Program-made: the position numbers and the translations under genes
Virus record (IMG/VR): IMGVR_UViG_3300032257_000009
Span: 7,728 to 71,727 of that record
DNA from: a virus
DNA: 64,000 bases
Strand: one strand, 5' to 3'
Shown here: piece after piece, positions 1 through 64,000 of the stretch
How the letters are laid out: every line of letters starts with the position of its first letter
How positions within the stretch are numbered: position 1 is the first letter of the stretch
The notes under the pieces: generated by a model
Seen by the model: only the letters and a program-made list of their open reading frames with translations
Databases searched by the model: none
Told to the model about the DNA's origin: nothing

Positions 1-113
1 AATATGATGTAGGAAGTCCCTGATCATATTTGCAGAATAGGCGGTTGTTTTTGACTTTATCTAATGGGTAGGTCTTTAGTCAAACTTGTTGCATTATATA
101 GCGACAGCCGCCA

Positions 114-188
114 GCCACCTATAGCTCAGACTGGGAAGAGCGTTGATTTTTGAATCAGAGGTCGTCAGTTCAAATCTGGCAGGTGGCT
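114..188 (+). tRNA. Atypical tRNA (possibly Gln-TTG) or tRNA-like RNA
   Basis: Acceptor GCCACCT/AGGTGGC, D arm GCTC..GAGC, T arm GTCAG-TTCAAAT-CTGGC, variable loop AGGTC. There is an extra nucleotide before the D stem, a 16-nt anticodon arm and no encoded CCA. Confidence 0.75.
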
Positions 189-203
189 TTTAGGAGAATG
201 GTA

Positions 204-965
204 ATGAGTAATTCAAATTTTTGGGAAAAGCCTGACTTACTAGTTCTTTCTGGTTCAAGGCTATACGGCTGCAATGATGAAAATTCAGATCACGATCTGA
301 AAGGTTTTGTTGTTGCCCCTGCTCCATATCTATTGGGTAGAGAAAAGTTTGAACAGTTTGAGGAAGAGGATGTAGACACTATCGTTTGGGGATTGCAAAA
401 GTTTTTGAATCTCATGACAAAAGGCTCTCCCAATGCTTTTGAAATACTTTTTGCGCCAGACGAATTTATTCAAGAAATAACTCCCGCAGGCAGACTTGTT
501 GTTGACAATAGGCAGTTGTTTATGGGCATCAATCAGCTATCTCCTGTAATAGGTTATTCTCGATATGAATGGCAAAAAGCTCTTCTCCTACAAAAGGATA
601 AGAAGTCAAGTACCACTGTTGGTCTAAGGAAGCAAGCTGCATTTCAGAAGTATGGGTATTGTCCTAAGAATGCTTACCATGCGATAAGAATACTTCATCA
701 AGGAATCGAGCTTGCTAAACATCAGCATATAACCTTTCCTCGACCAGAGGTTGAAACTCTTATAATGATTCGTAATGGAGAGATCCCTTTTGCTGAATTG
801 GAGGTTATGTTTGAATCTCTTCATGCAGAATTCACTCTGCTAACCAATACTTCTACATTGCCAGAGATGCCATCTCTCGAAAGAATAAATCAATTGTATT
901 ACGATATAATAAACGAACCTGTTTCTAACTTTTTGGAGAATACCTGTGCAAATACTATTTCTTGA
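204..965 (+). CDS. RlaP/YcgL-like DNA polymerase beta-family nucleotidyltransferase (RNA-repair associated)
   Basis: Motifs GSRLYG...SDHDLKG, KGSPNAFEILF and KNAYHAIR. Start moved to the ATG at 204 after SD AGGAG. Confidence 0.8.
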   Translation: MSNSNFWEKPDLLVLSGSRLYGCNDENSDHDLKGFVVAPAPYLLGREKFEQFEEEDVDTIVWGLQKFLNLMTKGSPNAFEILFAPDEFIQEITPAGRLVVDNRQLFMGINQLSPVIGYSRYEWQKALLLQKDKKSSTTVGLRKQAAFQKYGYCPKNAYHAIRILHQGIELAKHQHITFPRPEVETLIMIRNGEIPFAELEVMFESLHAEFTLLTNTSTLPEMPSLERINQLYYDIINEPVSNFLENTCANTIS

Positions 966-1383
966 TGATAATCCTGAGCGACACAAGAAGTTCAGAACCT
1001 TGTCTATTGGATGTTCTGTCGATTTCGTATGGAATGCCGCAGAAGCCATAGAAAAGCTATCAGATAAAGAAAATGAGTATGATCTGATTATGTTAGACCA
1101 TGACTTAGATGTCGAAAAACAAGATATGCTCTTAGAAGACGAAGAGGATGGCAGATATGTTGCTAGGCACTTAGCGACTCTCGTTGATTTTAGGAAGAAT
1201 TCGCATGTCGTAATCCATTCATTAAACTATAATGGTGGACTAGATATGCAAGACATACTTACAAAAGCTGGATTCGAAAATGTTACTCATCTGCCTTTTG
1301 GCTGGAGAATGTTTAGAAAAACGGACAATGGCTGCGAGTTTGTTCCGGATGATAAAAAATGGGGATCGGATGTAAGTCTATGA
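946..1383 (+). CDS. Cyclic-phosphate-processing receiver-like domain protein
   Basis: ILFLDD...LDHDL...VIHS-N pattern typical of phage stand-alone receiver-like proteins. Confidence 0.75.
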   Translation: MQILFLDDNPERHKKFRTLSIGCSVDFVWNAAEAIEKLSDKENEYDLIMLDHDLDVEKQDMLLEDEEDGRYVARHLATLVDFRKNSHVVIHSLNYNGGLDMQDILTKAGFENVTHLPFGWRMFRKTDNGCEFVPDDKKWGSDVSL

Positions 1384-2270
1384 AAATCAAGAGTCTTACT
1401 CTCAAGAATTTCTGTGGATACGAAGATGCTCATTTTGACTTTCTTCGTAAAGACGGAACACCTAAACCTGTTTGTGCCTTCTATGGACCAAATGGTTGTG
1501 GGAAATCTACGGCTCTTGAAGCTATAGAGATGCTTGGGAATATTCGGAGATACATGGACAGAGAGAATGATCTTCTTTTTAGAAAATTAGAATATCATTC
1601 AGATTATGACCCATCTCTTCCTCACTACCAGTCTTCTGAAAAGAAGATGACTATGAGCGCCTGCTTCGTTGATGAGGATGGGAGAGAATATACCAATACA
1701 ATGACATCGGAAGGGGCTGAAGAGGGTAGCGAATTCGATGGTATTTTATCTGCCGAGTTGACGGATTCTTACGTAACCTGTTTTATTGATGCTGATAATC
1801 AAATCAATGTTCAGAAATTCCAATTACCAGATGTGGCTAAAAAAGATTTCTTAGATATTGCGACAGTTGTATACGGTTATACTCCTACGGTTGATAAATC
1901 TATATTCACTATAGAAGATGATGAAGAGATACTTTTTTGGCAGGATCTTATAATAGAAAAAGGCAAGACAAAAGTACATTACAAAAGAATGTCTGCTGGA
2001 GAGAAAAAGATAGCGACTCTTCTTAGGAGTATATGCAATCCCTATACAACGAGAGATAGCGAAGTTCTTCTTGTTGACAATATTGAAATGCATGTCTACT
2101 TTGAAAGGCATGGGAAAATGATGGATAAGATTCTAGAAATCTGTCCTGGGAAACAATTTATTGTAACCTCACATTCAGGAGATATGCTAAAACATATCGG
2201 TGAAAACTACGGCGAAGATTGTCTCTTCAATGTTCCGGAAATAAAAAACGAGCCAATGAATGATGTCTAA
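1380..2270 (+). CDS. ABC-type ATPase (AAA_21/OLD/SbcC-like head, no coiled coil)
   Basis: Walker A GPNGCGKST, signature MSAGEKK, Walker B LLVDNIE, H-loop VTSHS. ATGA overlap with the previous gene. Confidence 0.8.
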   Translation: MKIKSLTLKNFCGYEDAHFDFLRKDGTPKPVCAFYGPNGCGKSTALEAIEMLGNIRRYMDRENDLLFRKLEYHSDYDPSLPHYQSSEKKMTMSACFVDEDGREYTNTMTSEGAEEGSEFDGILSAELTDSYVTCFIDADNQINVQKFQLPDVAKKDFLDIATVVYGYTPTVDKSIFTIEDDEEILFWQDLIIEKGKTKVHYKRMSAGEKKIATLLRSICNPYTTRDSEVLLVDNIEMHVYFERHGKMMDKILEICPGKQFIVTSHSGDMLKHIGENYGEDCLFNVPEIKNEPMNDV

Positions 2271-2568
2271 AAACAAGCAAAATGAAAAGACCTATACAGC
2301 TATAACTCTTGTAGCATTTGTTTTGGTTGTGTTTTCAATTCTAGTGGCCGTCTATTATTATGTAGGCAGCCCTCAGACTGTTGAGATTAAAGATACAACA
2401 GAACTAATTGTTGAAGTAGAGAATAACAATAGCATTAGTTATTACAAGTATTCAAATTCAGACATGGTGTTTGCAAAAATTGAAATAGAAGGACACGTTT
2501 CTGTGTCAGTGGTTCCATTAGAACAAGTAGGCTCAATCAATCTACCCATTGAAGTGATAGAAGAATAA
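2260..2568 (+). CDS. Hypothetical membrane-anchored protein
   Basis: N-terminal hydrophobic helix; in operon. Confidence 0.6.
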   Translation: MMSKNKQNEKTYTAITLVAFVLVVFSILVAVYYYVGSPQTVEIKDTTELIVEVENNNSISYYKYSNSDMVFAKIEIEGHVSVSVVPLEQVGSINLPIEVIEE

Positions 2569-2569
2569 T

Positions 2570-3187
2570 ATGTCAACTGAAACAACAAGCGAAATGATTT
2601 CCAAAGGTATCGAAAATGGAATCTCTTTATACCAAAGCTTTTTACAAAGCAATGATGAAGTTGTTATTTCCATAAGCGAAGAGAATCCTGATTGTAAAGA
2701 ATACAGATTGGTTAACCTCTCTTCTCCAGATGAAGATAGCCCAAGCAGTTTGAACATCTTTCCTCTTATACACTTTGAAAGCGATTTCTTGGATTCTATA
2801 ACAAGAAATATATCTATTGTACTTATTGCTTTTGGTCTAGAAGTCTTAGATAAAAAAGGACAGACTCTGGATCTCACTGAAGAAGAATCGGACAGAATTC
2901 AGAACATAGATAATCTTCTTGCAATAAGCCATGAGTTTGAAACTTATTTCCAGTCTACTGACGGCGGCTGGACTATCAAAGCAAAGTCTAAGTCTTTTAG
3001 CGAAGACATTGAATTGTTTGATGTTCTTTCAAAGAAAAAACTACAGACTATCTTTGTGGAAAAATTCTTAGGCTTTCTTTTTGCATCAAAGGACAAATCT
3101 GTTCTCTTGGCAGAAGGTACTCTTTTGAATATGTGTGGCTGCGCGCTTTACCCAGAAGATGATAATAGCGAAAATGACGATAACTAA
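2570..3187 (+). CDS. Hypothetical protein
   Basis: 205-aa ORF tightly packed in operon. Confidence 0.6.
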   Translation: MSTETTSEMISKGIENGISLYQSFLQSNDEVVISISEENPDCKEYRLVNLSSPDEDSPSSLNIFPLIHFESDFLDSITRNISIVLIAFGLEVLDKKGQTLDLTEEESDRIQNIDNLLAISHEFETYFQSTDGGWTIKAKSKSFSEDIELFDVLSKKKLQTIFVEKFLGFLFASKDKSVLLAEGTLLNMCGCALYPEDDNSENDDN

Positions 3188-3189
3188 AT

Positions 3190-3633
3190 ATGTCGAGAGA
3201 CTTGATTACTCAATTTGATATAGATAAGCACAGAGAATCTTCTTGGATATCTTGCATCAATGCAGTTATGTCTGAGGGAAGACCTCAATTTATAAATATC
3301 ATAGAGCATAAGTACACGGACACTTTTTTCGAGATTCCTCCGACCTGTAAGTTTATCTGTCACACGAGCAAAGATGGTGGACTCGTAAATTTTATGCGAG
3401 AAGGAGAGGCTTCGGCAGACATTGTTGAATATCTTTATACTCTCAACTTGCAACAGCAAACTTACGGCAATTCAAGTGCAGATATTGTTATCTCTAGAAC
3501 CGTTCATACTTTCTTCGAATTATATGGTTATATGGATATAGACTTGCATATAGTGAGGAGACCCTTGAAGTCTCAGGGAGAATTACAAATCTCCATTGCT
3601 GTATTCAATAGAGATAAAATAATAAGACTCTAA
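3190..3633 (+). CDS. Hypothetical protein
   Basis: 147-aa ORF tightly packed in operon. Confidence 0.6.
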   Translation: MSRDLITQFDIDKHRESSWISCINAVMSEGRPQFINIIEHKYTDTFFEIPPTCKFICHTSKDGGLVNFMREGEASADIVEYLYTLNLQQQTYGNSSADIVISRTVHTFFELYGYMDIDLHIVRRPLKSQGELQISIAVFNRDKIIRL

Positions 3634-3642
3634 GGAGTAAAT

Positions 3643-4353
3643 ATGAATTTATTTACAATTGACGAACTCTATATCTTCAACAAATTTCTATCTATAATAA
3701 ATAAGAGAACGGAATCTGCTAATCCAATTACTCTTGATGATGTTTCTCGTTATGTATACCAAGAATACCAAAAAGAAACATGTACTGGGTACGAAAGAAA
3801 ATATCATAACTTCAGTCATGTAATTGATTGCATAAACACTTTAGAGTTTGTATCTACGATTTATTCTTTATCTGAAATGGAATATGATTTACTATTCGTT
3901 GCTATTATATATCACGATGCTGTTTATAAAACTGGAGAACTTCTCGCTCCAGGCGGTAACGAGATGTTTAGTGCGATATTTGCCGCTAAAGAGCTAAAGA
4001 CTCTAAGAATGTCTAAGGATTTTATAGATGAAGTATCTAGACTAATACTTGCAACAATGCATTCTGATCCTGTTTTTGACTCAACCTTTTTAGAATTAGT
4101 TATAAGAGATATAGATTTAGCAGGTCTTGCTGCTCCCTGGGAACAGTTCTCCAAGGTATCAGATAATATTCGTCACGAATATGGCTGCTATGATGATGCT
4201 TCTTATGCAGAGGGTAGAATAGCCTTCTTAGATAACTTTCTAAGTAGAGATTCTATCTATAATTGTCATAAGCTAAGAGATCTATGGGAAAATACGGCTT
4301 TAGACAACCTGAAGCAGCATTTACAAGAGCTACAAGTAACTTCAGCTAAGTAA
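3643..4353 (+). CDS. HD-superfamily phosphohydrolase
   Basis: RKYHNFSH, IIYHD, NEMFSA, ILATMH, DIDL and IRHEY motifs; SD AAGGAG. Confidence 0.8.
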   Translation: MNLFTIDELYIFNKFLSIINKRTESANPITLDDVSRYVYQEYQKETCTGYERKYHNFSHVIDCINTLEFVSTIYSLSEMEYDLLFVAIIYHDAVYKTGELLAPGGNEMFSAIFAAKELKTLRMSKDFIDEVSRLILATMHSDPVFDSTFLELVIRDIDLAGLAAPWEQFSKVSDNIRHEYGCYDDASYAEGRIAFLDNFLSRDSIYNCHKLRDLWENTALDNLKQHLQELQVTSAK

Positions 4354-4420
4354 AAGCATTATCTATTTATTATCTATTATAAATACAGCTAATAAATGCT
4401 CCATTTTAGAGCTTTTTCCT

Positions 4421-4687
4421 GAATTCTCGTGTCATTTTTCAAAGTTTTCTGCTTTTTCTAGTAGGTCAGAGACTTGTACCACTACATATTGTATATTATA
4501 TCTTGTTTTTTTCGAGAATTTGGCAAGTTTTAATAAGTAAGGTTATTACTAGTATAAGTAATAATAAGAATTGTCAAATCCTCGGCTTTTTATACTAATA
4601 AATACCTAATATAGCAGTATGAGTGAATCTCTGTCGAGAATTTGACAACAAAAAACGAGAATCTGACATAAATTGGCCTTATTCTCG
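4421..4687. repeat. Dispersed direct and inverted repeats, consensus CGAGAATTTGRCAA (iteron/operator-like)
   Basis: Copies at 4513-4526(+), 4571-4584(-), 4635-4648(+) and 4656-4669(+); partial copies at 4421-4430(-) and 4673-4687(-); very AT-rich intergenic DNA. Confidence 0.65.
4479..4494. promoter_or_regulatory. NrdR-box-like site
   Basis: CCACTACATATTGTAT resembles the NrdR consensus aCaCwAtATaTwGtGt; single copy. Confidence 0.35.
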
Positions 4688-4765
4688 TTTTTCTCTAATA
4701 TTAGTTATTGTTTATAGCGCTTTTATAATTATATAAGACCATTTTACTAGAGTTATACTTTTACC

Positions 4766-5044
4766 TTACGACAATAGGTCGTCATAGTCTACTGGGTCTG
4801 GTTCTGTAGGGACTTCATCTGTTTCCATAAAAGACAGAGTTTCGGATCTTATCTTTGCGAATCTGCGAATTGCATCCCATGTACGGTGCTTGCCGTTGAA
4901 ATCAGACCAGTCGCCTGTAGGTAAAGTCTTGGATTGGAGTATGTACACTAGATTATCTATTTCTTCATTCATATTACTTTGTTCTATATTTGTTATGCGA
5001 ATGCCTTTGAGATTATGAGTGAAAGTCTTATCGTAAAGTTGCAT
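4766..5044 (-). CDS. Hypothetical protein
   Basis: 92-aa ORF with natural composition and acidic tail. Confidence 0.5.
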   Translation of the reverse strand: MQLYDKTFTHNLKGIRITNIEQSNMNEEIDNLVYILQSKTLPTGDWSDFNGKHRTWDAIRRFAKIRSETLSFMETDEVPTEPDPVDYDDLLS

Positions 5045-5129
5045 TCCTGTCGAAAGCGATCATAGACATAGATTAATTAGGCCATCGCAAGCTTGATTAA
5101 TTGCGCGAATGAACGAGGAATTAAAATTA

Positions 5130-5580
5130 TAGTGTGTCCCCGAACTTCACTGGACCGTATCGTTGCTACGATAAGCAACCACTCTTGCCCCACAAAGGGC
5201 GGTGTAGTATACAATGTGCGAATGAATATACTATTTTCCTGCTTATGTAAAAATAAGATAGTTGTTGTCTCGGCTTCTGGTCGCTCTTCATTGAGACAAT
5301 AGACGAAAAGAAACGGTGACTGGCTGAAAGCCGGGTTAACAAACCGACCTAAAGAAATCAACCCCGGCAACGTCGTATCCTCACGGCGAGCAGTAGTTGT
5401 TTGTTCTTTTTTAAGGAATGAATTTCTACTGAAGAGCGGCTATTTAACTACTGTGTAGCTATTATCTTCTGCTAACAAAATAAAAATCTTAATCTAAAAG
5501 ACTTTATATAAACCGACTCTAACAGCGTTAGAGGCGGTGCGAGTGAACGAAGTGAAGGAGCTGGCCCTCAGGCACTCTAC
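5130..5580 (+). ncRNA. Putative large structured ncRNA with loop-loop pseudoknot
   Basis: Many stems, with G-U pairs favouring the + strand; 13-bp pairing of 5278-5290 with 5430-5442; no convincing ORF. Boundaries approximate. Confidence 0.55.
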
Positions 5581-5657
5581 TTCTAAAACAAGGTTCATAT
5601 GACTCTAGCTTAGAATACTACTTCTGGACGATAAGATCTTTAAAGAGGAACAATACA

Positions 5658-5873
5658 ATGAGTGATAAGAACAAAAATGAATTTGATAAACAGTTTGGGA
5701 TAGATCCGCAGTCACATATTCTAGGACAACATAGAAATATACCTGATACTATAGATTGGTCTAAACTAATTGAGAGAGGTTCTCAGGAGCAAGATCCAAA
5801 CAAAAAACCTACAACAATGCTGGGATTCGTTAATGAACAGCACTCAAATACAGACCAAAAACCAAATAACTGA
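5658..5873 (+). CDS. Hypothetical protein
   Basis: 71-aa ORF with SD GAGG. Confidence 0.55.
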   Translation: MSDKNKNEFDKQFGIDPQSHILGQHRNIPDTIDWSKLIERGSQEQDPNKKPTTMLGFVNEQHSNTDQKPNN

Positions 5874-5900
5874 AAATTGGTATTCACATGCAATCCATGA

Positions 5901-7856
<1,956 letters not shown>

Positions 7857-7869
7857 GAGACCTATTGTT

Positions 7870-8088
7870 ATGTACGATGTAGGCAGTATCATAGAGATAA
7901 AAAATACGCTCAAAGAGATAGGAGCCTATGATGCTGACTACTTTGAGGAATGGTATTCTGCTCCCATTCCAGACTTTGAATATAAATCTCCTAAAGATAT
8001 GTTTGACTCAGGTGATTTGACTCAATTGCAAAATGTAATGAAGTGGTTAGATACAGGAATGCATAGCAGAAAAAATGACAGTGAATGA
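7870..8088 (+). CDS. Xre/MbcA/ParS antitoxin C-terminal-like small protein
   Basis: EWYSAPIPDFEYKSPKDMFDSGDLTQL resembles the W..P...L.G.TP..LL..G pattern; SD AGGAG. Confidence 0.5.
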   Translation: MYDVGSIIEIKNTLKEIGAYDADYFEEWYSAPIPDFEYKSPKDMFDSGDLTQLQNVMKWLDTGMHSRKNDSE

Positions 8089-8484
8089 ATAATGCCTTGA
8101 TTATTGAAAGCCGATAAATAGGGCATAAAGACGATACCGAAAAGGTATCAAAATGGAAAGGGATGTCGATATTGGCATCCCAATAGACGGGAAAGTTGTT
8201 ATAGCCATTTTTAATATAACGGTTCCCACAGACTATATGATATGGTTCCAACGAGTTATAGACTTATGAAGGTACGACCAAAGTGTAAGGGATAAATACA
8301 AAAATACTTACCAGGGCAAACATTGAAAGCCAAGCTGTGCGAGTTTGAAGGAATGAGTAAGAGAGATCTTACAACATACAAAGATAATATAAGATCATAA
8401 GAATCGTCTTTGTCACTGTATTCCGTATATAACTTTATTCAGCCAAGTGGGTCTTTTGGGACTGAAGCAACTCGAAGTTAGAAG

Positions 8485-8512
8485 AAAAAGTCGTCCGAGA
8501 GGACGCTTTTTT
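8485..8512 (+). terminator. Rho-independent terminator
   Basis: CGTCC-GAGA-GGACG followed by CTTTTTT. Confidence 0.7.
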
Positions 8513-8534
8513 ATTGTGATACTGGATATTCATT

Positions 8535-8897
8535 TTGGATTCAGTCGATATAGATATTATGACCAAATATTATTCTCAAGAGTTAGCGGAAATGATGGCA
8601 GTAAACGCTTTATTGTGTTATACGGAAAAATATTCAGAAAGAACAATATCTGGAGAAGTAATTCCGGAAGAGAAATGCGGATACCGAGCCTCTTTGATAG
8701 AAGATATGTTGTGGGTGTTCTATAAGGATAAGAGAGGTAGCATAGGAATCCGTATTCCAAATAGCGACATGACGAATCAGGAACTCGTTGAATTTGTATT
8801 AGATGAGGCACTATCTCAGATAGCAGAAGATAACCCATTGTTCCTCAAAAGAGAATGGAATGGCAATTATTCATTGGTTACAGAAGATATCTTTTGA
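8535..8897 (+). CDS. Hypothetical protein
   Basis: 120-aa ORF; start uncertain. Confidence 0.55.
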   Translation: MDSVDIDIMTKYYSQELAEMMAVNALLCYTEKYSERTISGEVIPEEKCGYRASLIEDMLWVFYKDKRGSIGIRIPNSDMTNQELVEFVLDEALSQIAEDNPLFLKREWNGNYSLVTEDIF

Positions 8898-8904
8898 TAA
8901 AAAC

Positions 8905-8934
8905 AAGGACATCTACGCATTCTAGTGTAAGATA
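8905..8934 (+). promoter_or_regulatory. Putative phage late promoter (AAGG-N18-GTAAGATA)
   Basis: The same spacing recurs upstream of other leader-bearing genes. Confidence 0.45.
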
Positions 8935-8961
8935 TTAATAACTTTATAGGAGTTTTTGAAT

Positions 8962-9249
8962 ATGTCCTGGTATAAAAACGAAAAACAAGCTCAATTTGAT
9001 AGCTCGCAGCAGGGCATTGATCAAGGCGTAGAAGACCCAACTGTTAACAATATCTTTCAGAATACAGAACAAAGTAACGAGTCAAGGTACAAAGGTACAA
9101 TGACTTATGATATTCGGGTTCCATATAATCAGGACCCACAAGCAGAACTAATAGCTGCTGAGCAAGAGGCTAGTGAGCTTTTTGATAGAGTATGGCAGGC
9201 TGTTGGCGATGAAGTCCCATTCCATAACCCGCCAGAAAAAGTACAATAA
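8962..9249 (+). CDS. Hypothetical protein with MSWYK..KQAQ leader (putative virion-internal protein)
   Basis: SD AGGAG; leader shared with other genes. Confidence 0.65.
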   Translation: MSWYKNEKQAQFDSSQQGIDQGVEDPTVNNIFQNTEQSNESRYKGTMTYDIRVPYNQDPQAELIAAEQEASELFDRVWQAVGDEVPFHNPPEKVQ

Positions 9250-9933
9250 TTAGTTCTTCATAACTAGTATTGTTTTTTCGAATTCTTTATAGATTTTTAT
9301 ATTTTTAGTAACAGCTTGTCCTAGAAGACAGGCGCTTTTGTAAGAAAAGCAATGAGCCATAGCTCTATAATCTTCGCTTGGATTGATTCCATTTTTGATT
9401 ATAGCAATAATGGTTCCTTGCTTTTTTATTTTAGATAGACACTTCATGAGGTCTGAGAATGGGTCAAAAGCAAATTCTAGGTGGTCGCATATGATTATTG
9501 CATCAAACTCTTCATCTCTATCGAGGTTAGACAGGTTGCCAATCATTGCATTATCTGAGAGCTTGTTTCTGTAGAAAGAATCAATAGTGAGTCCTCTGTA
9601 TTCTACATCCTTATCTAGTAACTCTTGAAAGGTTCCGTCTTGACAATCAATCTCTAATACTGATTGAGCATCGGGTGCGTAGTTCTTTAGAGGAAAGAAG
9701 CGTTCTTGATTTTCTACTTTTCTTCTTTCGAGATGATTGTAGGTCAGGGTATCTTGTATTATTTCCCTGTTGATTTTTCTTTTTCTATCTTGTAGTCTTA
9801 TGTATTGTTTCTTTATTGCTTTTTCTTCCGCGCAATTATAAACATGCTTGCACCCGTTACATTTTCTGTATTGGTAAAAGTGCATGCGTACTTTTACTGT
9901 ATCATTAGATTTGCAGATAGGGCATTTATTCAT
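9250..9933 (-). CDS. Class I SAM-methyltransferase-like protein with N-terminal Zn ribbon
   Basis: CPIC..CNGC, VLEIDCQDG (degenerate motif I), FDAII..DHLEF..DP. Confidence 0.7.
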   Translation of the reverse strand: MNKCPICKSNDTVKVRMHFYQYRKCNGCKHVYNCAEEKAIKKQYIRLQDRKRKINREIIQDTLTYNHLERRKVENQERFFPLKNYAPDAQSVLEIDCQDGTFQELLDKDVEYRGLTIDSFYRNKLSDNAMIGNLSNLDRDEEFDAIIICDHLEFAFDPFSDLMKCLSKIKKQGTIIAIIKNGINPSEDYRAMAHCFSYKSACLLGQAVTKNIKIYKEFEKTILVMKN

Positions 9934-9939
9934 AATAGA

Positions 9940-10557
9940 TTACTCAAATAAGTCTATTGAGTCGTTTATCATCTCTTGACATTCGGAGGAAGAGGCATAC
10001 CATCCCATAGGACCAGCTATGGCTGCTTCTTTTATTGTTTCTTCGTAAATGCCGAACCAGTTAGATATGTCAGACTTGGAAGATTTATGTAGTGAAGACC
10101 TATCTATTCCTGTTATTTCCTCAGCTTTGGAGTCAGCGCTTTTTCTTACTTCTTTCCATTCTTCGATAGTATCATACACAGGTCCCCAATGGAGAAGTTT
10201 TTGATCTCTAGATACAACCCAGAATTCAGGATTGAATGTGGAACAACTTTTTATTAGTTTCTTGGTCAGTGAAACGGCTAGAGGATTGAAGCCCTCATCT
10301 TCTAGATCAGAAAATGGAATATCGAAAGGACCGTTAGATCCCTTGTCTATTGCAAGGAGGTCTCCGGAGTTAAAATTGCAAGATATTACTAGGTCAACTT
10401 CTTTTACCGAAGCCGTTGCTTTCTTTATGTTCTCAGCAAAAGAACCCCATACTTTCACAGAATCTACCCCCTCTATAGAGGATATGGTTTCAATAGAAGA
10501 CTTTACATCTTCTAAGAGAAACTGGACAGTAGGCTGGGCTCGTTCATACCAATGCAT
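9940..10557 (-). CDS. Nucleotidyltransferase-like protein with MHWYERAQ leader
   Basis: VKVWGSF...KEVDLV pol-beta/MNT-like motif. Confidence 0.6.
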   Translation of the reverse strand: MHWYERAQPTVQFLLEDVKSSIETISSIEGVDSVKVWGSFAENIKKATASVKEVDLVISCNFNSGDLLAIDKGSNGPFDIPFSDLEDEGFNPLAVSLTKKLIKSCSTFNPEFWVVSRDQKLLHWGPVYDTIEEWKEVRKSADSKAEEITGIDRSSLHKSSKSDISNWFGIYEETIKEAAIAGPMGWYASSSECQEMINDSIDLFE

Positions 10558-10561
10558 AATT

Positions 10562-10591
10562 TACTATTGTGTGAAAAATATAAAAATCCTT
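10562..10591 (-). promoter_or_regulatory. Putative phage late promoter (AAGG-N18-CAATAGTA)
   Basis: Directly upstream of the MHWYERAQ gene. Confidence 0.4.
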
Positions 10592-10665
10592 GATAATTAT
10601 ATTCTTGGAACCTTTATTGCAAGTGACCGATAAATATAGTATGCTAATAAAATAAGGAAAACATT

Positions 10666-11175
10666 ATGAATAATAAAGACAACGAGCCTTCTGATTTCAA
10701 TGTTCTTATCGGAATTATTGATAAAAAGAAACAAATATTTAGCGGACTCATAGCCGAATTTAGGCTGGAACTGGAAATGATAAAGTCTCACCCTATATGT
10801 TCAGCTCCAGAATCACTTGTTCGTGACATTGAAGAACATATAAGAAATTACTGTATTTCACTCAGTCAGTGGGCTAGATTCTCAAAAATGCTACAGAGCA
10901 AGAATCCAAATCCAGAATTTCTTACAACTGAAGAGAGCGATGACATAGGGCAGAAATTTCAAGAAGCACTCGGTCATGATAAAAAGATGCTTGAATCATG
11001 GGAAAACATAAAATATGAAATAGATTCATGGAATGAGAGTATGCTAGAACTTGAGAGCATGATGAATAGCGTAGATTCTAGTGAAGATTTTACAGAAGAA
11101 GATTACTATGATGATTCTAGTGAAGATGAGGATCTAGGCGGGTTTTTTGCCGATGAGGATGAAGACCTTTACTAG
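10666..11175 (+). CDS. Hypothetical helical protein with acidic tail
   Basis: 169 aa; SD AAGGA. Confidence 0.6.
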
Positions 11176-11188
11176 ATCGGAACGTTAT

Positions 11189-11965
11189 ATGCAACAATAT
11201 TTAGACTTACTTTCTTTGCTCTTGGAAAATGGAGAGCAAAAGGGTGATAGAACAGGAACAGGCACTATGTCTGTTTTTGGCCACCAGATGAGATTTGACT
11301 TACAGAAGGGTTTTCCTCTGTTGACGACAAAAAAACTTCACACAAGGTCTATATTGCATGAATTATTATGGTTTATTCAAGGTGATACAAATATAAAGTA
11401 CCTCCAAGACAATGGCGTAAAAATATGGGATGCTTGGGCTGATGAGAATGGAGACCTGGGCCCGGTTTACGGCAAACAATGGAGAGATTTCAACGGGGTA
11501 GATCAAATAGCCAATGTTTTGCATTCAATAAAGACGAATCCTGATTCTCGACGACATATTATTACAGCATGGAACCCAGTGGATGTCCCAAATATGGCGC
11601 TACCTCCATGTCATTGCTTATTTCAATTTTATGTAGTTAATGGAAAATTGTCTTGCCAGCTATATCAGAGAAGCTGCGATGTTTTTCTTGGAGTTCCGTT
11701 TAATATCGCTTCATATTCTTATCTAACCCATATGATTGCTTCTGTTTGCGATTTGGAAGTTGGAGACTTTATTTGGACTGGCGGAGATGTTCATTTATAT
11801 AACAACCATATAGATCAAGCTAAAGAACAATTAGCTAGAGAACCAAAAGAACTTCCAAAGCTTATTCTTAATAAGAGAGAATCTATTGAAGAATTTGAAT
11901 ATGAAGATTTTGAGATAACAGGATACGATCCAGACCCATCAATAAAGGCTCCGATTGCTGTATGA
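11189..11965 (+). CDS. thyA: Thymidylate synthase
   Basis: [41 protein letters not shown]-terminal APIAV. Confidence 0.98.
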
Positions 11966-12492
11966 TTTCTGATATCAAAATAAATATAATAGTTGCGGTC
12001 TCTAAAAATGGAGTTATTGGATTAGACAATAAACTTCCTTGGAGGCAATCTGAGGATCTAAAAAGATTCAAAAAACTAACTATGGGTGGCTCTGTTATTA
12101 TGGGAAGAAAGACCTATGAATCATTGCCTTCAAATCTAAAAGGAAGAAGACAAGTAATCCTTACTAGGGATATAGATTATTCTGTAGATGAAGATTCTAT
12201 AAAGGCTTTTTCTATTGGAGAGGCTCTTCATTGTGCAGTAGAGGGAAGGGATGATCGGGAAGTATGGGTCATTGGCGGTAGCGAAATATATAAAAACTTT
12301 TTACTAATAGCGGACAATATCTATTTAACAGAGATAGATTCGGATGTTGTTGGAGATGCTCACTTTCATTTACCAGAAGATTGGCAAATGATAGAGGAAC
12401 AAGCGTGTAAAGCGGATAATAGTAATCAGTATGATTATACTTTCCGACTTTATACAAGAATTGAACAAAGCGAACATGTTTATATTAGCTGA
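11962..12492 (+). CDS. folA: Dihydrofolate reductase
   Basis: [32 protein letters not shown]. Confidence 0.96.
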
Positions 12493-13003
12493 CATAGAAG
12501 CGACGTGCTGGGAACGGCACAAAAAAGTAGATGATAATGAAATAATAGAGATCGCCTTCCTCGTTTGTAATGTGAAAGGCGATGTTTTGTGTCGCTACCA
12601 ATCATTCGCAAAACCTGTTACAAATACAAAGCTTTCAAGATTTTGCAAAAAGCTTACGGGAATAAAACAAGAAGATCTTGTTGACGCAAGACCTTTGGGT
12701 GATGTTATATTAGAAATAACAGATATGATAGAAGACAGATTTGGTATTCCATCGCATTTTATATCATGGGCTTCATGGGGTAACTGGGACCCGATATGTT
12801 TAGGAAATGATTGCGAAAGACATAATGTAGACGTTCCATTTGGCAATCATATCAATCTGCAAAAATTATATGAAGACCTAAGAGGCGTAAATGTCGGACT
12901 AAAAGAAGCTTGCGAACTAGAAGGTTATAAATGGATAGGCGAGAGACATAGAGCCTTAAGCGATACAGAGAATTCTTTGAACATAGCAAAAATATTACTG
13001 TAG
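12476..13003 (+). CDS. DEDDh 3'-5' exonuclease (ERI-1/KapD-like)
   Basis: [29 protein letters not shown]. Confidence 0.88.
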   Translation: MFILADIEATCWERHKKVDDNEIIEIAFLVCNVKGDVLCRYQSFAKPVTNTKLSRFCKKLTGIKQEDLVDARPLGDVILEITDMIEDRFGIPSHFISWASWGNWDPICLGNDCERHNVDVPFGNHINLQKLYEDLRGVNVGLKEACELEGYKWIGERHRALSDTENSLNIAKILL

Positions 13004-13753
13004 TCTTTGCAGGGTTGATACATGGTTCTTGGCTCTTCTTCCAGTTTGACCATACCATTTACTATCTACAAGTTCTGCGGCGGCAGTTGCATAATCTTGA
13101 TTTTGGATAGCTGCTCTGAATTTAGGGAAACCATATATTCCTCTTGTTCCTAAATTATAAGTGAGATCAACTAATATTTGTTTTACTTCATCTGGTTGAT
13201 TGTTGAAACTAGGAAACACAGACATAGCAGCTTTTTCTGCGTTAGAGGCATCTATTGCTAAAAGCGTATCTATCTGTTGATCATTTAGAGATTGCTGGCC
13301 GCTATATATTGATTGGAAATCAAGACCAATTCCATTTATAATTTCTTGGGCATCGCTTCTTTCTAGATTAAAGCCAACGCCGATTGTTTTATGGCCTGTT
13401 GTATCTGTATAGACAGTGTTTCTTCTGCCTTCCCAATGTTCTATGAATGAAGAATAAGGATTAGATCTTGTTTGAGGCTTAGTTTGTTCGATAGGTTGTT
13501 GGTTGTATGTAGGCGAATATTGATTGACAAGCTCTTCGGGAGCATCCCTTACAATTTCATGAGCTAGAGATTCTGAGGTTCCTATATATTCTTTAGCCTC
13601 TTGTTCTGTTCTACCAGTTTGAGCAGCCCACAAGGATATAGCGAGAGCAATAACTCCCATTCCTCCACCAATTAGGGCGTTATTCTTTGCGCCTTGCCAG
13701 TCCATAGCTTCTTTTTCTAATTGTTGTATTTTTATATTATTATACCAAGTCAT
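12995..13753 (-). CDS. T4-type (GH24) lysozyme with WY..KEA leader and hydrophobic helix
   Basis: WEG....YTDTTGHKTIGVG catalytic E-D-T pattern, YNLG, SKWYGQTGRRA. Confidence 0.88.
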   Translation of the reverse strand: MTWYNNIKIQQLEKEAMDWQGAKNNALIGGGMGVIALAISLWAAQTGRTEQEAKEYIGTSESLAHEIVRDAPEELVNQYSPTYNQQPIEQTKPQTRSNPYSSFIEHWEGRRNTVYTDTTGHKTIGVGFNLERSDAQEIINGIGLDFQSIYSGQQSLNDQQIDTLLAIDASNAEKAAMSVFPSFNNQPDEVKQILVDLTYNLGTRGIYGFPKFRAAIQNQDYATAAAELVDSKWYGQTGRRAKNHVSTLQRLQ

Positions 13754-13757
13754 GCAA

Positions 13758-13787
13758 TATCTTTCGTCTGTAATCCATTATTCCCTT
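13758..13787 (-). promoter_or_regulatory. Putative phage late promoter (AAGG-N18-GAAAGATA)
   Basis: Directly upstream of the lysozyme gene. Confidence 0.5.
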
Positions 13788-13861
13788 CAATGCTCAGCAA
13801 ATTACAATATAGATAATATCGTAAAAAGTCGATATATAAGAAAAGTTCTTAGGAGATTATT

Positions 13862-14170
13862 ATGGATATTTATAGTACGTTGAAAATAAAAGCAATGAAA
13901 GAGTCAGTTGAAATCCTTGATTCTATTTTAAAGGCAACTTCTGATCCATCTAAGAAGATAACCGGAGAAGCTCTTAATATATATAATGATTTCAAGGAAT
14001 GGGGCTGGTTTGACCATTTTGATATCAACGACGAGTCGAACAGATGGATGTATATAACAATGATTTCTCAGATCATGTATAGGCATCTCAGATGGGAGCA
14101 TGAGAACCCAAAAACAGGGAAACAGCAACTTTCTAAGTGGGAAAGAGTTAAGGGATTAACTAATAAATGA
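13862..14170 (+). CDS. Hypothetical protein
   Basis: 102 aa; SD AGGAG. Confidence 0.6.
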   Translation: MDIYSTLKIKAMKESVEILDSILKATSDPSKKITGEALNIYNDFKEWGWFDHFDINDESNRWMYITMISQIMYRHLRWEHENPKTGKQQLSKWERVKGLTNK

Positions 14171-14478
14171 TTCTAATTTTTTCTATTCTTGCCTCATTTG
14201 GCGTTTCAATTCTTTTTGTAGAAAAAGGAGATGATTGGCCTGTGAGTAAATACAAGAAGGGCCTATCTCTTTTCTTGGACGAATTTCATCCAAAGGCGAG
14301 GGAAATGCTGGATTGTACGATATGTACGTCATTCTGGGCAGCCCTTATTATGGATGCCATATTATTTATATTTTCCGGAGGAAACTATTTTTTATGGCCC
14401 GTCACAGGATTTGCTGCGTCTGGTTTTGCTTGGATAGTCTACCAGTTGCTTGAGGCCCTTGATAACAATGGAGAATAA
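14167..14478 (+). CDS. Small membrane protein (DUF1360-like, CxxCxSxW)
   Basis: Three hydrophobic segments; LDCTICTSFW. Confidence 0.6.
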   Translation: MILIFSILASFGVSILFVEKGDDWPVSKYKKGLSLFLDEFHPKAREMLDCTICTSFWAALIMDAILFIFSGGNYFLWPVTGFAASGFAWIVYQLLEALDNNGE

Positions 14479-14480
14479 AA

Positions 14481-15524
14481 ATGGGATTTATGAATTATTG
14501 GATAAAAGACGTAAGAATTAACAGGCTTATTCTCTTGATTGCTTGTTTTGGGGTCTTTTCGTTTACCTCTCAAATTACAGGATGTAGTTGGTTGGGGCCT
14601 AGGCCTCCAAAGTCTGTTAGTGAAATCCCAAGCGTAGATGACGAAAGAAAGTCACTAGAAATCGTTGGCGACAATGTTGATGGGGTTAGCAATACTTTAG
14701 AAGGCAGAGCAGACCGCATAGAAGAAGGAACCAAGACTGTTAGAACGGTTTTGGATGACTCAGGCACTGATAGTTCAATAGTGAATGAACCATTAGAATC
14801 TATTGATGCAGAGGCTAATGGTCTTCGTAAAGATAAAGCAGAACTTGACGCTGCCGTCCTTCGTATAGGAGATTTGGAAAACTCTTTAGGAGCAGAACAG
14901 GAAAAGATAGAAGATATGACAGGAAACCTCGGAGATGCTCAAGCTCATATAGATGCATTAGAGGAAGAGAATAATGTTCTTAGAGATAAAACGAACCAGT
15001 TATTCAAAGAAAAAATGGCTTGGATAGGCGTTGTTTCCGTATTTGGAATAGGCGTGTCTGTTGTTCTTATATTCTTCACGAGGAGTAGCGCCGCAACAAT
15101 GGTTGCTCTTGGTTTTGCTGCAACGCTTGGTATTTCTATTGCTGTTTCATTATATATGCAACTTATAGCGTGGATAACCATATCTATCGTCGGAGTTGTG
15201 GGACTTGGCGTGATAGGCTATATCGCATATAGGAAATATACCGAAAACAAAACAGTAGATGAATTAATAAGAACAGGTGAAGTCACAAAAGATTACTTAT
15301 CTCAAGAAGCAAAGGATCATATCTTTGGTCGTGGAGCAGAGCCAGGAGTTGCTGATAGAATTCAGTCAAGACCTACGCAAGACATGATTCGAAGAGTGAG
15401 AGGTAATGGAAAGAAGACTTTCAAATTAGCTCAATCTACTCCAATGGTCCCAAGAGCTGCTCAAAGACCTTTGGTTGAAAATTCACTCTCACTAGAAGTC
15501 GAAGAAAAATCCGTAACTTATTAA
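14481..15524 (+). CDS. Putative lipoprotein with coiled coil and C-terminal TM helices (spanin-like architecture)
   Basis: Signal peptide ending ITGC, long heptad region, three TM segments. Confidence 0.55.
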   Translation: MGFMNYWIKDVRINRLILLIACFGVFSFTSQITGCSWLGPRPPKSVSEIPSVDDERKSLEIVGDNVDGVSNTLEGRADRIEEGTKTVRTVLDDSGTDSSIVNEPLESIDAEANGLRKDKAELDAAVLRIGDLENSLGAEQEKIEDMTGNLGDAQAHIDALEEENNVLRDKTNQLFKEKMAWIGVVSVFGIGVSVVLIFFTRSSAATMVALGFAATLGISIAVSLYMQLIAWITISIVGVVGLGVIGYIAYRKYTENKTVDELIRTGEVTKDYLSQEAKDHIFGRGAEPGVADRIQSRPTQDMIRRVRGNGKKTFKLAQSTPMVPRAAQRPLVENSLSLEVEEKSVTY

Positions 15525-15549
15525 TTCACCAACAAGCTAATTCGATTCA

Positions 15550-15558
15550 TGTTATAAT
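15550..15558 (+). promoter_or_regulatory. Extended -10 sigma70-type promoter of the sigma gene
   Basis: TGtTATAAT, a perfect consensus match. Confidence 0.55.
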
Positions 15559-15596
15559 GAATTTTTATAGTAGTGAAATTATCGCAGGAGCAAAAG

Positions 15597-16427
15597 ATGT
15601 CGAAAATTATAGATCTGGATTTAGAGAAATTGGAGAAACTTTGGGACGCATTTGATGAGAAAAAGAAAACTCACTCAAAAAGCGATCCAGAGTATATATC
15701 AATAAGAAATGAGCTGATGGTTGAGTATTATCCGTTTGTCACTAAGATAGCGGAGAGTATGGCTATCAAGCTTAGAGACATAACTGATGACGAACTCGCT
15801 TCTTTTGGTACAGAAGGTCTTATACAAGCTATAGAGAAGTTTGATAGAAACCTGGGCATAAAGTTCAAAACATATGCAATGTATCGAATAAGAGGATCAA
15901 TGCTTGACAATATAAGGAAAGCAGACTGGGTTCCAAGACTCGTTAGAAGAAAACATTCAAAACTAAATAAAGAGAGAATGAAATTCGAATCAGAAGCAGG
16001 ACGGGCCTTGTCTGATGGCGAGATGGCGGATAGAATGGGTATAACGATAGAAGAATTCAGCAAGATAAAGAAAGATTCAACTCCATCAAGCCTTGTCTCT
16101 ATGAATTCCAAATCGAAAGATGACCAGAATGAGGAATATGATTCTGTTTCAAACATTGCAGTATCAGATGATAAAGAACCTTTAGAATCTATACTTAGAG
16201 AAGAGATGTACAAAAAACTACTGGGTAAAAACTTTACTCCTTTAGAAAGAAAAATCATACATATGCATTACTATGAAGATTTGACTATGAAGGAAATATC
16301 AAAAGAAACTAGTTTTTGTGAGTCAAGGATAAGTCAGATGCATGCTGACATCATCAATAGATTGAACAGAAAGATTACCAGAAACCCAGAATATGCAGCC
16401 GATTTACAGAGAATGCTCAACATTTGA
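15597..16427 (+). CDS. fliA: RNA polymerase sigma factor, FliA/WhiG (sigma28) family
   Basis: GLIQAIEKFD..GIKFKTYA..RIRGSMLD..R..DWVPR; region 4 YYEDLTMKEI...ESRISQMH. Confidence 0.92.
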   Translation: MSKIIDLDLEKLEKLWDAFDEKKKTHSKSDPEYISIRNELMVEYYPFVTKIAESMAIKLRDITDDELASFGTEGLIQAIEKFDRNLGIKFKTYAMYRIRGSMLDNIRKADWVPRLVRRKHSKLNKERMKFESEAGRALSDGEMADRMGITIEEFSKIKKDSTPSSLVSMNSKSKDDQNEEYDSVSNIAVSDDKEPLESILREEMYKKLLGKNFTPLERKIIHMHYYEDLTMKEISKETSFCESRISQMHADIINRLNRKITRNPEYAADLQRMLNI

Positions 16428-16434
16428 GGAAATA

Positions 16435-17031
16435 ATGATGAAAATACAAACAGGTGACATCACTAAACTGCGTGAAGTCGATATAATAGTGAATGCGGCC
16501 AATGGCATTGGGGTCATGGGAGCAGGCGTAGCTGGCGCAATTTCTCGTTCGGCGGGAGACCTTTGGAGTAGCAACCTGAGGCAGTATTGTAAAGACAACG
16601 GACCCTTTGAACCAGGCAACTGTTATTCGAATGGCGATGCTGGTTTATTAAAAAGGAGAGACATACAAGAGGTATACCATGCAGTTACTATGAAATATCC
16701 TGGAGGACCTACAAAAATGGAGTATGTTATTGATTCAGTACATCAATGCATTAAAAGAGCCATTTCTGAAGGTAAGAAAAGTATAGCCTTTCCAGGTTTA
16801 GGAACAGGGATAGGTGGATTAGATAAAGAGGCTGTTGCTCATCGTATGGCAACAGAGCTAATGAACTATACAGATAAGATTGACATCCTTATCATAGATA
16901 GAAATCAAGATTTTATAAATCATTTCAAAAAGGCAACAGGTCAAGATGACAAGATAGAAGGAAACGAAAATCATGAAAACATTACAGACACAAGTTACAA
17001 AAGAGACAACAGCGCAATCAGCGAGACATGA
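16435..17031 (+). CDS. Macro domain protein (ADP-ribose hydrolase-like)
   Basis: GDIT, IVNAAN..MGAGVAGAI, SIAFPGLGTGIGG. Confidence 0.92.
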   Translation: MMKIQTGDITKLREVDIIVNAANGIGVMGAGVAGAISRSAGDLWSSNLRQYCKDNGPFEPGNCYSNGDAGLLKRRDIQEVYHAVTMKYPGGPTKMEYVIDSVHQCIKRAISEGKKSIAFPGLGTGIGGLDKEAVAHRMATELMNYTDKIDILIIDRNQDFINHFKKATGQDDKIEGNENHENITDTSYKRDNSAISET

Positions 17032-17647
17032 ATGCTTTCTAAGCAAACCTGTTCTTGTTTTGAATAGTGCATGGCAGCCAATCGAAATATCTTCAGTCCG
17101 TGAAACGATTTGTGAAGTAGTTTCAGAAGGTGCTAGCTTCTTGGACCCAGAAACTTATTGTCTACATGATTTTTCTTCTTGGATGGAATTGCCTCATATA
17201 GGGAATGCTTTTATTAGTATGACAAAAAGCAATAAGCTAAGAGTCCCTGAAGTTATCGTTCTAAAGAACTACAGCAAGACTCCTAAAAAGATAGTCAAGC
17301 TATCTCGTAAGAACCTTCTTATCCGAGATGGATATCGTTGTCAATACACTGGTAGAATTGTTACAGACAAGAGCGCAACAATTGACCACGTTATCCCTAA
17401 GCACCAAAACGGTGGAAATACTTGGGAGAACTTGGTTATCTCCAGTCTTGAAGTCAATGCGAAGAAAGCAAACAGAACGCCTAAGCAGGCTGGTCTTGTT
17501 CTTATGAAGAAGCCAGTGAAGCCAGAATGGTCTCCTGTTTATTCTAAATTTTCTGTAATGAATATCGGAAAAGGATACCCAGAGTCTTGGAGAAAATTTC
17601 TACCAAGTAATTGGGGCATAGATATCCCACAGGAAAAGAATAGCTGA
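16973..17647 (+). CDS. HNH endonuclease (McrA-like)
   Basis: VLVLNSAWQP, RDGYRCQY, TIDHVIP..GG..WENLV..N..KANRTP. Confidence 0.88.
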   Translation: MKTLQTQVTKETTAQSARHECFLSKPVLVLNSAWQPIEISSVRETICEVVSEGASFLDPETYCLHDFSSWMELPHIGNAFISMTKSNKLRVPEVIVLKNYSKTPKKIVKLSRKNLLIRDGYRCQYTGRIVTDKSATIDHVIPKHQNGGNTWENLVISSLEVNAKKANRTPKQAGLVLMKKPVKPEWSPVYSKFSVMNIGKGYPESWRKFLPSNWGIDIPQEKNS

Positions 17648-18334
17648 ATGGGGATAAAAAGACACATTAGGTATTCTTCTGTGAGAACACGGAATTCTGT
17701 CAAGGAATGGGCGGGCAAAATGAACGATATGCCCGCCTTTATCCTTGGCAATTCTCCGTCTTTGAATGACGAGAACGTTAGTCTGCTTGAACCATATTTT
17801 ACCATAGGCATAAATAGAGCCTTCTATAAAATAGATCCTACTGTTCTTTTTTGGCAAGATATAGAATTATGGTTTACTGAAAAAAAGAAGATACTCAAAT
17901 TGAATTCAATAAAAGTATCACGAGATATAGCGGACCCTATGAGCCGCTTTTTTCATTATAAAATAAAACCAGGAGCATTTAAGATTCCTGAGAATCCTAG
18001 TATTCTTCATGGATTTGGAACAACAGGTCCTCTAGCTTTTCAGTTCGCTCACGCTCTCGGGTGTAATCCTATTGTTCTATTGGGTATGGATTGTAAGGTC
18101 AGGGGTAACTCTACGGATTTCTACGGAAAGAACAGGCACCATAAACCTCATACGCTTAGCAATTGCGAAAAGGGTCTAAAATGGATAAAGAACAATGTAA
18201 CAGATAGAGAAATTATAAACTGTTCTAAAGATAATGAAATATTTGACTATCAAAGTCTGGAATCTGTCATTCAAAGATTGGGTCCAGCCAATGCTCAGAA
18301 TAGAGGCTATTGGGCAGGACGATTATCATGCTAA
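17648..18334 (+). CDS. DUF115/Maf/MptE-like glycosyltransferase-fold protein, paralog 1
   Basis: FILGNSPSL, TIGINR, ALGCNPIVLLGMD. Confidence 0.7.
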   Translation: MGIKRHIRYSSVRTRNSVKEWAGKMNDMPAFILGNSPSLNDENVSLLEPYFTIGINRAFYKIDPTVLFWQDIELWFTEKKKILKLNSIKVSRDIADPMSRFFHYKIKPGAFKIPENPSILHGFGTTGPLAFQFAHALGCNPIVLLGMDCKVRGNSTDFYGKNRHHKPHTLSNCEKGLKWIKNNVTDREIINCSKDNEIFDYQSLESVIQRLGPANAQNRGYWAGRLSC

Positions 18335-18984
18335 GAAAAAATACCCGTTTCCCAATAGAGAAATGGAAGAATATTTTAGACGGTGAGCCTGTGTTTATAT
18401 TGGGTAATTCTCCCTCTATAGGCAATGAGGATCTATCTGTTCTGGAAGACTATTTTACTATAGGGATTAATCGAATATACATGTTATTTGAACCGACTAT
18501 TCTTTTTTGGCAAGACAAGGGACTCTACCTTGATGGTGGGAGAGAAAGAGTGGATCAACTCGGTTGTGTAAAAGTATGTAGAGAGCAATGCGACCAAGAA
18601 AGAAGATATACAAATTTTAGAGTAAAGAGTGGACAGTACGCTTTTGGTAAAAACCCTAGTGTTTTACAGGGACATGGTTGTTCTGCTGCTATTGCTTGCC
18701 AGATGGCTGTTGCTATGGGATGCGGGAGTATTGTTCTTCTTGGCTGCGATGGCGAATACATAAATGGAAAAACAGATTTTTATGGTAAAAATACACAGCA
18801 CAGATCTCATACTTTACGAAATTTTACAAGGGCATATGACTTTATAAAAAACTCATGTCCAAATCAGGTTATAAATTGCTCTCAAAATAAGAGATGGCCT
18901 CAGCAATCTCTCGAACAGGTTATACAGGATCTCAATCCTTCACCCAAAGCAAAAGGACAGTGGCAATCTTTACTTTACAGTTAA
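18328..18984 (+). CDS. DUF115/Maf/MptE-like glycosyltransferase-fold protein, paralog 2
   Basis: FILGNSPSI, TIGINR, AMGCGSIVLLGCD; clearly homologous to the previous ORF. Confidence 0.7.
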   Translation: MLRKNTRFPIEKWKNILDGEPVFILGNSPSIGNEDLSVLEDYFTIGINRIYMLFEPTILFWQDKGLYLDGGRERVDQLGCVKVCREQCDQERRYTNFRVKSGQYAFGKNPSVLQGHGCSAAIACQMAVAMGCGSIVLLGCDGEYINGKTDFYGKNTQHRSHTLRNFTRAYDFIKNSCPNQVINCSQNKRWPQQSLEQVIQDLNPSPKAKGQWQSLLYS

Positions 18985-19000
18985 GAGTGAAACTATTTTG

Positions 19001-19009
19001 TGGTAGAAT
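19001..19009 (+). promoter_or_regulatory. Extended -10 sigma70-type promoter
   Basis: TGgTAGAAT upstream of the DHH gene. Confidence 0.45.
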
Positions 19010-19047
19010 AGATTCGGAAAACAGCGTTTCTATAAGGTAATTTACTT

Positions 19048-20154
19048 ATGACAAAATCAAATAAAGAATACGTAGAATATTTTCAAGACATAAAAGACAG
19101 CGATAGTCATATCGCAATTATTTGCCATAATCAACCAGATCCTGACTGTCTAGCAAGTGCTATGGCAATTGAATCTGTTGCTAAGCATTTTGGACTATCG
19201 TCTACTGTGTATTATGGTGGAGAGATATCTCATACCCAAAATAGGGTTATGATAAATGTTTTGAATATTGCAACACAAAGACTGGATGAAGAAGACGAAG
19301 AGATAGTCGCTTCTATAAAAGATAAAATAGAAAACAGCAAGATAGTTCTAGTGGATACTTCAAATTTCGGAAAAGAAAACTGTAGTTATATTTCAAAGTT
19401 TGTAGATAAAAATAGACAACCAGATCTTGTTGTTGATCACCACGATATGAATGCAGATTTAACATGCTCTTATATTCACGAGCTTCTAGGTTCATGTTCT
19501 ACTATTTTATACAAAGTATTGAAGCAAATGGAAGTTCCTATTACCAAGACTTTAGCAACCGCTATGTATTTGGGAATAAATACAGACACCGCAGACCTAA
19601 AGGCTGAAGGAACAACAGAGGAAGATATAGAGGCTTATGACGAACTAAAGTCTCAAATAGATTTAGAAAAATATCTTCAGATACTTAATTATCCGAAGCC
19701 ATTAGCTCTTGTGGACCTTAGAAGAAGAACTTATTCGACTTTGGAGATAGTGAATAACCTGGCTGTGGCCAATGTTGGATTGATTAGTCCGCAGCAACGA
19801 TCTCTATTGGCTGATTTGTGTGAAGAAATATTAGCTGTTGAATCTCTAGATACAGTTGTCATTATGGCCATTGTTGATGAAGGTATCGGCGGCAATAAAT
19901 TCTTGGTAGCAAGTTTTAGAAGTAGTGTATTGGCAATTAATACTAGAGACTTCATGACTAAGGTATTTGGGAAGAAGAATGCCGGTGGAAGAAAAGGGGC
20001 AGGAGCCGCAAGTATGAAGCTTGATACAACCTTTGCCACAGTGTTTGACAACATTAGGGCAACGCATAGTGACGGCAATCATTTGACAGAATATGCCAAC
20101 TTCCTTTTTGAAACATATGTATCGAAAATAAAAGAAGAAAAAGACAATACCTAG
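19048..20154 (+). CDS. DHH/DHHA1 phosphoesterase (NrnA-like)
   Basis: HNQPDPDCLAS, LVD, VVDHH, GINTDT, SFRS, AGGR..AGAA. Confidence 0.88.
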   Translation: MTKSNKEYVEYFQDIKDSDSHIAIICHNQPDPDCLASAMAIESVAKHFGLSSTVYYGGEISHTQNRVMINVLNIATQRLDEEDEEIVASIKDKIENSKIVLVDTSNFGKENCSYISKFVDKNRQPDLVVDHHDMNADLTCSYIHELLGSCSTILYKVLKQMEVPITKTLATAMYLGINTDTADLKAEGTTEEDIEAYDELKSQIDLEKYLQILNYPKPLALVDLRRRTYSTLEIVNNLAVANVGLISPQQRSLLADLCEEILAVESLDTVVIMAIVDEGIGGNKFLVASFRSSVLAINTRDFMTKVFGKKNAGGRKGAGAASMKLDTTFATVFDNIRATHSDGNHLTEYANFLFETYVSKIKEEKDNT

Positions 20155-20213
20155 TCAGTCTTGATTTTATATATTATCCCGAATAAGTATTCAAATCTTT
20201 TGGTGAAGGCGAG

Positions 20214-20243
20214 AAGGTTTGCTCTCTAAATGGTCGAATATAG
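20214..20243 (+). promoter_or_regulatory. Putative phage promoter (AAGG-N18-GAATATAG) overlapping a long palindrome
   Basis: Motif spacing matches the other copies; overlaps inverted repeat 20223-20282. Confidence 0.45.
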
Positions 20244-20327
20244 TTGTACGACTATGTTCATTAAAGTGATCGTTTTTAGAGAAGCAGCCAAATGTTAGAA
20301 GAAGCAATTTTTATAAAACAAATATAA

Positions 20328-20358
20328 CGTCGCAGAGATTTCTCTGTGACGCTTTTTT
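20328..20358 (+). terminator. Rho-independent terminator upstream of nrdJ
   Basis: CGTCGCAGAGA/TCTCTGTGACG stem followed by CTTTTTT. Confidence 0.7.
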
Positions 20359-20418
20359 AATGGATATTACATAACTATTTATCAGCAAAGCATATATGCA
20401 GAAACCAGGAGAGAGTAG

Positions 20419-22926
20419 ATGATTCCTAGACATCCCATGAATATTATTAAGCTAACAGGAGAAGCTTATTTTGTAGCCCTTAGAAATTTTTATGATTCAT
20501 TGCCAGAATACGAATATGATGAATGCGTTGAAGCATCAATCGAATATTTTGAGGGAGATGACTTAGCAGGAAAGAAATTTATTGATAAATATGCTCTAAG
20601 AAAGCCAAACGGTATGTTTGTGGAAAAGACTCCAGAAGACATGCATCACAGATTGGCTTGGGAATTTTTTCGCATAGAAAGAAAAAAGTTCAAATCATCA
20701 ATGACCTATGAAGAGATATTTGGTCTCATGGATAAATTTAGATACATAGTTCCGCAAGGTTCTCCTATGTATGGAATTGGGAATCCTTATACATATATAA
20801 CTTTGTCAAATTGTTTTGTTATAGATTCTCCCGCGGATAGTATCTCTGGCATTATGCACTCAGATCAAGAATTAGCTCAAATATTCAAAAGACGAGGCGG
20901 TTGTGGTGTTAGTATTGAGTCATTGAGACCAAAAGATACAATCACTCATAATGCAGCAAAGACATCTACTGGTTCCATATCTTTTGCAGAGCGTTTTTCT
21001 AATACAACAAGAGAGATAGGACAGTCAGGTCGTCGAGGCGCATTGATGGAATCTACTAGCGTTCATCATCCAGATATTATGGAATTCATTACAGTCAAAA
21101 ATGATCTTGTTAAATTAACAGGAGCTAATATCTCAGTGAAACTTACTGATGAATTCCTAACGGCTGTAGATAGCAAAAAAGATTACGAACTTAGATTTCC
21201 AGTGGACTCAAAGAAGCCAGAAATAACCAGCAGGCTTCCTGCAAGTGATGTATGGGACGCTATCTGTGAAAATGCATGGAAAATGGCTGAGCCAGGGATC
21301 TTCTTCTGGGATAATATCATAAGAGAATCTCCTGCTGATTGCTATGCAGATTTAGGATATGAGACTATTTCAAGCAATCCTTGTGGAGAAGTTCCTCTTA
21401 GCGCCTACGACTCTTGTAGACTTATTGTTCAGAACTTATATTCATATGTTGTTGATCCATTTACTAAGGGTGCTTATTTTGATTATAAGCTATATGGAGA
21501 GCATGCTCAAATAACTCAGAGATTTATGGACAACATGGTAGACCTTGAGCTTGAGATGATTAATAGAATCATAGGCAAGATAATAAAAGATCCGGAAGAT
21601 GAGAATATCAAATCTGTAGAAATGAATCTATGGAAAAAGATTTATAAAACATGTAAATCAGGAAGAAGAACAGGAACAGGAATTACTGCTCTTGGAGATG
21701 CTATCGCTGCCTGTGGAATAAAGTATGATTCCAACAATGGAATAGCAATGACTGGAGAAATTTATAAAACTCTCAAATTGAATACCTATAGGTCTTCTGT
21801 TGATATGGCTAAAGAACTTGGAGCTTTCTCTATATGGGACTTCAAGAGGGAAAAGAAAAACCCATACCTTCTTAGGATAAAGAAAGAAGATCCAAGACTA
21901 TATAAGGACATGAAGAAGTATGGCCGTAGAAATATAGCTCTAATGACAACTGCTCCAACAGGCACTGTGTCTATGATGACACAGACATCAGGCGGCATAG
22001 AACCTGAATACTCTATTGATACATATACCAGAAGAGTGAAAGGCAATCCAGGAGATAAGAACTTTAGATCAGACTTTGTTGATGACAATGGTGATCACTG
22101 GATGGAGTTTGAAGTAATGAAGCCAAAGCTTAAGACTTGGATGCAGATTACAGGCGAAACAGATATAAAGAAATCTCCTTGGTCGGGGTCTTGTGCGCCA
22201 GAATTAGATTGGAAGAAGCGAGTAAGGATACAAGCTACCGCTCAACAACATGTAGATCACTCTATATCTAGTACAGTAAACCTTCCAGAAACCGCAACAG
22301 TAGATGATGTAAAAGACATTTATCTTGCGGCATGGAAGCATGGTTGCAAAGGAATTACCGTATACAGAGATGGCTCTCGTACAGGAGTTCTTATTAAGAA
22401 AGAGACAGAGAAGAAGCAAGAAATTATGTTCAACAATGCTCCAAAGCGTCCAAAGAAACTGGAAGCAAAGGTTTTCCATACTGTTTACAATGGAGACCCT
22501 TATTTTGTTATTGTTGGAATGCTCGATGGTCTGCCTTATGAGGTATTTGCTGGACATAACGGCTTTATTGCGGCAAAGACAAAAGAATGCGTTATAGAGA
22601 AAGTCAAGAGAGGACACTACAGGGCTCACATGGATAATGGAGATGTAGTAGAAAACCTAGGGGAGCATATAACGGACGGAGAAGCTTCTATTACTAGATT
22701 GCTATCGCTGTCACTGAGACATGGAGTTGACGTTAGATACGCTGTGCTGACTCTACAGAGCGTCCCAGGCGACATGCAGGGGTTTGGCAAGGTTGTCTCT
22801 CGAATATTGAAGAGATTCATAACAGACGGAACAACAGCAAGCGGCTTTGGCGACGATGGGAAGACTTATGTATTCTCTGAAGGTTGCGTAAAATGCTTAG
22901 AAGATGGAACAAGTTTTTGTAACTAA
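20419..22926 (+). CDS. nrdJ: Class II (adenosylcobalamin-dependent) ribonucleotide reductase
   Basis: LSNCFV, GRRGALM, ANISV, SNPCGE, TAPTGTVS, SISSTVN, KGITVYR; C-terminal CxxC..C; no adjacent beta subunit. Confidence 0.92.
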   Translation: MIPRHPMNIIKLTGEAYFVALRNFYDSLPEYEYDECVEASIEYFEGDDLAGKKFIDKYALRKPNGMFVEKTPEDMHHRLAWEFFRIERKKFKSSMTYEEIFGLMDKFRYIVPQGSPMYGIGNPYTYITLSNCFVIDSPADSISGIMHSDQELAQIFKRRGGCGVSIESLRPKDTITHNAAKTSTGSISFAERFSNTTREIGQSGRRGALMESTSVHHPDIMEFITVKNDLVKLTGANISVKLTDEFLTAVDSKKDYELRFPVDSKKPEITSRLPASDVWDAICENAWKMAEPGIFFWDNIIRESPADCYADLGYETISSNPCGEVPLSAYDSCRLIVQNLYSYVVDPFTKGAYFDYKLYGEHAQITQRFMDNMVDLELEMINRIIGKIIKDPEDENIKSVEMNLWKKIYKTCKSGRRTGTGITALGDAIAACGIKYDSNNGIAMTGEIYKTLKLNTYRSSVDMAKELGAFSIWDFKREKKNPYLLRIKKEDPRLYKDMKKYGRRNIALMTTAPTGTVSMMTQTSGGIEPEYSIDTYTRRVKGNPGDKNFRSDFVDDNGDHWMEFEVMKPKLKTWMQITGETDIKKSPWSGSCAPELDWKKRVRIQATAQQHVDHSISSTVNLPETATVDDVKDIYLAAWKHGCKGITVYRDGSRTGVLIKKETEKKQEIMFNNAPKRPKKLEAKVFHTVYNGDPYFVIVGMLDGLPYEVFAGHNGFIAAKTKECVIEKVKRGHYRAHMDNGDVVENLGEHITDGEASITRLLSLSLRHGVDVRYAVLTLQSVPGDMQGFGKVVSRILKRFITDGTTASGFGDDGKTYVFSEGCVKCLEDGTSFCN

Positions 22927-22947
22927 TAAAAGAAAGAAGAACCAAAA

Positions 22948-23397
22948 ATGAATATACAAGTTAAGAAATTGGATAAAGAAGCAGTAATCCCGATTAGAGC
23001 AAATGGAACAGATGCAGGATGGGACATAGTAGCGATTGACGATGGGACAGTAAAGAAAGACGAATTTGGTAATGTTTTATATATTCAGTATAGAACAGGA
23101 ATAGCCATTCAGCCTGACCCAGGATACCATACAGAACTATTTCCAAGGTCAAGCGTGACAAAAACTAATGTGTTTTTGGCAAACAGTATTGGCTTGATAG
23201 ACGAAGGCTATAGGGGAGAGGTTGTAGTAAGATTCAAGTCAGCTTCTCCGGTTATGGCTCATCCAGTGGCATATTCAAAAGGCGATAGAGTTGCTCAATT
23301 GGTTGTTCGAAAAACAATAAATGCTAATTTTATTGAAGTAGAAGAATTGGTAGAAACGGAACGGGGAGAAGGAGGATTCGGTTCTACAGGCAATTAA
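22948..23397 (+). CDS. dut: dUTPase (trimeric)
   Basis: AGWD, PRSS, GLIDEGYRGE, RVAQL, RGEGGFGSTG. Confidence 0.96.
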   Translation: MNIQVKKLDKEAVIPIRANGTDAGWDIVAIDDGTVKKDEFGNVLYIQYRTGIAIQPDPGYHTELFPRSSVTKTNVFLANSIGLIDEGYRGEVVVRFKSASPVMAHPVAYSKGDRVAQLVVRKTINANFIEVEELVETERGEGGFGSTGN

Positions 23398-23408
23398 TAT
23401 AACTACAT

Positions 23409-25196
23409 ATGGCGGATTTATCAACACAAAACGTAGTTGTTGTATACAGGGAATTCGATAGCGAAAGCGAAGAATTCGCAAACAGTTATAAAACTCTTCA
23501 TGATTTAGATGATGAGCAAGTTATCGCTATACCCTGTTCGTCTGTAGAAATACTGTCATCTTACGCTGAATTTCAAACAGAAGTTGAAGACCCGATTTTG
23601 GAAGAAATCTATGGGTCTTCTTCTGCATTGTCAGATAGAATAATATATGCTATTGTTCTTATGCCCAGAGTTCCTGGCGGATTCTATGATAATACAACAA
23701 TAGTCTCTTCAACCGCTCGTTTGTCTAGAATAAATTTTGCCTTTGATTCAGAAGAAAAAGGTGTTCTCAACCCACTTTATGATCCAAAGATTTTCGCAAG
23801 ATACGATGAAGCTTTTATAGACAAGGCTCTTATCTGTAGTAGGTTTGATTCTCCCACAGGAGCGATAACTCGTGAATGGTTCCAGAATAACGAGATAGCC
23901 GTTCAACAGCAATCTGTTTCTGGTAGTTTTTTCTATGACCCATATGCTGCAATATTTAGAGCAGGTTCAGAGGATTATGAAACCGAACTTGTTTCCTTCT
24001 TGAATGGACTAGCTCAGTCTCTTGGGCTGAATATAGAGGAGACTGTTAGAATAGACCCATATATTGATCCAATTTTGCCAAAAGTTGAAGATGACTCTTT
24101 CGTATGGCAATGGGGAGCAGACGAAAGCACTCTTTCGTTTTTCAAAACAAGCACAAGCTTGAGGGGATTTTTCTATAATGCAGATTTTTCAGGGGCAGAA
24201 ACAATTAGAGATATAGACTCAAGGAGTTGGCCTTTATTAGCAATAAGAAGCGGGTATGTTGCGACAGCAGGAGCTATGTCTGACGAAGGGGTTGATATAT
24301 TTCTTAGGCCATTCCCATTCTTCAATGCATTATTTAGAGGAGCTAGCCTTGGAGAAGCATTCTTATTCTCTCAACCAAAACTAAATACCTCAATGGCTTG
24401 TTTCGGAGATCCTCTTCTTAGATTTGTATTCCCATTGCTATCGAATGAAAGCAACCTTACACAGGAAGACGATGCATGGGAGTTGATAGGAGATTGTTTC
24501 GCAAGAGCAATAGCCTCCAATTTTAGAAAAAGCAATATATTGAAGCAAATGAGAGATGATATTTTATCAGGGACAGATACTGATGTTATATTAGATCTTG
24601 CTCAATCAGCTAATCGCCTAGGTAAGGTTTATGAAGATCCAGATTGGAGAAATGACTACAATCATCTTGTTAAAGCATATATCAGTCTAGCGGTTGAGAG
24701 AAATGCTACCTCATTTCCAGCTCATTACCCATTTTTGAATGATTATTTAGATGAAACTGGTAAGAAGATGAGCGAAATAGTTCTCGATGCATCTCAGAAT
24801 AATGTATTGAAAAATTCAATAAATGAAATACATCTAAGAGAAGAAGGATCATGGGAATTTGAATTTGTTCTAGAACACCCTGACGAAGAGAATTTTGCCT
24901 TCTACCAGTTTGAACTAGATATATCAACAACAGAAGACTTTGATGCCGATAATATAGTTATAAGCAAGCAAACTATATCATCTGTAAATAACTGGCAAAG
25001 ACAGAATGAAGATGATGTATACGAACAAATGAGTACAAATGGGGTCACATCCAACTTTGAAGGCAAAAAAATAAGATATACCAATGAAGAGGGAGAAGAG
25101 CTGGAAAGAGGATTATTCTATTATTTTCGAGTAAGACAGAAAGATCAGCTAACAAATTATCCATATAGGACCTTCAGACAGATTATTTACAGATGA
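23409..25196 (+). CDS. TIGR03790-like protein with C-terminal beta-rich domain
   Basis: NVVVVY..SESEEFANSY, GASLGEAF and FGDPL patterns. Confidence 0.6.
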   Translation: MADLSTQNVVVVYREFDSESEEFANSYKTLHDLDDEQVIAIPCSSVEILSSYAEFQTEVEDPILEEIYGSSSALSDRIIYAIVLMPRVPGGFYDNTTIVSSTARLSRINFAFDSEEKGVLNPLYDPKIFARYDEAFIDKALICSRFDSPTGAITREWFQNNEIAVQQQSVSGSFFYDPYAAIFRAGSEDYETELVSFLNGLAQSLGLNIEETVRIDPYIDPILPKVEDDSFVWQWGADESTLSFFKTSTSLRGFFYNADFSGAETIRDIDSRSWPLLAIRSGYVATAGAMSDEGVDIFLRPFPFFNALFRGASLGEAFLFSQPKLNTSMACFGDPLLRFVFPLLSNESNLTQEDDAWELIGDCFARAIASNFRKSNILKQMRDDILSGTDTDVILDLAQSANRLGKVYEDPDWRNDYNHLVKAYISLAVERNATSFPAHYPFLNDYLDETGKKMSEIVLDASQNNVLKNSINEIHLREEGSWEFEFVLEHPDEENFAFYQFELDISTTEDFDADNIVISKQTISSVNNWQRQNEDDVYEQMSTNGVTSNFEGKKIRYTNEEGEELERGLFYYFRVRQKDQLTNYPYRTFRQIIYR

Positions 25197-25660
25197 TAGG
25201 AACATACAACTATAGATTGGTTACAGAAACCCTTGCTGAGTCTCAAGATTTGGGATCAGATGCTTTGAGTAATCTTATTTGCATGAGGAATGAGCTTCTT
25301 GGTTCAGATATAAATCAATATAATAGGTTTAGAAGAAACTTACTAAATACTATAGATGGAACATATAATTATATAGCTCTAAAGCATTTCAATCTATCTA
25401 GACCAATGCAGAAATTTGTTAGAAATCTACAAGATCATGTTTTGAAGCATTACGGAGAAGAATTTGGATATACGACTATAAATGAATTTCTTATAGATCA
25501 ATATATACAGGTTCCTCAAACGTTTGCTGATATATCAGGCTTTCTTGGGTATCCAATTACAGAAGTTGGAGCAAAAGCAGCAAGGTGGAAAGACTTAGAT
25601 GATGTTCAGTGGAACGAAATAGATTTGTCATGGCAAAGAATAGGTTGGGAAAACCTTTGA
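25193..25660 (+). CDS. Hypothetical protein
   Basis: 155 aa; overlapping operon arrangement. Confidence 0.6.
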   Translation: MIGTYNYRLVTETLAESQDLGSDALSNLICMRNELLGSDINQYNRFRRNLLNTIDGTYNYIALKHFNLSRPMQKFVRNLQDHVLKHYGEEFGYTTINEFLIDQYIQVPQTFADISGFLGYPITEVGAKAARWKDLDDVQWNEIDLSWQRIGWENL

Positions 25661-25671
25661 AGGGGAAATAA

Positions 25672-26220
25672 ATGGCTTCAGATATATCAGCAGAAACACC
25701 AGCGAATACATATAAAGACTTATTGCATATTAATAATAATGGAGCAGGCCTTGATGGTACGCCAAAAAATATATATGCAGGTGGTGGTGTCGCAACTACT
25801 GTCAATATATCTACCACTCAAGTTTATGGAGATGCTGGCGATGGCGTTTGGGAAAACGTTATTCTTCAAGATCATAAAACAAAACATTTAGATAAGGGAA
25901 GTGTAGGTGATGCAACGGCAAACCCTACTGAGATAGATTTATCTCTTGCTTCTTCTGTCAAGATAACTCTTACTGATAATATATCAGCTATATCGCTTTT
26001 GAATGCTCCAGCAACAAACGATCATTATGAATTAACAATAATCTCAGTTCAAGGCAGCGGTCCTTTTACAATAACTTGGCCTACTTCTGTTAAGTGGCCT
26101 GGAGCAGTAGCTCCTACATTATCTTCCGCCAGTGGTCGGGCAGACATTTTTAGAATGTTTACTGTTGATCAGGGGACTACATGGATCGCATGGACCGTTG
26201 GGCAAGATTATGCAATCTAA
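25672..26220 (+). CDS. Virion fibre/decoration-type beta-sandwich protein
   Basis: TWPTSVKWPGAVAPTLS..ADI...D.GTTW pattern seen at the ends of phage fibre proteins. Confidence 0.6.
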   Translation: MASDISAETPANTYKDLLHINNNGAGLDGTPKNIYAGGGVATTVNISTTQVYGDAGDGVWENVILQDHKTKHLDKGSVGDATANPTEIDLSLASSVKITLTDNISAISLLNAPATNDHYELTIISVQGSGPFTITWPTSVKWPGAVAPTLSSASGRADIFRMFTVDQGTTWIAWTVGQDYAI

Positions 26221-26234
26221 AAGAAAGAACTAGT

Positions 26235-28145
26235 ATGGCTAAGAAAAATACAAACCTATCAGAATCTTTGCGTCAAATAAAAAATGATATAAAGGCTGAT
26301 AATGTAAAAAGAAAATTTGGAATCAAGCTGCCAAGCATTTTGGAGTTTGTTGAAGAAGAAAAATGGTTAGGTTTTGCTCACTATCCCAACCCTATTACTT
26401 TATATCCCTTTCAGCAAATAATGTTGAAATGTTTTTATAGAAACTCTGATGGCAACAAAGATTTGAAGTTGACGACAGAAGAAATACAAATGATAAAGGA
26501 CAGCGGCCTTGACGATGAATCTGCTGGAGATCTTTTAGAAAAATGGGATAATGACGAAGTATTCAGAGAACTTGTTCTCGTTTGGGGTCGTCGTAGCGGA
26601 AAAGACTTTATTGTTTCTATTGTTGCTCTTTATGAGGCTATGAGATTGTTAGAGACTCCAGGCGGAAATCCTTATGCAACATATAACTTAGGCCAAGCGG
26701 CTCCGATGACTATTCTTACAATAGCGAACTCGTCTGCTCAGGCTAAGATTTTATTTAGAGAAATGAGACAGAAAATTCAAATGTCTCCATACTTTGATGA
26801 CAAAGTAGGTAAGATAACTGATGACAGAATCTATCTTCTTACTCCTTCTGATAAAGAAGCTAATAAAAGAAACGTTGAGAAGGGCCTTCCCACACAACCA
26901 GGTTCTGTACAGATAGTAGCAGGTCATTCCAACTCTAGCTCGCTTGTTGGTCTTTCTTGTTTCGCTATCATCTTTGACGAAATTGGTATCTACAAAAATA
27001 CAGCAGGATCTTCTTCAGGAGACCAGCTATATCACAACCTTACTCCTGCAACAAAAACTTACGTAAGAAAAGAATTCATATTAGATGATAAAGGGGATAA
27101 GGTTTTACTTGCAGATGGGACAGAAGAAACAAAATCTGTTATGGACGGTAGAGTTATCTGTATCTCAACTCCTCGTGGTAAAGAGGGTATATTCTATGAT
27201 CTATATAGTAAGTCGCATAATGTGGACCATAGATTTATGATGAAGGCTCCAACATGGGTCATTAATCCTCATTTGCCGAAATCACTATTACTTGCTGAAT
27301 CTCCAGAAATGTCGGATTCCAAGTTTGGTATGGAGTATGGCGCTGAGTTCTTTGGAACAGCAGGCGAAGCATTCTTCCCTAGAGATAAAATAGAAGATTG
27401 TTTCAAGAGACATCATCTAAAAATTGTAAATCATGGGCAGCCAGGGTATACTTATTTTGCCCACTTAGACCCTGCGACATCAAGTCATAATTATGCATTA
27501 GCTATTGTCCATCAAGAATCTTTCTTCAATGAAGAGACTCAGCGTATGGACTTTAGGGTTGTTGCAGATCATATTGCCCACTGGACTCCAATGGGAGAAA
27601 GAGTTATTCCAGTAGAAGAAGTTGATAATTATGTTATTGAAATGAATAAGAGATTTCATTTAGGAGAAGTTACTTATGACCTTTGGAATAGTAAAGAGAG
27701 TATATATAAACTAAGGAAGCAAGGCATACCTGCCAAGCAAACACCCTTTACTAGGCAGTATAAACAGGAAATATATGACAATATGTATCAGCTTATTATT
27801 AGTAATAGGCTGCTAATTCCTAGATATAAATTATTAGAAAATGAAATGATAAATCTTCAAAGAAGATGGATGGGTAATTCCTACAAAGTTATGCCAAAAA
27901 TAGATTCTGATTGTAATACGGACGATATTATTGATGCTTTGGCGGGGGCTTGCTATAACATTAGTCAAAAAACAACTAGAGGATTACCTTTAGGAAAACT
28001 TGTAGATATGCCTGTGTCTCCTCAATCTGGGGCAATAACATGGCGTTCAATGCAGGGTACTCCGTATGGAACAGGCTCTGGCAGTAAGGTAGCAAAAGAT
28101 ATGGCGAATCGTTCAGGGGCGCATCCCTTCAATCGTCCAAACTAA
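26235..28145 (+). CDS. terL: Terminase large subunit
   Basis: Q-motif YPFQ, Walker A GRRSGKD, Walker B IIFDE, motif III ISTP, nuclease HLDPA and DDIIDALA. Confidence 0.92.
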   Translation: MAKKNTNLSESLRQIKNDIKADNVKRKFGIKLPSILEFVEEEKWLGFAHYPNPITLYPFQQIMLKCFYRNSDGNKDLKLTTEEIQMIKDSGLDDESAGDLLEKWDNDEVFRELVLVWGRRSGKDFIVSIVALYEAMRLLETPGGNPYATYNLGQAAPMTILTIANSSAQAKILFREMRQKIQMSPYFDDKVGKITDDRIYLLTPSDKEANKRNVEKGLPTQPGSVQIVAGHSNSSSLVGLSCFAIIFDEIGIYKNTAGSSSGDQLYHNLTPATKTYVRKEFILDDKGDKVLLADGTEETKSVMDGRVICISTPRGKEGIFYDLYSKSHNVDHRFMMKAPTWVINPHLPKSLLLAESPEMSDSKFGMEYGAEFFGTAGEAFFPRDKIEDCFKRHHLKIVNHGQPGYTYFAHLDPATSSHNYALAIVHQESFFNEETQRMDFRVVADHIAHWTPMGERVIPVEEVDNYVIEMNKRFHLGEVTYDLWNSKESIYKLRKQGIPAKQTPFTRQYKQEIYDNMYQLIISNRLLIPRYKLLENEMINLQRRWMGNSYKVMPKIDSDCNTDDIIDALAGACYNISQKTTRGLPLGKLVDMPVSPQSGAITWRSMQGTPYGTGSGSKVAKDMANRSGAHPFNRPN

Positions 28146-28154
28146 GGAGAGAAT

Positions 28155-28832
28155 ATGTCAGGCTTTAACTTGAAAACAGAAAAAACAGCACAAGAAAAAA
28201 TACATGATAAGCAACTAGAAGATCAAAGGTCCGACATTGAATCCAATGATGGGTCTCAAATACATGAGAAGATCATAGAAGACTCTAGAGGTGAAGGGCA
28301 GGGATCTGAATTAGATATTCCTGCTGAAACTCAAATGTCAAAGGTTCATGAAACTCTGAAGCAAGCCGAGCAGCTTACTGAAGGGCAGCTTACTGAGAGA
28401 GATAGTTATCAAACTCATAGGGATGAACTTGTTGATGATCATATTATGAAACCAATGGATGCGATGGCTGAAGCTAATTTCCAAAGAAAAGAAGAGGCAT
28501 ACTCTTCTTCTGACAAAGAAGACACTAAGTTCTGGGATGACTTTGTTGGGGTTCAGCTAGAGGGAGATGCTCATAAGGTTATCGCTTCAGACCCAGCAGA
28601 GGGAAGCCAATTGAATAACCAAACAGGAAGATTCAAGGGAGTTCTTGCTTCTAGCGATAATGTCAAGACAGCTTCTATACAGGAATTAGATGAAGCTATT
28701 TTTGGTATATTTTACAAATCTGCTTCAGAAAAAAGAGAACTAACAGAAGAAGAGGGAGAAGACCTTATCGCTCTGTCTTCTGTTAAGGTCGGAATATTGT
28801 CAAGCATACAAGATATATCAGAAAGCGAATAA
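28155..28832 (+). CDS. Acidic head-associated protein (FNLK..KTAQ leader)
   Basis: SD AAGGAG; repeated (I/L)xExQ(L/M) motif; KTAQ, KTAS, KSAS. Confidence 0.65.
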   Translation: MSGFNLKTEKTAQEKIHDKQLEDQRSDIESNDGSQIHEKIIEDSRGEGQGSELDIPAETQMSKVHETLKQAEQLTEGQLTERDSYQTHRDELVDDHIMKPMDAMAEANFQRKEEAYSSSDKEDTKFWDDFVGVQLEGDAHKVIASDPAEGSQLNNQTGRFKGVLASSDNVKTASIQELDEAIFGIFYKSASEKRELTEEEGEDLIALSSVKVGILSSIQDISESE

Positions 28833-29410
28833 TGTCATTCAATTTGAAAAGATATAAATATTCTCGTCGAGGAGAAGAACCTTCAGAGGTTTTTACTCGT
28901 CCGTTTTTTAGAGAAAGAGATGTTTATGATACAACTCGATTACCTAATGATGGAAAAGGCTACAAACATACCACGATGATGAGTGAAGGTATGCCTGGAG
29001 AACCTGGCGATATTGCTGCTCCTTCTGGTGGCTCTCGAACAAGAGATGGCTCTCCGGAGCCAGACGACTATTCAAGGTATAATCCAGATGGCAGAGAAGA
29101 CTCTCAGGATGCAAAGAATAAATTGCCTTCTGATACAGAACCAGATCAGCCATTCGGAAACGGATCAGGGTCTCAATATAATGAAGGTACTCAAACGGAC
29201 TATGGCACAGCAGGTCACGAGGGAACTAATAGGGAGCCAAGCGATTCTCCTATGAGTATTGAGAGAACCGTTGAGAGAAAGCTTGGCCCTGGCGGTGAAT
29301 TGGATAGAAAACCAACAATAACAGAAATGCCAAAGAAGAACCCGTTCAACAAATCGTTGAATAATGACGATACACCACTTAGACGTGTTAGAAGATTACA
29401 AAGGAGATAA
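28832..29410 (+). CDS. Disordered head-associated protein (MSFNLKR leader)
   Basis: G/P/D-rich 192-aa ORF. Confidence 0.6.
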   Translation: MSFNLKRYKYSRRGEEPSEVFTRPFFRERDVYDTTRLPNDGKGYKHTTMMSEGMPGEPGDIAAPSGGSRTRDGSPEPDDYSRYNPDGREDSQDAKNKLPSDTEPDQPFGNGSGSQYNEGTQTDYGTAGHEGTNREPSDSPMSIERTVERKLGPGGELDRKPTITEMPKKNPFNKSLNNDDTPLRRVRRLQRR

Positions 29411-29413
29411 AAC

Positions 29414-30142
29414 ATGCAGTTAAGAGTTTCTGAAAAAGTAAAAGGCGAATTATTCGTAAAAGAATTGGGCAAGACATTTAGAAAGGGGTCGAAGATTCCT
29501 ATGTCTCAAGACCAATACAGCGCCTCAGCTACACAAGCCGCAATAAGAGCAGGATTTTTAGAAGTTATTGAGGGTGAAACCAAAGTAAAGCTAAAAGGGA
29601 AATATTACAAGAATATACACAAGAATGCAATATCTTTTAGATGTATAGATATGAGCGTTCCTTCAGGTTCTGTCTTCTTTGTTTCCGATCAAGTCACTGA
29701 TGATCAAGAGATTTGGCTTGCTGAGCAAAAAGAAAGAATCGAAGAAGTAAATGCCAAAGAAATGATTGCTCCAAAGAAAAAGAAATCATCGAAAAAGACT
29801 CCTGCAAAGAAGAAAAAAGAAGCAGCAGTAGCTGAAGAAGATTCGTTGGTTGAAGAAGAAACATCCGTAAAAGCAGATCAGGGTCCTGAGACAAAGTTAC
29901 CGGAAGAAGAGGAAGTAGAAAACCCAGAAGGTTCATATGTCCACGATCCAAGAGAAGATGCTGAACCAATGAAAATTAGAAGAGTAAGGAAGCCTGATAC
30001 AACATGGGCTGATGATACTAAAGAAGAAGTAATCAAAGAGACTACTGACTTATTCGAAGAAGACGGTGCAGATTTGAACTTCGTAGATAATCCTACAGCC
30101 AAAGATTTGAACTTTGTAGATAATAATGGAGAAGTGAGTTAA
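29414..30142 (+). CDS. Hypothetical protein with two small N-terminal repeat domains and a charged tail
   Basis: SD AGGAG; C-terminal DLNFVDN duplication. Confidence 0.6.
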   Translation: MQLRVSEKVKGELFVKELGKTFRKGSKIPMSQDQYSASATQAAIRAGFLEVIEGETKVKLKGKYYKNIHKNAISFRCIDMSVPSGSVFFVSDQVTDDQEIWLAEQKERIEEVNAKEMIAPKKKKSSKKTPAKKKKEAAVAEEDSLVEEETSVKADQGPETKLPEEEEVENPEGSYVHDPREDAEPMKIRRVRKPDTTWADDTKEEVIKETTDLFEEDGADLNFVDNPTAKDLNFVDNNGEVS

Positions 30143-30144
30143 TA

Positions 30145-30873
30145 TTGCATAATATTATTCTAAAAGAACTAAGAGTATTGGGCGTGTCTGTGGCAGATGG
30201 TAAATATCATATGTCGGGCAAGTCTTTTTCTCGTGAAGAACTTTTTGAAAATATAAGAAGCACTACAAAGAAGAGAAAAAGATTGCTTTGGACAATGTGG
30301 CATGAAGTAGCTATGGAACTAACTTCTGATGCGACAAACTCCTCTCCAACTGATTCTATTAGGAAATTATTTGTATCATCTCTACATGACCTATATACTC
30401 TCTCATGTTGTTTTGATGAGCTTGATAAGTGTAATGTTGTGAAAGCAATAAAAGTTTCATTGGATAAAGATATTGAGTCCTTTTCGTCTATATCTATGTC
30501 TAATGTAATAGACTACGCTCTTAGTATAGAATGGTTGAACCATCTTATAAGAAGAGATTTATATACAATTGCGTTAATAACTAAACTGAGCGAGTCGTTA
30601 CAGACTGAAGCTACTGGCGTGGCAGGTCCTTGGTCCAGAACTGATGTTCCTATGCAGGAAAGAGTTTTCAAATGGGATCAGGTTGCTGGAGAAACTGCTG
30701 GTAGAGCGATGGACCGTAGAAATCAAAGAAGATATCGTCAAGGTTTTGAAGGTTATAAAGATCTTTGGCCCAACGAAGGTACTTATTGGAGAGAGATTCG
30801 CAATGAGCCGTATAAATTTGATGACAAAGATTCAAATCCTTATCCACATAGAAATACTTTATGGAGTTCCTAA
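30145..30873 (+). CDS. Hypothetical protein
   Basis: 242 aa; TTG start. Confidence 0.6.
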   Translation: MHNIILKELRVLGVSVADGKYHMSGKSFSREELFENIRSTTKKRKRLLWTMWHEVAMELTSDATNSSPTDSIRKLFVSSLHDLYTLSCCFDELDKCNVVKAIKVSLDKDIESFSSISMSNVIDYALSIEWLNHLIRRDLYTIALITKLSESLQTEATGVAGPWSRTDVPMQERVFKWDQVAGETAGRAMDRRNQRRYRQGFEGYKDLWPNEGTYWREIRNEPYKFDDKDSNPYPHRNTLWSS

Positions 30874-31286
30874 TGAATGATAGCAATTTAGAAAAATCAG
30901 CACAAACATCTCTTTTTGATTTCTTACTAGACTCAATTCCTGAATTGCAGTTCATAAGGAATAAGAAGAATGGCCCAAGTTCTGTAGAGAGATCTCTTTA
31001 TAGCTTATGGTCAGATGCTGAAAATCAGATAAACTCCAGAAAGTTTCAAAAGCCAATAGGGATGGATGATGCAGTTGTTATGCAATTAGAATCTTCTGGC
31101 CTTGTTGAAGTGCATAATAAGAATATAAAAGTAACGAATAAGGGAGCTAACGCTATACAGAAAATCATTTTGAATGAAGAGACATCTATCTTTGAGAAGT
31201 CAGCAAGTCAAAATGGTATAGTAAAAGTTGCATCTATTCAGAATAATATATCGAGAGATACATGGTATCAGAGAATCAGAAACTAA
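30873..31286 (+). CDS. Hypothetical protein (winged-helix-like core; KSAQ/KSAS/KVAS motifs)
   Basis: LESSGLVE..IKVTNKG wHTH-like pattern. Confidence 0.55.
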   Translation: MNDSNLEKSAQTSLFDFLLDSIPELQFIRNKKNGPSSVERSLYSLWSDAENQINSRKFQKPIGMDDAVVMQLESSGLVEVHNKNIKVTNKGANAIQKIILNEETSIFEKSASQNGIVKVASIQNNISRDTWYQRIRN

Positions 31287-31693
31287 AAACCTACTTAGTA
31301 GAATATGAGAACAAAAAAGTTAGAGGCAAGAAAAAGATGCTGAAAAAACTTTATTGGTATGATCATGAATACAAAGTTATGTATACTGTTTACGGAGACC
31401 AGCTTCGTATGAGATGGCATAAGGAGTGGAAAAAATCAATACCAGACGTTGAATGGGATAAGGAAGAAAAGAAGTGGGTAATGAAAGAACCTGTATACGA
31501 GGTTTCATTCAATTTAGCAAATAATAAAAAAGAGATAGAGAATTGGGTAAAGAATGTGGCTTCTAGATTGGGAGTCGAGTTGAATAGGGAAGAAACAGAT
31601 AGCAAGGGTATAGCTATTGATGTCCCGTCTCATATTTCAAGCCAGATTGAATACTTGTTAGATAGGAATCTTTTCAGGCATAGGGAACTATAG
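31262..31693 (+). CDS. Hypothetical protein
   Basis: 143 aa; start uncertain. Confidence 0.55.
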   Translation: MVSENQKLKTYLVEYENKKVRGKKKMLKKLYWYDHEYKVMYTVYGDQLRMRWHKEWKKSIPDVEWDKEEKKWVMKEPVYEVSFNLANNKKEIENWVKNVASRLGVELNREETDSKGIAIDVPSHISSQIEYLLDRNLFRHREL

Positions 31694-31697
31694 GCAT

Positions 31698-31916
31698 ATG
31701 AAAATAATAAAATCAGAATCTTATAAAGAAAGAATTGATGGCGGTCTTGCAAAAGGAAAAACTCCAAAAGACTTTGATAAAATACAGTTAGAAAAAGGCA
31801 TATCAATTGAGATGGAGCATACAACCGACAGAAAGATAGCTAGAGAGATAGCTATGGATCATTTAACTGAAGACTGCAATTATTATAAAAAGTTAGAAAA
31901 AATAGAAAATAAATAA
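31698..31916 (+). CDS. DUF5661-like small protein
   Basis: GISIEMEHT...AREIAMDHL.E..NYYKKL. Confidence 0.7.
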   Translation: MKIIKSESYKERIDGGLAKGKTPKDFDKIQLEKGISIEMEHTTDRKIAREIAMDHLTEDCNYYKKLEKIENK

Positions 31917-32836
31917 TGACAACATATTTTCCAAAACTAAGAATAACAATAGCTGATACTCCTTCGAAGCAAGCAAGAGGTCTTATGTTTGTTAATAAGC
32001 TTCCAGAAGACAAGGGAATGTTATTTGTTTTCGCTCATCAGCGTATTCTAAGTTTTTGGGGAGAGAATACTTTGATTCCACTTGATATAGCTTTTGCTGA
32101 TATTGATGGCAATATTAGGGAGATGGGCAGTATTTCTGCTTTTTCACGGAAAGCTGTTAGAAGTTCAGTTCCTTGTGTATATGCCGTTGAAGCAAATGTT
32201 GGTTATTTTTCGGAAAACAAAATAGGTATAGGCGATAAAATTGAAATCGAAGAAGATGCAGACGGACATTATTTATCGTTTGCAAAAAAAAGAAGGAATG
32301 TATCTGCTGGAAAAGGAAGAAAAATAACAACCATTACCGCTCAGCTTGTCCCAGATATGGACAATACAGGCGATTTTGGGGTAGATGATGCACAGTCTAG
32401 ATATGATTCGTTGCCAAAGCTCAGCCCAGGAGATATTGGGTCAGCTCTTGAAGACAATCAAGAAGACTTCACGCAAGATGTCCAACAGCCTTCAGAAGAG
32501 GACAGAGGACAACTTCCTGTTGGATTGCCAATGGAAGAAGAACCAATAGAGGAAGCTCCTCAGTTTGACAACGCATTTGATGCGACTGAATGGGCTAAAC
32601 CTACAATGGAAAACGGCTTCGAAGGAAGCCCTATGAGAATAGATTATACGACGAAGAGCGGAAATAATATCATAAGAGACGTGGAACCTCATGGAATGTT
32701 TCATTCAGAGTCCACTGGAAATCAGGTTATGGTAACTTATGATAAGACGATAGGTGATATAAGGGCATTTATTGTAGGAAATATAAATTCATTCTCTTTT
32801 CTAGATGAAAAGTTTGAACCAAAGTTTAGGATATAA
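31916..32836 (+). CDS. DUF192 + WYL-like fusion protein
   Basis: N-terminal IADT...RGLMF...GMLFVF..FW..NT.IPLDIAF; C-terminal IDYTTKSG..IRDVEPH...YD...DIRAF. Confidence 0.75.
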   Translation: MTTYFPKLRITIADTPSKQARGLMFVNKLPEDKGMLFVFAHQRILSFWGENTLIPLDIAFADIDGNIREMGSISAFSRKAVRSSVPCVYAVEANVGYFSENKIGIGDKIEIEEDADGHYLSFAKKRRNVSAGKGRKITTITAQLVPDMDNTGDFGVDDAQSRYDSLPKLSPGDIGSALEDNQEDFTQDVQQPSEEDRGQLPVGLPMEEEPIEEAPQFDNAFDATEWAKPTMENGFEGSPMRIDYTTKSGNNIIRDVEPHGMFHSESTGNQVMVTYDKTIGDIRAFIVGNINSFSFLDEKFEPKFRI

Positions 32837-32837
32837 A

Positions 32838-34157
32838 ATGGAACAGTCTGTAACAGATCTTATTAAAATAGCTCAGAACCTAGATGAATCAGGTTTTGAA
32901 GATCTATCTATTCGTTTAGATTCTATCGCTGATAGCCTCTCTGATATAAAGGTTGCTCAATACGTTGGCGCTCAAGGATACTGGATTAGAAACACTAGAT
33001 GTTGGACTAATTGTTATAGGCAAAAGAGAGCTTCTTTCCCAGGCAAGGCAGCTCAAGAAGTTTGGGGAGAATGCCATTCAGAATATTTGGCCTCAATAAA
33101 TAACGACGGTAGCAAATGGGACAAGTACGCTGAAACAGAAGAAGGCATCGTAAAAATTGCTTCTCAGAAATCTATTATAGACGAAAAATTAGCAAAACTA
33201 ATAAGCGAAAAAGTAGAAAAGGGAGCGTCTACAGGACAGTCCGTTTTTGAATCCCTCAATGAATTGCAAGATTCATATGACTCAGAAGATATAAAGATAG
33301 CTACTCGACTGTTTGATTTTTCAGCAGAATTGTTTGACAAGAATCCCCAAGAAGCAATAAAGGTAGCTCATATCGCAGAAGGCTTTGTTAAGGAATCTCA
33401 ATTATGGAGAGGTCTTGGCGGGGCTTTGAAAAACATGGGGCAAGGAGCTGTTGAGAATGTTCAATACTTTAGCTACATCAAAGATATAGAATCTAGAGCT
33501 AAGAGAATGTCAGGAATGATAGAAGGCCTAAATCAATCTGTTTCTAATGCTCAGAACTACTTCAATACTACACAAGCTCAGAATCCAGCGACTATACAGA
33601 AATTTGAAGCCGCTAAGCAAGTCCTAAATCAGGTTTCTCAAGAAACAATGCAAGTTGATTCTGTTTTGAAAAATATAAACAGAAACGTAGTAAATGTCTT
33701 ACAAGGCGTTTCTCAGCAAAACACTTCTAATTTTATGGGTCAGGGACAGCAGTCAGCTCCTCAACAAGCAGCTCCTCAACAGGGTGGCGTTCCTTCTAAT
33801 ATATCTATGCCAGGGCAACCTGCTCAAGGGCAAATGTATCCTGCTCAGCAAAGCAATGTTCCTTCTAATATATCTATGCCGGGACAGCCTGCTCAAGGAC
33901 AAATGTATCCAAATACAGCTCCTAATGCGGGCAATGGCAATGTCTCAGTTCCAAACCAAAACTTTGGACCACAGACAACTTTTGGCCCAGGACAAAATAA
34001 GCCCAGACGTAGGGCGCAACTTCCTAATAATAGGGGAACTGGCTACATTTCTCCTGAATCAGGTTCAAATCGGGAAGTAAAAAAAGGTAAAATAGCGAAT
34101 AATGTCGCATATAACAGATCTAAGGCTTTTGGCACAACAATAGAGGAGTCCAAATAA
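32838..34157 (+). CDS. Head-associated protein with Q/P-rich C-terminus
   Basis: LIKIAQNLDESG, KVAQ, KIAS and KESQ motifs. Confidence 0.65.
   Translation: MEQSVTDLIKIAQNLDESGFEDLSIRLDSIADSLSDIKVAQYVGAQGYWIRNTRCWTNCYRQKRASFPGKAAQEVWGECHSEYLASINNDGSKWDKYAETEEGIVKIASQKSIIDEKLAKLISEKVEKGASTGQSVFESLNELQDSYDSEDIKIATRLFDFSAELFDKNPQEAIKVAHIAEGFVKESQLWRGLGGALKNMGQGAVENVQYFSYIKDIESRAKRMSGMIEGLNQSVSNAQNYFNTTQAQNPATIQKFEAAKQVLNQVSQETMQVDSVLKNINRNVVNVLQGVSQQNTSNFMGQGQQSAPQQAAPQQGGVPSNISMPGQPAQGQMYPAQQSNVPSNISMPGQPAQGQMYPNTAPNAGNGNVSVPNQNFGPQTTFGPGQNKPRRRAQLPNNRGTGYISPESGSNREVKKGKIANNVAYNRSKAFGTTIEESK
33789..33910 (+). repeat. Coding duplication VPSNISMPGQPAQGQMYP x2 (69-bp period)
   Basis: Near-identical 53-bp copies at 33789 and 33858. 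Confidence 0.85.
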
Positions 34158-34861
34158 TGCAATTTTTCAGTAACAAAATTCCAGTAGGAAATAAATCAAA
34201 TTTCGGTGATTTGATTCAGAAGATAGCTAACTCAAACGAGGCAACTATCAAAACAGCATCAGTAGAAGACCTAGTTGTCGCAGAGTGCGATGATGCGGAC
34301 GAAGACTGCGTAAGAACAGACAAGCATAGCGGAGAAGCATCTCCTAAAGATCAAAATGGTGAAGCGGAAGCCGATGGCGAAAGCAAAACTGTTGATCCTG
34401 ATGGCTTGAGCGCTGGTTCAGATAGCGACACAAAAGTTGCTAGCGAAGGAACAGCTACTCCAAGTGGAGCTGGCGACGGCGAAGACCTTGATGGGGTAAA
34501 TACAGGTCGTTTCCCAGACGATTTTGATCCTCAGCAAGAAGCAGAAGACGAAGGTACTGCCGACGTTGAAGCTTCTACTGAAACTCAGATCAAAGAAGCT
34601 GGAGAACTTCCACAGGCACTAAAAGATCATCAGTTCAAAGCTAAGGGCGATTCAGATGATTCTGATTCAGACTCTGACGACAAGGATTGCGATTCAGATG
34701 ATTCTGATTCCGATGATGACGGAGAATCTTGCGAAGCAAACTCAGGCTCTAAGCTTGAGAAAATAGCAAACCTTTCTCCAAAGGCAAAGAGCCGTTTGAA
34801 GGCTTATTGGAAGATGGTTTATCCTGAGGCTTACTCAGACGCTATGACTCAAGAGAAATAA
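34157..34861 (+). CDS. Highly acidic head-associated (scaffold-like) protein
   Basis: D/S-rich tract; KIAN, KTAS, KVAS, KEAG. Confidence 0.65.
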   Translation: MQFFSNKIPVGNKSNFGDLIQKIANSNEATIKTASVEDLVVAECDDADEDCVRTDKHSGEASPKDQNGEAEADGESKTVDPDGLSAGSDSDTKVASEGTATPSGAGDGEDLDGVNTGRFPDDFDPQQEAEDEGTADVEASTETQIKEAGELPQALKDHQFKAKGDSDDSDSDSDDKDCDSDDSDSDDDGESCEANSGSKLEKIANLSPKAKSRLKAYWKMVYPEAYSDAMTQEK

Positions 34862-34880
34862 TAAAAACACGGAGAAAAAA

Positions 34881-35597
34881 GTGGCTATTGTACCAAGTGG
34901 AAACCGTAAATTTATGAAATTGCAGCAGGCTGTCGATCCAGTTGCTGGTCTTGGAGCAACAGATGTTGACCAAGAAGTTGTTTATAACAATGAACAACAG
35001 GACCAAGGTCAAGGCTCAGCTTTTGACTTCGAGGGACTTCAGCAGCAGATGGACGGTCAACCTCAAGAGAGTTTGAATGAAAATCCTCTCAGTGGAGATC
35101 CTATGGATCAAGCTGCTGAGGAAGAAGAGCCTTTGACTGATTTGGAAGAGAGTCTTGAAAAAGCAGTCTTGAAAAATCTTGCAGAGCTTGGAGTTCCTGA
35201 GAAAATGTTTAGAACCAAAGACGGAATTGATCCGTTTTTTCAGTGGGATGAAGACTTAGATAACGGAACTAGTTCTGGTTTCTACCTCATTCCATCTTAC
35301 ACTGAATCTAGACAGGTTAGTCGCAATGATGCAAAAGACTTAGCTCAAAGGATTGGTGCAGAATATAATCTTTCTCAGAAGATAACAAAAGAAGGCCACA
35401 ATTTCAGAGTTAAATTTCAGACCAAAGCAGAAGAACCACAAAATGCTCAATATGGTACATCATTTGATAACCTATTGAAACCAGAAAAGGCTAGCGATAT
35501 GTCTCGTGCAGCCTCTAGTAGTAATTCAATTATCACAGCAAATTCAAGCAATCAAACGCTTGATAATCTTTTCAAGCAATTCAAGGGGAAAAACTAA
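34881..35597 (+). CDS. Hypothetical acidic protein
   Basis: GTG start with SD GGAG. Confidence 0.6.
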   Translation: MAIVPSGNRKFMKLQQAVDPVAGLGATDVDQEVVYNNEQQDQGQGSAFDFEGLQQQMDGQPQESLNENPLSGDPMDQAAEEEEPLTDLEESLEKAVLKNLAELGVPEKMFRTKDGIDPFFQWDEDLDNGTSSGFYLIPSYTESRQVSRNDAKDLAQRIGAEYNLSQKITKEGHNFRVKFQTKAEEPQNAQYGTSFDNLLKPEKASDMSRAASSSNSIITANSSNQTLDNLFKQFKGKN

Positions 35598-36370
35598 TGG
35601 CAAGAATTCAAAAGACATCACAAGAGCATAATCTTAGTATTTTTGATACTCTTGATCAGAAGCATATCTCTATTGAAGATAGGCAGCCAGAAATGAAGCA
35701 ACCTAGACAGAAGGAGTCAAGCTTTGATCACTCTGTCGGGGGAGCAACTGCTGCTCCTAAACTATCTCATAACTCTATTGATGAGATAGATATGGTAAGA
35801 GGAAAGAGCAGCGTAAGATCTGCTCGCTGTGGTAGTATTAGTAATGACCTGTCGTCTAATAACGCTATGGGAGTTGCTGGTAAGAATACTATTTGTAATC
35901 CAGATTTCTTAGATAAGCTAGCAGAAGCTGTTACTAATAAAGAAAGAACATTGGCAGAAAAGGACTCGATACAGAACCAGAGATCAACACGTCAATCTGA
36001 TTATAAAAATAGCGGAGCAGTAAAACTCGGAGAAGATGATGAAGCATATCTTGCAAGAAATGCATCCTCTATAGATTCATCTTCTAGAGAAGCTAATAAC
36101 AAGGGCTGGGTTCCTAATGGTACTATAAGTATTTTTGATAATGAAGACTTTGAAAGAGTTCAGCCTACTCTAGGCGAACAGATGACTAAGAAAGAAGCAT
36201 CAAAAGATGATTCTTGGAGAAGCTATTCAAAGAACGCAACGGTTAGAGATCAAGGGCTTAGCGCATTCGATAAGATGGCAGAGTCTCATGATAGCGAATA
36301 TAGAAATCACCACCAAGACTCAACTGATAAATTGTTTGAGATATTGAAGGCTTCCAAGAAAGTAGACTAA
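35597..36370 (+). CDS. Hypothetical protein (KTSQ leader)
   Basis: 257 aa; coupled start/stop. Confidence 0.6.
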   Translation: MARIQKTSQEHNLSIFDTLDQKHISIEDRQPEMKQPRQKESSFDHSVGGATAAPKLSHNSIDEIDMVRGKSSVRSARCGSISNDLSSNNAMGVAGKNTICNPDFLDKLAEAVTNKERTLAEKDSIQNQRSTRQSDYKNSGAVKLGEDDEAYLARNASSIDSSSREANNKGWVPNGTISIFDNEDFERVQPTLGEQMTKKEASKDDSWRSYSKNATVRDQGLSAFDKMAESHDSEYRNHHQDSTDKLFEILKASKKVD

Positions 36371-36374
36371 TAAA

Positions 36375-37589
36375 ATGGCGCTACCTCCAAATGCTGTAAA
36401 TATGCTTCATGACACCGAACAATCGGTAAGCGATTTAATATCAGGAAATCTAGGTGTTATGCCAGAAGGCTTAGATCCTGATCAGCAAGAAGAATTTCGA
36501 GCAAGACAATTGGCTGCTTTGCAAAATGCAGATCAAGCTGTTTCTCTTGTTACAGATACTCAGCAAGAAGTTGGTCAAGTCATGAATGATGCCGCAGCGC
36601 AATTGCCTGCAATGGCTAGTTCTTTGTTTAGTCTTGAAAGGTTTGCTCAAGAGCAATTTATGCAAGAGCCAATGATGCAAGAAGATCCAATGATGCAGGA
36701 TCCAATGGTGCAAGAAGAAGTCCAAGAGGACACGGTAATGGGATTTACCAATCATATAGATTTATTTCATTGGCTTGAAGAGCAGTTTACTCAAGGAGTA
36801 GACTCTTCTGATATAAGAAGCCAATTGATTACAATAGTGGGGGAGTCTGAGATTTTAGATCAAAATGGTTTCCCAATTGAGCCAGCAGAAGTCGTTGCTA
36901 GCGAATTAACAAATTACACAGAAGCTCTAAATTCTGACAAACTAGAAGAAAGAGCATCTATAGCAAAAAGGATTTTTGACGTTATGCCACAAAAAGATAC
37001 CTCAGAAAATGAAGTCTCAGTTGTTGAGAAAACAGTAGCAGAGACTAATGGAATCCTTCGTCGTTTGGCTTCCGAGCTTGCAAATAATCAGACCAAAGAG
37101 AGTTCTTCTGGTTTCAATCTAAGCAAAGTTGCTCAGCATAAGACAGTAGAGAATGTAATAATGCATGGTCCTGTCGGTAATAGGATAGACCCATTTACTG
37201 GATATCTTATAAACGATTGGCATGTCTATGAAAGAAATAAGGGATGGGGTCTTCGAGCAGGAGACGCTATCGGTATTGATTACGAAGCTTTATGGAGAGG
37301 CAACGTAATGGATAAATACAGCCGTCCTTACAGAAACAAAGATGGAGATTGGATAGGCGGATATATTCAAAAGAGATTTGAAGTAGATAAGTTTATTCCA
37401 GAATCTAATAACCTACAATTGAAGCCTGGACAAAAGAGAAAGCCTTATGTGGCAGAGTTTGCTTCGCAAGAAGCTAGACTACAAGATCTTCGTTCGAAGG
37501 AAGATTCTAGAGGTCGTGTTTTTAATGATACGAGCAAGCCTTTCAATTGGAAAGAAGCTCAGAGCTGTAAAAAAAAAGTGAACGGCTAA
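36375..37589 (+). CDS. Head-associated protein ending in a slippery A9 run
   Basis: FSLERFAQ, FNLSKVAQ, FNWKEAQ; ends ...AAAAAAAAAG. Confidence 0.7.
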   Translation: MALPPNAVNMLHDTEQSVSDLISGNLGVMPEGLDPDQQEEFRARQLAALQNADQAVSLVTDTQQEVGQVMNDAAAQLPAMASSLFSLERFAQEQFMQEPMMQEDPMMQDPMVQEEVQEDTVMGFTNHIDLFHWLEEQFTQGVDSSDIRSQLITIVGESEILDQNGFPIEPAEVVASELTNYTEALNSDKLEERASIAKRIFDVMPQKDTSENEVSVVEKTVAETNGILRRLASELANNQTKESSSGFNLSKVAQHKTVENVIMHGPVGNRIDPFTGYLINDWHVYERNKGWGLRAGDAIGIDYEALWRGNVMDKYSRPYRNKDGDWIGGYIQKRFEVDKFIPESNNLQLKPGQKRKPYVAEFASQEARLQDLRSKEDSRGRVFNDTSKPFNWKEAQSCKKKVNG

Positions 37590-38326
37590 CTAAAGAGGCT
37601 CTTTTCGGCCTTAAGCTAAGAAACAATACCCCAGAAGATATGCCCGCCGAGGTAGATCCTTCTGGGGTATCTTATGATATCAATATGATTGGAAAACATA
37701 AGACCGAAGAATATTCAGGCCCTCAACCAGGCGTTGATTTTTTCGAAGGAGATATGGTAGAGATACTTCATCGAGGAAGACCTACTGGCATGAAGGGTGT
37801 TATAAGAAGGTTTGAGGGAGTAAGAAGTGGAGTTCCATATGCAAGAGTTGCAATAGAAGGGGTTCAGGGCGGAGACGTGGTTGCCTTGAATTCTATGCAA
37901 AAGATAGCTCAATTTATGGGAGAAGGACCTGGTAGGCCAGAAGCTGACCCATTTGTTATGCCTGATATCGGAGAAACGCAAGGACATGCTCAAAAGAGAA
38001 ATAAACCTGCTCTTCAAAAGACTTGTCCGATTTGCACATCTACAAATTCTGCAAACGCACTGAACTGTGTAAATTGCGGAGCAGATTTGAAGAATCCGTA
38101 TACCGTACCAAGACAGCCTACTCAAAAAATGTCTCAAGTTGGAACATATATGGTGAATCCTCCTACTAATAGAGATGTAAAAAGTCCAACTCAGGAAAGC
38201 TTTGAAAGAAGAAAGAAAAGAGTTGACAACAAAAACAAATTGTCATCAGATGAATTTGTCGATATAAAGGGAGAGGATCATGACGAGCAGGTGGCTAATT
38301 CCGCTATATCGCTTGGCATTATCTAA
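37571..38326 (+). CDS. SH3/KOW-like + Zn-ribbon protein, probably a -1 frameshift extension of the upstream gene
   Basis: Frame is open from 37571; the ATG at 37640 lacks an SD; CPIC..CVNC. Confidence 0.6.
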   Translation, partial: KKSERLTKEALFGLKLRNNTPEDMPAEVDPSGVSYDINMIGKHKTEEYSGPQPGVDFFEGDMVEILHRGRPTGMKGVIRRFEGVRSGVPYARVAIEGVQGGDVVALNSMQKIAQFMGEGPGRPEADPFVMPDIGETQGHAQKRNKPALQKTCPICTSTNSANALNCVNCGADLKNPYTVPRQPTQKMSQVGTYMVNPPTNRDVKSPTQESFERRKKRVDNKNKLSSDEFVDIKGEDHDEQVANSAISLGII

Positions 38327-38340
38327 GGAGATGAAATAAT

Positions 38341-40593
38341 ATGGCGATTAATAAGAATAACAAGCCTATAAAAATGAATTTGCCAGATAAGAAGACTAAG
38401 AGGATAGCTGCTGCTGCAAAAACAGGACAGCAACAACCTCTTGAGAAAAATTCTATTCAGGGAAAAAGTTATACAGCAAGTGGTGTTGTTGCTGTCCCCT
38501 TCTCTAAGACTGCACAGCAGCTTGGCGGAGGATCTAATACTTTATTCACACAACCAATGTTCTTTTCACCATTGCATACTCCTCAAAACTGGCAGATAGC
38601 TAGTAAGAGGCAAGAAGTCTATCAATGGTCTAGGTTTTATTACGAAAATGAACCAAAGGTTGCAGCAGGCATTGATTTCTATTCGCAATTTCCTATAAAT
38701 GGTTTCAAATTGGAATGCAAGAGCAAGAAGATACAGAAGTATTTCGAGAGACTTGTTGATAAACTAGAATTGTTAAGAATGCTTCGACTTATATCTCATG
38801 AGAGATTTCTCTTGGGGGATGTTTTTGTATTCTTAGATATTGATTCTCCAGACTCAAGAGGAGAGACTGATGTTCCATCAGGAGAGCATACTCATGCTGA
38901 TGGTACTATTAGTAGAATTATTATTTTGAATCCTGATTGGATTGAGGTTTATAATACTCCTTTGGCTGATGAACCAGAGATAGTTTTGATGCCAGATGAT
39001 GAATTGAAGAAGATAGTTCAGATGAAACAGCCTAAATCTATATACGATAGGCTCCCAGATGAAATAAAAGAACAAGTATTGGCTGCAAGGCCTATTAGAT
39101 TATCAAATAGAGTTACAAGCCATATAAAGCATGGTGGAGCGCCATACGGTACATACGGAGAATCATTACTTCGTAGACTGTTTACAGTTCTTGCTTATAA
39201 AACAAAACTAATGACGGCAAACTGGATTGTTGCGGAAAGACTTGTTCTTCCTGTTCGAGTTGTAAAAGTTGGAGATAAAGATCGTCCAGCAGGCGAAGAT
39301 GATATAGCTGATGTGCAATCACAGTTAGGTGCGGTGGCTAATGACCCTAACCTAACCATCGTTACCCACCATGCCTTTGATTACGAATGGTATGGAGCTA
39401 CAGGTAAAATTCATAACATAACAAGTGAAATAGAAACAATTGGCAAAGAGCTTCTAGACGGCATGATGCTAAACCAAGCTCTTCTCAATGGAGAGATGGC
39501 AGCATATTCCTCAGCACAGGTTGGTGTGGAAATGCTTATTCGTCGTCTTGAATCTTGGAGAAATGAATTAGCAGAATGGGTTGAAAAGAATATATTCCTT
39601 ATTGTTTCAAAAATGCAAGGCTTCTTAGATGAAGATGCGTCAAAAGAAGCAGGAGAATCGGTATATATAACTCCAACTATAAAATGGGATGACCTAAGAC
39701 TTAGAGACCCTTCCAATAGAATACAGCAGGCTATACAGCTAAACCAAAACGGCATTATATCAAATCAGACTCTTTTAGAAATGTTTGACCTTGATTACGA
39801 TCAAGAAGTTCAACGAGTTCGAGAAGAACAGGTTATGGTAGACCCAATGGGCGGTCAAATGCCTGGCGGAATGCCTGGCGGCGACCCAATGGGCGGCGGC
39901 ATGGGTGGAGGAATGCCTGGTGGAGACCCAATGGGCGGAGACCCTATGGGTGGTGGAATGGGCGGCGGAATGCCTGGAGGCGACCCGATGGGTGGCGGAA
40001 TGGGTGGCGCTCCGGGCGGAATGGGTGGCGCTCCTGGCGGCGCTCCTATGGCAGCAGGAAATGCTCCTCCTCAAAGAATCACAAAGAGAGGTAAAGCTGG
40101 CCCGAAAGAAGAAGAAGTTGAGCCTGTAGTTTCAAAACAAGTTCAACTAACAAGACCAGAAGCCAAAACATTGAGAATATTGAACGAGATAGATACTCCA
40201 TATAGTCCTTATATTCAATATAAGGTTCAAGTTCCTGGCGGTCAACAACCTTATTCTTTAGATTTTGCTTTCCCTCAAATAGGATTAAACGTAGAGGCAG
40301 ACGGAGAAAAGTGGCACACAAGTCCAGAAGATGTTCGTTCTGATAAAGAGAGAGATACCAAGCTAGCTCAGCAAGGATGGACTGTTATAAGGATTAGCGA
40401 AACATCTTTGAATGAAAATGCAGATGGGGTAAAAGATCTTTTAGGTTCAGCAATCGTAGAGGCTGCTGAATTAAGAAGGAAAATGGATAAAAAATCATCA
40501 ATTGATTCAATAAGACTTGTACAGGCTTATGTAGAGGACAGATTGACTCCGCATGCGGTTAGTATTAGTAAACCAGGAATTCAAGAGGATTGA
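38341..40593 (+). CDS. Portal protein with Gly/Met/Pro linker and C-terminal DUF559/Vsr-like endonuclease domain
   Basis: Lies between terL and the protease; portal-like features (GDVF, LNPD, YGESLLR); C-terminal LDFA..VEADG..WH...D.ERD..L...GW.VIR. Confidence 0.8.
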   Translation: MAINKNNKPIKMNLPDKKTKRIAAAAKTGQQQPLEKNSIQGKSYTASGVVAVPFSKTAQQLGGGSNTLFTQPMFFSPLHTPQNWQIASKRQEVYQWSRFYYENEPKVAAGIDFYSQFPINGFKLECKSKKIQKYFERLVDKLELLRMLRLISHERFLLGDVFVFLDIDSPDSRGETDVPSGEHTHADGTISRIIILNPDWIEVYNTPLADEPEIVLMPDDELKKIVQMKQPKSIYDRLPDEIKEQVLAARPIRLSNRVTSHIKHGGAPYGTYGESLLRRLFTVLAYKTKLMTANWIVAERLVLPVRVVKVGDKDRPAGEDDIADVQSQLGAVANDPNLTIVTHHAFDYEWYGATGKIHNITSEIETIGKELLDGMMLNQALLNGEMAAYSSAQVGVEMLIRRLESWRNELAEWVEKNIFLIVSKMQGFLDEDASKEAGESVYITPTIKWDDLRLRDPSNRIQQAIQLNQNGIISNQTLLEMFDLDYDQEVQRVREEQVMVDPMGGQMPGGMPGGDPMGGGMGGGMPGGDPMGGDPMGGGMGGGMPGGDPMGGGMGGAPGGMGGAPGGAPMAAGNAPPQRITKRGKAGPKEEEVEPVVSKQVQLTRPEAKTLRILNEIDTPYSPYIQYKVQVPGGQQPYSLDFAFPQIGLNVEADGEKWHTSPEDVRSDKERDTKLAQQGWTVIRISETSLNENADGVKDLLGSAIVEAAELRRKMDKKSSIDSIRLVQAYVEDRLTPHAVSISKPGIQED
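39841..40050 (+). repeat. Low-complexity coding repeat (GGDPMGGGMGGGMP)n
   Basis: GC-rich tandem repeats within the portal ORF. Confidence 0.85.
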
Positions 40594-41036
40594 CAATGAT
40601 TGAGTTTGATCTTTCAAAAATAGCTAAGCATACAGGCGGTAGAACTCCTATCAAGGAGAGAGGTATACAGTGGAATGAACATTACCACGAAAAATCTCTC
40701 GGACTGAAAAAGAAGTTTGAAAAAGAATTAGGCCCAGGCGGATATTTTAGATGGGAAGGTCATGACAGCACGACTAACTCAGATTATTATGTTGTTGTTG
40801 GTCCAACCCTTCATAAGGGCATGGGTAAAGCTTTCTTTTCAGGAGTAAAAAGATTGCCACCAGAGGCAGAACGTAAGGGAAATAGCTATAGCCCTTATGG
40901 TGAATATTTCAAAACAATGAAAGCTGCTCTTGGATATGCAAATGAAAAATGGGGAATACCTACGCCAAGGGGAACTCCTAATTATACTCAAAATAACTTA
41001 CAAAATGTAGATATATCAAAACATGTTAAGGGGTAA
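40590..41036 (+). CDS. Hypothetical protein (FDLSKIA leader)
   Basis: 148 aa. Confidence 0.6.
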   Translation: MTMIEFDLSKIAKHTGGRTPIKERGIQWNEHYHEKSLGLKKKFEKELGPGGYFRWEGHDSTTNSDYYVVVGPTLHKGMGKAFFSGVKRLPPEAERKGNSYSPYGEYFKTMKAALGYANEKWGIPTPRGTPNYTQNNLQNVDISKHVKG

Positions 41037-42893
41037 TTGATGAAATCCACCAATATAAAATCGGTAATGAGAAATCTTGCTAAGAAGGCAGACATGCCTA
41101 TGTTTGAAGACATGGGTGGTGATGGTGGAGCTTCAGGCACTCAGCCTAGAGTTCAATGGAAGAAATTCAATGCAGGACAGCAGTCTAACTTGCCACAGGG
41201 CGGTTCTATTCCTCCCGAAATAACTTCTAGACTTGGAAACAAGATGAAAGAATTCAAAGTAGAGTTCGAGGAGTTTGCGAAGAACGATAATACAGGAACT
41301 ATTCTGACAAAATATAGGGGAATGATTTTTCCTTATTACGCAACAGACTTCATAGGTAATGATAATCCTGGCATGACAGAAGCTATGCCATCTTATCTAA
41401 AAGAGACATTGAACTTTGTTAGAGAAAACAATGTCGTTCTTCCATCTATATCTCAAAGTGGTGGAAAAGGCATTGGTAGTCCATATTGGATTAGCCATTA
41501 TGGTTATGCCTATCAAGATCAAGCTGAGCAAATTGGTAAAAAAGTAGAAAAAGGCGACAGAACTAGAGCTAGAGAAATAAGAAAAGTTCCAGCTCAATTA
41601 GCTGATAGAAATCAGTGGCCTTGGGGACCGTACTCTATTCAAGAAACCGAAAATGGAGCAGGCATTTTTATTGATACTTCAAATAGCGCCAATTCTATTG
41701 GTGTTGTTCCTGTTTTAGATCCTAACGGAAACCCTAAGCCTAGATGGAGACTGTTTGAAGGCGACCTTGACCCTAAGAGTTCCGCATCAAATGTTATTAT
41801 ATATGATGGGCCTAATGGAACAAATATAAAACCGGCAAAAAGAGTAAACATCGGTAGAATGTTTGAGATGGATGGTAGATCTGCGGCTTTAGATGCATCG
41901 GGTAGTCCAATCACAAAACCAGGCATGAATGAAACTCAGATTAGAAAAGCTAGAGAAGCATACGAACTCTACGAGATGAGACAGAATGCGATAGAAGATG
42001 GAAATCTCTACCAAATGAAACTAACAGAGCAAGGTACAGTTCTTCTCAAGAACGTTCATAGCGAAGATGATTGGTATCCAATGTCTTCTGCTCAACTTAG
42101 TTCTATATTGAAAGACGGATGGAATAGCGATTTACCTGAAGTAGCCGTCGTTCCTGAAAGAAGCAGTTCTAATCAGGAAACAGGGCAGGATGCTTTTGGT
42201 AAGTTTACTATGCCAGAAGAATTGTCAGCTAAGCTAAGCGAAGAAGATGGCATGGCATATTACAAGTTGGGACAAGAAGGCCCTCAAGAAAGTAATGACA
42301 GAAATCCTTACAGTTTTGAATCATTGAGAGAATTATCATCCTTATTGAGCGGTGGAAAAGTTTCAATCAATTCATTTAGACTTGCAGTTATTGGTCCAAT
42401 GTTTAGTCAAGCTAGAAATTTGGGAGAGGGACAAGCTGTCTTATCTAACCCAATGATGATGTCTCCTCAAACCTCAGTTGATCCAATGAGTAATACATTG
42501 GCAGTAGACAGGGGTGTAAAATGGGGCCTTCATATAACAAACCATGCACCAGGTAGAATGAAAGGTGTTGGAGACAGAGGCTCTAACGCATGGAAGAGCT
42601 TTACTACAGATTCTATTGAAGAAGCTTTTGACCTACTTCAATCAGAAGCTTTGAAGTTTGACCAGAACGCTGACGTTTCTGCAATAGGAGCTGATGCCGC
42701 AAGTATAGCCCAAAAAGCTTTGGGTAAAACTGTAGAAATGCCAGGTGGACAGCAACAACAGCCTCAATTGCCGATAGATAATCAGGTAGAAGCTCCGAAT
42801 ATGTTGCCTCCAACAGTTCAGCCAATGGGCGTAGATAATATAAATAATACAGCATCTGTAAAGAAGATGATGAGACGGTTTTCGAAAAAATAA
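41037..42893 (+). CDS. Hypothetical head-associated protein
   Basis: 618-aa ORF between portal and protease. Confidence 0.65.
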   Translation: MMKSTNIKSVMRNLAKKADMPMFEDMGGDGGASGTQPRVQWKKFNAGQQSNLPQGGSIPPEITSRLGNKMKEFKVEFEEFAKNDNTGTILTKYRGMIFPYYATDFIGNDNPGMTEAMPSYLKETLNFVRENNVVLPSISQSGGKGIGSPYWISHYGYAYQDQAEQIGKKVEKGDRTRAREIRKVPAQLADRNQWPWGPYSIQETENGAGIFIDTSNSANSIGVVPVLDPNGNPKPRWRLFEGDLDPKSSASNVIIYDGPNGTNIKPAKRVNIGRMFEMDGRSAALDASGSPITKPGMNETQIRKAREAYELYEMRQNAIEDGNLYQMKLTEQGTVLLKNVHSEDDWYPMSSAQLSSILKDGWNSDLPEVAVVPERSSSNQETGQDAFGKFTMPEELSAKLSEEDGMAYYKLGQEGPQESNDRNPYSFESLRELSSLLSGGKVSINSFRLAVIGPMFSQARNLGEGQAVLSNPMMMSPQTSVDPMSNTLAVDRGVKWGLHITNHAPGRMKGVGDRGSNAWKSFTTDSIEEAFDLLQSEALKFDQNADVSAIGADAASIAQKALGKTVEMPGGQQQQPQLPIDNQVEAPNMLPPTVQPMGVDNINNTASVKKMMRRFSKK

Positions 42894-42954
42894 GAAGGAA
42901 AAAGATTACTTTATTGGTAGCAAATATACGGTAATTATTAAAAAAGGATAGAAT

Positions 42955-45900
42955 ATGAGCTTTGTAAAAAGATCTTCAACAAATATGGCTATACAACCCC
43001 TTAACATTCCAGCAGGAAATGTTTGGGATCTTATAAATACAGAAACACTTGAAAAAACTGCTTCTTTAGTAAAAGACAAGCAGATAGACCTAAACGGTTT
43101 TGATATTTCTGCTGCTGTTGATAGTAATCCAGATCATCTTTTTGTAAAAGTTTTTGCAATAAAAGAAGATGAAGTAAATGATAATGGAGATGCATTCTCT
43201 AAGTCAGAACTAAAAAGAGCAGCTCATACTTTTGTAGACTGTCCTGTTTTTGTAAATCATCAAAATGATGATGTTGAAAAAGCAAGAGGCAAAGTAGTTC
43301 ATGCTTGGTACGATGAAGAAGCAAAGGGTATCTATTGCGTCAACATGGTAGACAAGACAGCATATCCTCAATTAGCAAGAGGTATTGAAGAAGGTTACAT
43401 CGTTGGAACTTCTATGGGAGCCCAGGTTGGATACTCTCTCTGTTCTATATGTCATAATAAAGCCCATACAGCAGATGAATTCTGTACTCATATCAAAAAC
43501 CAGAAGACTAGACAGTTTGCTCTAGCAAGTCATGATTGTAAATATCATGCAAGCTCTAACAAGCCAGAAGGCGATTGTCCTGTTTGCGGTTGCGAACAAG
43601 GCAAGAAGGTTGCTAATAAAACAGCAGACACTAAAGTCTTTGAATGGAACTATGATATCAACTTTATAGAAGATAGCTTTGTTGTCAATCCTGCATGTCA
43701 TGATTGCCTCGTATGCGATATCCTAAATTTACCAGCAGTTGAGAGTAAATTTGCTGAAAAGGTTGAAGAGCTAAGAAAAGTTGCTAATTCATACGAAGCG
43801 AAGATTGTTTCAGGAAGTATTACAAAAGAATCAGGACGAACAGAAGTAGATGCCCTCAATGAGGCAATGAATCTTCTAGAAAAGGTAACTCGCTCTATCA
43901 TGGCTCAAAAGCAGCAGGTTGATATGGAATATGCAAGCGACCTTATAGATGTCCTCGCTAAGGTTCAGGGAACAACAGATGAGCTTATCGAAATGGGATA
44001 TACACAGCTTCCTTCTCCTAGCGATTCTGAAGTTATGTTTGGAAATAACAGTCAAGCTTCTCCTCCTGATGGCGGTGGGGCTGAACAAATATCTGACCCA
44101 AGCCAAATGCAACAGCAAGCGCCACAGATGCAGCCTCAGGCTCCTGGCGTTCAAACAGGAAATCTTGGAAACGAAGTGGGAACTATAACAAGACCTACTT
44201 TTTCCTCCTCAAATTCAGTAATTAAGGAGGATATTTCTGAGCAATCCAATAGTTTAAGAGATAATCTAAATAAAATCTCTAATGACTTAGCAATCGCTCA
44301 GTCATTTTTAGAACAACGAAAGTTAACATTGTCAATGGTTGGCGAAGTTTACGAAGCAAGAGATAATAATGATAGGGTTACAATTTCTGAAAATTCAGAT
44401 GGTAACACCTATGTCGGTAAATGGAATGATAATAACCTAGTTGGTTGGTCTTCCAGGAATGAATTCAGCCCGGAATTGAGTCAGTTAATGACAAAAGATC
44501 CACAAGCGGCTGCGGAAACCATACTTAGTGGATATCAAAAGGAGTCAGGTTCAATGTCTAACCCAAACAAGACAGCAGCAGGTCAGGGAGTAAATCCAGA
44601 GCAAGTTGAGATAATAACTCAGAAGCAGCTCGAAAATTCTAATCTCCCTTTACACGGTCGCCAAGATAGCGTCTATAACACAATTACTGAAGGCGATGAG
44701 CAAATCGGTGGGTCTGAAAGATCAAACGATACGACAACTGATTCTAATCAGGTTCGTTCAGGTACTTATGAATTCATTACTCAATCTCAGCTTGAAGAGA
44801 TTTCCGAGGGACATATAGCTCGTTGGAGTTCTTTCCCTGAAATCATCACTGAAAAGCAATGGGATGAAATCAGTAGAGAAGTAAGCGGAAATATTGATGA
44901 ATCATATGTTGATTCAATCACTCAGTCACAACTTATTAGTATCAGAGACAAGCATCGTTGGGAAGAGCCAAATGCTGTTACTCAGGATCAGCTTGAAAAT
45001 CAAAAGGGAACAATGCCACACGCTGGCGATTCTACTCGTTTAAAGGCAGCTAACTCATTCGATCCAAAAAGCCTTGTTCGTTCAGCTACAAATGCTGTAG
45101 CGGACGCAATCGCTAATTACGGATTGTCTCCTACAGACCTAAGAAAAGCTGTAACTGCATTTACAAGCAACCCACAATCTCAAATCAAGGCATCGTATTT
45201 GACTCTTGTCAACGCAATGCCATCAAAGATTGAATCAAGAGCCGATGCTCGTGCGAGAAGCAATTACTTCTCACGAATAGCTGGCTCTTCTTCAAATTCT
45301 AAACCAGTTGATTCCCTATTGGGAGCAATGGGAGACAACCTTGGCTACGCTAAGGCTGAAGACTTCCTTGATGCGGTCAATTTTGTTGTAACTCAGAAAG
45401 ACGTTTTTGCTTCAGCAGAACGTTCAGCTAAGCAAAAGATGGCATCAAACACAGCAGAAGATGTTGTTGTTGATAAGAATTCACAATTTACTAATGCATT
45501 TGCTGAAATAAACAATGAAGGCCTATTCAAAGTCTGCGGAACTCTTTCTGTGGACCTTGGCGGCGTTGACGCAACAGACCCTCAAGCATTCTTCTCTGCT
45601 GCTCTACCTTATGTAGAAAGCACAGCAGGCGAGTCAAACCTTGTTATTGCTAATATTTCAGTTGACGAAGATTCTGGAACTTTCGAGATAATCGCAAAGA
45701 CAGAAGAAATCGCAACAGAAAAAGAAATTGAAGCATTCGCTTCTCTCCGTTCAGGAAACTTCAAGTCTGCTAGCTGGAATGTAAAGGCTGAAAAGATTGA
45801 TGAAGAAATGGGTTATGGAGATGAAGAAGATAATCAAGCAAATGACAATGAAGCTGAACGTGCAGCAGTAGCTGAAGAAGCTAAACAGCAAAGAGCAGCT

Positions 45901-48855
45901 TCTAGACAAGAAACAATGGAAAGAACAGCACAGATGCAGGGAGGTCAAATGCCAGCAGGTCTTGGCGAGGGCGGAGGCGGTGGATCATCCATGCCTACTC
46001 CTCCAGACGCAGCAGGCGAAATGGCTCCTGTAGAAAATCTTGGTGGAGCTGAAGACCCTCTAGCTGCCGAAAGCGATTTGGCAGACGGAGACTTAGATCC
46101 AGCCCCTCCAGGTACTAAATGTCCTGTTTGTGGTTCAGAAGATGTTGATGTCCTCGATGGAAGAGGTAAGTGTAACAACTGTGGTTCGGAAATGACTTAT
46201 AAAGTTGATATCGAAGTCACAAAATGGGTTGGAACGCTTGGCGAAGGCGAAGGCGATGACGAAGGAATGGAAGAAGGTTTCGAAGGCGAAGGCTTCTCAA
46301 TGGAAGACGAAGGTTTCGACCAAGACATGCCAGTTGCTGCTTATACAAGAATAACAGACAAGGCATTGAAGAAGATAGCAGAACAAGGGATAACTCTTGG
46401 ATCAATTAGTCCATACACAGGTTCATCATCCACTGTTGAACTAAGTAATGGCGAACGATTCTGCTTGAATACTGGCCGTAAATACTCATTGGCTCAATCC
46501 ATGAAGAATGACAATTGGTTCGTTCAATGGACATGGACTCCGCCAGTCGTAGATCCTTGCCCTTCATGCAAGAGACTCAAGAAAACTTTTGCATCTGCAC
46601 TAGATCAATTTGGAATCAACGATGTTGAATTCGAAAAACTATCTCTAGAAGATAGAGGCAAGGTAATTCTTTCCATGAGCAATAAGGGTTTATTGAATAG
46701 AGTCAAGACAGCTTCTAACGAAGTTACTGTACTCAAAGAATTCAAGAAGGCTCACTCATTCGGCCCAGGGGATACTTTCCCAACCGAAAACTGTAGAGAA
46801 CTTCTTGCTCGTAGATTTGGCGAAAATGCATTGGCACTAAGCGGTCCTGATGAAGGCGAGAACCTTGTGGACTCTGTTTGCAAGAGACTTGCTTCAGCTA
46901 ATATTTACAGCGATAAGATTGCACTTAAGATTGCAAGCATATGGTCACAAGACGATGCCTGTATTGAATGTCTAGAAGACTTTATCCGTAGTGGGTTCTC
47001 AGCTAAGCAAGCTTCATTAGTTTGCGACCAGTTGAAAACTAAGTATGCTATGCATGAAGAACTATTGGCAGAAGAATTGGAATCTCCATTCGGAGGCGAA
47101 GAAGAAGGTCTTGGAGTAATCGAAGATGTTATGGAATCGCCAATGGAAGAGTCATTTGATGACATGGACCCATTCGCTGAAGATTCTTCAGAAGAAGGAT
47201 TCATCTCTGTTGATATCCCACTAAGCGTTCTAGAAAACTTTGACGAAGCGATTGATAAAGCTTTAGGAGAAGACCCTTCTGATGAAATGCACCACGATGA
47301 ATCTATTCTTCCTGAAGGCGATGCTGAAATAGCTTTGCCTATGGATGCTGTAGACGCAATTGATGGGGCCGCTGATGAAGCTCTAGATATGGCTGTTGAT
47401 GTTGCTGATGCAATGGAAACTGCTATTGGTGGAGAGTCAGAAGAATCTCCTATCGAAGATGAGGGAAGCGAAGGCGGCGGAGAAGCTGTTGACGGAGAAC
47501 TTGGCTTTGGCGGAGAAGATGAGGATGAGGATGACGATGGCGACGATGATGACGACCATCCTGGTGGAGGATATCCAAAAGGAAAAGAAGACGATGACGG
47601 CTCTCAAGTAGTTGAGGGTGGCCATTCAAATCATAGCTTTGCTAATAATTCCGAAAACATTAAGAAGGAATCTTCAGCTACTATATCGAAGGATAATAGC
47701 ATCCCAACACAGGAGCAGGTAATGCGCGATTCAGATGCCTTCAAGCCAGGCAAAATAACTAAGTCTCACAAAGTAAGTCTTGACCTAAGCCGTGTTGCGG
47801 AACTATTGGGAAAAGAAGCTTCTGACTCAGCTATAAAGCAAAAGAATGTTCAAGATGATTCTGATATACAGCCTGTATCTGATGGATCAACTATGGGTCA
47901 CGAAGACAAATTAGCATTAGAAGATCCAGATGCCCCTTCAGTGGGAGCTGGCGCAACTATGGGTAATGAGTCAGATGACTTAGCTAAGACAGATGTTCCT
48001 ACCGTACCTGCGGGCGGCGGAGAAATGGGACATGAAGCAGACCAAGGCTATACAGCCGAAAAGGGTCATGAATTCACAGGCGGTCTTGATGGAGCTGGAA
48101 ACAGCAAAGCAGCAAACCGTTCAGGAACTTTGAAGACAAGCGATTATACATCTGATTTAGCAGAACGCTTAGTATCTGTTGCAACTAAAGTTGAAGAAGC
48201 TAAGCCGGTAAGCGATGACGAAGATGTCAAGCCTATCTCAAATAACAAAGACCATTCTAACACTCCAGAGGGAAGTAAGATTACTCCTTTTGAAGAGTCA
48301 GACAATGCAGAAGTAAATAGCGTACCAGAAGGCGACTCAAAAGCATTCATGGGACACGAACAAGAAAGTATCGGAGATGTACCGAAGGCTCCTAAGCACC
48401 AACCAGATATTCCAACTGGCGGCGGAAGCAATTCGGATTACGATAAGAACGAAAAGAATAATCCTGAGAAGCAGGAAAAAATTAAAGGCACGGTCATTGC
48501 TGGTAGCAATGAAGAGTCATTGACAGCTCAAAGAAATAAAGCAATTACGGTTGCGGCCAGAATGCTACAAGCAGATATTATAACGGCAGATCAAATGCCT
48601 TCTAAAATCAGCGAACTAGCTCAATATAACACTGATCAAATCAGCGATATTGAAAAGGCTATGTTTGGGGTTGTTCAAAAGGGACTCGACACCGTGGCGC
48701 AAGGCACAGAGAAGCCTTTAATCATCGCAGAGAGTAGCAACAAAAGAGACAAAAATGCAGAACTGTCAGATCGAATTCAAGGTTTGTTTAGTTTGCATCA
48801 GGACAACGAGTTAGCTGCTGACGATGATATCGCCAGTATAAGGCGGCGACGGTAA
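42955..48855 (+). CDS. Giant prohead protease/scaffold polyprotein
   Basis: N-terminal NDNGDAF..EL, VFVNH, GTSMG, CSIC, EDSFV..PA (assemblin/HK97-like protease); long acidic remainder; directly upstream of capsid genes. Confidence 0.78.
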   Translation: MSFVKRSSTNMAIQPLNIPAGNVWDLINTETLEKTASLVKDKQIDLNGFDISAAVDSNPDHLFVKVFAIKEDEVNDNGDAFSKSELKRAAHTFVDCPVFVNHQNDDVEKARGKVVHAWYDEEAKGIYCVNMVDKTAYPQLARGIEEGYIVGTSMGAQVGYSLCSICHNKAHTADEFCTHIKNQKTRQFALASHDCKYHASSNKPEGDCPVCGCEQGKKVANKTADTKVFEWNYDINFIEDSFVVNPACHDCLVCDILNLPAVESKFAEKVEELRKVANSYEAKIVSGSITKESGRTEVDALNEAMNLLEKVTRSIMAQKQQVDMEYASDLIDVLAKVQGTTDELIEMGYTQLPSPSDSEVMFGNNSQASPPDGGGAEQISDPSQMQQQAPQMQPQAPGVQTGNLGNEVGTITRPTFSSSNSVIKEDISEQSNSLRDNLNKISNDLAIAQSFLEQRKLTLSMVGEVYEARDNNDRVTISENSDGNTYVGKWNDNNLVGWSSRNEFSPELSQLMTKDPQAAAETILSGYQKESGSMSNPNKTAAGQGVNPEQVEIITQKQLENSNLPLHGRQDSVYNTITEGDEQIGGSERSNDTTTDSNQVRSGTYEFITQSQLEEISEGHIARWSSFPEIITEKQWDEISREVSGNIDESYVDSITQSQLISIRDKHRWEEPNAVTQDQLENQKGTMPHAGDSTRLKAANSFDPKSLVRSATNAVADAIANYGLSPTDLRKAVTAFTSNPQSQIKASYLTLVNAMPSKIESRADARARSNYFSRIAGSSSNSKPVDSLLGAMGDNLGYAKAEDFLDAVNFVVTQKDVFASAERSAKQKMASNTAEDVVVDKNSQFTNAFAEINNEGLFKVCGTLSVDLGGVDATDPQAFFSAALPYVESTAGESNLVIANISVDEDSGTFEIIAKTEEIATEKEIEAFASLRSGNFKSASWNVKAEKIDEEMGYGDEEDNQANDNEAERAAVAEEAKQQRAASRQETMERTAQMQGGQMPAGLGEGGGGGSSMPTPPDAAGEMAPVENLGGAEDPLAAESDLADGDLDPAPPGTKCPVCGSEDVDVLDGRGKCNNCGSEMTYKVDIEVTKWVGTLGEGEGDDEGMEEGFEGEGFSMEDEGFDQDMPVAAYTRITDKALKKIAEQGITLGSISPYTGSSSTVELSNGERFCLNTGRKYSLAQSMKNDNWFVQWTWTPPVVDPCPSCKRLKKTFASALDQFGINDVEFEKLSLEDRGKVILSMSNKGLLNRVKTASNEVTVLKEFKKAHSFGPGDTFPTENCRELLARRFGENALALSGPDEGENLVDSVCKRLASANIYSDKIALKIASIWSQDDACIECLEDFIRSGFSAKQASLVCDQLKTKYAMHEELLAEELESPFGGEEEGLGVIEDVMESPMEESFDDMDPFAEDSSEEGFISVDIPLSVLENFDEAIDKALGEDPSDEMHHDESILPEGDAEIALPMDAVDAIDGAADEALDMAVDVADAMETAIGGESEESPIEDEGSEGGGEAVDGELGFGGEDEDEDDDGDDDDDHPGGGYPKGKEDDDGSQVVEGGHSNHSFANNSENIKKESSATISKDNSIPTQEQVMRDSDAFKPGKITKSHKVSLDLSRVAELLGKEASDSAIKQKNVQDDSDIQPVSDGSTMGHEDKLALEDPDAPSVGAGATMGNESDDLAKTDVPTVPAGGGEMGHEADQGYTAEKGHEFTGGLDGAGNSKAANRSGTLKTSDYTSDLAERLVSVATKVEEAKPVSDDEDVKPISNNKDHSNTPEGSKITPFEESDNAEVNSVPEGDSKAFMGHEQESIGDVPKAPKHQPDIPTGGGSNSDYDKNEKNNPEKQEKIKGTVIAGSNEESLTAQRNKAITVAARMLQADIITADQMPSKISELAQYNTDQISDIEKAMFGVVQKGLDTVAQGTEKPLIIAESSNKRDKNAELSDRIQGLFSLHQDNELAADDDIASIRRRR

Positions 48856-48895
48856 AGAGAACTGTATTTAGAACACACCATTAAGGAGAATCAAA

Positions 48896-49447
48896 ATGGC
48901 TCTTATAGAAATCTATCATGTTATTGCAAGTAATTACAATGTTGACCCAGCACACGATGCGGCAGCAAATCCAATCCTCGAAGGACAGTTTGTCGGACTA
49001 AACTCCGGCGGATTCGTCACTCAAACAACAACTGGTAATGTTATTACTCAGTTGCCTCACGGTCTCGCAGGCGACACAATCGCCTCAGACAGTGGAGCTA
49101 CCCCATACGCTGCGGATATCGTAATCGGCAGCGGCGGAGCAACTCGCTCAACTTCTAACCGTGTCTCTGACTTCTTCAATGAAACTCAGGGCTCAGGTAA
49201 GATGACTGTCTATCACGGCGGCGGCGAGTTCTTCACTGACCAATACGCTACAGGCCAAACCTGGACTCCAGGCGGCGACTGCTACGTTGACACATCAGGT
49301 CTTCTAACAATGACAGACGCTGGCTCAGGCCGTGTTGTTGGTCGTGTTGTTGAAGGTCCTTCCGAATACCCATCTGGGGTTCCTGGCACAGATGTTGAGG
49401 GTTCAATTACCCTTGGCGAGTTCGTCAGGTTTGTCTTGACCCTCTGA
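48896..49447 (+). CDS. Capsid decoration/cement protein
   Basis: Gly/Thr-rich, biased codon use, just before the MCP, strong SD. Confidence 0.65.
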   Translation: MALIEIYHVIASNYNVDPAHDAAANPILEGQFVGLNSGGFVTQTTTGNVITQLPHGLAGDTIASDSGATPYAADIVIGSGGATRSTSNRVSDFFNETQGSGKMTVYHGGGEFFTDQYATGQTWTPGGDCYVDTSGLLTMTDAGSGRVVGRVVEGPSEYPSGVPGTDVEGSITLGEFVRFVLTL

Positions 49448-49559
49448 TCTAACTTGTTGTTAGTCGGTAGAGTCTGAGGCGTGGAGAATGTTTATTCTCT
49501 AAAGCCTGAATGAAAAGTCCAATATCTGGCCTCATAAATGGGGCTACTAGGAGAAAAAA

Positions 49560-50435
49560 ATGTCACATGTAAAAAATAATCTTTCAGATGAGCAGAAAGA
49601 AATGATCATTGCTCAAGCTCTAGAAACAGAAGAGGGTCGTACCGCTCTTGCTCAAGCTATGGTAGAGCCAATTCGTCGTTCACTAGAGTATCAGGCCGTT
49701 GGTCGTAAGTTGCTCATGGTTGACGAACTTCCACAGGGCGCATTAGCTCGATACGAGAGAGACTTAGCTTCCGTAGCTCACGTCGTCGCTCGTCGTGGTG
49801 CAGTTCCTGACCAAATCCAGGAAGGCGAAGAAATTCTCGTTCCTACTTGGGAAATAGCTGCTAACCCAACAATCCGTCTTTCCGAGATCAAGGCTCGTAG
49901 GTTCTACATCGTAGACAGAGCGCAGATCAAGGCTAAGGAAGCAATCCAAAAAGAAGAAGATACTCAAATCTTCAATGCTTTGATTGCTGCTGCTGACGCT
50001 TCGGCTCAGGCACAAATTGTTATGGACATGGGTTCACTATCAACAACTTCGCTCAACTCGGCTTTCCGTTACATTGAGCGTCATGACTTGGTAGCGACTA
50101 AAATCGTTGTCCATGCTAACCGATACGCAGATATCCGTACCTTCGGTAAGGATTTCTATGACGAAGCTACTGTTCGTGAGATTCTAACAACTGGCCTTTA
50201 CGGTCACTTGTGGACAGCGGACATCCACGTTTCCTCACGTATGCCTACTAACACTGTTCTTGTTGTTGCTTCGCCTGACACTGTTGGCGCGTTCCCAATT
50301 AGACAGGACATCACTGTTCTTCCTGCTGACGATCCGAAGAAACTACGTCTCGGATGGGTCATCTACGAAGAAGTTGGAATTGCTGTTATCAATGATTACG
50401 CAATCTCCAAGATCACAGTTGACGAGGCTAGCTAA
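49560..50435 (+). CDS. Major capsid protein (HK97 fold)
   Basis: EGR.ALAQAM.EPIR..L.YQ.VGRK, IQKEED..IF, GW...EEVG; strongly biased codons; terminator downstream. Confidence 0.88.
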   Translation: MSHVKNNLSDEQKEMIIAQALETEEGRTALAQAMVEPIRRSLEYQAVGRKLLMVDELPQGALARYERDLASVAHVVARRGAVPDQIQEGEEILVPTWEIAANPTIRLSEIKARRFYIVDRAQIKAKEAIQKEEDTQIFNALIAAADASAQAQIVMDMGSLSTTSLNSAFRYIERHDLVATKIVVHANRYADIRTFGKDFYDEATVREILTTGLYGHLWTADIHVSSRMPTNTVLVVASPDTVGAFPIRQDITVLPADDPKKLRLGWVIYEEVGIAVINDYAISKITVDEAS

Positions 50436-50475
50436 TTTGTAAAATAGAGCTTTAGAGGCTAATAACATCTAATTC

Positions 50476-50503
50476 AAAGGGGAGAGTTCGCTCTCCCCTT
50501 TTT
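50476..50503 (+). terminator. Rho-independent terminator after the MCP
   Basis: GGGGAGAG-TTCG-CTCTCCCC-TTTTT. Confidence 0.9.
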
Positions 50504-50570
50504 ATTTAATGAGTGATACAGTGGCTGAAATGCTTACAAATGACGAAATAATATTTCAAGGAGAAATAAT

Positions 50571-50948
50571 ATGAACGTAGAGCTAACTTACAGAGAATTG
50601 GCAGAAATGTCAACTGCATTAAATAATTTCGTATCAAATGCTAAGATACCAGCGAAATACGCATTTCGTTTCAGCAAGGTAGCTAAGCATATTCAAAGTG
50701 AACTCAGTAACCTCAATGATCAAAAAGAAAAGCTCATTGTAAAATACGGAAAAGAAGTTGATACAGAGCAGGGCAAATCAATTCAGGTTACACCGGAAAA
50801 CTCAGAGAGTTTTATGGAAGAATGGAATGGCATACTTGACGAAAAAACAAGTTTAGATTTTGTTGAAATACCTTTGTCAGGAATAGGCGAGACAGTGCTA
50901 ACTGTAGCCGAGATGACTGTTCTAGATATGTTTTTTGTAGACGATTAA
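50571..50948 (+). CDS. Hypothetical phage protein (DUF1617-like)
   Basis: SD AAGGAG; K.AF..K....EL......EKLI.KY pattern. Confidence 0.6.
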   Translation: MNVELTYRELAEMSTALNNFVSNAKIPAKYAFRFSKVAKHIQSELSNLNDQKEKLIVKYGKEVDTEQGKSIQVTPENSESFMEEWNGILDEKTSLDFVEIPLSGIGETVLTVAEMTVLDMFFVDD

Positions 50949-50984
50949 TTAGAGGTATTAACACTCGTATTCTAGTAATATAAG

Positions 50985-51390
50985 AGTAAGATTGTTTTCC
51001 AGGAGACAATAATGAATATTACAAAAAACGGTTCTATAATCAATAAAATTTCAGTTCTTTTATCTGTAAATAATGATTCCTACTATATAGACCAAAAGCA
51101 TATTATCTAATACAAAAGCCACGTTTCCATTCAAAGGAGTTCTTTGTTTGGAATGTTCAATAGGCGCTGTATTTAGAAGATTGAGCTTCGTCTATCATTT
51201 TATATAAAATCTTCCTAGGGGGTTAGCAATGATTAAGCGTATGATTTTGGAAAGAAATATTTCACAAGTCAAACTTGGAGAAAAAGACAGCGTGGGATAC
51301 CGCTCGATTCTCTGATATGATCAAACCCGCCTGGGAACAGGCAGTCGCTCTAGAGTGACAAATAGGTCCGCTAAGCGGGCCTATTTCTTT
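50985..51390 (+). ncRNA. Putative structured ncRNA (about 400 nt), possibly with small ORFs
   Basis: Promoter-like motif at 50952-50982, series of hairpins, terminal terminator. Boundaries approximate. Confidence 0.5.
51360..51390 (+). terminator. Rho-independent terminator
   Basis: AAATAGGTCCGC-TAA-GCGGGCCTATTT-CTTT. Confidence 0.7.
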
Positions 51391-51409
51391 ATATAGCCGA
51401 TACTATAAT

Positions 51410-52810
51410 ATGAAATTCACAAACACGACTTGCAATTCAGTATACATGGAAGATATAAATATGAACGTTCCTTATGAGGAAGGCAAAATATTTGAGATAG
51501 AAACAGAAGATGTAAAAAAGAGTAAGTCATTTCAAAACTTAGTAGTCCTTGGGGCTTTTGAGATTGTTGAATACGGAGATAGTCGTATAGAGAAGAATCT
51601 ATTCTATCTGCAATCAAAAGAGAAGTTGAAGACTCAAGACACAGAGGAAGAGGAAATTATGGAAAGCGGATCTAATCCAGAAGTAGTTATAACGGGTCAT
51701 TTTTACGAAGCAGGCGGCTATGCTAAGACAAATAGGAATCTGGCGTATGCCTTGGCTAGTAGAGGGGTTGCCGTTGAGACAGATGTAACAACGGTTAGGA
51801 AAAGTGATTTGAATGAAATGGATGCCAGACAATTAGCCGCATTCAAGAGAAAATTAGGAAGAAATGCGATAAGGATAGATAGCATCATTCCCAGTTTTTC
51901 AAGAATTAGTCCTAGAATAACCTATAGAATATTATATACAACAATAGAAGCGACTACTGTTCCAGATCAAACAGTAGATATATGCAATCAATATGATGAG
52001 ATATGGGTTACATCAGATTTTTGTAAAGAAGTATTAGAAGAAGCAGGAGTGAAGAGGGACATACTTGTAATGCCTAATCCTATGCAAACAAGATTGTATA
52101 ACGAAAATCACGAACCACATGAATTTAGACCAGTCATGAAAGGGTTCGTTTTTTGTAGCTTATTTGGGTGGGCTTATCGCAAGGGATATGATGCTTTGAT
52201 TAGATCTTATCTGCAAGAATTTTCAGGAGATGATGATGTTACGCTTCTTATTGTAAGTAGATATCAACATTCAAGTAGTAGATCTGATGTTATAAAACAA
52301 GAAATAGATAGACTTATTGAAAGATACGGTGGAGATAATCCAGCTCATATCGCAAGATGTAGTAGAGTTATTCCTGAATATCAATTGCCAAAAGTTTATA
52401 AAGCCTGCAATGCGTTTGTTTTGCCAAGTAGAGGAGAGGGTTTTGGTCTTCCGTATGCTGAAGCTGCATTGTGTGGATTACCAGTCATAGCTACGAATCA
52501 TAGTGGTCATACTATGTTTTTGAAAGATGATAATTCATATTTAGTTGACATAGATAGACTGGAGCCTGTAAGAAATGGCGCGAGCCACGTTCATTATTGG
52601 GATGGTCAGCTTATGCCTGCTCTTAGATCTGATAAATTCATTTCAGACTTAGGTTCTCAAATGAGATATGTTTATTCAAATCAAGAATTGGCAAAAGAGA
52701 AGAATGCAAATCTTCAAGATCTTCTTATGAAAGAATATTCATTTGATGTAACTGCCGATAAGGTAAGTGACAGAATAAAGACTATATGGAATGAAATTGG
52801 GAGTAAATAA
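51410..52810 (+). CDS. Glycosyltransferase family 4 (GT-B) with N-terminal accessory domain
   Basis: RKGYD.L, FVLPSRGEGFGLPYAEAALCGLPVIATNHSG. Confidence 0.9.
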   Translation: MKFTNTTCNSVYMEDINMNVPYEEGKIFEIETEDVKKSKSFQNLVVLGAFEIVEYGDSRIEKNLFYLQSKEKLKTQDTEEEEIMESGSNPEVVITGHFYEAGGYAKTNRNLAYALASRGVAVETDVTTVRKSDLNEMDARQLAAFKRKLGRNAIRIDSIIPSFSRISPRITYRILYTTIEATTVPDQTVDICNQYDEIWVTSDFCKEVLEEAGVKRDILVMPNPMQTRLYNENHEPHEFRPVMKGFVFCSLFGWAYRKGYDALIRSYLQEFSGDDDVTLLIVSRYQHSSSRSDVIKQEIDRLIERYGGDNPAHIARCSRVIPEYQLPKVYKACNAFVLPSRGEGFGLPYAEAALCGLPVIATNHSGHTMFLKDDNSYLVDIDRLEPVRNGASHVHYWDGQLMPALRSDKFISDLGSQMRYVYSNQELAKEKNANLQDLLMKEYSFDVTADKVSDRIKTIWNEIGSK

Positions 52811-52811
52811 T

Positions 52812-53480
52812 ATGATTGTTCTTATAGACCAAGAAAAAAAGCAGGTTACGGTATCTTCTGAAAGCAGTTATGATATTTATAATTGGAACGATTTAGACTC
52901 TATATCTAAAAAGATTAGTTCCAAGAAAGTCTATTATGTAACCTCGGCAAAAGAAGTAGAGGGGAATGACGTACTAAGTCTTCTTTCAAAATGCACAGGA
53001 AAAGAATGTACGATCATAGAGAAAACAGGAAGACTTTATCTTAGATCTCTGTTCAAGGGAAAACTTATTCTTAGAGGTCAGGAAGAAGATTTGGTATTTA
53101 ATAATAAAATAGATTTCAAGTCTTTTGCTAAATTCGGTGGAGACCCAAGAGAGTGTTATCCAGATTTGGATTTGTATTTGAAATCTAATAAATTAGAGAT
53201 AGTAGATGAATGCGATATTCCTCGGATAAAAGAAGAAGAGGCAGCTAAGAATAAAAGTAAGAAAAACAGCAGCGTTCTATCTACCAAAGAAGCTGAAATT
53301 TCTAAACTAATAATAGATGGAAGTGTAGACAGTCTAATGAGTGGGGACTATGTGTCAGATGAAGACGACGGCGAATCAATAGAAATTACGCAATCAGATC
53401 TCAATAGCAGTAGAGATATGAATTCAGACGTAATGGATAATCTGCGAATAGCTGGCAGAAGTATTAGCGAAGAAGATTAA
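52812..53480 (+). CDS. Hypothetical protein
   Basis: About 222 aa in operon. Confidence 0.6.
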   Translation: MIVLIDQEKKQVTVSSESSYDIYNWNDLDSISKKISSKKVYYVTSAKEVEGNDVLSLLSKCTGKECTIIEKTGRLYLRSLFKGKLILRGQEEDLVFNNKIDFKSFAKFGGDPRECYPDLDLYLKSNKLEIVDECDIPRIKEEEAAKNKSKKNSSVLSTKEAEISKLIIDGSVDSLMSGDYVSDEDDGESIEITQSDLNSSRDMNSDVMDNLRIAGRSISEED

Positions 53481-53484
53481 TAAT

Positions 53485-54207
53485 ATGTATGATCAGAAAA
53501 GCATTTTAGTTGTTCATCATGGACAGCCTTGGGAATCTTTGTGTGCGACTTCTCTTATAAAGAGGTTACATAAGGACAATTATAATCTTAGTTTGGATTG
53601 GTCAACTACAGAAGACAGTAACTGTTTACTAAAGTATAATAAGAGAATAAACAATTTATTTACGGGAGAATCTATTCCCTCATTGTGTTGTTATGATACT
53701 GTTATATTTCTTTCAGATCCAGATAATATAGATATGCAAAATGTGGAATATAAGAACTCATTTGGATGGGGGCAAAAATGCTGCCCGAAGGATGTTGAAG
53801 CATATTTTTCGGGAGAAAGAATAAATAAACACGTATTACAGATATTATATAGAGCTTCTGGCCTTTCCTGGAGAGGAGAAGGTTATGACTTTTCGTATTA
53901 TCCAAGGAACAAGACCAAACATAGTAAAACCGGCATTGCAATTGCGGATTCTGGAATGAGAAGCTATGTAAAAGACAATCTGCAACTTAGATTTTCTAAT
54001 CAATGGCATGTTCCTATGAAAAAGAGTTTATTAAAAAGAGTTGACGAGATAAATAGGTGTCAACGCATAGTAACGGATGATTTGTTTACCGTTCATGCAG
54101 CTTTAGCGCTGAGAAAGCATGTTGAATTCCTTGATACAGAAAACTTTAGATCAGACATTGAGTTTTTTGGTCACGGAAATAGGATTGTATTAAATCATGA
54201 AAAGTGA
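53485..54207 (+). CDS. Degenerate GT9 (heptosyltransferase-like) protein
   Basis: LLKYN.RI; I..C..IVTDD...HAALALRK.V resembles the GT9 VT.DS...H.A.A motif. Confidence 0.6.
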   Translation: MYDQKSILVVHHGQPWESLCATSLIKRLHKDNYNLSLDWSTTEDSNCLLKYNKRINNLFTGESIPSLCCYDTVIFLSDPDNIDMQNVEYKNSFGWGQKCCPKDVEAYFSGERINKHVLQILYRASGLSWRGEGYDFSYYPRNKTKHSKTGIAIADSGMRSYVKDNLQLRFSNQWHVPMKKSLLKRVDEINRCQRIVTDDLFTVHAALALRKHVEFLDTENFRSDIEFFGHGNRIVLNHEK

Positions 54208-55003
54208 TATGTTTCACTGTCCAAGACCCAACTCTAAAAACGCCATATCATCTTTAGATAAAAAGATACAGTATAACCCAGAATATTTTGGGATATCAAA
54301 TGATAGCGTCAATGGAGATGGAAGCGGTATCCGTATATGTGTTATTGACACAGGTTATCCTGTTCATAACAAGATACCAGTTTCATTAGAAAATGTAATA
54401 GATTTTTCGAATAATAAAAATGGAGCCAGAGATGATCACGGTCATGCAACTGGCGTAGCAGGAATTCTTAAAGGAAATGGAGACGTAAAAGGAATAGCTC
54501 CCGCTGCCGACATGTTCTATGCAAAAGCAATAGCTAATTCAGGACAAGGAACTCATAGTGCAGTTCATGCTTCTATATTGTATGCTATAGTGAAAAATGT
54601 TGATATAATAGTTATGTCATTTGGTTGTAATGTTGAACATCCACTACTAAACGATGTAATAAACAAAGCATACAAAAGTGGTATATGTCTTTTTGCCGCA
54701 ACAGGCAATATAAATTCAAAAAAGAAAGACATTATTTATCCGGCTAATTTTTCTGAAGTAATGGGAGTTGGCTACACTAAGGGGAATGAAAGGAAAGAAA
54801 TACTAGATGCGAGACCGGGAGTCGCTCTTCCTTATAAATCGCTTGATACGATGTATAAGCACAATGATTATATAAAGATGTCAGGAAATAGTATACTAAC
54901 TCCCGTTGTTGCAGGTATGGCTGCTAGGATAATACAGAAGTATGATAGAAAAATGACACCAAAGCAAGTATATTCAGCTTTGACAACCATTTGCTGTTAT
55001 TGA
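54197..55003 (+). CDS. Subtilisin-like S8 serine peptidase
   Basis: VIDTG (Asp), HGHATGVAG (His), AATGN (oxyanion Asn), SGNSILTPVVAG (Ser). Confidence 0.85.
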   Translation: MKSDMFHCPRPNSKNAISSLDKKIQYNPEYFGISNDSVNGDGSGIRICVIDTGYPVHNKIPVSLENVIDFSNNKNGARDDHGHATGVAGILKGNGDVKGIAPAADMFYAKAIANSGQGTHSAVHASILYAIVKNVDIIVMSFGCNVEHPLLNDVINKAYKSGICLFAATGNINSKKKDIIYPANFSEVMGVGYTKGNERKEILDARPGVALPYKSLDTMYKHNDYIKMSGNSILTPVVAGMAARIIQKYDRKMTPKQVYSALTTICCY

Positions 55004-55008
55004 TAGTG

Positions 55009-55039
55009 AAGGAATTATTGCTATTTGTAATGAAAATTA
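55009..55039 (+). promoter_or_regulatory. Putative phage late promoter (AAGG-N19-GAAAATTA)
   Basis: Upstream of the structural fibre operon. Confidence 0.4.
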
Positions 55040-55060
55040 AATAGCAATACGGAGACTTGC

Positions 55061-56827
55061 ATGCCACACGTTCCAAGGAATGTACCAAATAGAAGTTCAA
55101 ATGGAAGCTTTGACGGAGACGTTGATGCGGCTGATGTAACATATACCCCATTAGATAACTCAGATTGGGGAGATCAAGACCCAGGGAATACAGATGATGC
55201 TCTTGATTATTTAGCAGACCTTGTAGATGCCATGCTTCCGGCAGCCTCTCCGAACCTTAGCGATATGAGCGCATCCACAGGAACAGCAGGTAATCTTTCA
55301 TATGGTACGTCTGCTGTGTCAAATCCGGCAGGATATACTCTTCATCCAACTATTGATATAGGTGGAGCATTTAGCACTACTTCTCCTAACAGAGGGATTG
55401 TATCTGGAACATCAAATGTTGGCGGAACATTGGCTGATGCCATTACAGCAGACCCAAACAATGCTTATCCTGCTGATTCTTTTGGGCCTGGCGATGACGG
55501 AACTCTAAATCTAGTCGTAAACGGCTCTATTATTCATTCTACCGACTTATCGTCGTTTGGGTCAGGAGATTCTCTAAATGGCAACTCAAGCGGTTTTACA
55601 AGCCTTTTAGCGGCAACTTCTGTCCAATTTCCTACTGGTTCGTTGTTTGATGGGAAAAAATACAGATCTGGCGGTTGGTTAGTTAGGGCAGCGGACTTGA
55701 GAGATGGATATAATACGGTTCAAGTCCAGCATGTTACAAGCCTAGGAACTAATTCTACAGAAGAATATATTTATATTGTTGACTCGGATATAACAGCTAC
55801 AACTATCGCAGGTTTGGCTTGGTCTGGTTTTTCCGGAACAGGAAGTAAAAACATATCAGGAATTGAGTATCACACCGCTGCCACAGGAACATTCGAAGTA
55901 GATATATCTAATATATATAGAACTACTCACTCATCATCAGGAAGCGCAATAAGCTATCCTACCATAGATAATTGTTCAATAAACTCAGCAAGCCTTTCTA
56001 TTCCAACAGCATACGACAATACTCTTACAAACTATCAGTCAACAGCAACAGCTACCGCAAGCCGAATCATTAATGGTCTAACAACTTATGATGGATTCAG
56101 GGCAAGAGCAAGAGCTTTGAGAACCATACAGGGAACTGTAACATCCAGTTATTTAGAAGGCTTCAATATGTTGCTTGACTCAGTTTCTGATGATGCAACA
56201 GATTTGAATGACAATATGAATGGAGAGAGTTATAGAATTCCAAGTAATGCAGATTTTGATACAGACTTATCTTCTACCTGGAGCGAGAGTATTTCATTAG
56301 TTAGCATTACTCCAGGATATAGTGACGGATTGCAGATAGTAAATAGCACTGTTGTTTATCCAACTTTAAATTTCTCTTTAGCAACAGATGGACCTGGTGG
56401 TAATCCAGACTATTCGTCTGCGAGCGGAGAAAGATATTGGCATAGATATTTTGAGGATTCCACCGGTGCCTCTAACTTCAGTTTGATACTCGAAGGAAGC
56501 GCCAGTGTTATAGCAGAAACAGATTCCTTTACAGGTGGGTCTCATACAGAAGTAAAAATATCTGTTAAATTTCCAGAAGGAGATGGAGAAGGAACAGGTT
56601 GGCTAGATATTACGAAAGCATTTGTTCCAGGATCTTGGTCAGATGGAGACGGGTGCTATGCAGCGAGCTTCGGTAGCGATATTACTTTACCAACTGCTGG
56701 TTGGGGAATATCAATAGGAACAAGAAGTTCAGCAAACGCATATGACAAGATGTATGTAAGAGTAACTACGGATGCGAACTTTACTGGAGACGTTTCTCGT
56801 TTCGGTGTTAACTGGGCGGTAACATAA
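55061..56827 (+). CDS. Virion structural protein (S/T/G-rich beta protein)
   Basis: Composition and position; ALD.LA motif near the N-terminus. Confidence 0.65.
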   Translation: MPHVPRNVPNRSSNGSFDGDVDAADVTYTPLDNSDWGDQDPGNTDDALDYLADLVDAMLPAASPNLSDMSASTGTAGNLSYGTSAVSNPAGYTLHPTIDIGGAFSTTSPNRGIVSGTSNVGGTLADAITADPNNAYPADSFGPGDDGTLNLVVNGSIIHSTDLSSFGSGDSLNGNSSGFTSLLAATSVQFPTGSLFDGKKYRSGGWLVRAADLRDGYNTVQVQHVTSLGTNSTEEYIYIVDSDITATTIAGLAWSGFSGTGSKNISGIEYHTAATGTFEVDISNIYRTTHSSSGSAISYPTIDNCSINSASLSIPTAYDNTLTNYQSTATATASRIINGLTTYDGFRARARALRTIQGTVTSSYLEGFNMLLDSVSDDATDLNDNMNGESYRIPSNADFDTDLSSTWSESISLVSITPGYSDGLQIVNSTVVYPTLNFSLATDGPGGNPDYSSASGERYWHRYFEDSTGASNFSLILEGSASVIAETDSFTGGSHTEVKISVKFPEGDGEGTGWLDITKAFVPGSWSDGDGCYAASFGSDITLPTAGWGISIGTRSSANAYDKMYVRVTTDANFTGDVSRFGVNWAVT

Positions 56828-56828
56828 T

Positions 56829-57782
56829 ATGGCTTTTGAATCAACTACAGAAAGAAATATATCTCTAAAGAAGTTATTAGCAAAAGCTCATACCGCTAAT
56901 ACAAAGGGATTCAACAATGAAGCTATATCTTCTCAAATATCTATTGCTGCAAATCAAATAATAGGAGAAGTTATATTTGAAGACCCATCAACTTCTTCTC
57001 ATACAGGATTGATAGAATACGTAGAAGCAGAATTGGAACTAGATGCAACATCTGACTCTAAGAGTTATAGATGTAAATTCCCTGTAGGATATAATGGGTT
57101 TTATGGAGCTGGAGCTGTTGGCGATTATATTGGAGATTATACTTTTGCTATTCCATTTTTCTACAATTCTATTCCTATAGAATCTGATGATTCAGGTGGA
57201 TATCAGGTTCGTCTTTTTGACAATGGAGCAGAAATAGCTCTTTTAGACGCTAGCGATTGGTTTTTTGATTATTTTTCATGTTTAGTTACATCAGAAGATA
57301 ATTTATCTCTTGGATCTACGGGCACTATGAGAATCTATTTATATACGGGATCTACAGTACAAGATCATATATCTAGTACAGATAATCCACATATGGTAAC
57401 GTCTTCTCAGGTTGGTGGCGTGGTTGAATGGCAACCTTTTACATCATATATTCAAGGAGATTTGGTATATTATGACCAATCTACTAGTGAAGGGGATGTT
57501 AATTTCTCTGACGGAATATATGTTGCAAAGTCTAGCCATACATCAAGCGCTGCCTTTTTGACAGATCAGTCTAGTTGGAAAACATTGAATTCTTCTTTTA
57601 CGCATGATCAAGGAGTGGCAGGCGCTACTTGGACAATAGATCACAATCTAAACAGATACCCCAATGTTGCTGTTTTAGATTCCTCTGGTTACAGCATGGA
57701 CCCAGAGATACATTATGCGACTCTTAATCGAGTTGTACTGACTTTTTCTCCGTCTCAGAGCGGAACGGCTTATTTAACATGA
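56829..57782 (+). CDS. Virion structural protein with carbohydrate-binding-like module
   Basis: W.PFTSY.QGDLVYY; C-terminal W.I.HNL..YP.V.V.DS.G domain. Confidence 0.65.
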   Translation: MAFESTTERNISLKKLLAKAHTANTKGFNNEAISSQISIAANQIIGEVIFEDPSTSSHTGLIEYVEAELELDATSDSKSYRCKFPVGYNGFYGAGAVGDYIGDYTFAIPFFYNSIPIESDDSGGYQVRLFDNGAEIALLDASDWFFDYFSCLVTSEDNLSLGSTGTMRIYLYTGSTVQDHISSTDNPHMVTSSQVGGVVEWQPFTSYIQGDLVYYDQSTSEGDVNFSDGIYVAKSSHTSSAAFLTDQSSWKTLNSSFTHDQGVAGATWTIDHNLNRYPNVAVLDSSGYSMDPEIHYATLNRVVLTFSPSQSGTAYLT

Positions 57783-57791
57783 GGGTAAGAT

Positions 57792-60542
57792 ATGGGAACT
57801 AGAAGCTTTTTTGCTGACTTAGCTTTGAATCAGAATCAACTGCAATTTGCGGTTATGCATCCATTAGGAGCAGCTCCTAGTAGTGGTACAGAAGTAGAAG
57901 GTCAGTTTTATTATGACACTGGTTCGCAGACTCCATTCTTTTGGGACGGGTCTGCTTGGACATCTATGTCTTCTGCGGCAGCGTCTAACGTTCCATTTTC
58001 AGGAATAACAAGTTCTACAAATACTGTTGCGGCTATGGTGGTTGGTAATGGAGCTTCTATTACTACACTTGGTACAGGAACGGTTGATGCAAATATATTA
58101 GATGGGTATACTGTTGATTTGTCCGATGGTCCTCAAGATGGAGAATTTCTTCAATACATAGGTGGGTCTGTTGATGCCTGGTCGAGTTCGCCTTTGGGTA
58201 ATGTAGGATATTTAGACAGGACTCAGCTTTGGTCAGCGTTTAATCAATTTGATGATTTTGCTATTACTGGGTCTGGTGGAAGGCATACTATACAATCAAA
58301 CAGATCCGCAGGCGGTCTGGTTATTCTTAATGACGTTGATGGTGATATTCCTATTATTAGTACCGTTACAGATAATGATGGAGATATTTTAGTAAGAGAC
58401 GGCGAAGGTTTTGAAGAAAGACCGCTTGTCGAATCTGACATAACTGATTTAGGGACTTATTTTGATACAGCAGGAACAGGTCTTTCTTCTTCAGGCAGTA
58501 CAATAAATGCTGGAGCTGGTAGTGGTATTGCGGTAGGCCTAACTGATATTTCTCTAGATATCAATAGTCTATCTATAGCAGTTATAGAAGGCGGAGACTT
58601 CTTGCCGTTTTGGGACAATTCGGTAGTTGCGACCAATAAAAAAGTAACGTTTGCAAACTTGCAAACACAAATAGCGACCGTTGGGACTATTACTACAGGC
58701 GTTTGGAATGGTACTGATATTGCTATAGCGGACGGTGGAACCGGAGCATCAACTGCTCAAGCTGCAATAGACAATATATCAGGCCTTACAACGAGAGGCG
58801 ACATACTCATAAGAGATGCTTCAAACGCTATTAGACTAGCGATTGGTGGAGCGACTACTTTTTTACAATCTGATGGAACGGACCCAAGTTGGGCATCAAT
58901 AACAGAATCTGACATAACGGATTTAGGAACATATTTTGATACAGCAGGCGCAGGTCTTACTTCATCTTCTAATACTGTAAACGTTATAGCAGGAGCTAAT
59001 ACAGGGATAACGGTTGCCGCTGATTCTGTTTCTTTAGATATTAACAATCTTACTACAGAAACAACTGTAGCTTCTGGAGACTTCCTTCCATTCTGGGATA
59101 TAACAGCAACAGCAGATAATAAGAATATAACGTTCGCAAATTTTCAAACACAAATAACAACAGTTGGCACTATTACTACAGGTGTTTGGAATGGAACCGA
59201 CATTGCTATAGCAGATGGTGGAACCGGAGCCTCAACGCAGCAGGCAGCGATAGATGCTTTGGCAGGATTCTCAGCCGAAGGAGACCTCCTTTATGAAGAT
59301 GGCTCAGGAAATGCTGTTAGATTACCTCGCGGAGCAGATACTCAGGTATTGACAACAAGTGGAACGAGCTTAGCATGGGCTGCTGCTTCTGGCACTATAG
59401 ACGGCTCTGGTGCTGCTAATCAAATTACTCTATGGAGCGATGCAGATACTCTAACTGGCGATGCTAATTTCACCTTTGACGGAACAGACGTAAAAATGGA
59501 AGCAGCCGGTGATATTATTATAACCAGTATAGATAGCAGCCTTGTTCTTGGTAAAGATAGTGCAGCAGCGGCTCATGCTCCTATTAATATAATCAATGAC
59601 GGAAACGTGCAAAAGCTAATTTACTTAGAGCATTTTTATAGTGGCGCTCAAGCTGGTAATGAGTTAAGATTCGCAAGATCTAGAGGTTCGCAGGCTTCTA
59701 AATCTGTAGTCAATAGTGGAGACGAATTAGGTTCAATTTCCTTTTATGGTTATCAATCCTCAGTGTCAGCCATTGAGGGAGCATATATAAAAGCAGAGGC
59801 TAATGAAACATGGAGCGGGTCTGCGGTTGGTACAACGGTTAACTTTGGAGTAGCTCCAGTTTCTACTCCATCATCAGCGTCAACTCGATTCGCTCTCACT
59901 TATACTGCTGCTACATTTTCTATGCCTGTTAGAACGAATACTGGTTTAGTAGGAACTCCTAGTCACAGTTTTACTGTAGATGAAGATACGGGAATTTATC
60001 TTTCTGCATTAGATGTCTTAGCGATAACTGCTGGCGGTACTCAGATAGCTTCGTTCGATGGAAATACCGCTCTTAGTACAATAACAGGCGACCTAACTGT
60101 TACGGGAGATCTTCTTATAAGCGGAAGTACAACTACTATAAATACAACGAATTTGATTGTTGAAGATAACTTTATTATTGTAAATTCAGCAGGCGTGACA
60201 CAAGATGCTGGTATTGAAGTTGAACGAGGTAATGGTGGTTCTGCTGATAACGCATTCTTGAGATTTAGCGAATCGGCTAATGAATGGTATGTCGATAATG
60301 GTTCTATATCCTTGTTGATTGCAAGGAAGTATGTAGAAGAAATTACAGGCGATGATGCTACAACTGTATTCAATATAGATCATAATATGGGAACATTGTA
60401 TGTTGCAGTTCAAATTTTTGATTCATCTACAGGAAAATTAGTGGAAGTAGAAGTGGATACCACTACAACAAGTAGGGTAGACTTGACATTTGATCCAGCG
60501 CCTGCTGGAGCTGACAGCTACAGAGTAGTTGTAGTGGGGTAA
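57792..60542 (+). CDS. Long fibre protein with internal tandem duplication
   Basis: IADGGTGAST repeats, TTTINTTNL.VEDN.I, C-terminal I.HN.GT..V.VQ. Confidence 0.75.
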   Translation: MGTRSFFADLALNQNQLQFAVMHPLGAAPSSGTEVEGQFYYDTGSQTPFFWDGSAWTSMSSAAASNVPFSGITSSTNTVAAMVVGNGASITTLGTGTVDANILDGYTVDLSDGPQDGEFLQYIGGSVDAWSSSPLGNVGYLDRTQLWSAFNQFDDFAITGSGGRHTIQSNRSAGGLVILNDVDGDIPIISTVTDNDGDILVRDGEGFEERPLVESDITDLGTYFDTAGTGLSSSGSTINAGAGSGIAVGLTDISLDINSLSIAVIEGGDFLPFWDNSVVATNKKVTFANLQTQIATVGTITTGVWNGTDIAIADGGTGASTAQAAIDNISGLTTRGDILIRDASNAIRLAIGGATTFLQSDGTDPSWASITESDITDLGTYFDTAGAGLTSSSNTVNVIAGANTGITVAADSVSLDINNLTTETTVASGDFLPFWDITATADNKNITFANFQTQITTVGTITTGVWNGTDIAIADGGTGASTQQAAIDALAGFSAEGDLLYEDGSGNAVRLPRGADTQVLTTSGTSLAWAAASGTIDGSGAANQITLWSDADTLTGDANFTFDGTDVKMEAAGDIIITSIDSSLVLGKDSAAAAHAPINIINDGNVQKLIYLEHFYSGAQAGNELRFARSRGSQASKSVVNSGDELGSISFYGYQSSVSAIEGAYIKAEANETWSGSAVGTTVNFGVAPVSTPSSASTRFALTYTAATFSMPVRTNTGLVGTPSHSFTVDEDTGIYLSALDVLAITAGGTQIASFDGNTALSTITGDLTVTGDLLISGSTTTINTTNLIVEDNFIIVNSAGVTQDAGIEVERGNGGSADNAFLRFSESANEWYVDNGSISLLIARKYVEEITGDDATTVFNIDHNMGTLYVAVQIFDSSTGKLVEVEVDTTTTSRVDLTFDPAPAGADSYRVVVVG
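58431..59390 (+). repeat. Two copies of an approximately 160-aa module in the fibre gene
   Basis: ESDITDLGTYFDTAG at 58431 and 58905; TVGTITTGVWNGTDIAIADGGTGAST occurs twice. Confidence 0.85.
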
Positions 60543-60543
60543 T

Positions 60544-62502
60544 ATGGGCGAAAAACGTTTTTTCTCAGACTTAATACTTGGCTCAAGTAATCTAAAGATT
60601 TCGTATGGCACAGGAACTCCTGAAGGCAGCGAAACCTCAGATATCTCATCGTTGTTTTTTAGAAGCGATGCTACAGATTCCAATACCTCTCTATATATAA
60701 AAGATTCAGGAGCAAGCAATACAGGCTGGACTCTAATTGCTGCCATTCCAGCTTCATCTTCAGTTAATGAAATACCTTATATAAATTCTTCAGGAAATAT
60801 TTCTACAGAATCTGGTTTTGAATACAATAGCTCTACAAACCTTTTGTCAATATCTAGTATAGAGGCATCTGCATCTGTAAAAATTCTAAATGAGGGAACT
60901 CTTATATTAGAAGATTCCGGTTCTAACACCATTTCTCTTGCTGCCCCAACAACTATAACCTCAAGTTATTCTCTCGTTTTACCTGTTGCAACTCCTGCGG
61001 ATGGAGAATTTTTAGAATGGGATACTGCAACAAGCGCTTTTATATGGTCTACCCCTTCTGGTGGAGGTAGTACGACTCTCGATGCTCTCACTGATACAGA
61101 CATAACAGGTACGCCAGCAGATGGCGAAATATTGATGTGGGACAATACGACCGATTGGGTAAATGCCACACTAGTCGAAGCTGGTATTGCTGCTGCGTCT
61201 CATGTCCATGATGCTACTGACGTAACAACAGGAACTTTATTGGTAGCGAGAGGCGGTACTGGAGATGTTAGCCTTACATCAGGAACTGAATATACAGAAG
61301 CTGCCGCTACTGTTAAGGGTCATTTGGAAGGCATAGATACAGCTCTTGGAATTCGTTATGAATCAGGAGATACTATTCGTGCAGCAGATGGCTTATTAGC
61401 AACTCCTGGCCTTTCTTTTGCAAACTCAACAGGTACTGGTTTTTACCTATCTACCACAAGCGTTATGAGAATGGCGGTAAACGGAAAAAACTTTATGTTG
61501 GCGCAAGACTCAGGAGCTTTTACTGTTTTGAATTTTGATGCGACAGTTGTTGCCATGACCTCAAGTGTATCATGGCTGGCTTCTGCTCCAGAAATAGAAT
61601 TTGCTCAGTTATCCGGATCATCCGGAGCGAAAGTTTCATTAAGAGAAGGCCCTTCTAATGGTGTTCATACAGCATCGTTTACAGCGCCAGACAGCATAGC
61701 CGCAGATTATAGTTTGGAATTACCTGGAGATGAAGGTTCGGCTGGACAAGTTTTAACAACGAATGGTTCAGATACTTTGACGTGGGAAACAGTGAGCGGT
61801 TCCGATATAAAATTTGATCTAAATCAGGCATCACCAACTCTTGCTGTTATGAATGCTGTTTATCATGATGGAGCAGATTGGCAAAAAGCTCAAGCAGACG
61901 ATCCTACCACATTAGGAACTCATGTTGTTGTCTCAAAAGCAACAGATGATTATGAGCTAGCTCAAGCAGGTAGAGTGACAGCGACTGCTCATGGACTGAC
62001 TGTTGGAGAATATTATTTTGTATCAGATGCAACAGCAGGACTTCTTACTTCTACTGAACCTACTGACAACTACAGCAATCCTCTTGTTTATGTTGAAGAT
62101 GCAAATACTATACATGTTCTTCCGTATAGACCTACATTTTACACAGAAGCCGTTGTTGTTCCTTATTCAAAATCTGTTGGGTTAGAAAGCCCAGGATCGA
62201 GCGAAGACGTAACAATGTTCTTTACGGATGACGCTATAACTGTGACTCAAATGAATGCAGTTCTAAAAGGATCATCAACTCCATCTGTTACTTGGACCAT
62301 TCGCCACAATTCAGATAGAAGTGCAACAGGAGCCGAAGTTGTAACCAGCGGCACAGCTACAACAAGCACTACAACAGGTTCCGAGGTTACATCTTTTAAT
62401 GACGAGACTATTCCTGCCGGATCTTGGGTTTGGTTAGAAACCACAGCTCAATCAGGAAGCGTCGATGAGATAAATATAACAATAGAATTTACGAGAGATT
62501 AA
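60544..62502 (+). CDS. Fibre/virion structural protein
   Basis: GTGTPEG, LDALTD, VARGGTG, LP...G..GQVLTT.G fibre motifs. Confidence 0.7.
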   Translation: MGEKRFFSDLILGSSNLKISYGTGTPEGSETSDISSLFFRSDATDSNTSLYIKDSGASNTGWTLIAAIPASSSVNEIPYINSSGNISTESGFEYNSSTNLLSISSIEASASVKILNEGTLILEDSGSNTISLAAPTTITSSYSLVLPVATPADGEFLEWDTATSAFIWSTPSGGGSTTLDALTDTDITGTPADGEILMWDNTTDWVNATLVEAGIAAASHVHDATDVTTGTLLVARGGTGDVSLTSGTEYTEAAATVKGHLEGIDTALGIRYESGDTIRAADGLLATPGLSFANSTGTGFYLSTTSVMRMAVNGKNFMLAQDSGAFTVLNFDATVVAMTSSVSWLASAPEIEFAQLSGSSGAKVSLREGPSNGVHTASFTAPDSIAADYSLELPGDEGSAGQVLTTNGSDTLTWETVSGSDIKFDLNQASPTLAVMNAVYHDGADWQKAQADDPTTLGTHVVVSKATDDYELAQAGRVTATAHGLTVGEYYFVSDATAGLLTSTEPTDNYSNPLVYVEDANTIHVLPYRPTFYTEAVVVPYSKSVGLESPGSSEDVTMFFTDDAITVTQMNAVLKGSSTPSVTWTIRHNSDRSATGAEVVTSGTATTSTTTGSEVTSFNDETIPAGSWVWLETTAQSGSVDEINITIEFTRD

Positions 62503-62504
62503 GA

Positions 62505-63563
62505 ATGGCTTTACCGAGAACAACATATGATACTCAATCATGCGTAGCCCCATCAGCGGCTCTCACTGACTTTTCTTTATTAATTGATCTTTCTAGAATG
62601 ACATCCGCATGGTGGTCCAAGGTAAACACAAGCGACGGAACAAAAGGTCGAGCTGCAAAGGATGCCGATGGAACTGAACTAGCTACAGATTGGATTGATT
62701 TTGATGATTCAGCAGAGACGGGTTGGTTGCGGGTAAAGTGGTCGGGAACTCTTGGAACAAAATCAGACAGGACAGTAAGAATTTATCCGCCATTTTCCGG
62801 AAATACTCCGTATGCAGCCTCCGATACATATGGTAGCGATAATGCTTACAAATCCGCTTTCCAAATATATTACCCAGATGCAGGCGGAACTGACAGAACT
62901 TCAAATGGCAATGATGCTTTGTCTTTTATTGGAGGCATTACTGCGGGCGGGGCAACAGGTCAGACAGGAGCGGCAACTGACTGGGATGGCTCTGATGATA
63001 GTATTTACATACCTCACGTTCTAAGTGGATTGACTACAGCGACTGTTATGGTTTGGGTAAATGTTGACACAGATGCAGATGGCGGAATACTTTGGGATGG
63101 CAATCATGGAGGGAGTCGTCCTTTTGGAATGTGGTATGATACAAATGGAGCAAGCGACAGAATGGGCTATATGGTAACAGACTCAGGCGGACAATATTCA
63201 GGGGCAAAATATAGCGCTAATGCAAGCCTGTCTACTGGAACATGGTATCATGTAGCAGTTCGCTTTGATGCTGGCTTTTCCCCAAATCCTCAAATGGCAT
63301 CGTTTGTTGATGGGGCGCTTAGTGGGACAACTTCAGAGGTTGCTGGTTTAACTGAGATATCTACTACAAATGTTGACCTTGCTCTTGGCGGCAAAGGTGA
63401 TGCAACTCGAATTATGGATGGCAAAATGTGCGAGTTCATGATAGCGGATTCGGTTTTATCTCTCGCAGAAATAAACCAAGAGTTTGATCAAGGAAGTAGT
63501 CAATCAACATTTTGGGGTACTTGGGCCAATACCCCTCCAAGGAGAGTATTTCACGTACTTTGA
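62505..63563 (+). CDS. LamG/ConA-like lectin domain virion protein
   Basis: DG.DD.I, TVMVWV, GTWYHVAV..D, FVDG, DGKMCE. Confidence 0.8.
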   Translation: MALPRTTYDTQSCVAPSAALTDFSLLIDLSRMTSAWWSKVNTSDGTKGRAAKDADGTELATDWIDFDDSAETGWLRVKWSGTLGTKSDRTVRIYPPFSGNTPYAASDTYGSDNAYKSAFQIYYPDAGGTDRTSNGNDALSFIGGITAGGATGQTGAATDWDGSDDSIYIPHVLSGLTTATVMVWVNVDTDADGGILWDGNHGGSRPFGMWYDTNGASDRMGYMVTDSGGQYSGAKYSANASLSTGTWYHVAVRFDAGFSPNPQMASFVDGALSGTTSEVAGLTEISTTNVDLALGGKGDATRIMDGKMCEFMIADSVLSLAEINQEFDQGSSQSTFWGTWANTPPRRVFHVL

Positions 63564-63572
63564 GTAAAAATT

Positions 63573-63944
63573 ATGGCAAGTTCAATTGTAGCAAATATAG
63601 GCGGATTACCTCCGGGTTTTGAGAACAAACTTAATTCAGTTAAGTTAGGTTATCTAGTTGAGACAGCAGAAAATAAGGTATATCGAGTTGAACTTTATAT
63701 GCCACAAGCCGGAACTCTGGAAACTATTTATTACAAAACATTATCAGGTACATGTACTATTGATGTAGCTATTGACGGAACAAGCATAACTAGTTGGTCC
63801 GCACTGGCCGTTGATTCAACAGAAGACAATACTGCATCCACAGCAGCTAATACTTGGGCTGGTGGAGAAAGTTTAACCATAGAAGTCACATCTAATTCAG
63901 CAGCTTTAGATTTGCAGATAGCAATAATTGGGACTTTATCATAA
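63573..63944 (+). CDS. Small virion beta-sandwich protein
   Basis: Resembles the C-terminal domain of the 60544-62502 protein. Confidence 0.6.
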   Translation: MASSIVANIGGLPPGFENKLNSVKLGYLVETAENKVYRVELYMPQAGTLETIYYKTLSGTCTIDVAIDGTSITSWSALAVDSTEDNTASTAANTWAGGESLTIEVTSNSAALDLQIAIIGTLS

Positions 63945-64000
63945 TGGTTTGGTGGAACTCTGTAATAATATCTTCACCGGCACCAGCTCCAACTCCAACT
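63944..64000 (+). CDS. Partial ORF (MVWWNSVIISSPAPAPTPT...)
   Basis: ATG overlaps the previous stop; runs off the window. Confidence 0.45.
   Translation, partial: MVWWNSVIISSPAPAPTPT

Follow-up and report, generated by a model that had tools for sequence, protein, structure and literature searches.

To our knowledge, few natural RNAs are both large and folded in a complex, conserved way, and the study of every one so far, from RNase P and the self-splicing introns to, more recently, the ornate RNAs, has revealed new RNA biology. Two such RNAs, GOLLD and ROOL, are reported from phages. Together with OLE, they count among the large "ornate" RNAs of bacteria and phages, and according to the abstract of PMC12286853 all three form multimers. 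GOLLD, ROOL and OLE resemble the megaphage RNA described here in spanning several hundred bases, in having multiple hairpins and a pseudoknot, and in having no known function. The megaphage RNA differs in that no credible Rfam match to it was found with E-values up to 10. The family is uncatalogued, although large RNAs with no known function have been met in phages before.

Work has also been done on the intergenic regions of IMG/VR, which were mined for covarying RNAs in PMC10690425. The candidates there are 29–151 bases in length, and the set could hold a fragment of the megaphage RNA. No description of the RNA was found in searches of the literature on structured RNAs and RNA repair in huge and jumbo phages. 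PMC7824862, in the part of its text that was available, discusses RlaP and cREC as RNA-repair components of jumbo phages and contains none of the terms "ncRNA", "non-coding RNA", "structured RNA" or "tmRNA".

The locus lies near one end of the window, by which is meant the whole 64,000-nucleotide stretch analyzed, corresponding to bases 7728–71727 of an IMG/VR virus record that is 71.7 kb long and has an estimated completeness of 14%. Since the complete relatives of this phage are 488–499 kb in length with direct terminal repeats, the window can be taken as a fragment of a megaphage genome of about 500 kb. Judged by conservation, the RNA extends over 5126–5590 on the plus strand, with a 5′ end possibly near 5105; these are limits of conservation and not mapped ends. 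It sits within a gene-free gap of 613 bases (5045–5657), where G+C is 0.45 at 5101–5400 versus 0.28–0.38 over most of the flanks. The window's own record carries the RNA once, as do complete genomes of 488 and 499 kb and a 98%-complete genome of 494 kb. The sequence was found in three microbial-mat DNA runs, one of which is probably its source, and contigs of four DNA sequencing runs contained no differing letters within 5126–5590. The comparisons below confirm this stretch as what appears to be a real, conserved, pseudoknotted RNA gene of an uncatalogued family. The original prediction, made from the letters of the window, had proposed a large structured phage RNA of no recognized family, and the Rfam miss, the covariation of the pseudoknot PK1 and the absence of a conserved reading frame all support it.

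Homologues were sought through the NAD-dependent DNA ligase gene that lies downstream. An alignment of the six closest ligases fetched 19 viral loci, a viral-contig scan with the ligase as a single protein having given no match. With the gap as query, nhmmer matched four of these 19 loci, on the plus strand and upstream of the ligase, with E-values from 1e-13 to 4e-19, while blastn of 5000–5700 against phage GenBank records matched nothing. In L003 and L005 the match covered query positions 82–547 of 5045–5657, or 5126–5591 in the window, which is almost exactly the span of 5130–5580 that had been predicted. A pattern derived from the conserved central junction recovered the same four contigs from the IMG/VR viral contigs; one extra match of the DNA pattern, L044, was discarded as a chance hit in GC-rich coding DNA. 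In metagenomes the pattern caught 18 stretches, eight of which are true members: four are contigs already in the viral records and four are new, being close relatives of L003. The other ten scored no more than 20.4 bits on the covariance model R1 and are not members. A scan of prokaryote genomes with the junction pattern gave six stretches, the best at 18.9 bits, and no member.

R1 models the best-aligned part of the RNA (H4, H5, the junction and H6) and was built from five sequences including the window, so that the window's own match (5234–5370, 135.9 bits) is by construction. A diverged copy was detected with R1 in the 494-kb genome of L013 (44 bits, E 6e-10), far from that genome's ligase. 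A 16-bit R1 match upstream of the ligase in L009, L010 and L013, once taken as a reduced copy, was accordingly dropped, the real copy in that phage being the 44-bit one elsewhere in the genome. Synteny in the 494-kb genome led to an ABC-type ATPase about 3 kb upstream of the RNA, whose alignment fetched 20 loci, and the RNA was present at 33–60 bits in 10 of the 16 previously unknown ATPase loci among them.

In total, 16 sequences (15 distinct alignment rows) were collected; they can be grouped into 11 lineages, spread over two clades of uncultured megaphages. R1 scores 130–146 bits on the eight clade-1 sequences, 33–60 bits on the eight of clade 2, and about 20 bits or below on everything outside the two clades. 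With E-values up to 1, R1 had no match in G001–G003, G005 or G010 and reached only 11 bits in G004 (E 0.72). A second model, R2, built from all members, found nothing in 17 further or repeated records, four of them at least 90% complete. By these searches, the family has so far been found only in two related clades of uncultured megaphages; it is a narrow one. Its core features, namely H5 with PK1, a junction with CGGU and GACUG, and H6 with CCGAC in its loop, are all present in the window.

Comparison with known families gave a consistent answer. Against the 4227 models of Rfam 15, which include GOLLD, ROOL, OLE, raiA, RNase P, tmRNA, group I and II introns and riboswitches, the only gathering-level match in the window was a tRNA at 115–187. 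With E-values up to 10, the region 4900–5800 gave three matches, each to a snoRNA or thermometer model, whose 15–18 bits fall well short of the gathering scores, and positions 3200–3950 of L066 gave chance-level matches only. Eight clade-2 loci had 0 matches at gathering level, and ARAGORN called no tRNA or tmRNA within the RNA, either in the window or at 10 homologous loci. The earlier reading had recognized no RNase P, tmRNA or intron core in this region and had proposed a cmscan against Rfam; with no gathering-level match and nothing from ARAGORN, both steps led to the same result. The model of the TPP riboswitch (RF00059), tried as a candidate, matched neither the window nor its homologues. 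The junction pattern did catch a genuine TPP riboswitch, scoring 71.9 bits, at 388–494 of L050, a Peptococcia MAG; the junction letters that it shares form a hairpin that is impossible in the megaphage RNA, and the resemblance is one of chance.

In the proposed fold, four 5′ hairpins (H1–H4) would be followed by H5, whose loop would pair with the strand after H8 to form PK1. PK1 would close a ring around a single-stranded conserved junction, H6, and the variable hairpins H7 and H8, and the loop of H6 would pair back to the junction (PK2). The elements and their neighbors are collected in Table 1.

Table 1. Elements of the proposed RNA fold and flanking reading frames (window coordinates, except where a locus is named).
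Feature	Position	Strand	Remarks
92-aa ORF, upstream neighbor	4766-5044	-	divergent from RNA; no known family
Short overlapping ORF	5077-5370	-	no relatives in homologous loci
Short overlapping ORF	5093-5302	+	no relatives in homologous loci
H1 hairpin, 6 bp	5162-5179	+	other-sequence hairpins at same place in L002, L003 (partly by reading)
H2 hairpin	5187-5190/5197-5200; element 5187-5204	+	conserved GGUR follows
H3 hairpin, 8 bp	5205-5233	+	equivalents in L002, L003, L006 with unrelated stem sequences
H4 hairpin	5242-5246/5253-5257	+	conserved AUAG follows
H5 hairpin	5264-5272/5292-5300	+	presents PK1 loop
PK1, 5′ strand	5279-5290	+	in H5 loop
Conserved junction J	5301-5329	+	CGGU, GACUG, UGARAG; invariant columns
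PK2	5314-5317 (CGGU)/5343-5346 (H6 loop)	+	98.4% of cells paired (A8)
H6 hairpin	5330-5335/5363-5368	+	conserved loop with CCGAC and A-rich run
H7 hairpin	5371-5376/5383-5388	+	all 10 lineages folded have a first hairpin here, with unrelated stem sequences
H8 hairpin	outer 5391-5396/5426-5431; inner 5399-5409/5413-5423	+	10 of 10 lineages folded
PK1, 3′ strand	5430-5441	+	pairs with 5279-5290
H9 hairpin	5514-5537	+	less conserved 3′ part
71-aa ORF, downstream neighbor	5658-5873	+	no Pfam family; homologues 3′ of RNA in 7 of 11 lineages
Homologues of the 71-aa ORF	L003 5686-5922; L006 4177-4458; L066 3867-4055; L059 4883-5089; L058 12589-12780; L064 12706-12900		
NAD-dependent DNA ligase	5946-7856		after 71-aa ORF

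Covariation was counted on three alignments: A5, a MAFFT alignment of the eight sequences of the window's clade; A8, of all 16 sequences; and A7, which was fitted to the covariance model and so leans towards structure by construction. H5 corresponds to a stem that had been predicted at 5262–5271/5293–5302, and in its slightly shifted, conserved form its pairs changed on both sides in 8 of 9 cases on A5, 8 of 9 on A7 and 7 of 7 on A8. Its loop of 19 bases pairs with the strand directly after H8 over 8–12 bp. On A5 the 12 pairs of PK1 comprise five that are invariant, two with one-sided and five with two-sided changes, and 99.0% of the cells are paired. On A8 two-sided changes occur in 6 of the 12 pairs with 87.6% of the cells paired, a count in which L062 (one column out of register), L066, L058 and L059 (a bulged A) and L064 (two extra bases) are scored as unpaired. 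The outer four pairs are kept in the window's clade only, and the helix is 8–9 bp long elsewhere.

The original prediction had described this interaction as a 13-bp kissing loop or pseudoknot. In the window, the 13-base loop segment 5278–5290 is indeed complementary to 5430–5442, including two G-U pairs, and the loop-to-strand helix whose covariation was to be sought does covary as 5279–5290/5430–5441; the kissing loop falls away, the 3′ strand not lying in a conserved hairpin loop. CUACUG occurs twice in the window (5426–5431 and 5448–5453); in the homologues only the counterpart of 5426–5431 is kept, and it pairs with that of 5391–5396 to close H8. PK1 would therefore follow H8 directly and share two bases with it. 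A second stem, drawn at 5390–5399/5445–5454 and enclosing the 3′ strand, is replaced in the homologues by pairing of the equivalents of 5391–5396 with 5426–5431 (by reading). Because a hairpin loop here joins the strand directly after another hairpin, PK1 is, from the comparison, a loop-to-strand pseudoknot and not a kissing loop. The covariation by itself would fit intramolecular and intermolecular pairing equally well. By reading, the four bases just before H8 could alternatively pair with the first four of the PK1 3′ strand in five of the 11 lineages (the L003 group, L066, L058, L059 and L062); the window, L002, L006 and L056 lack this competing pairing.

Taken together, H5, PK1 and H6 on A5 have 98.1% of their cells paired and 16 of 27 pairs changed on both sides, values reached by 0 of 500 shuffles, and sliding the 3′ partners by 1–3 columns leaves 35–49% of the cells paired. 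For H5 and H6 on A7 the figures are 91.7% and 15 of 16. On A8, where H6 is out of register and was omitted from the count, 90.6% of the cells are paired and 14 of 23 pairs show two-sided changes; 0 of 500 shuffles match the paired cells or the covariation score, and 28 of 500 match the number of two-sided changes. Of the five whole-structure measures, one, further pair types, did not beat shuffling on A7 (291 of 500); on A8 that measure (53 of 500) and the number of two-sided changes were weak. Since the 16 sequences represent 11 lineages, with five sequences from one close group, the cell counts overstate the number of independent events. The folding-energy signal is weak: the plus strand folds at −123.6 kcal/mol with z = −2.33, about two standard deviations below shuffles, and the minus strand is similar at z = −2.09. 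As had been proposed from the window, G-U wobbles favor the plus strand; they occupy 17 of 351 cells on A8. The orientation of the RNA relative to neighboring genes is constant in 15 of 16 loci.

The center of the RNA also holds conserved unpaired bases. The 14-base junction stretch that served as search key is identical in all clade-1 sequences. In PK2 the fourth pair is U-A in nine sequences, U-G in five and C-G in one. H6 shows two-sided changes in 3 of 6 pairs on A5 with 100% of the cells paired, and in 7 of 7 on A7 with 97.1%, its strands varying jointly as GCCGGG/CCCGGC, GCUGGG/CCCAGC, GUUGAG/UUCAAC and GCUAAG/CUUAGC. A hairpin written CTGGCT-GAA-AGCCGG in the original prediction is not kept by reading, and its 3′ half belongs to the covarying H6. 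With two pseudoknots and invariant unpaired CGGU, GACUG, UGARAG, CCGAC and an A-rich run amid freely varying helices, the core has the traits expected of an RNA that shapes a precise pocket.

The remaining hairpins (H1–H4 and H7–H9, as well as H6 in A8) were not kept in register by MAFFT and were followed through segment folds and sequence reading, with no pair counts. By reading, the stems of H2 are GCCC/GGGC, GCUC/GAGC, GCGC/GCGC, GCUU/AAGC, UUCUC/GAGAA or AUAUC/GAUAU according to lineage, and nine of the ten 5′ segments folded contain H2 in their minimum-energy structure. H4, with the stems CUUAU/AUAAG, CUCCU/AGGAG, GUCUG/CAGAC and CUCUC/GAGAG, folds in 9–10 of 10. The outer stem of H8 is CAGUAG/CUACUG in the window and CAGCCG/CGGCUG, CAGCCA/UGGCUG or CAGUC/GACUG elsewhere, and three-base-loop hairpins stand at the place of H9 in L002, L003, L006, L066, L059 and L061 (by reading). 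Every pairing listed in the original prediction exists in the window, and those at 5162–5179, 5187–5200, 5205–5233 and 5514–5537 recur as hairpins of different sequence at equivalent places, judged from segment folds and reading. An outer stem (5255–5262/5461–5468) is present in the window and by reading is not kept in homologues.

An all-against-all search of the MAFFT alignment for extra covarying helices was too noisy for 4-bp stems. It offered as candidates the pairing of 5154–5160 with 5311–5317 and a 5′ extension of H8; a further candidate is the pairing of the junction UGAAAG, or of the A-run in the H6 loop, with the U-run of the H8 loop. In clade 2, some 330–400 bases after the core (e.g., L066 ~3800–3830), a conserved non-coding CAAUGAAAARGU follows a C-rich run. 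By reading, the motif occurs in L066, L058, L059, L061 and L064, and the L003 group has something similar; it may be either part of a 3′ domain of the RNA or a signal for the next gene.

Could the region be protein-coding, a degenerate coding region, or a functionless spacer rich in hairpins? Two short ORFs do overlap the RNA, but they have no relatives in the homologous loci, no overlapping ORF has a relative outside near-identical phages, neither has a Pfam match, and the conservation tracks base pairs and not codons, which makes this reading scarcely credible. The original prediction had set conserved coding in these ORFs as a result that would count against an RNA, and none extends beyond near-identical relatives. 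The small proteins flanking the RNA are only 37–46% identical. The one downstream belongs to a family of 60–93 aa, found 3′ of the RNA on the same strand in seven of the 11 lineages and in both clades, with six invariant columns (P, I, W, L, G and Q). No Pfam family matches this protein, the Atlas returned nothing above 0.84, and its structure model is poor (pLDDT 0.34).

Alternatively, the region might be an origin-associated element linked to the repeats at 4513–4669, whether as a structured stretch of DNA or as an RNA with a priming or regulatory role. These repeats lie about 500 bases upstream, and their 14-base motif, with up to two mismatches, has four matches against 1.3 expected, a number that 4 of 100 shuffles reach. 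In L003 one exact copy (4422–4435) precedes the RNA by about 650 bases, and translations read as ligase, thymidylate synthase and dihydrofolate reductase are nearby. Against this, an exact copy is absent from 66 of 71 loci, including clade 2, the compensating changes, together with the G-U pairs, indicate that what folds is a single strand with one polarity, and a primer would have no need of a conserved double-pseudoknot core. The idea, which had been raised in the original prediction, gains nothing from the comparison, the genome position in clade 2 being equivalent and the motif exact only in L003-phage records among the 71 loci. It is very improbable.

A more serious alternative is that the RNA acts in cis as an unusually long 5′ leader, working like a riboswitch or by binding a protein, for the small ORF and, in the window's clade, also for the ligase. 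In 7 of 11 lineages, across both clades, the homologous small ORF comes directly after the RNA and shares its strand, the gap between the two in the window is 68 bases (5590–5658) with no intrinsic terminator found there, and a pairing that could compete with PK1 is read in the L003 group, L066, L058, L059 and L062. However, that pairing is missing from the window, L002, L006 and L056, and the part of the RNA that is least conserved is the stretch adjoining the start of the ORF. Loci that lack the small ORF (L002, L061/L060, L056 and L062) keep the RNA all the same, and in clade-2 genomes the ligase is elsewhere and unlinked to it. A same-strand ORF follows in those 7 of 11 lineages only, and no conserved terminator or anti-terminator was seen (partly by reading).

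What follows the RNA varies with the lineage: a peptide deformylase (identified by reading from its EGCLS and HEIDH motifs), an unrelated ORF of 219 aa, or a gene on the opposite strand. In L060 (~11700–13100) the RNA segment is inverted relative to the close relative L061 and lies between partial copies of a deformylase-like gene. In the 494-kb genome G006, a GC-rich hairpin and a T run can be read on each side of the RNA, the hairpin and T-rich run after it separating it from a next gene on the other strand. This arrangement makes an independent RNA gene more likely than a leader; the leader is, on balance, unlikely, and the independent gene is the probable reading. The RNA is thus best described as a probable stand-alone non-coding RNA gene, with a conserved core of about 330 bases in a conserved stretch of about 465 bases, and as a candidate for a trans-acting, site-forming RNA.

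As to what such a gene might do, the conserved unpaired bases in the double-pseudoknot core could form a site that binds a protein or a small ligand, or that catalyzes a reaction, and the RNA would work in trans and not as the leader of one gene. These half-megabase phages keep a single-copy RNA while the surrounding proteins drift to about 40% identity, and such constraint implies a function that matters to the phage. More speculatively, and with considerable doubt, it might be a large functional phage RNA of a new class, serving as a ribozyme or as the core of an assembly made of RNA alone or of RNA and protein, with a reaction carried out or directed by the pocket during infection and perhaps tied to the RlaP, cREC and AAA_15 genes 3 kb upstream in the window. 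Since the genomes are broadly collinear, little weight can be given to the link with these RNA-repair-type genes, which is positional only. RlaP (PF10127, E 2e-18) and cREC_REC (PF20274, E 2e-11) have relatives in clade-1 loci only, and the AAA_15 ATPase is upstream of the RNA in both clades.

The upstream region of the window (113–2270) begins with an odd tRNA-like gene, followed by RlaP, cREC_REC and an AAA_15/AAA_21 ATPase. ARAGORN places the tRNA-like gene at 113–189 with an unassigned anticodon, and the Rfam tRNA match at 115–187 scores 36.4 bits. The same order of tRNA-like gene, RlaP, cREC and ATPase is seen in L002, where ARAGORN gives the tRNA-like gene a four-base anticodon. On the other side of the RNA, the ligase is followed by an 89-aa ORF (7819–8088) with a weak match to Xre_MbcA_ParS_C (E 4.6e-4; 20.6 bits, below the 24.5-bit cut-off), and homologues of this ORF stand after the ligase in the L003 group as well.

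Follow-up and report, generated by a model that had tools for sequence, protein, structure and literature searches.

The window analysed here comprises 64,000 nucleotides of the IMG/VR virus record IMGVR_UViG_3300032257_000009 (positions 7,728 to 71,727). It derives from a phage-G-like phage, and its positions 28155–48855 carry many short, conserved copies of Lys-x-Ala-Ser/Gln in head genes (Table 1). The portal protein has a DUF559-type endonuclease domain at its C-terminus (residues 637–699 against Pfam DUF559, E 3.6e-7). Directly upstream of a decoration-like ORF and the major capsid gene lies the gene for a 1966-aa protein, which is matched by PHROG 2774 (E 1.2e-32) over residues 56–194 and by the 'head maturation protease' group PHROG 18299 (E 6.5e-12), and which has 35 non-redundant full-length homologues at a mean identity of 0.36. 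An N-terminal prohead protease is followed in it by zinc-ribbon and helical or alpha/beta modules split by variable linkers, and by a conserved C-terminal tail.

The AF2 model of the protease domain superimposes on T4 gp21 (5jbl_B) over 140 of 164 residues with a Z score of 9.0 and an rmsd of 3.2; in the structural search the first unrelated row follows at Z 6.2, and herpesvirus proteases reach Z 4–5. The N-terminus is accordingly modelled with the T4 gp21/herpesvirus assemblin fold, and His102 and Ser153 are invariant in all 29 aligned homologues. A scan of 24 window ORFs, all within 26181–50948, turned up no second protease gene. In the C-terminal 117 residues, A, I, E, G, L and F columns are invariant across 31 homologues and the end is basic; from the position of the gene, we propose this segment as a candidate scaffold end that would bind the capsid protein.

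The closest described head module is compared here from Bacillus phage G (NC_023719; PDB 6wkk), with gp14 as portal, gp19 as protease, gp26 as decoration protein and gp27 as capsid protein. The window's capsid protein is 53.7% identical to gp27 (E 3.5e-98 against 6wkk), its portal is 32% identical to the phage G portal, and the protease domains are homologous (40% identity over 169 residues). In phage G, however, the protease is a separate 300-aa protein, and a BLAST comparison of the 1966-aa protein with 24 phage G proteins (gp4–gp28) gave no match outside the protease domain.

Table 1 Genes, domains and motif sites in the window. Fractions are homologues that keep the residue.
Feature	Positions	Strand	Basis or detail
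225-aa ORF directly after large terminase	28155..28832	+	Leader KTAQ residue 10 (28182-28193), KTAS 171, KSAS 188 (28716-28727)
141-aa ORF	30861..31286	+	N-terminal leader ends in KSAQ residue 12 (30894-30905); K 38/41, A or S 33/41, Q 36/41
450-aa ORF, six strict motifs	32805..34157	+	Conserved: KVAQ residue 49 (32949-32960), KESQ residue 196 (33390-33401)
234-aa acidic ORF	34157..34861	+	Conserved: KTAS residue 32 (34250-34261), KIAN residue 202 (34760-34771)
257-aa ORF	35597..36370	+	KTSQ residue 6, KEAS residue 199
404-aa ORF	36375..37589	+	KVAQ residue 251 (37125-37136) precedes conserved C-terminal half
228-aa ORF with zinc-ribbon-like CxxC pair	37640..38326	+	KIAQ residue 88, KMSQ residue 163
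Portal protein with C-terminal DUF559-type endonuclease domain	38341..40593	+	PHROG 16240 E 1.3e-42
KTAQ, portal residue 56, junction of variable N-terminal stretch and conserved core	38506..38517	+	Aligned N-termini
Protease-scaffold polyprotein, 1966 aa	42955..48855	+	PHROG 18299, PHROG 2774, homologues, gene position
KTAS, residue 34, just upstream of protease domain	43054..43065	+	K 34/35, A 35/35, S 28/35; x variable
Protease catalytic domain, about residues 45-245	43087..43689	+	Invariant His102/Ser153; AF2 fold match
His102	43258-43260	+	Protease domain
Ser153 (GTSMG)	43411-43413	+	Protease domain
KESG, residue 291, after protease and zinc-ribbon module	43825..43836	+	K 34/35, A 29/35 (S in window), G 35/35
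KTAA, residue 539, linker	44569..44580	+	K 34/35, A 35/35; flank identity 0.22
RSAT, residue 709	45079..45090	+	Mostly K in homologues: K 32/35, A 33/35
RIAG, residue 774	45274..45285	+	Homologues K 30/35, A 32/35, S 20/35
RTAQ, residue 990	45922..45933	+	K 28 and R 6 of 35, A 34/35, Q 35/35
KTAS, residue 1251	46705..46716	+	K 34/35, A 33/35, S 31/35
KIAS, residue 1325	46927..46938	+	K 34/35, A 34/35
Conserved C-terminal 117 residues of polyprotein	48502..48852	+	Alignment of 31 homologues
Major capsid protein, HK97 fold	49560..50435	+	PHROG 2522 E 6.2e-68; NCBIfam capsid_Caudo_2 E 7e-54

Lys-x-Ala-Ser/Gln is enriched in the head module

A sequence-only reading had described a recurrent K-x-[A/S] motif throughout 28155–48855. 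The recurrence was confirmed, and every tetrapeptide listed was found in its named ORF, although one ORF placed at 37571, where there is no start codon, actually begins at 37640. Against 300 shuffles that retained the amino-acid composition of each protein, the 17 ORFs of the region (6784 aa) contain 27 copies of K.A[QS], where 4.7±2.0 are expected and no shuffle reached 27, as opposed to 2 observed and 4.4 expected in the remaining 40 ORFs (12264 aa). The composition-matched background is therefore exceeded inside the region and not outside it. The looser K.[AS] behaves in the same way, with 106 against 74.4±7.1 inside (0/300 shuffles) and 88 against 93.2 outside. Of the 31 K.A[QS] sites on the entire 71.7-kb contig, this region accounts for 27. 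In an unbiased scan of all a.bc patterns K.AS ranks first (17 versus 2.9, p 1.6e-8) and K.AQ fifth; the remaining top patterns come from a Gly/Met/Pro repeat in the portal. Nine reordered patterns of the same residues match only 1–12 times each, hence the excess is not a matter of local composition.

The enriched core is K-x-A-[S/Q]. Lys is enriched 3.8-fold at its position and Arg only 1.26-fold, Thr is preferred at x (3.6-fold), and Leu is preferred two residues upstream of Lys (3.0-fold). At the third position Ala is enriched 4.3-fold and Ser only 1.08-fold, so that the K-x-A part of the earlier motif holds but its A/S alternative is too loose: Ala is needed, followed by Ser or Gln or, at some conserved sites, Gly, Ala, Thr or Asn. 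The description of the region as about 20 kb of head proteins was likewise overstated, given that the strict motif is present in only 9 of the 17 ORFs, leaving 8 without it, and that no head function is assigned to any of the 13 ORFs preceding the portal. The decoration protein is without the motif, and the major capsid protein has no K.A[QS] and no delta domain.

The same signal recurs in relatives. In 75 related metagenomic loci (portal ±10 kb) K.A[QS] was observed 1548 times and expected 276 times, with an approximately threefold or greater excess in 72 loci and 197–519 matches for reordered patterns of the same composition. Bacillus phage G shows the excess in gp4–gp21 (13 versus 2.9; 0/300 shuffles reach 13) and none in gp22–gp64 (2 versus 2.0). 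K.AS is the top pattern in the head genes of Tunturiibacter phage Tunturi_5 (10 versus 1.3), and mycobacteriophage Myrna, which has a homologous protease, gives a weak signal (R.AA, 11 versus 3.6). Motif density peaks within the first 60 residues (5.2, 4.5 and 6.4 per 1000 aa in three N-terminal bins, compared with 2.4–3.6 at residues 60–400). In the related loci, K.A[QSTA] falls within the first 16 residues of 87 of 926 distinct ORFs, often behind an F-N-L-type leader; the F-N/S/D-L prefix proposed earlier is seen in a subset of such leaders and does not extend beyond it. Six ORFs outside the head module open with an M-x-W-Y leader, two of which continue directly into K-x-A-Q.

Conservation and location of the sites

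The conservation pattern is that of a linear motif, with near-invariant K and A, a variable x and flanks only 0.2–0.45 identical, as exemplified by site 251 of ORF 36375, the portal junction and sites 34, 291, 539, 990 and 1251 of the 1966-aa protein. Across 1281 distinct sites no position besides K, A and S/Q carries more than 0.36 bit; with flanks so poor in information, the sites are not copies of one repeat. At the portal junction [K/R]-x-[A/S]-[Q/S] is found in all 41 distinct aligned N-termini, including phage G gp14, and the conserved core starts directly after it. The 404-aa ORF, which had no family match and no Atlas match, keeps K and A at residue 251 in 48 of 48 non-redundant homologues and Q in 45, while x varies (T 24, E 9, Q 7). 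In the 450-aa ORF the motif is kept at residue 49 in 19 of 20 homologues and at residue 196 in 18, and in the 234-aa ORF in 18 of 19 at both residue 32 and residue 202, where flank identity is 0.19 and 0.37, respectively. Many of the 27 sites are unconserved at the aligned position, including residue 139 and the other sites of the 450-aa ORF (0/20 at 139), residue 122 of ORF 30861 (4/41) and both sites of the 257-aa ORF (5/30 each). With few non-redundant homologues available, the 225-aa ORF keeps site 188 in 3 of 3 and sites 10 and 171 in none, and the 228-aa ORF keeps residue 88 in 0 of 6 and residue 163 in 3. Part of the 27-site count may be lineage-specific or due to chance.

In the 1966-aa protein, KTAS at residue 34 (flank identity 0.33 over 35 non-redundant homologues; A36 invariant, 29/29) is a candidate N-terminal auto-release site whose positional counterpart in phage G gp19 is KTAA. 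KESG at residue 291 (flank identity 0.27), in a low-pLDDT stretch immediately before a helix, is a candidate C-terminal release site. The protease domain is flanked by motif sites in its fused form and also where it stands alone, with KIAG9 and KTAA43 before and KVAS248 and KIAS274 after the domain in phage G, and KTAA33 before and KVAS265 after it in Tunturi_5, as self-release would require.

Further downstream, residue 539 lies within a low-pLDDT segment (model residues 252–328), residue 774 at a helix end adjoining a loop, residue 990 at the end of a long helix two residues ahead of a low-pLDDT linker, and residue 1251 in a short low-pLDDT segment between two helices (model residues 971–975). 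Identity around residue 990 is 0.11 upstream and 0.40 downstream. Sites 709, 1325 and 1351 fall within confident model helices, so that cleavage at 709 is doubtful; the conservation of all three may be structural, and probably is for KIAS at residue 1325, placed by the model in a helix of a conserved domain. The claim that sites sit at domain borders was thus borne out for 6 of 10 checked sites, in or at most five residues from low-confidence linkers, but not for the three in helices. Strictly inside low-pLDDT segments are 4 of the 10, an association no better than expected as such segments make up 33% of the model. Over the eight conserved sites, downstream identity exceeds upstream identity by a mean of 0.12, a value reached by only 0.9% of 2000 random site sets; the asymmetry of insertions and deletions around sites was not significant (p about 0.13).

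A probable cleavage signal of the phage's own protease

T4 gp21 cuts at L/I-x-E and, in the T4 internal proteins (IPI–III, Alt), removes a capsid targeting sequence. Similarly, short leaders ending in the motif stand here at the N-termini of otherwise unrelated proteins, but with another sequence (F-N-L-x-K-x-A-Q or M-x-W-Y...K-x-A-Q). For SPN3US gp245, PMC10052503 gives cleavage after A-x-E, with Ser preferred at P1′ and mostly N-terminal propeptides as products. Common to the T4, phiKZ (gp175) and SPN3US systems and to this phage are the protease fold, with T4 gp21 as the best structural match, and a motif of the three-residue P3-x-P1 type, repeated many times and confined to head proteins; shared too, as predictions here, are sites releasing the protease itself and N-terminal propeptides on the portal and internal head proteins. 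The motif here is Lys-x-Ala and theirs x-x-Glu, the protease here is fused to ~1700 further residues and theirs stand alone, and the capsid protein here has neither motif nor delta domain. Their cleavage has been measured, whereas our motif and leaders are known from sequence.

Herpesvirus UL26/UL26.5, the assemblin-scaffold system (MEROPS S21), offers a second parallel, in which a protease of related fold is fused N-terminally to a scaffold-type protein and a self-release site, a candidate one here, follows the protease domain. Herpesvirus sites depend on a hydrophobic residue further upstream, whereas the dominant determinant here is Lys two residues before Ala; there are two or three sites in one herpesvirus protein, and dozens in many proteins here. 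The catalytic residues that we assign are His102 and Ser153. A small P1 residue is common to the pseudorabies R and M sites, written YLQA-T and VQA-S (PMC4498786), and to the proposed K-x-A-S/Q sites here.

We consider it probable that K-x-A-[S/Q] is recognised and cleaved by the prohead protease that the phage itself encodes as the assemblin-fold Ser/His domain at the N-terminus of the 1966-aa protein. This agrees in part with the earlier proposal of a head-maturation protease with non-Glu specificity that trims head proteins and dissects the 1966-aa protein: all computational tests run are in line with it, on a narrower motif and a smaller set of proteins, and from them we infer both cutting at the motif and packaging of the motif-bearing ORFs. 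Counting against this reading are the unconserved sites, the three sites in helices, the low-pLDDT association that is no better than expected, the non-significant insertion and deletion asymmetry, the 8 ORFs without the strict motif, its absence from the capsid and decoration proteins, and the weak signal in Myrna. By analogy with T4 and phiKZ, whose motifs have the P3-x-P1 form, and with herpesvirus assemblins, which cut at A↓S/T, the scissile bond most likely follows Ala (K-x-A↓S/Q). No published description of the motif was found in the literature covered, which lies outside the key phage G paper.

The N-terminal density of the motif, its frequent F-N-L-type leaders and the M-x-W-Y leaders would equally suit an uncut docking or address tag that brings proteins into the prohead by targeting the capsid or by binding the scaffold or portal, and our tests fit binding as well as cutting. 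We regard such a tag as unlikely, given that an address function needs neither a protease domain flanked on both sides, fused and stand-alone, nor some eight repeats inside one polyprotein, nor a position right where the conserved portal core begins. The T4 address peptide itself terminates in a cleavage site, so tag and cut site are not mutually exclusive. Cutting by a host enzyme has a precedent in staphylococcal phage 80alpha, and phage G also encodes ClpP and ClpX, both detected in particles (PMC12484599); a host enzyme or second phage protease could in principle act at the motif instead. However, the motif tracks the phage lineage across hosts as dissimilar as a Bacillus-group bacterium and an acidobacterium, which fits phage-borne specificity, conservation is highest at the sites bracketing the assemblin-fold domain, and the scan of 24 window ORFs yielded no further protease, making another enzyme highly improbable. 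Slimmer still is the chance that the excess has no signalling function and is a by-product of helical or disordered sequence rich in Lys, Ala, Ser and Gln, or of diverged internal repeats or paralogues sharing a K-x-A-S block. Low-complexity and coiled segments are abundant in the region and three conserved sites lie in helices, but the shuffles, the reordered patterns, the uninformative flanks and the fixed K and A around a varying x disfavour this explanation.

The phage G structure paper reportedly describes proteolytic processing of the capsid protein. Such processing, if it occurs, would be at another kind of site or would remove only a few residues; 280 of 282 residues are present in PDB chain 6wkk. 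For cleavage by the phage's own protease we propose that the conserved C-terminal end of the polyprotein would carry it into the prohead along with the capsid protein, that the protease would release itself at residues 34 and 291, and that the remainder would be cut at accessible linker sites at about residues 539, 937, 990 and 1251. The enzyme would favour Thr at x and Leu two residues before Lys, and tolerate Gly, Ala, Thr or Asn after Ala at some conserved sites. A variable stretch of ~58 residues would be removed from the portal N-terminus, and short N-terminal leaders and internal linkers would be trimmed from several small proteins whose genes lie between those for the terminase and the portal; these would then probably be internal head or ejection proteins.

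Gene order and relatives of the head module

The window, 64 kb long, comes from one contig of 71,727 bp, carries nearly all of its long ORFs on the + strand and codes for an NAD-dependent DNA ligase and a ribonucleotide reductase. Its head genes run in the order portal, two ORFs, protease fusion, 183-aa ORF and capsid, which places the protease gene between the portal and capsid genes, as expected of assemblin-fold prohead proteases, whose genes adjoin a scaffold or are fused to one, and the order is identical in Mycobacterium phage Myrna (gp97-gp98-gp99). Bacillus phage G gp27 and the capsid protein share 53.7% identity, and the latter also matches the solved phage G structure 6wkk. In PHROG and Pfam scans, not one of the thirteen ORFs between terminase and portal was recognised as a head protein; the only matches were DUF192 and a weak WYL domain in ORF 31916, besides sub-threshold noise. 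For ORFs 36375 and 41037, ESM Atlas gave no usable match by features, and by structure only matches at TM ≤0.27. A megablast search of the phage collection with 38341-42893 gave no match.

A portal-based scan of IMG/VR yielded 75 related loci on contigs of up to 548 kb. Given that the portal relatives sit on contigs of 170-548 kb, the 71.7-kb contig probably represents just part of a far larger, phage-G-like megaphage genome. Within the portal ORF, a Gly/Met/Pro repeat of ~70 residues joins the portal to the endonuclease domain (DUF559 / MTES_1575 type). The same fusion is found in the related locus L033, where an intein also lies within the portal gene (L033:9989-14347).

Features of the window and conserved motif sites of the 1966-aa protein (site counts among 35 non-redundant homologues)
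Feature	Position	Strand	Details
Large terminase	26181-28145		
Thirteen ORFs without a named family	28155-38326		Downstream of the terminase
Portal	38341-40593		PHROG 16240 (E 1.3e-42); fused DUF559-type endonuclease; followed by two unnamed ORFs
1966-aa ORF	42955-48855		Residues 56-194 match PHROG 18299, 'head maturation protease' (E 6.5e-12), and PHROG 2774
183-aa ORF			Between the 1966-aa ORF and the capsid gene
Major capsid protein, HK97 fold	49560-50435		
ORF with M-x-W-Y leader	8956-9249	+	
ORF with M-x-W-Y leader	9940-10557	-	
ORF with M-x-W-Y leader	12995-13753	-	
Three ORFs with M-x-W-Y leader	-5581 to -3337		On the whole contig (G000), upstream of the window; window coordinates
Site 34	Residue 34		K 34, A 35, S 28 of 35
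Site 291	Residue 291		K 34, A 29 or G 5, then G 35 of 35
Site 539	Residue 539		K 34, A 35 of 35
Site 709	Residue 709		K 32, A 33 of 35
Site 774	Residue 774		K 30, A 32 of 35
Site 990	Residue 990		K 28 and R 6, A 34, Q 35 of 35
Site 1251	Residue 1251		K 34, A 33, S 31 of 35
Site 1325	Residue 1325		K 34, A 34 of 35

Excess of K-x-A-[S/Q] in head genes

The sequence-only reading had proposed that a K-x-[A/S] motif pervades the proteins of 28155-48855 as a code for proteolytic maturation. The tetrapeptides that it listed are all found in the ORFs named, one of which begins at 37640 and not at 37571. Against a composition-matched background of 300 shuffles per protein, the strict form K-x-A-[S/Q] occurs 27 times in the 17 ORFs of this region (6784 aa) versus 4.7 ± 2.0 in the shuffled proteins, and the loose form 106 times versus 74.4 ± 7.1; no shuffle (0/300) reached either observed number. 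The other 40 ORFs (12264 aa) show no excess of the strict (2 versus 4.4) or the loose form (88 versus 93.2), so the proposed enrichment in head over non-head ORFs is borne out. The contig as a whole has 31 strict sites, and two of the four outside the region lie in N-terminal M-x-W-Y leaders.

In an unbiased ranking of all patterns of the form a.bc, K.AS came first (17 versus 2.9, p 1.6e-8) and K.AQ fifth, the remaining top patterns stemming from the portal Gly/Met/Pro repeat. Nine reordered patterns with the same residues gave 1-12 hits each, so local composition is not the cause of the excess; together with the shuffles, these counts rule out a composition artefact, and the flat flanking profile of the sites rules out paralogous repeats. 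A short over-represented motif limited to head proteins is also what T4/phiKZ-type cleavage codes present. The Glu-ending P1 motif of that code is not what is enriched here, and E.A[QS] shows no excess, being found 6 times in the region and 6 times elsewhere.

A profile of 1281 distinct sites from the window and the related loci has K, A and S/Q as its informative positions, with Thr favoured at x (3.6x), Leu favoured two residues ahead of K (3.0x) and at most 0.36 bit at any other flanking position. When the other positions are held fixed, K is enriched 3.8x and R only 1.26x, and Ala 4.3x and Ser only 1.08x; the Ala of the original K-x-[A/S] pattern therefore holds, but admitting Ser beside it was too loose. 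After K.A, Q is enriched 3.1x and S 2.8x, and at some conserved sites the Ala is followed by Gly, Ala, Thr or Asn.

The excess extends to the relatives. The 75 loci contain 1548 strict sites versus 276 expected from composition, with an approximately three-fold excess or more in 72 of them; L034, L061 and L074 are the exceptions, of which two are short fragments and one is the most distant relative. The phage G head module, gp4-gp21, has 13 sites versus 2.9 ± 1.7 (reached by 0/300 shuffles), and the next 41 genes, gp22-gp64, have 2 versus 2.0; the reversed pattern shows no excess in this phage. In Tunturi_5, a cultivated acidobacterial jumbo phage with a capsid protein 32% identical to that of the window, K.AS is again the top pattern of the head genes (10 versus 1.3). 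The Myrna head genes give only a weak signal, R.AA at 11 versus 3.6.

C..C pairs are likewise strongly over-represented in the region (10 versus 0.5) and build zinc-ribbon-like CxxC...CxxC modules at polyprotein residues ~163-250, 1055-1077 and 1201-1205, and in ORF 37640-38326. Surrounded by motif-bearing ORFs, ORF 31916-32836 has no strict motif itself; it has a DUF192 domain (E 1.2e-23) and then a weak WYL-like match (E 4.4e-4).

The protease fusion and conservation of single sites

At the N-terminus of the 1966-aa protein, His102 (NHQND) and Ser153 (GTSMG) are invariant in 29/29 aligned sequences and, judged by this conservation and by motif type, are the putative catalytic pair; D79, E85, E108 and D133 are further invariant acidic residues, and might include the third catalytic residue (His, Asp or Glu) typical of such proteases. 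With an AF2 model of residues 1-300 (mean pLDDT 69.4), the top three Foldseek rows were chains of T4 gp21 (5jbl; E 4e-3 to 7e-3, prob 0.96-1.0), and herpesvirus proteases made up most other rows among the matches listed. VIA-align placed 5jbl_B at Z 9.0 (rmsd 3.2, 140/164 residues), the next unrelated row having 6.2. As modelled, the domain has the characteristic fold of assemblin-fold prohead proteases. The best Pfam match, Peptidase_S78_2, reached 13.1 bits versus a cut-off of 24 (E 0.099) and the NCBIfam match 16.5 bits versus 525; PHROGs, including the matching PHROG 18299, have no curated cut-off. T4 gp21 is assigned to family S77, HK97 gp4 to S78 and the herpesvirus proteases to S21.

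Myrna gp97 (L077:14905-18540; 1211 aa), labelled 'tape measure' in its record, has a domain homologous to the head protease of the window, and its gene precedes that of the major head protein by two genes; it therefore looks like a similar protease-scaffold fusion. In two loci (L064:14932-21762 and L031:12653-19570) a LAGLIDADG intein follows directly after the catalytic GTSMG (LAGLIDADG_3 E 3e-7 and 7e-15; Intein_splicing E 4e-4 in L064, at 20.7 bits under the Pfam cut-off of 35.8, and E 8e-9 in L031), and by alignment L055, L040 and L028 have inteins at the same position. In L069 the polyprotein is split into ORFs that start just before motif sites; these overlap by 45-64 nt and are thus read as frameshifts or assembly errors, not as natural gene splits.

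For site conservation, window proteins were aligned with locus homologues that BLAST matched over no less than half of the query length, dereplicated at 90% identity. The best-kept sites are near exceptionless, with a variable middle residue and variable flanks. At residue 251 of ORF 36375, K is kept in 48/48, A in 48/48 and Q in 45/48, with x being T in 24, E in 9 and Q in 7. The motif is kept in 19/20 at residue 49 and 18/20 at residue 196 of ORF 32805, and in 18/19 at each of residues 32 and 202 of ORF 34157 (flank identity 0.19 at residue 32); K at residue 12 of ORF 30861 is kept in 38/41. Poorly kept sites are residue 139 of ORF 32805 (0/20), residue 122 of ORF 30861 (4/41) and those of ORF 35597 (5/30 or fewer). 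In the portal, ~50 variable residues precede [K/R]-x-[A/S]-[Q/S] in 41/41 distinct rows, phage G included, and the conserved core starts directly behind the motif column (hits starting within query residue 60 and spanning >300 residues; identical N-termini counted once).

Counting the window, 42 rows for the giant protein were at least 1700 aa long and 36 were left after dereplication; the 35 non-redundant homologues (mean identity 0.36) share eight sites (see table). The protease and zinc-ribbon module lies between sites 34 and 291, and the stand-alone proteases of the cultivated relatives are likewise bracketed, phage G gp19 by KIAG9 and KTAA43 / KVAS248 and KIAS274, and Tunturi_5 gp331 by KTAA33 / KVAS265. 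Identity is on average 0.12 higher downstream of the eight sites, a difference reached by 0.9% of 2000 random sets; the asymmetry of insertions and deletions around them is not significant (p ~0.13).

The claim that the motifs sit at domain borders applies to some of the sites but not to others. Ten sites were placed in an AF2 model covering residues 281-1400 (mean pLDDT 65.1), leaving out looser non-conserved matches (440, 529, 623, 697, 841, 980 and 1311). Sites 291, 539, 937 and 1251 fall in low-confidence linkers, 828 and 990 lie ≤5 residues from a linker and 774 is at a helix end, whereas 709, 1325 and 1351 are within confident helices. The association with low pLDDT is weak, 4/10 chosen sites being strictly inside such stretches versus 33% of residues. 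Foldseek found no match to this model at E ≤ 0.001. In 31 homologues the final 117 residues of the polyprotein are conserved; they may bind the capsid protein, as the C-terminal end does in herpesvirus-type protease-scaffold fusions. Co-folding of this end with the capsid protein gave a median score of 0.11 (mark 0.32), which weighs neither for nor against binding.

A candidate maturation code

The simplest account is that the assemblin-fold protease recognises K-x-A-[S/Q], which would make the motif a maturation code, and we class the finding as candidate maturation by a prohead protease whose specificity differs from the known ones and is assemblin-like. Between terminase and portal, the small ORFs would then code for packaged head proteins. 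The SPN3US protease, a homologous kind of enzyme, is described as cutting after A-x-E with a preference for Ser after the cut, freeing itself and producing mainly N-terminal propeptides (PMC10052503). Herpesvirus assemblins cut after Ala, ahead of Ser/Thr; the pseudorabies sites are written YLQA-T and VQA-S (PMC4498786). By analogy with both systems, the scissile bond would lie after Ala. The herpesvirus form, (hydrophobic)-x-A↓S, shares Ala followed by Ser/Gln with the window motif, which, unlike the herpesvirus sites, is dominated by Lys at what would be P3 and has its hydrophobic residue, Leu (3.0x), at what would be P5.

Several observations speak against maturation. The strict motif is missing from 8/17 ORFs of the region, the capsid and decoration proteins carry no copy, many sites of the window are not kept at the corresponding alignment position, and in the model three conserved sites look buried in helices. 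Alternatively, the motif could be an uncut address tag, which we regard as improbable; the tag would be compatible with a combined address-plus-cut signal, such as T4 internal proteins have. Cleavage by some other protease is less probable still, set beside a fused assemblin-like domain that is itself bracketed by the motif. An excess that is a functionless by-product appears the least probable of all, with composition and paralogous repeats both rejected as its source.

Outside the head module, six ORFs start with an M-x-W-Y leader, which in two cases leads directly into K-x-A-Q (MNMSWYKNEKQAQ, and, from a possible internal start, MNWYKQMKLAQ). Such a leader could address non-head proteins to the capsid. 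A broader version of the maturation reading, which we consider speculative and rather unlikely as a whole, is that K-x-A↓S/Q serves as both address and cleavage site for general loading of cargo in the megaphages of the phage G clade. A short F-N-L or M-x-W-Y leader ending in the motif would send a protein into the prohead, modules inserted in the protease-scaffold polyprotein would also be carried in, and the assemblin-like protease would then free the cargo, to reach the host together with the DNA. The preference for Ala↓Ser would be an ancient trait that these phages have in common with herpesvirus assemblins.

To our knowledge, proteolytic head maturation in large phages has been worked out only for Glu-cutting proteases (T4, phiKZ and SPN3US). 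Full-text literature searches turned up no account of a prohead-protease motif of the Lys-x-Ala type; the likeliest place, the 2020 structure paper on phage G, was outside their scope. Phage G and Tunturi_5 are cultivated and share the motif, so the idea is directly testable. The phage G clade includes the largest cultivated phage. A second, well-defined specificity, if true, would allow mature N-termini, as well as internal head or ejection proteins, to be predicted in hundreds of uncultured megaphage genomes with head genes that lack an assigned function, would explain many head components from one 1966-aa protease-scaffold gene and would offer a sequence-level parallel to herpesvirus A↓S sites. 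Should the cargo-loading version also hold, the phage G clade would link phage and herpesvirus maturation chemistry.

What the first reader, a model, noticed from the sequence alone, without database searches (positions are those of the whole stretch)
37560..37640. Candidate programmed -1 ribosomal frameshift upstream of the portal gene
Seen: ORF 36375 ends TGT AAA AAA AAA GTG AAC GGC TAA. The -1 frame opens exactly at this A9G run (after a TAA at 37568) and reads KKSERLTKEALFG... through to 38326, including a K-x-A motif before the SD-less ATG at 37640. A hairpin (37595-37612, extendable to 37585-37616) follows. This would yield 404-aa and about 650-aa products. Phage frameshifts are best known in tail chaperones and capsid genes, not at this position.
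Basis: partly seen in the sequence, partly recalled or inferred. Interest (0 to 1): 0.7.

Follow-up and report, generated by a model that had tools for sequence, protein, structure and literature searches.

The report
Conserved poly-A slip site before portal
The gene just before the portal gene of this large uncultured phage ends in a run of nine A's that is kept in all related phages examined and most likely lets one gene make a short head protein and a rarer long one with a zinc-ribbon tail; the trick is known, but I found no description of this gene family.

Summary
ORF1 (36375-37589, 404 aa) ends TGT AAA AAA AAA GTG AAC GGC TAA. The -1 frame is closed by TAA at 37568-37570 and then open to 38326.

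It is not chance or a sequencing error. The A9 is the only A/T run of 9 or more in the 71.7-kb contig, and contigs from two further runs show the same A9. All 109 distinct junctions from related phages carry A9-A12 at this boundary. In 95 the zinc-ribbon ORF lies in the -1 frame, in 12 it is in frame (one A more), and in 2 it is +1.

Recoding is strongly supported, giving 404-aa and 650-aa products.
- The run is never shorter than 9.
- Its codon phase varies.
- The hairpin is no better than shuffled sequence.
- Neither downstream structure nor an upstream SD-like motif is enriched.

RNA-polymerase slippage (Thermus dnaX, IS-element and tssM type) fits best. Ribosomal -1 shifting is not excluded, and no RNA data were available.

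The gene is a head-module protein of unknown fold. This scan has found the same family before on other DNA. Verdict: a new member of a known kind.

The parts
36375..37589 (+). ORF1, 404 aa: the short (0-frame) product. It has a Q/E/M/P-rich N-terminal half and a conserved C-terminal domain (residues ~228-395).
   Evidence: 288 homologs at E<=1e-5; 304 clusters at 50% identity. Invariant residues are listed. No Pfam or PHROG family.
37551..37565 (+). K-E-A-Q-S at the end of the conserved KPFNWKEA motif, 4 residues before the run. This is a candidate prohead-protease cut motif (K-x-A-S/Q); the cut is inferred.
   Evidence: W392 and A395 invariant. [KR]xA[SQ] lies within 14 aa upstream of the run in 67 of 109 junctions. 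K.A[SQ] is concentrated in head-module ORFs, 27 of 30.
37568..37570 (+). TAA that closes the -1 frame immediately 5' of the run.
   Evidence: T precedes the run in 96 of 109 junctions and C in 13 (tallied from the table). The TAA forms only where the run starts at codon position 1.
37569..37577 (+). The A9 slip site (0 frame AAA AAA AAA = K399-K401).
   Evidence: the only run of 9 or more in the contig. (A9 in contigs of 3 runs). (A9-A12 in 109 of 109 distinct junctions). (elsewhere only 5 of 273 KKK triplets are all-AAA, against 76 expected).
37587..37589 (+). 0-frame stop TAA, 3 codons after the run.
   Evidence: In 95 split relatives the 0-frame stop follows the run by a median of 0 whole codons (max 10), and the +1 frame by a median of 3 (max 22).
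37577..38326 (+). The -1 frame extension (249 aa after the run, SERLTKEA...SLGII, plus stop). It is read only after +1 A in the mRNA or a -1 ribosomal shift. The long product is 650 aa.
   Evidence: P0001. Homologous -1 ORFs appear in relatives. Substitutions in the 48 nt after the run fall 138/65/202 on codon positions 1/2/3 of the -1 frame. In-frame fused homologs exist.
37595..37612 (+). It is present but not supported as a stimulator.
   Evidence: z +0.93; 165 of 200 shuffles fold as well. (no enrichment of downstream structure in 108 relatives; window z -0.12).
37640..37642 (+). First ATG of the -1 ORF (codon 24 of the open frame). It has no GGAG-like motif upstream and its position is not conserved.
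   Evidence: An ATG lies within the first 30 codons in only 26 of 95 split relatives, and none lies in the first half of the ORF in 40 of 95.
37733..37861 (+). Small beta domain (P0001 residues ~55-97). It is present only in a subset of relatives (L001, P0071, P0020, P0014).
   Evidence: strands 62-95, pLDDT 64-82..
38024..38077 (+). Zinc ribbon CPIC...CVNC (P0001 C152, C155, C166, C169).
   Evidence: C152, C155 and C166 invariant, C169 in at least 90% of 32 sequences. (pLDDT 92-94). (weak DZR hit, E 0.0079, below the cut-off). (only weak matches to RanBP2/NZF-type zinc fingers; none at E<=0.001).
38279..38323 (+). Conserved C-terminal helix and tail of the long form (…VANSAISLGII; in relatives S[AC]xDL[AE]IDG or SAxHLGL).
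   Evidence: L248 invariant, S244 in at least 90%. (helix 237-247, pLDDT 72-81).
38341..40593 (+). Portal gene, immediately downstream. It serves as context and a marker of the head module.
   Evidence: phrog_16240, E 1.3e-42. (33% identity to the Bacillus phage G portal, gp14).

Best explanation
The A9 run at 37569-37577 is a conserved, programmed slippage site in a head-module gene of a large phage distantly related to Bacillus phage G.

Standard decoding gives the 404-aa ORF1 protein, which stops three codons after the run. In a minority of messages RNA polymerase most likely slips on the nine A:T pairs and adds one A. Ordinary translation then runs on into what is the -1 frame on the DNA. 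This gives a 650-aa protein: ORF1 through K401, followed by a linker, a small beta domain, a four-Cys zinc ribbon and a conserved C-terminal helix or tail.

Transcripts with other numbers of A's end within a few codons and give the short form. The phage would thus make two versions of one head protein in a ratio set by the slippage frequency.

What is shown: the anatomy, the conservation, and coding in the -1 frame right after the run. What is inferred: the polymerase as the slipping machine, the ratio, and the role of the tail. One idea for that role is that K-x-A protease motifs flanking the junction let the prohead protease release the zinc-ribbon part inside the head.
For: 1. Conservation of the run.
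- All 18 first-round sequences (17 distinct IMG/VR loci plus the window) have A9-A11 at the ORF1 end, with ORF2 in the -1 frame.
- Of 146 sources (145 loci plus the window), 143 have a run of 9 or more A's after the ORF1 domain. These collapse to 109 distinct junctions, all A9-A12.
- Of the 109, 95 need -1, 12 are in frame and 2 need +1.
- The run stays at the ORF1 end even where ORF1 carries a 50-200-aa extension.

2. Specificity.
- It is the only A/T run of 9 or more in the contig.
- Only 10 other such runs occur in 607 kb of the 109 loci.
- Only 5 of 273 other KKK triplets are all-AAA, against 76 expected.

3. The -1 frame is translated from the run onward.
- Substitutions fall 138/65/202 on codon positions 1/2/3.
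- The first ATG is late or absent.
- The zinc ribbon and C-terminal motif are conserved.

4. The fusion exists as an ordinary ORF.
- The 12 in-frame loci all still carry A10/A11, which is exactly one A more than the split forms.
- 35 of 242 database homologs read KKK and then the zinc ribbon in one frame. One example is P0071, with KKKSELSKQ....
- On the tree the in-frame forms are scattered tips, each next to split forms.

5. Features that favour polymerase over ribosome.
- The run is never shorter than 9 (27 A9, 65 A10 and 3 A11 among split forms).
- The codon phase of the run varies (0, 1 and 2).
- There is no downstream structure and no upstream SD-like enrichment.
- Stops follow quickly in both other frames, as described for Thermus dnaX.

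6. Literature (passages read).
- Slippage occurs on runs of 9 A/T. A run conserved among homologs is taken as a sign of purposeful transcriptional slippage, and IS elements make ORFA-ORFB fusions this way (PMC1088944; PMC5009743).
- In tssM an A11 run gives about 20-25% long form, and both forms are required (PMC4256274).

7. DNA is A9 in contigs of three runs.
Against: - No RNA or protein data exist. No RNA run holds this stretch, so neither product nor any A10 transcript has been seen.
- Any run of 9 or more A's contains an A_AAA_AAA or A_AAA_AAG heptamer in every phase. Ribosomal -1 shifting is therefore compatible with all 95 split loci and could act alone or in addition.
- The polymerase that transcribes these genes is unknown, and the run length at which slippage sets in differs between bacteria (PMC1088944).
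- The 12 in-frame and 2 '+1' junctions could be assembly errors at a homopolymer rather than biology.
- The 109 junctions are distinct sequences, not independent lineages.
- The tree is the quick one; the careful search did not finish.
- The function of either product is unknown. Both models are poor outside small parts (mean pLDDT 61.5 and 63.4), and fold searches found nothing at E<=0.001.
Confidence: 0.6

Rival explanations
1. Classic programmed -1 ribosomal frameshifting. Ribosomes translating unedited A9 mRNA slip back one base on A_AAA_AAA with two Lys-tRNAs and continue in the -1 frame.
For: - A valid X_XXY_YYZ heptamer is present in the 0-frame phase in the window and, trivially, in all 95 split junctions.
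- The offset is -1 in 95 of 97 out-of-frame junctions.
- In the phase-2 A9 group the 0 frame reads GTA AAA AAA AAG TGA. That is A_AAA_AAG followed directly by a stop. From recall, this is the E. coli dnaX type of heptamer.
- Phage structural genes are known to use -1 frameshifts, for example tail chaperones (PMC10885494, passages).
Against: - No stimulator was found. The window hairpin has z +0.93, downstream structure is not enriched in 108 loci, and upstream SD-like motifs occur in 11 of 109 against 17% of controls.
- A heptamer needs only 7 bases, yet no junction has fewer than 9 A's.
- The 62 phase-0 split junctions with T before and G after the run cannot present AAG in the A site.
- The two junctions that need +1 (L026, L048) would be dead under this model.
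Confidence: 0.25
2. DNA-level tract-length switching (a contingency locus). Replication slippage makes A9 and A10 genomes, and each virus makes only the short or only the long protein. The mixture exists at the population level.
For: - 12 of 109 junctions are in frame with exactly one more A, and 2 are off by one the other way.
- These variants are scattered at tips of the tree, next to split forms.
- Tract-length variants between otherwise identical IS copies, and replication slippage as an alternative, are discussed in PMC1088944.
Against: - The same out-of-frame state (needs +1 A) is held in 95 of 109 junctions and in every deep branch. Free switching would not give this.
- Contigs of three runs all show A9, with no indel reported. 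These are contigs at low depth, which cannot show minor variants.
- In-frame forms may be assembly errors.
Confidence: 0.08
3. Two ordinary genes. ORF2 starts on its own (ATG 37640 in the window), and the A run is just a Lys-Lys-Lys tail of ORF1.
For: - An ATG exists at 37640.
- Several genes here lack a strong SD, so its absence proves little.
- 26 of 95 relatives have an ATG within 30 codons of the run.
Against: - 40 of 95 have no ATG in the first half of the -1 ORF (GTG and TTG starts were not scored), and ATG positions are not conserved.
- Coding-type substitution bias starts right after the run.
- All-AAA encoding of KKK is otherwise avoided (5 of 273) but occurs at 109 of 109 junctions.
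- The -1 overlap geometry is kept even where ORF1 ends elsewhere.
- In-frame fusions exist.
Confidence: 0.04
4. Sequencing or assembly error. The true genome has A10 and one continuous 650-aa ORF.
For: - Homopolymers are error-prone.
- 12 of 109 relatives are assembled in frame.
Against: - A9 with 0 gaps appears in contigs of three runs from three samples.
- The same one-base-short state is seen in 95 of 109 distinct junctions from many samples and assemblers.
Confidence: 0.02

Closest known systems
Thermus thermophilus dnaX (tau/gamma), programmed transcriptional slippage on a run of nine A's
   Same: - A run of nine A's lies late in a coding sequence.
- Stops are close by in the other frames.
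- Two products share the N-terminal body and differ by a C-terminal extension with extra domains (PMC1088944 and PMC5009743, passages).
   Different: - In Thermus the long product is the templated one and slippage gives the short one. Here, in 95 of 109 junctions, the short product is templated and slippage gives the long one.
- The gene family is unrelated (a phage head-module protein).
- Slippage here is inferred, not measured.
Citrobacter rodentium tssM1 / Yersinia pseudotuberculosis tssM3, transcriptional frameshifting on a poly-A tract
   Same: - A premature stop follows shortly after a poly-A run.
- Added A's restore the frame and give a minority full-length form (~20-25%) beside a truncated one.
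- Both forms of a structural machine component are needed.
- Related species hold the tract in the other (in-frame) state (PMC4256274, passages).
   Different: - That tract is A11 in a bacterial secretion-system gene, and the frame relation differs (+1 as the authors count it).
- There the mechanism was proven by cDNA mass spectrometry and AAG substitutions. Here nothing has been tested experimentally.
IS-element orfA-orfB fusions made on A9 runs (Deinococcus, Nostoc and others), and the -1 ribosomal frameshift sites of other IS elements
   Same: - Two overlapping ORFs with the second in the -1 frame.
- A conserved A8-A10 run at the overlap.
- Tract-length variants between otherwise near-identical copies.
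- The fusion is the functional long product (PMC1088944, passages).
   Different: Those are transposases of mobile elements, not virion genes. The family here is far larger and older: 304 clusters at 50% identity.
Phage tail assembly chaperone G/GT-type programmed -1 ribosomal frameshift
   Same: A phage morphogenesis gene gives a short major form and a long minor form with a shared N-terminus through a -1 frame change (PMC10885494, passages).
   Different: - Different position: here it is the head module, directly before the portal, not between the tail tube and tape measure.
- Different, unrelated proteins.
- Here the signal is a long homopolymer without detectable stimulators.

Membership tests
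Programmed transcriptional slippage sites (Thermus dnaX / IS-element / tssM type) | Homopolymeric A or T run of about 9 or more in the coding strand | tested here: met
   A9 at 37569-37577. 109 of 109 distinct junctions have A9-A12, never fewer.
Programmed transcriptional slippage sites (Thermus dnaX / IS-element / tssM type) | The run is conserved at the nucleotide level among homologs, while such runs are otherwise avoided | tested here: met
   Only 10 other runs of 9 or more occur in 607 kb. 5 of 273 other KKK triplets are all-AAA, against 76 expected. It is the only such run in the contig.
Programmed transcriptional slippage sites (Thermus dnaX / IS-element / tssM type) | ORF layout in which one added base joins two ORFs and the other frames stop at once | tested here: met
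   The 0-frame stop follows at a median of 0 codons and the +1 frame at a median of 3. The -1 ORF has a median of 158 codons in 95 split junctions.
Programmed transcriptional slippage sites (Thermus dnaX / IS-element / tssM type) | An mRNA population with extra or missing A's relative to the DNA | not testable with these tools
   No RNA run holds the stretch. All runs laid were DNA contigs.
Programmed transcriptional slippage sites (Thermus dnaX / IS-element / tssM type) | The long product is lost when the run is broken by synonymous AAG codons | not testable with these tools
   This needs a bench experiment. No natural relative with a broken run was found among the 109 junctions.
Programmed -1 ribosomal frameshift sites (E. 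coli dnaX / IS911 type) | X_XXY_YYZ heptamer in the 0-frame phase | tested here: met
   A_AAA_AAA in the window. This is trivially met by any run of 9 or more in any phase, so it does not discriminate.
Programmed -1 ribosomal frameshift sites (E. coli dnaX / IS911 type) | Stimulatory stem-loop or pseudoknot a few bases downstream | tested here: not met
   For the window, z +0.93 and 165 of 200 shuffles fold as well. For 108 loci, mean z +0.19 against other windows of the same loci, with 11% below -1. Pseudoknots were not searched.
Programmed -1 ribosomal frameshift sites (E. coli dnaX / IS911 type) | Upstream Shine-Dalgarno-like stimulator | tested here: not met
   An SD-like tetramer lies 5-20 nt upstream in 11 of 109 junctions, against 16.6% at control positions.
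Phage tail assembly chaperone (G/GT) frameshift | Gene pair between the tail tube and tape measure genes; chaperone family | tested here: not met
   The pair lies between terL (26181-28145) and the portal (38341), directly before the portal. There is no PHROG or Pfam chaperone match.
Phase-variable contingency locus (replication slippage) | Tract length differs between close relatives or within a population, switching the gene on and off | tested here: inconclusive
   12 in-frame and 2 '+1' junctions of 109 are scattered at tips, but 95 hold the same state. No indel appears in contigs of 3 runs. Raw reads were not available.

The most novel reading that the evidence does not exclude
The tract works on two levels. 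RNA-polymerase slippage sets a fixed minority of head-protein copies that carry a zinc-ribbon cargo and a C-terminal docking helix. Candidate K-x-A protease motifs lie before the run (KEAQS) and in the -1 extension (KEAL about eight residues after it, KIAQ after the beta domain). The prohead protease could therefore cut the cargo free inside the capsid. In addition, frequent one-base changes of the tract in the DNA (12 in-frame and 2 other states of 109) would reset the short:long ratio heritably. That would make this a contingency locus in a phage head gene, kept in hundreds of lineages of very large phages.
Probability: 0.12. Interest if true: 0.75.

Novelty: new member of a known kind. Interest (0 to 1): 0.55.

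Why it matters
If true, a whole, very diverse group of large uncultured phages uses a poly-A slip site to make two versions of a head-module protein. The group spans 304 protein clusters at 50% identity, on contigs up to 548 kb.

Practical consequences:
- Gene callers split or truncate this gene. Most database entries end at KKK, and the zinc-ribbon ORF is left without a start.
- The fused entries may be taken for the norm, or for errors.

For the recoding field, it would be a large natural data set in which run length, phase and flanks vary. That could be used to separate polymerase from ribosome slippage.

For phage biology, it points to a stoichiometrically controlled minor head component next to the portal in phage-G-like megaphages.

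The mechanism itself is of a known kind, and nothing has yet been shown at the RNA or protein level.

Tried and rejected
- Sequencing error: rejected.
- Hairpin as stimulator: rejected as not above chance.
- Upstream SD-like stimulator: not enriched.
- Upstream RNA structure, as in stem-loop-mediated slippage: not enriched (mean z -0.14).
- Split terminase: rejected. TerL is at 26181-28145, and ORF1/ORF2 have no terminase match.

Function by family:
- ORF1 has no Pfam or PHROG hit.
- ORF2 has only two weak PHROGs of unknown function and a sub-threshold DZR hit.

Cultured relatives:
- tblastn of ORF1 and of the -1 ORF against 50,697 phage records found no match at E<=1e-5.
- Bacillus phage G, the nearest cultured portal, has no such gene with an A run before its portal.

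Function by fold:
- The ORF1 model is poor in the conserved domain (mean pLDDT 61.5). BFVD gave 0 matches at E<=0.001.
- The Atlas gave no hit of 0.9 or more and no TM above 0.37.
- For the ORF2 model, the PDB Foldseek search gave 0 matches at E<=0.001.

RNA evidence: no RNA holder was listed for window:36900-38400, so expression and mRNA heterogeneity could not be examined. All four runs laid were DNA contigs. X4 covers only parts of the stretch and begins at 37598, just 3' of the run.

Ribosome sliding on poly(A): considered. In the E. coli cell-free system it was robust at A11 but slight at A9/A10 (PMC4363877, passages), so it is an unlikely main route here.

Literature: searches (listings and abstract starts seen), and passages of PMC12484599 and PMC10885494, gave no description of this slip site or gene family. 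That is the basis for 'not in print'. Subscription journals are not covered. Supplementary Table 1 of PMC12484599 and the supplement of PMC10885494, which lists non-chaperone predictions, could bear on this claim.

Tree: the careful tree did not finish in 300 s, so the quick tree was used. treekit's 'changes' statistic compared only the two labelled groups with each other, so I did not use it.

Rows dropped:
- L018: ORF1 is truncated, so it has no domain motif. It does carry A9 and a -1 ORF.
- L046: the 0 frame stops 60 aa after the domain motif, with no run before it.
- L047: the frame runs off the locus.
- 34 exact duplicates of the junction were collapsed.
- 2 of 109 rows were too short for the tree.

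L026 needs care. It is 99.9% identical to L027 up to the L027 run and then unrelated. It has only A7 at that site and an A12 34 nt from the contig end. Its '+1' state is therefore doubtful.
Full report
**1. The observation**

The sequence is as described.
- ORF1 runs 36375-37589 (404 aa) and ends ...NWKEAQSC KKK VNG*, written TGT AAA AAA AAA GTG AAC GGC TAA.
- The A9 run is 37569-37577.
- The -1 frame holds TAA at 37568-37570 and is then open for 251 codons to 38326 (P0001: KKSERLTKEALFG...). Its first ATG is at 37640.
- One extra A in the message, or a -1 ribosomal shift, would give ORF1 residues 1-401 plus 249 residues, a 650-aa protein.
- The next gene, 38341-40593, is the portal (phrog_16240, E 1.3e-42). 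Its nearest cultured relative is Bacillus phage G gp14, at 33% identity.
- TerL lies at 26181-28145, and a protease-scaffold-like 1966-aa gene follows at 42955. The site therefore sits inside the head module.

**2. Not chance, not an error**

The A9 is the only A9/T9 run in the 64-kb window, against 4.7 expected from shuffles. It is also the only one in the whole 71,727-nt contig, where run counts fall steeply: A6 52, A7 6, A8 1, A9 1.

Contigs of three DNA runs from three samples cross the run with no gap and no other letter: X1 (which may be the source), X2 record 6 and X3 record 10. Depth is low, and contigs cannot show minor variants.

**3. Relatives**

ORF1 belongs to a large family without a name.
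- There are 288 proteins at E<=1e-5 in the 90% clusters and 304 clusters at 50% identity.
- There is no Pfam or PHROG family and no match in 50,697 deposited phage genomes.

I fetched 145 loci from IMG/VR and JGI metagenomes; many are the same contig fetched twice.
- Of 146 sources (the loci plus the window), 143 have a run of nine or more A's after the conserved ORF1 domain. They collapse to 109 distinct junction sequences.
- Three were dropped: L018 (truncated, though it has A9 and a -1 ORF), L046 (early stop, no run) and L047 (runs off the locus).
- All 109 junctions carry A9-A12.
- In 95 the long open frame after the run is the -1 frame (27 A9, 65 A10, 3 A11).
- In 12 it is the same frame (7 A10, 5 A11).
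- In 2 it is the +1 frame (L026 A12, L048 A10).
- The run stays at the end of ORF1 even in lineages where ORF1 carries a 50-200-residue extension beyond the KPFNWKEA motif.

These 109 are distinct sequences, not independent lineages. They do span identities to the window's ORF1 down to about 31-35%.

**4. The run is specific to this place**

In the 607 kb of the 109 loci there are only 10 other A/T runs of nine or more. Of 273 other Lys-Lys-Lys triplets in long ORFs, only 5 are written AAA AAA AAA, against 76 expected from codon usage of 65% AAA. All-A encoding of three lysines is therefore avoided everywhere except at this junction, where it is universal.

**5. The -1 frame is read from the run onward**

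- After the run the 0 frame stops at a median of 0 whole codons (max 10) and the +1 frame at a median of 3 (max 22). The -1 frame runs on for a median of 158 codons, range 69-248.
- An ATG lies within the first 30 codons in only 26 of 95 split junctions. In 40 of 95 there is none in the first half of the ORF. GTG and TTG starts were not scored.
- In 48 pairs of junctions that are 70% to under 100% identical over the 48 nt after the run, substitutions fall 138/65/202 on positions 1/2/3 of the -1 frame. This is the coding pattern, although the pairs are not independent.
- The -1 ORFs are homologous across the family. They share a DPF-like motif, a four-Cys zinc ribbon (three Cys invariant, the fourth in at least 90% of 32 sequences) and a conserved C-terminus: S[AC]xDL[AE]IDG or SAxHLGL, and in the window ...SAISLGII.

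**6. The fusion exists as an ordinary ORF**

The 12 in-frame loci all still carry the run. They are exactly the split forms plus one A. For example, TCT AAA AAA AAA AGT GAT... in L076 stands against ...TCT AAA AAA AAA GTG A.. in the A9 type. No locus has replaced the run by interrupted Lys codons.

Among 242 database homologs:
- 183 end in KKK plus at most ten residues;
- 35 read KKK and then the zinc ribbon in one frame;
- 6 have the ribbon without a KKK;
- 18 are other or truncated.

P0071 reads ...DSKKKSELSKQ..., then a beta domain like the window's, then the ribbon, then ...SASALGL. This matches the junction predicted for the window.

On a quick maximum-likelihood tree of the ORF1 domain (107 rows), the in-frame forms are scattered tips, each next to split forms. 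Only L114 and L124 may belong together. The one-base-short state is thus the state held through the tree. In-frame forms are recent changes, population variants or assembly errors.

**7. Which machine slips**

- The hairpin is real as a 6-bp stem, but 37578-37660 folds no better than shuffles: -13.3 kcal/mol, z +0.93, and 165 of 200 shuffles fold as well.
- Over 108 junctions the 50 nt after the run are not more structured than other windows of the same loci (mean z +0.19). The 50 nt before it are not either (mean z -0.14).
- SD-like tetramers 5-20 nt upstream occur in 11 of 109 junctions, against 16.6% at control positions.

The run itself behaves as a nucleotide-level signal.
- It is never shorter than nine.
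- It starts at codon position 1, 2 or 3 in different lineages, while the offset stays the same. Examples are NNT AAA AAA AAA G.., GTA AAA AAA AAG TGA, TCA AAA AAA AAA GTA and CAA AAA AAA AAG TAG.
- Both other frames close at once.

These are the marks of programmed transcriptional slippage as described in the literature.
- Slippage occurs on runs of nine A/T, and such runs are selected against in coding sequence. A run kept among homologs is a sign of purposeful use. IS elements make orfA-orfB fusions on A9, with A8-A10 variants between copies (PMC1088944, passages; PMC5009743, passages).
- Citrobacter tssM1 has an A11 just before a premature stop. About 20-25% of product is full length, both forms are needed, and Yersinia holds the tract in frame (PMC4256274, passages).
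- Ribosome sliding on poly(A) was slight at A9/A10 in an E. coli cell-free system (PMC4363877, passages).

None of this excludes ribosomal -1 shifting, because any run of nine A's holds a valid heptamer in every phase, and both routes give the same protein. I put polymerase slippage at 0.6, ribosomal shifting as the main route at 0.25, and recoding of some kind at about 0.9.

**8. What the proteins are**

This is unknown at the level of fold.
- The ORF1 model is confident only for a small helical part, residues ~120-205. The conserved C-terminal domain has pLDDT 40-60.
- BFVD, the Atlas and PDB searches gave nothing usable.
- The extension models as a small beta domain (residues 55-97, present only in some relatives), a zinc ribbon (pLDDT 92-94), a C-terminal helix and disordered linkers.

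Context says head module. The motif K-x-A-[S/Q] occurs 30 times in the window's long ORFs, and 27 of these lie in ORFs between 28146 and 48855. They include ORF1 (SKVAQ, KEAQS), the extension (KIAQ), the portal and the scaffold-like giant.

Earlier notes of this scan read this motif as the prohead-protease cut signal in phage-G-like megaphages (e1-5376602, e1-6071425). I checked only its distribution here. [KR]xA[SQ] lies within 14 residues before the run in 67 of 109 junctions. If it is a cut site, the protease would separate the ORF1 body from the zinc-ribbon tail after assembly. This is inference.

**9. Comparison and novelty**

The mechanism is of a known kind (Thermus dnaX, IS elements, tssM, and from recall Shigella mxiE). 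The family, and its place directly before the portal in a very diverse group of large phages, was not found in print by my searches. Supplements were not seen, and subscription journals are not covered.

This scan has found the same family before on other DNA, with the same reading (e1-5829826, e1-5324194, e1-5894715, e1-5632288). I reached the slippage reading before seeing these notes (note), and they agree with it.

**10. Verdict**

- Novelty: a new member of a known kind.
- Interest: 0.55.
- The decisive tests are tract-length spectra of cDNA against DNA, a reporter with the run shortened to a 7-base heptamer, and the junction peptide in virions.

Noticed in passing
window 38341-40593: The portal protein carries a Gly/Met/Pro-rich repeat linker and a C-terminal DUF559 / REase_MTES_1575-like endonuclease domain (residues ~627-702). 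The hits are PF04480 at E 3.6e-7, above its cut-off, and PF18741 at E 1.2e-8, below its cut-off.
   Followed up: partly
window 28146-48855: K-x-A-[S/Q] motifs are concentrated in head-module ORFs: 27 of 30 occurrences in long + strand ORFs of the window. They fall in ORFs 28146 (3), 30852 (3), 32805 (6), 34124 (2), 35567 (1), ORF1 (2), the -1 ORF (1), the portal (2) and the 1966-aa ORF (7). This fits the cut-site code proposed in earlier notes of the scan.
   Followed up: partly
window 36375-37589 and relatives (alignment A1): ORF1 repeats a short motif, F-N-[LW]-x-K-x-A, two to four times: consensus KxFNLKKAQ near residue 85, FNLKKxAQHK near 245, and KPFNWKEA near 390. Lineages with an extension repeat it again just before the run (for example SFNLKEAS-KKK in L012, L013, L015).
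   Followed up: partly
L026:3700-4055 versus L027:3642-3742: Two metagenome contigs are 99.9% identical over 3.7 kb up to the slip site of L027 and unrelated after it. L026 has only A7 there, reads on in frame, and carries an A12 34 nt from its contig end. This is either a recombination breakpoint at the tract or a chimeric assembly.
   Followed up: partly
window 38279-38323 and -1 ORFs of L001-L145: The extreme C-terminus of the long form is the best-conserved part of the extension apart from the four Cys (S[AC]xDL[AE]IDG-stop, or SAxHLGL-stop). It models as a short helix. It looks like a docking peptide, but its partner is unknown and no binding test was run.
   Followed up: no
L146:8860-8868 (Bacillus phage G, record 16357-16365): The only A9 run in the 11.3 kb around the phage G portal lies at the very end of gp17 (locus 8558-8872), two genes after the portal-adjacent gp15. 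Whether a shifted frame is open there was not examined.
   Followed up: no
Frames around it were not examined.
   Followed up: no
window 26181-38341: About 10 kb and a dozen same-strand ORFs without family matches separate terL from the portal.
   Followed up: no
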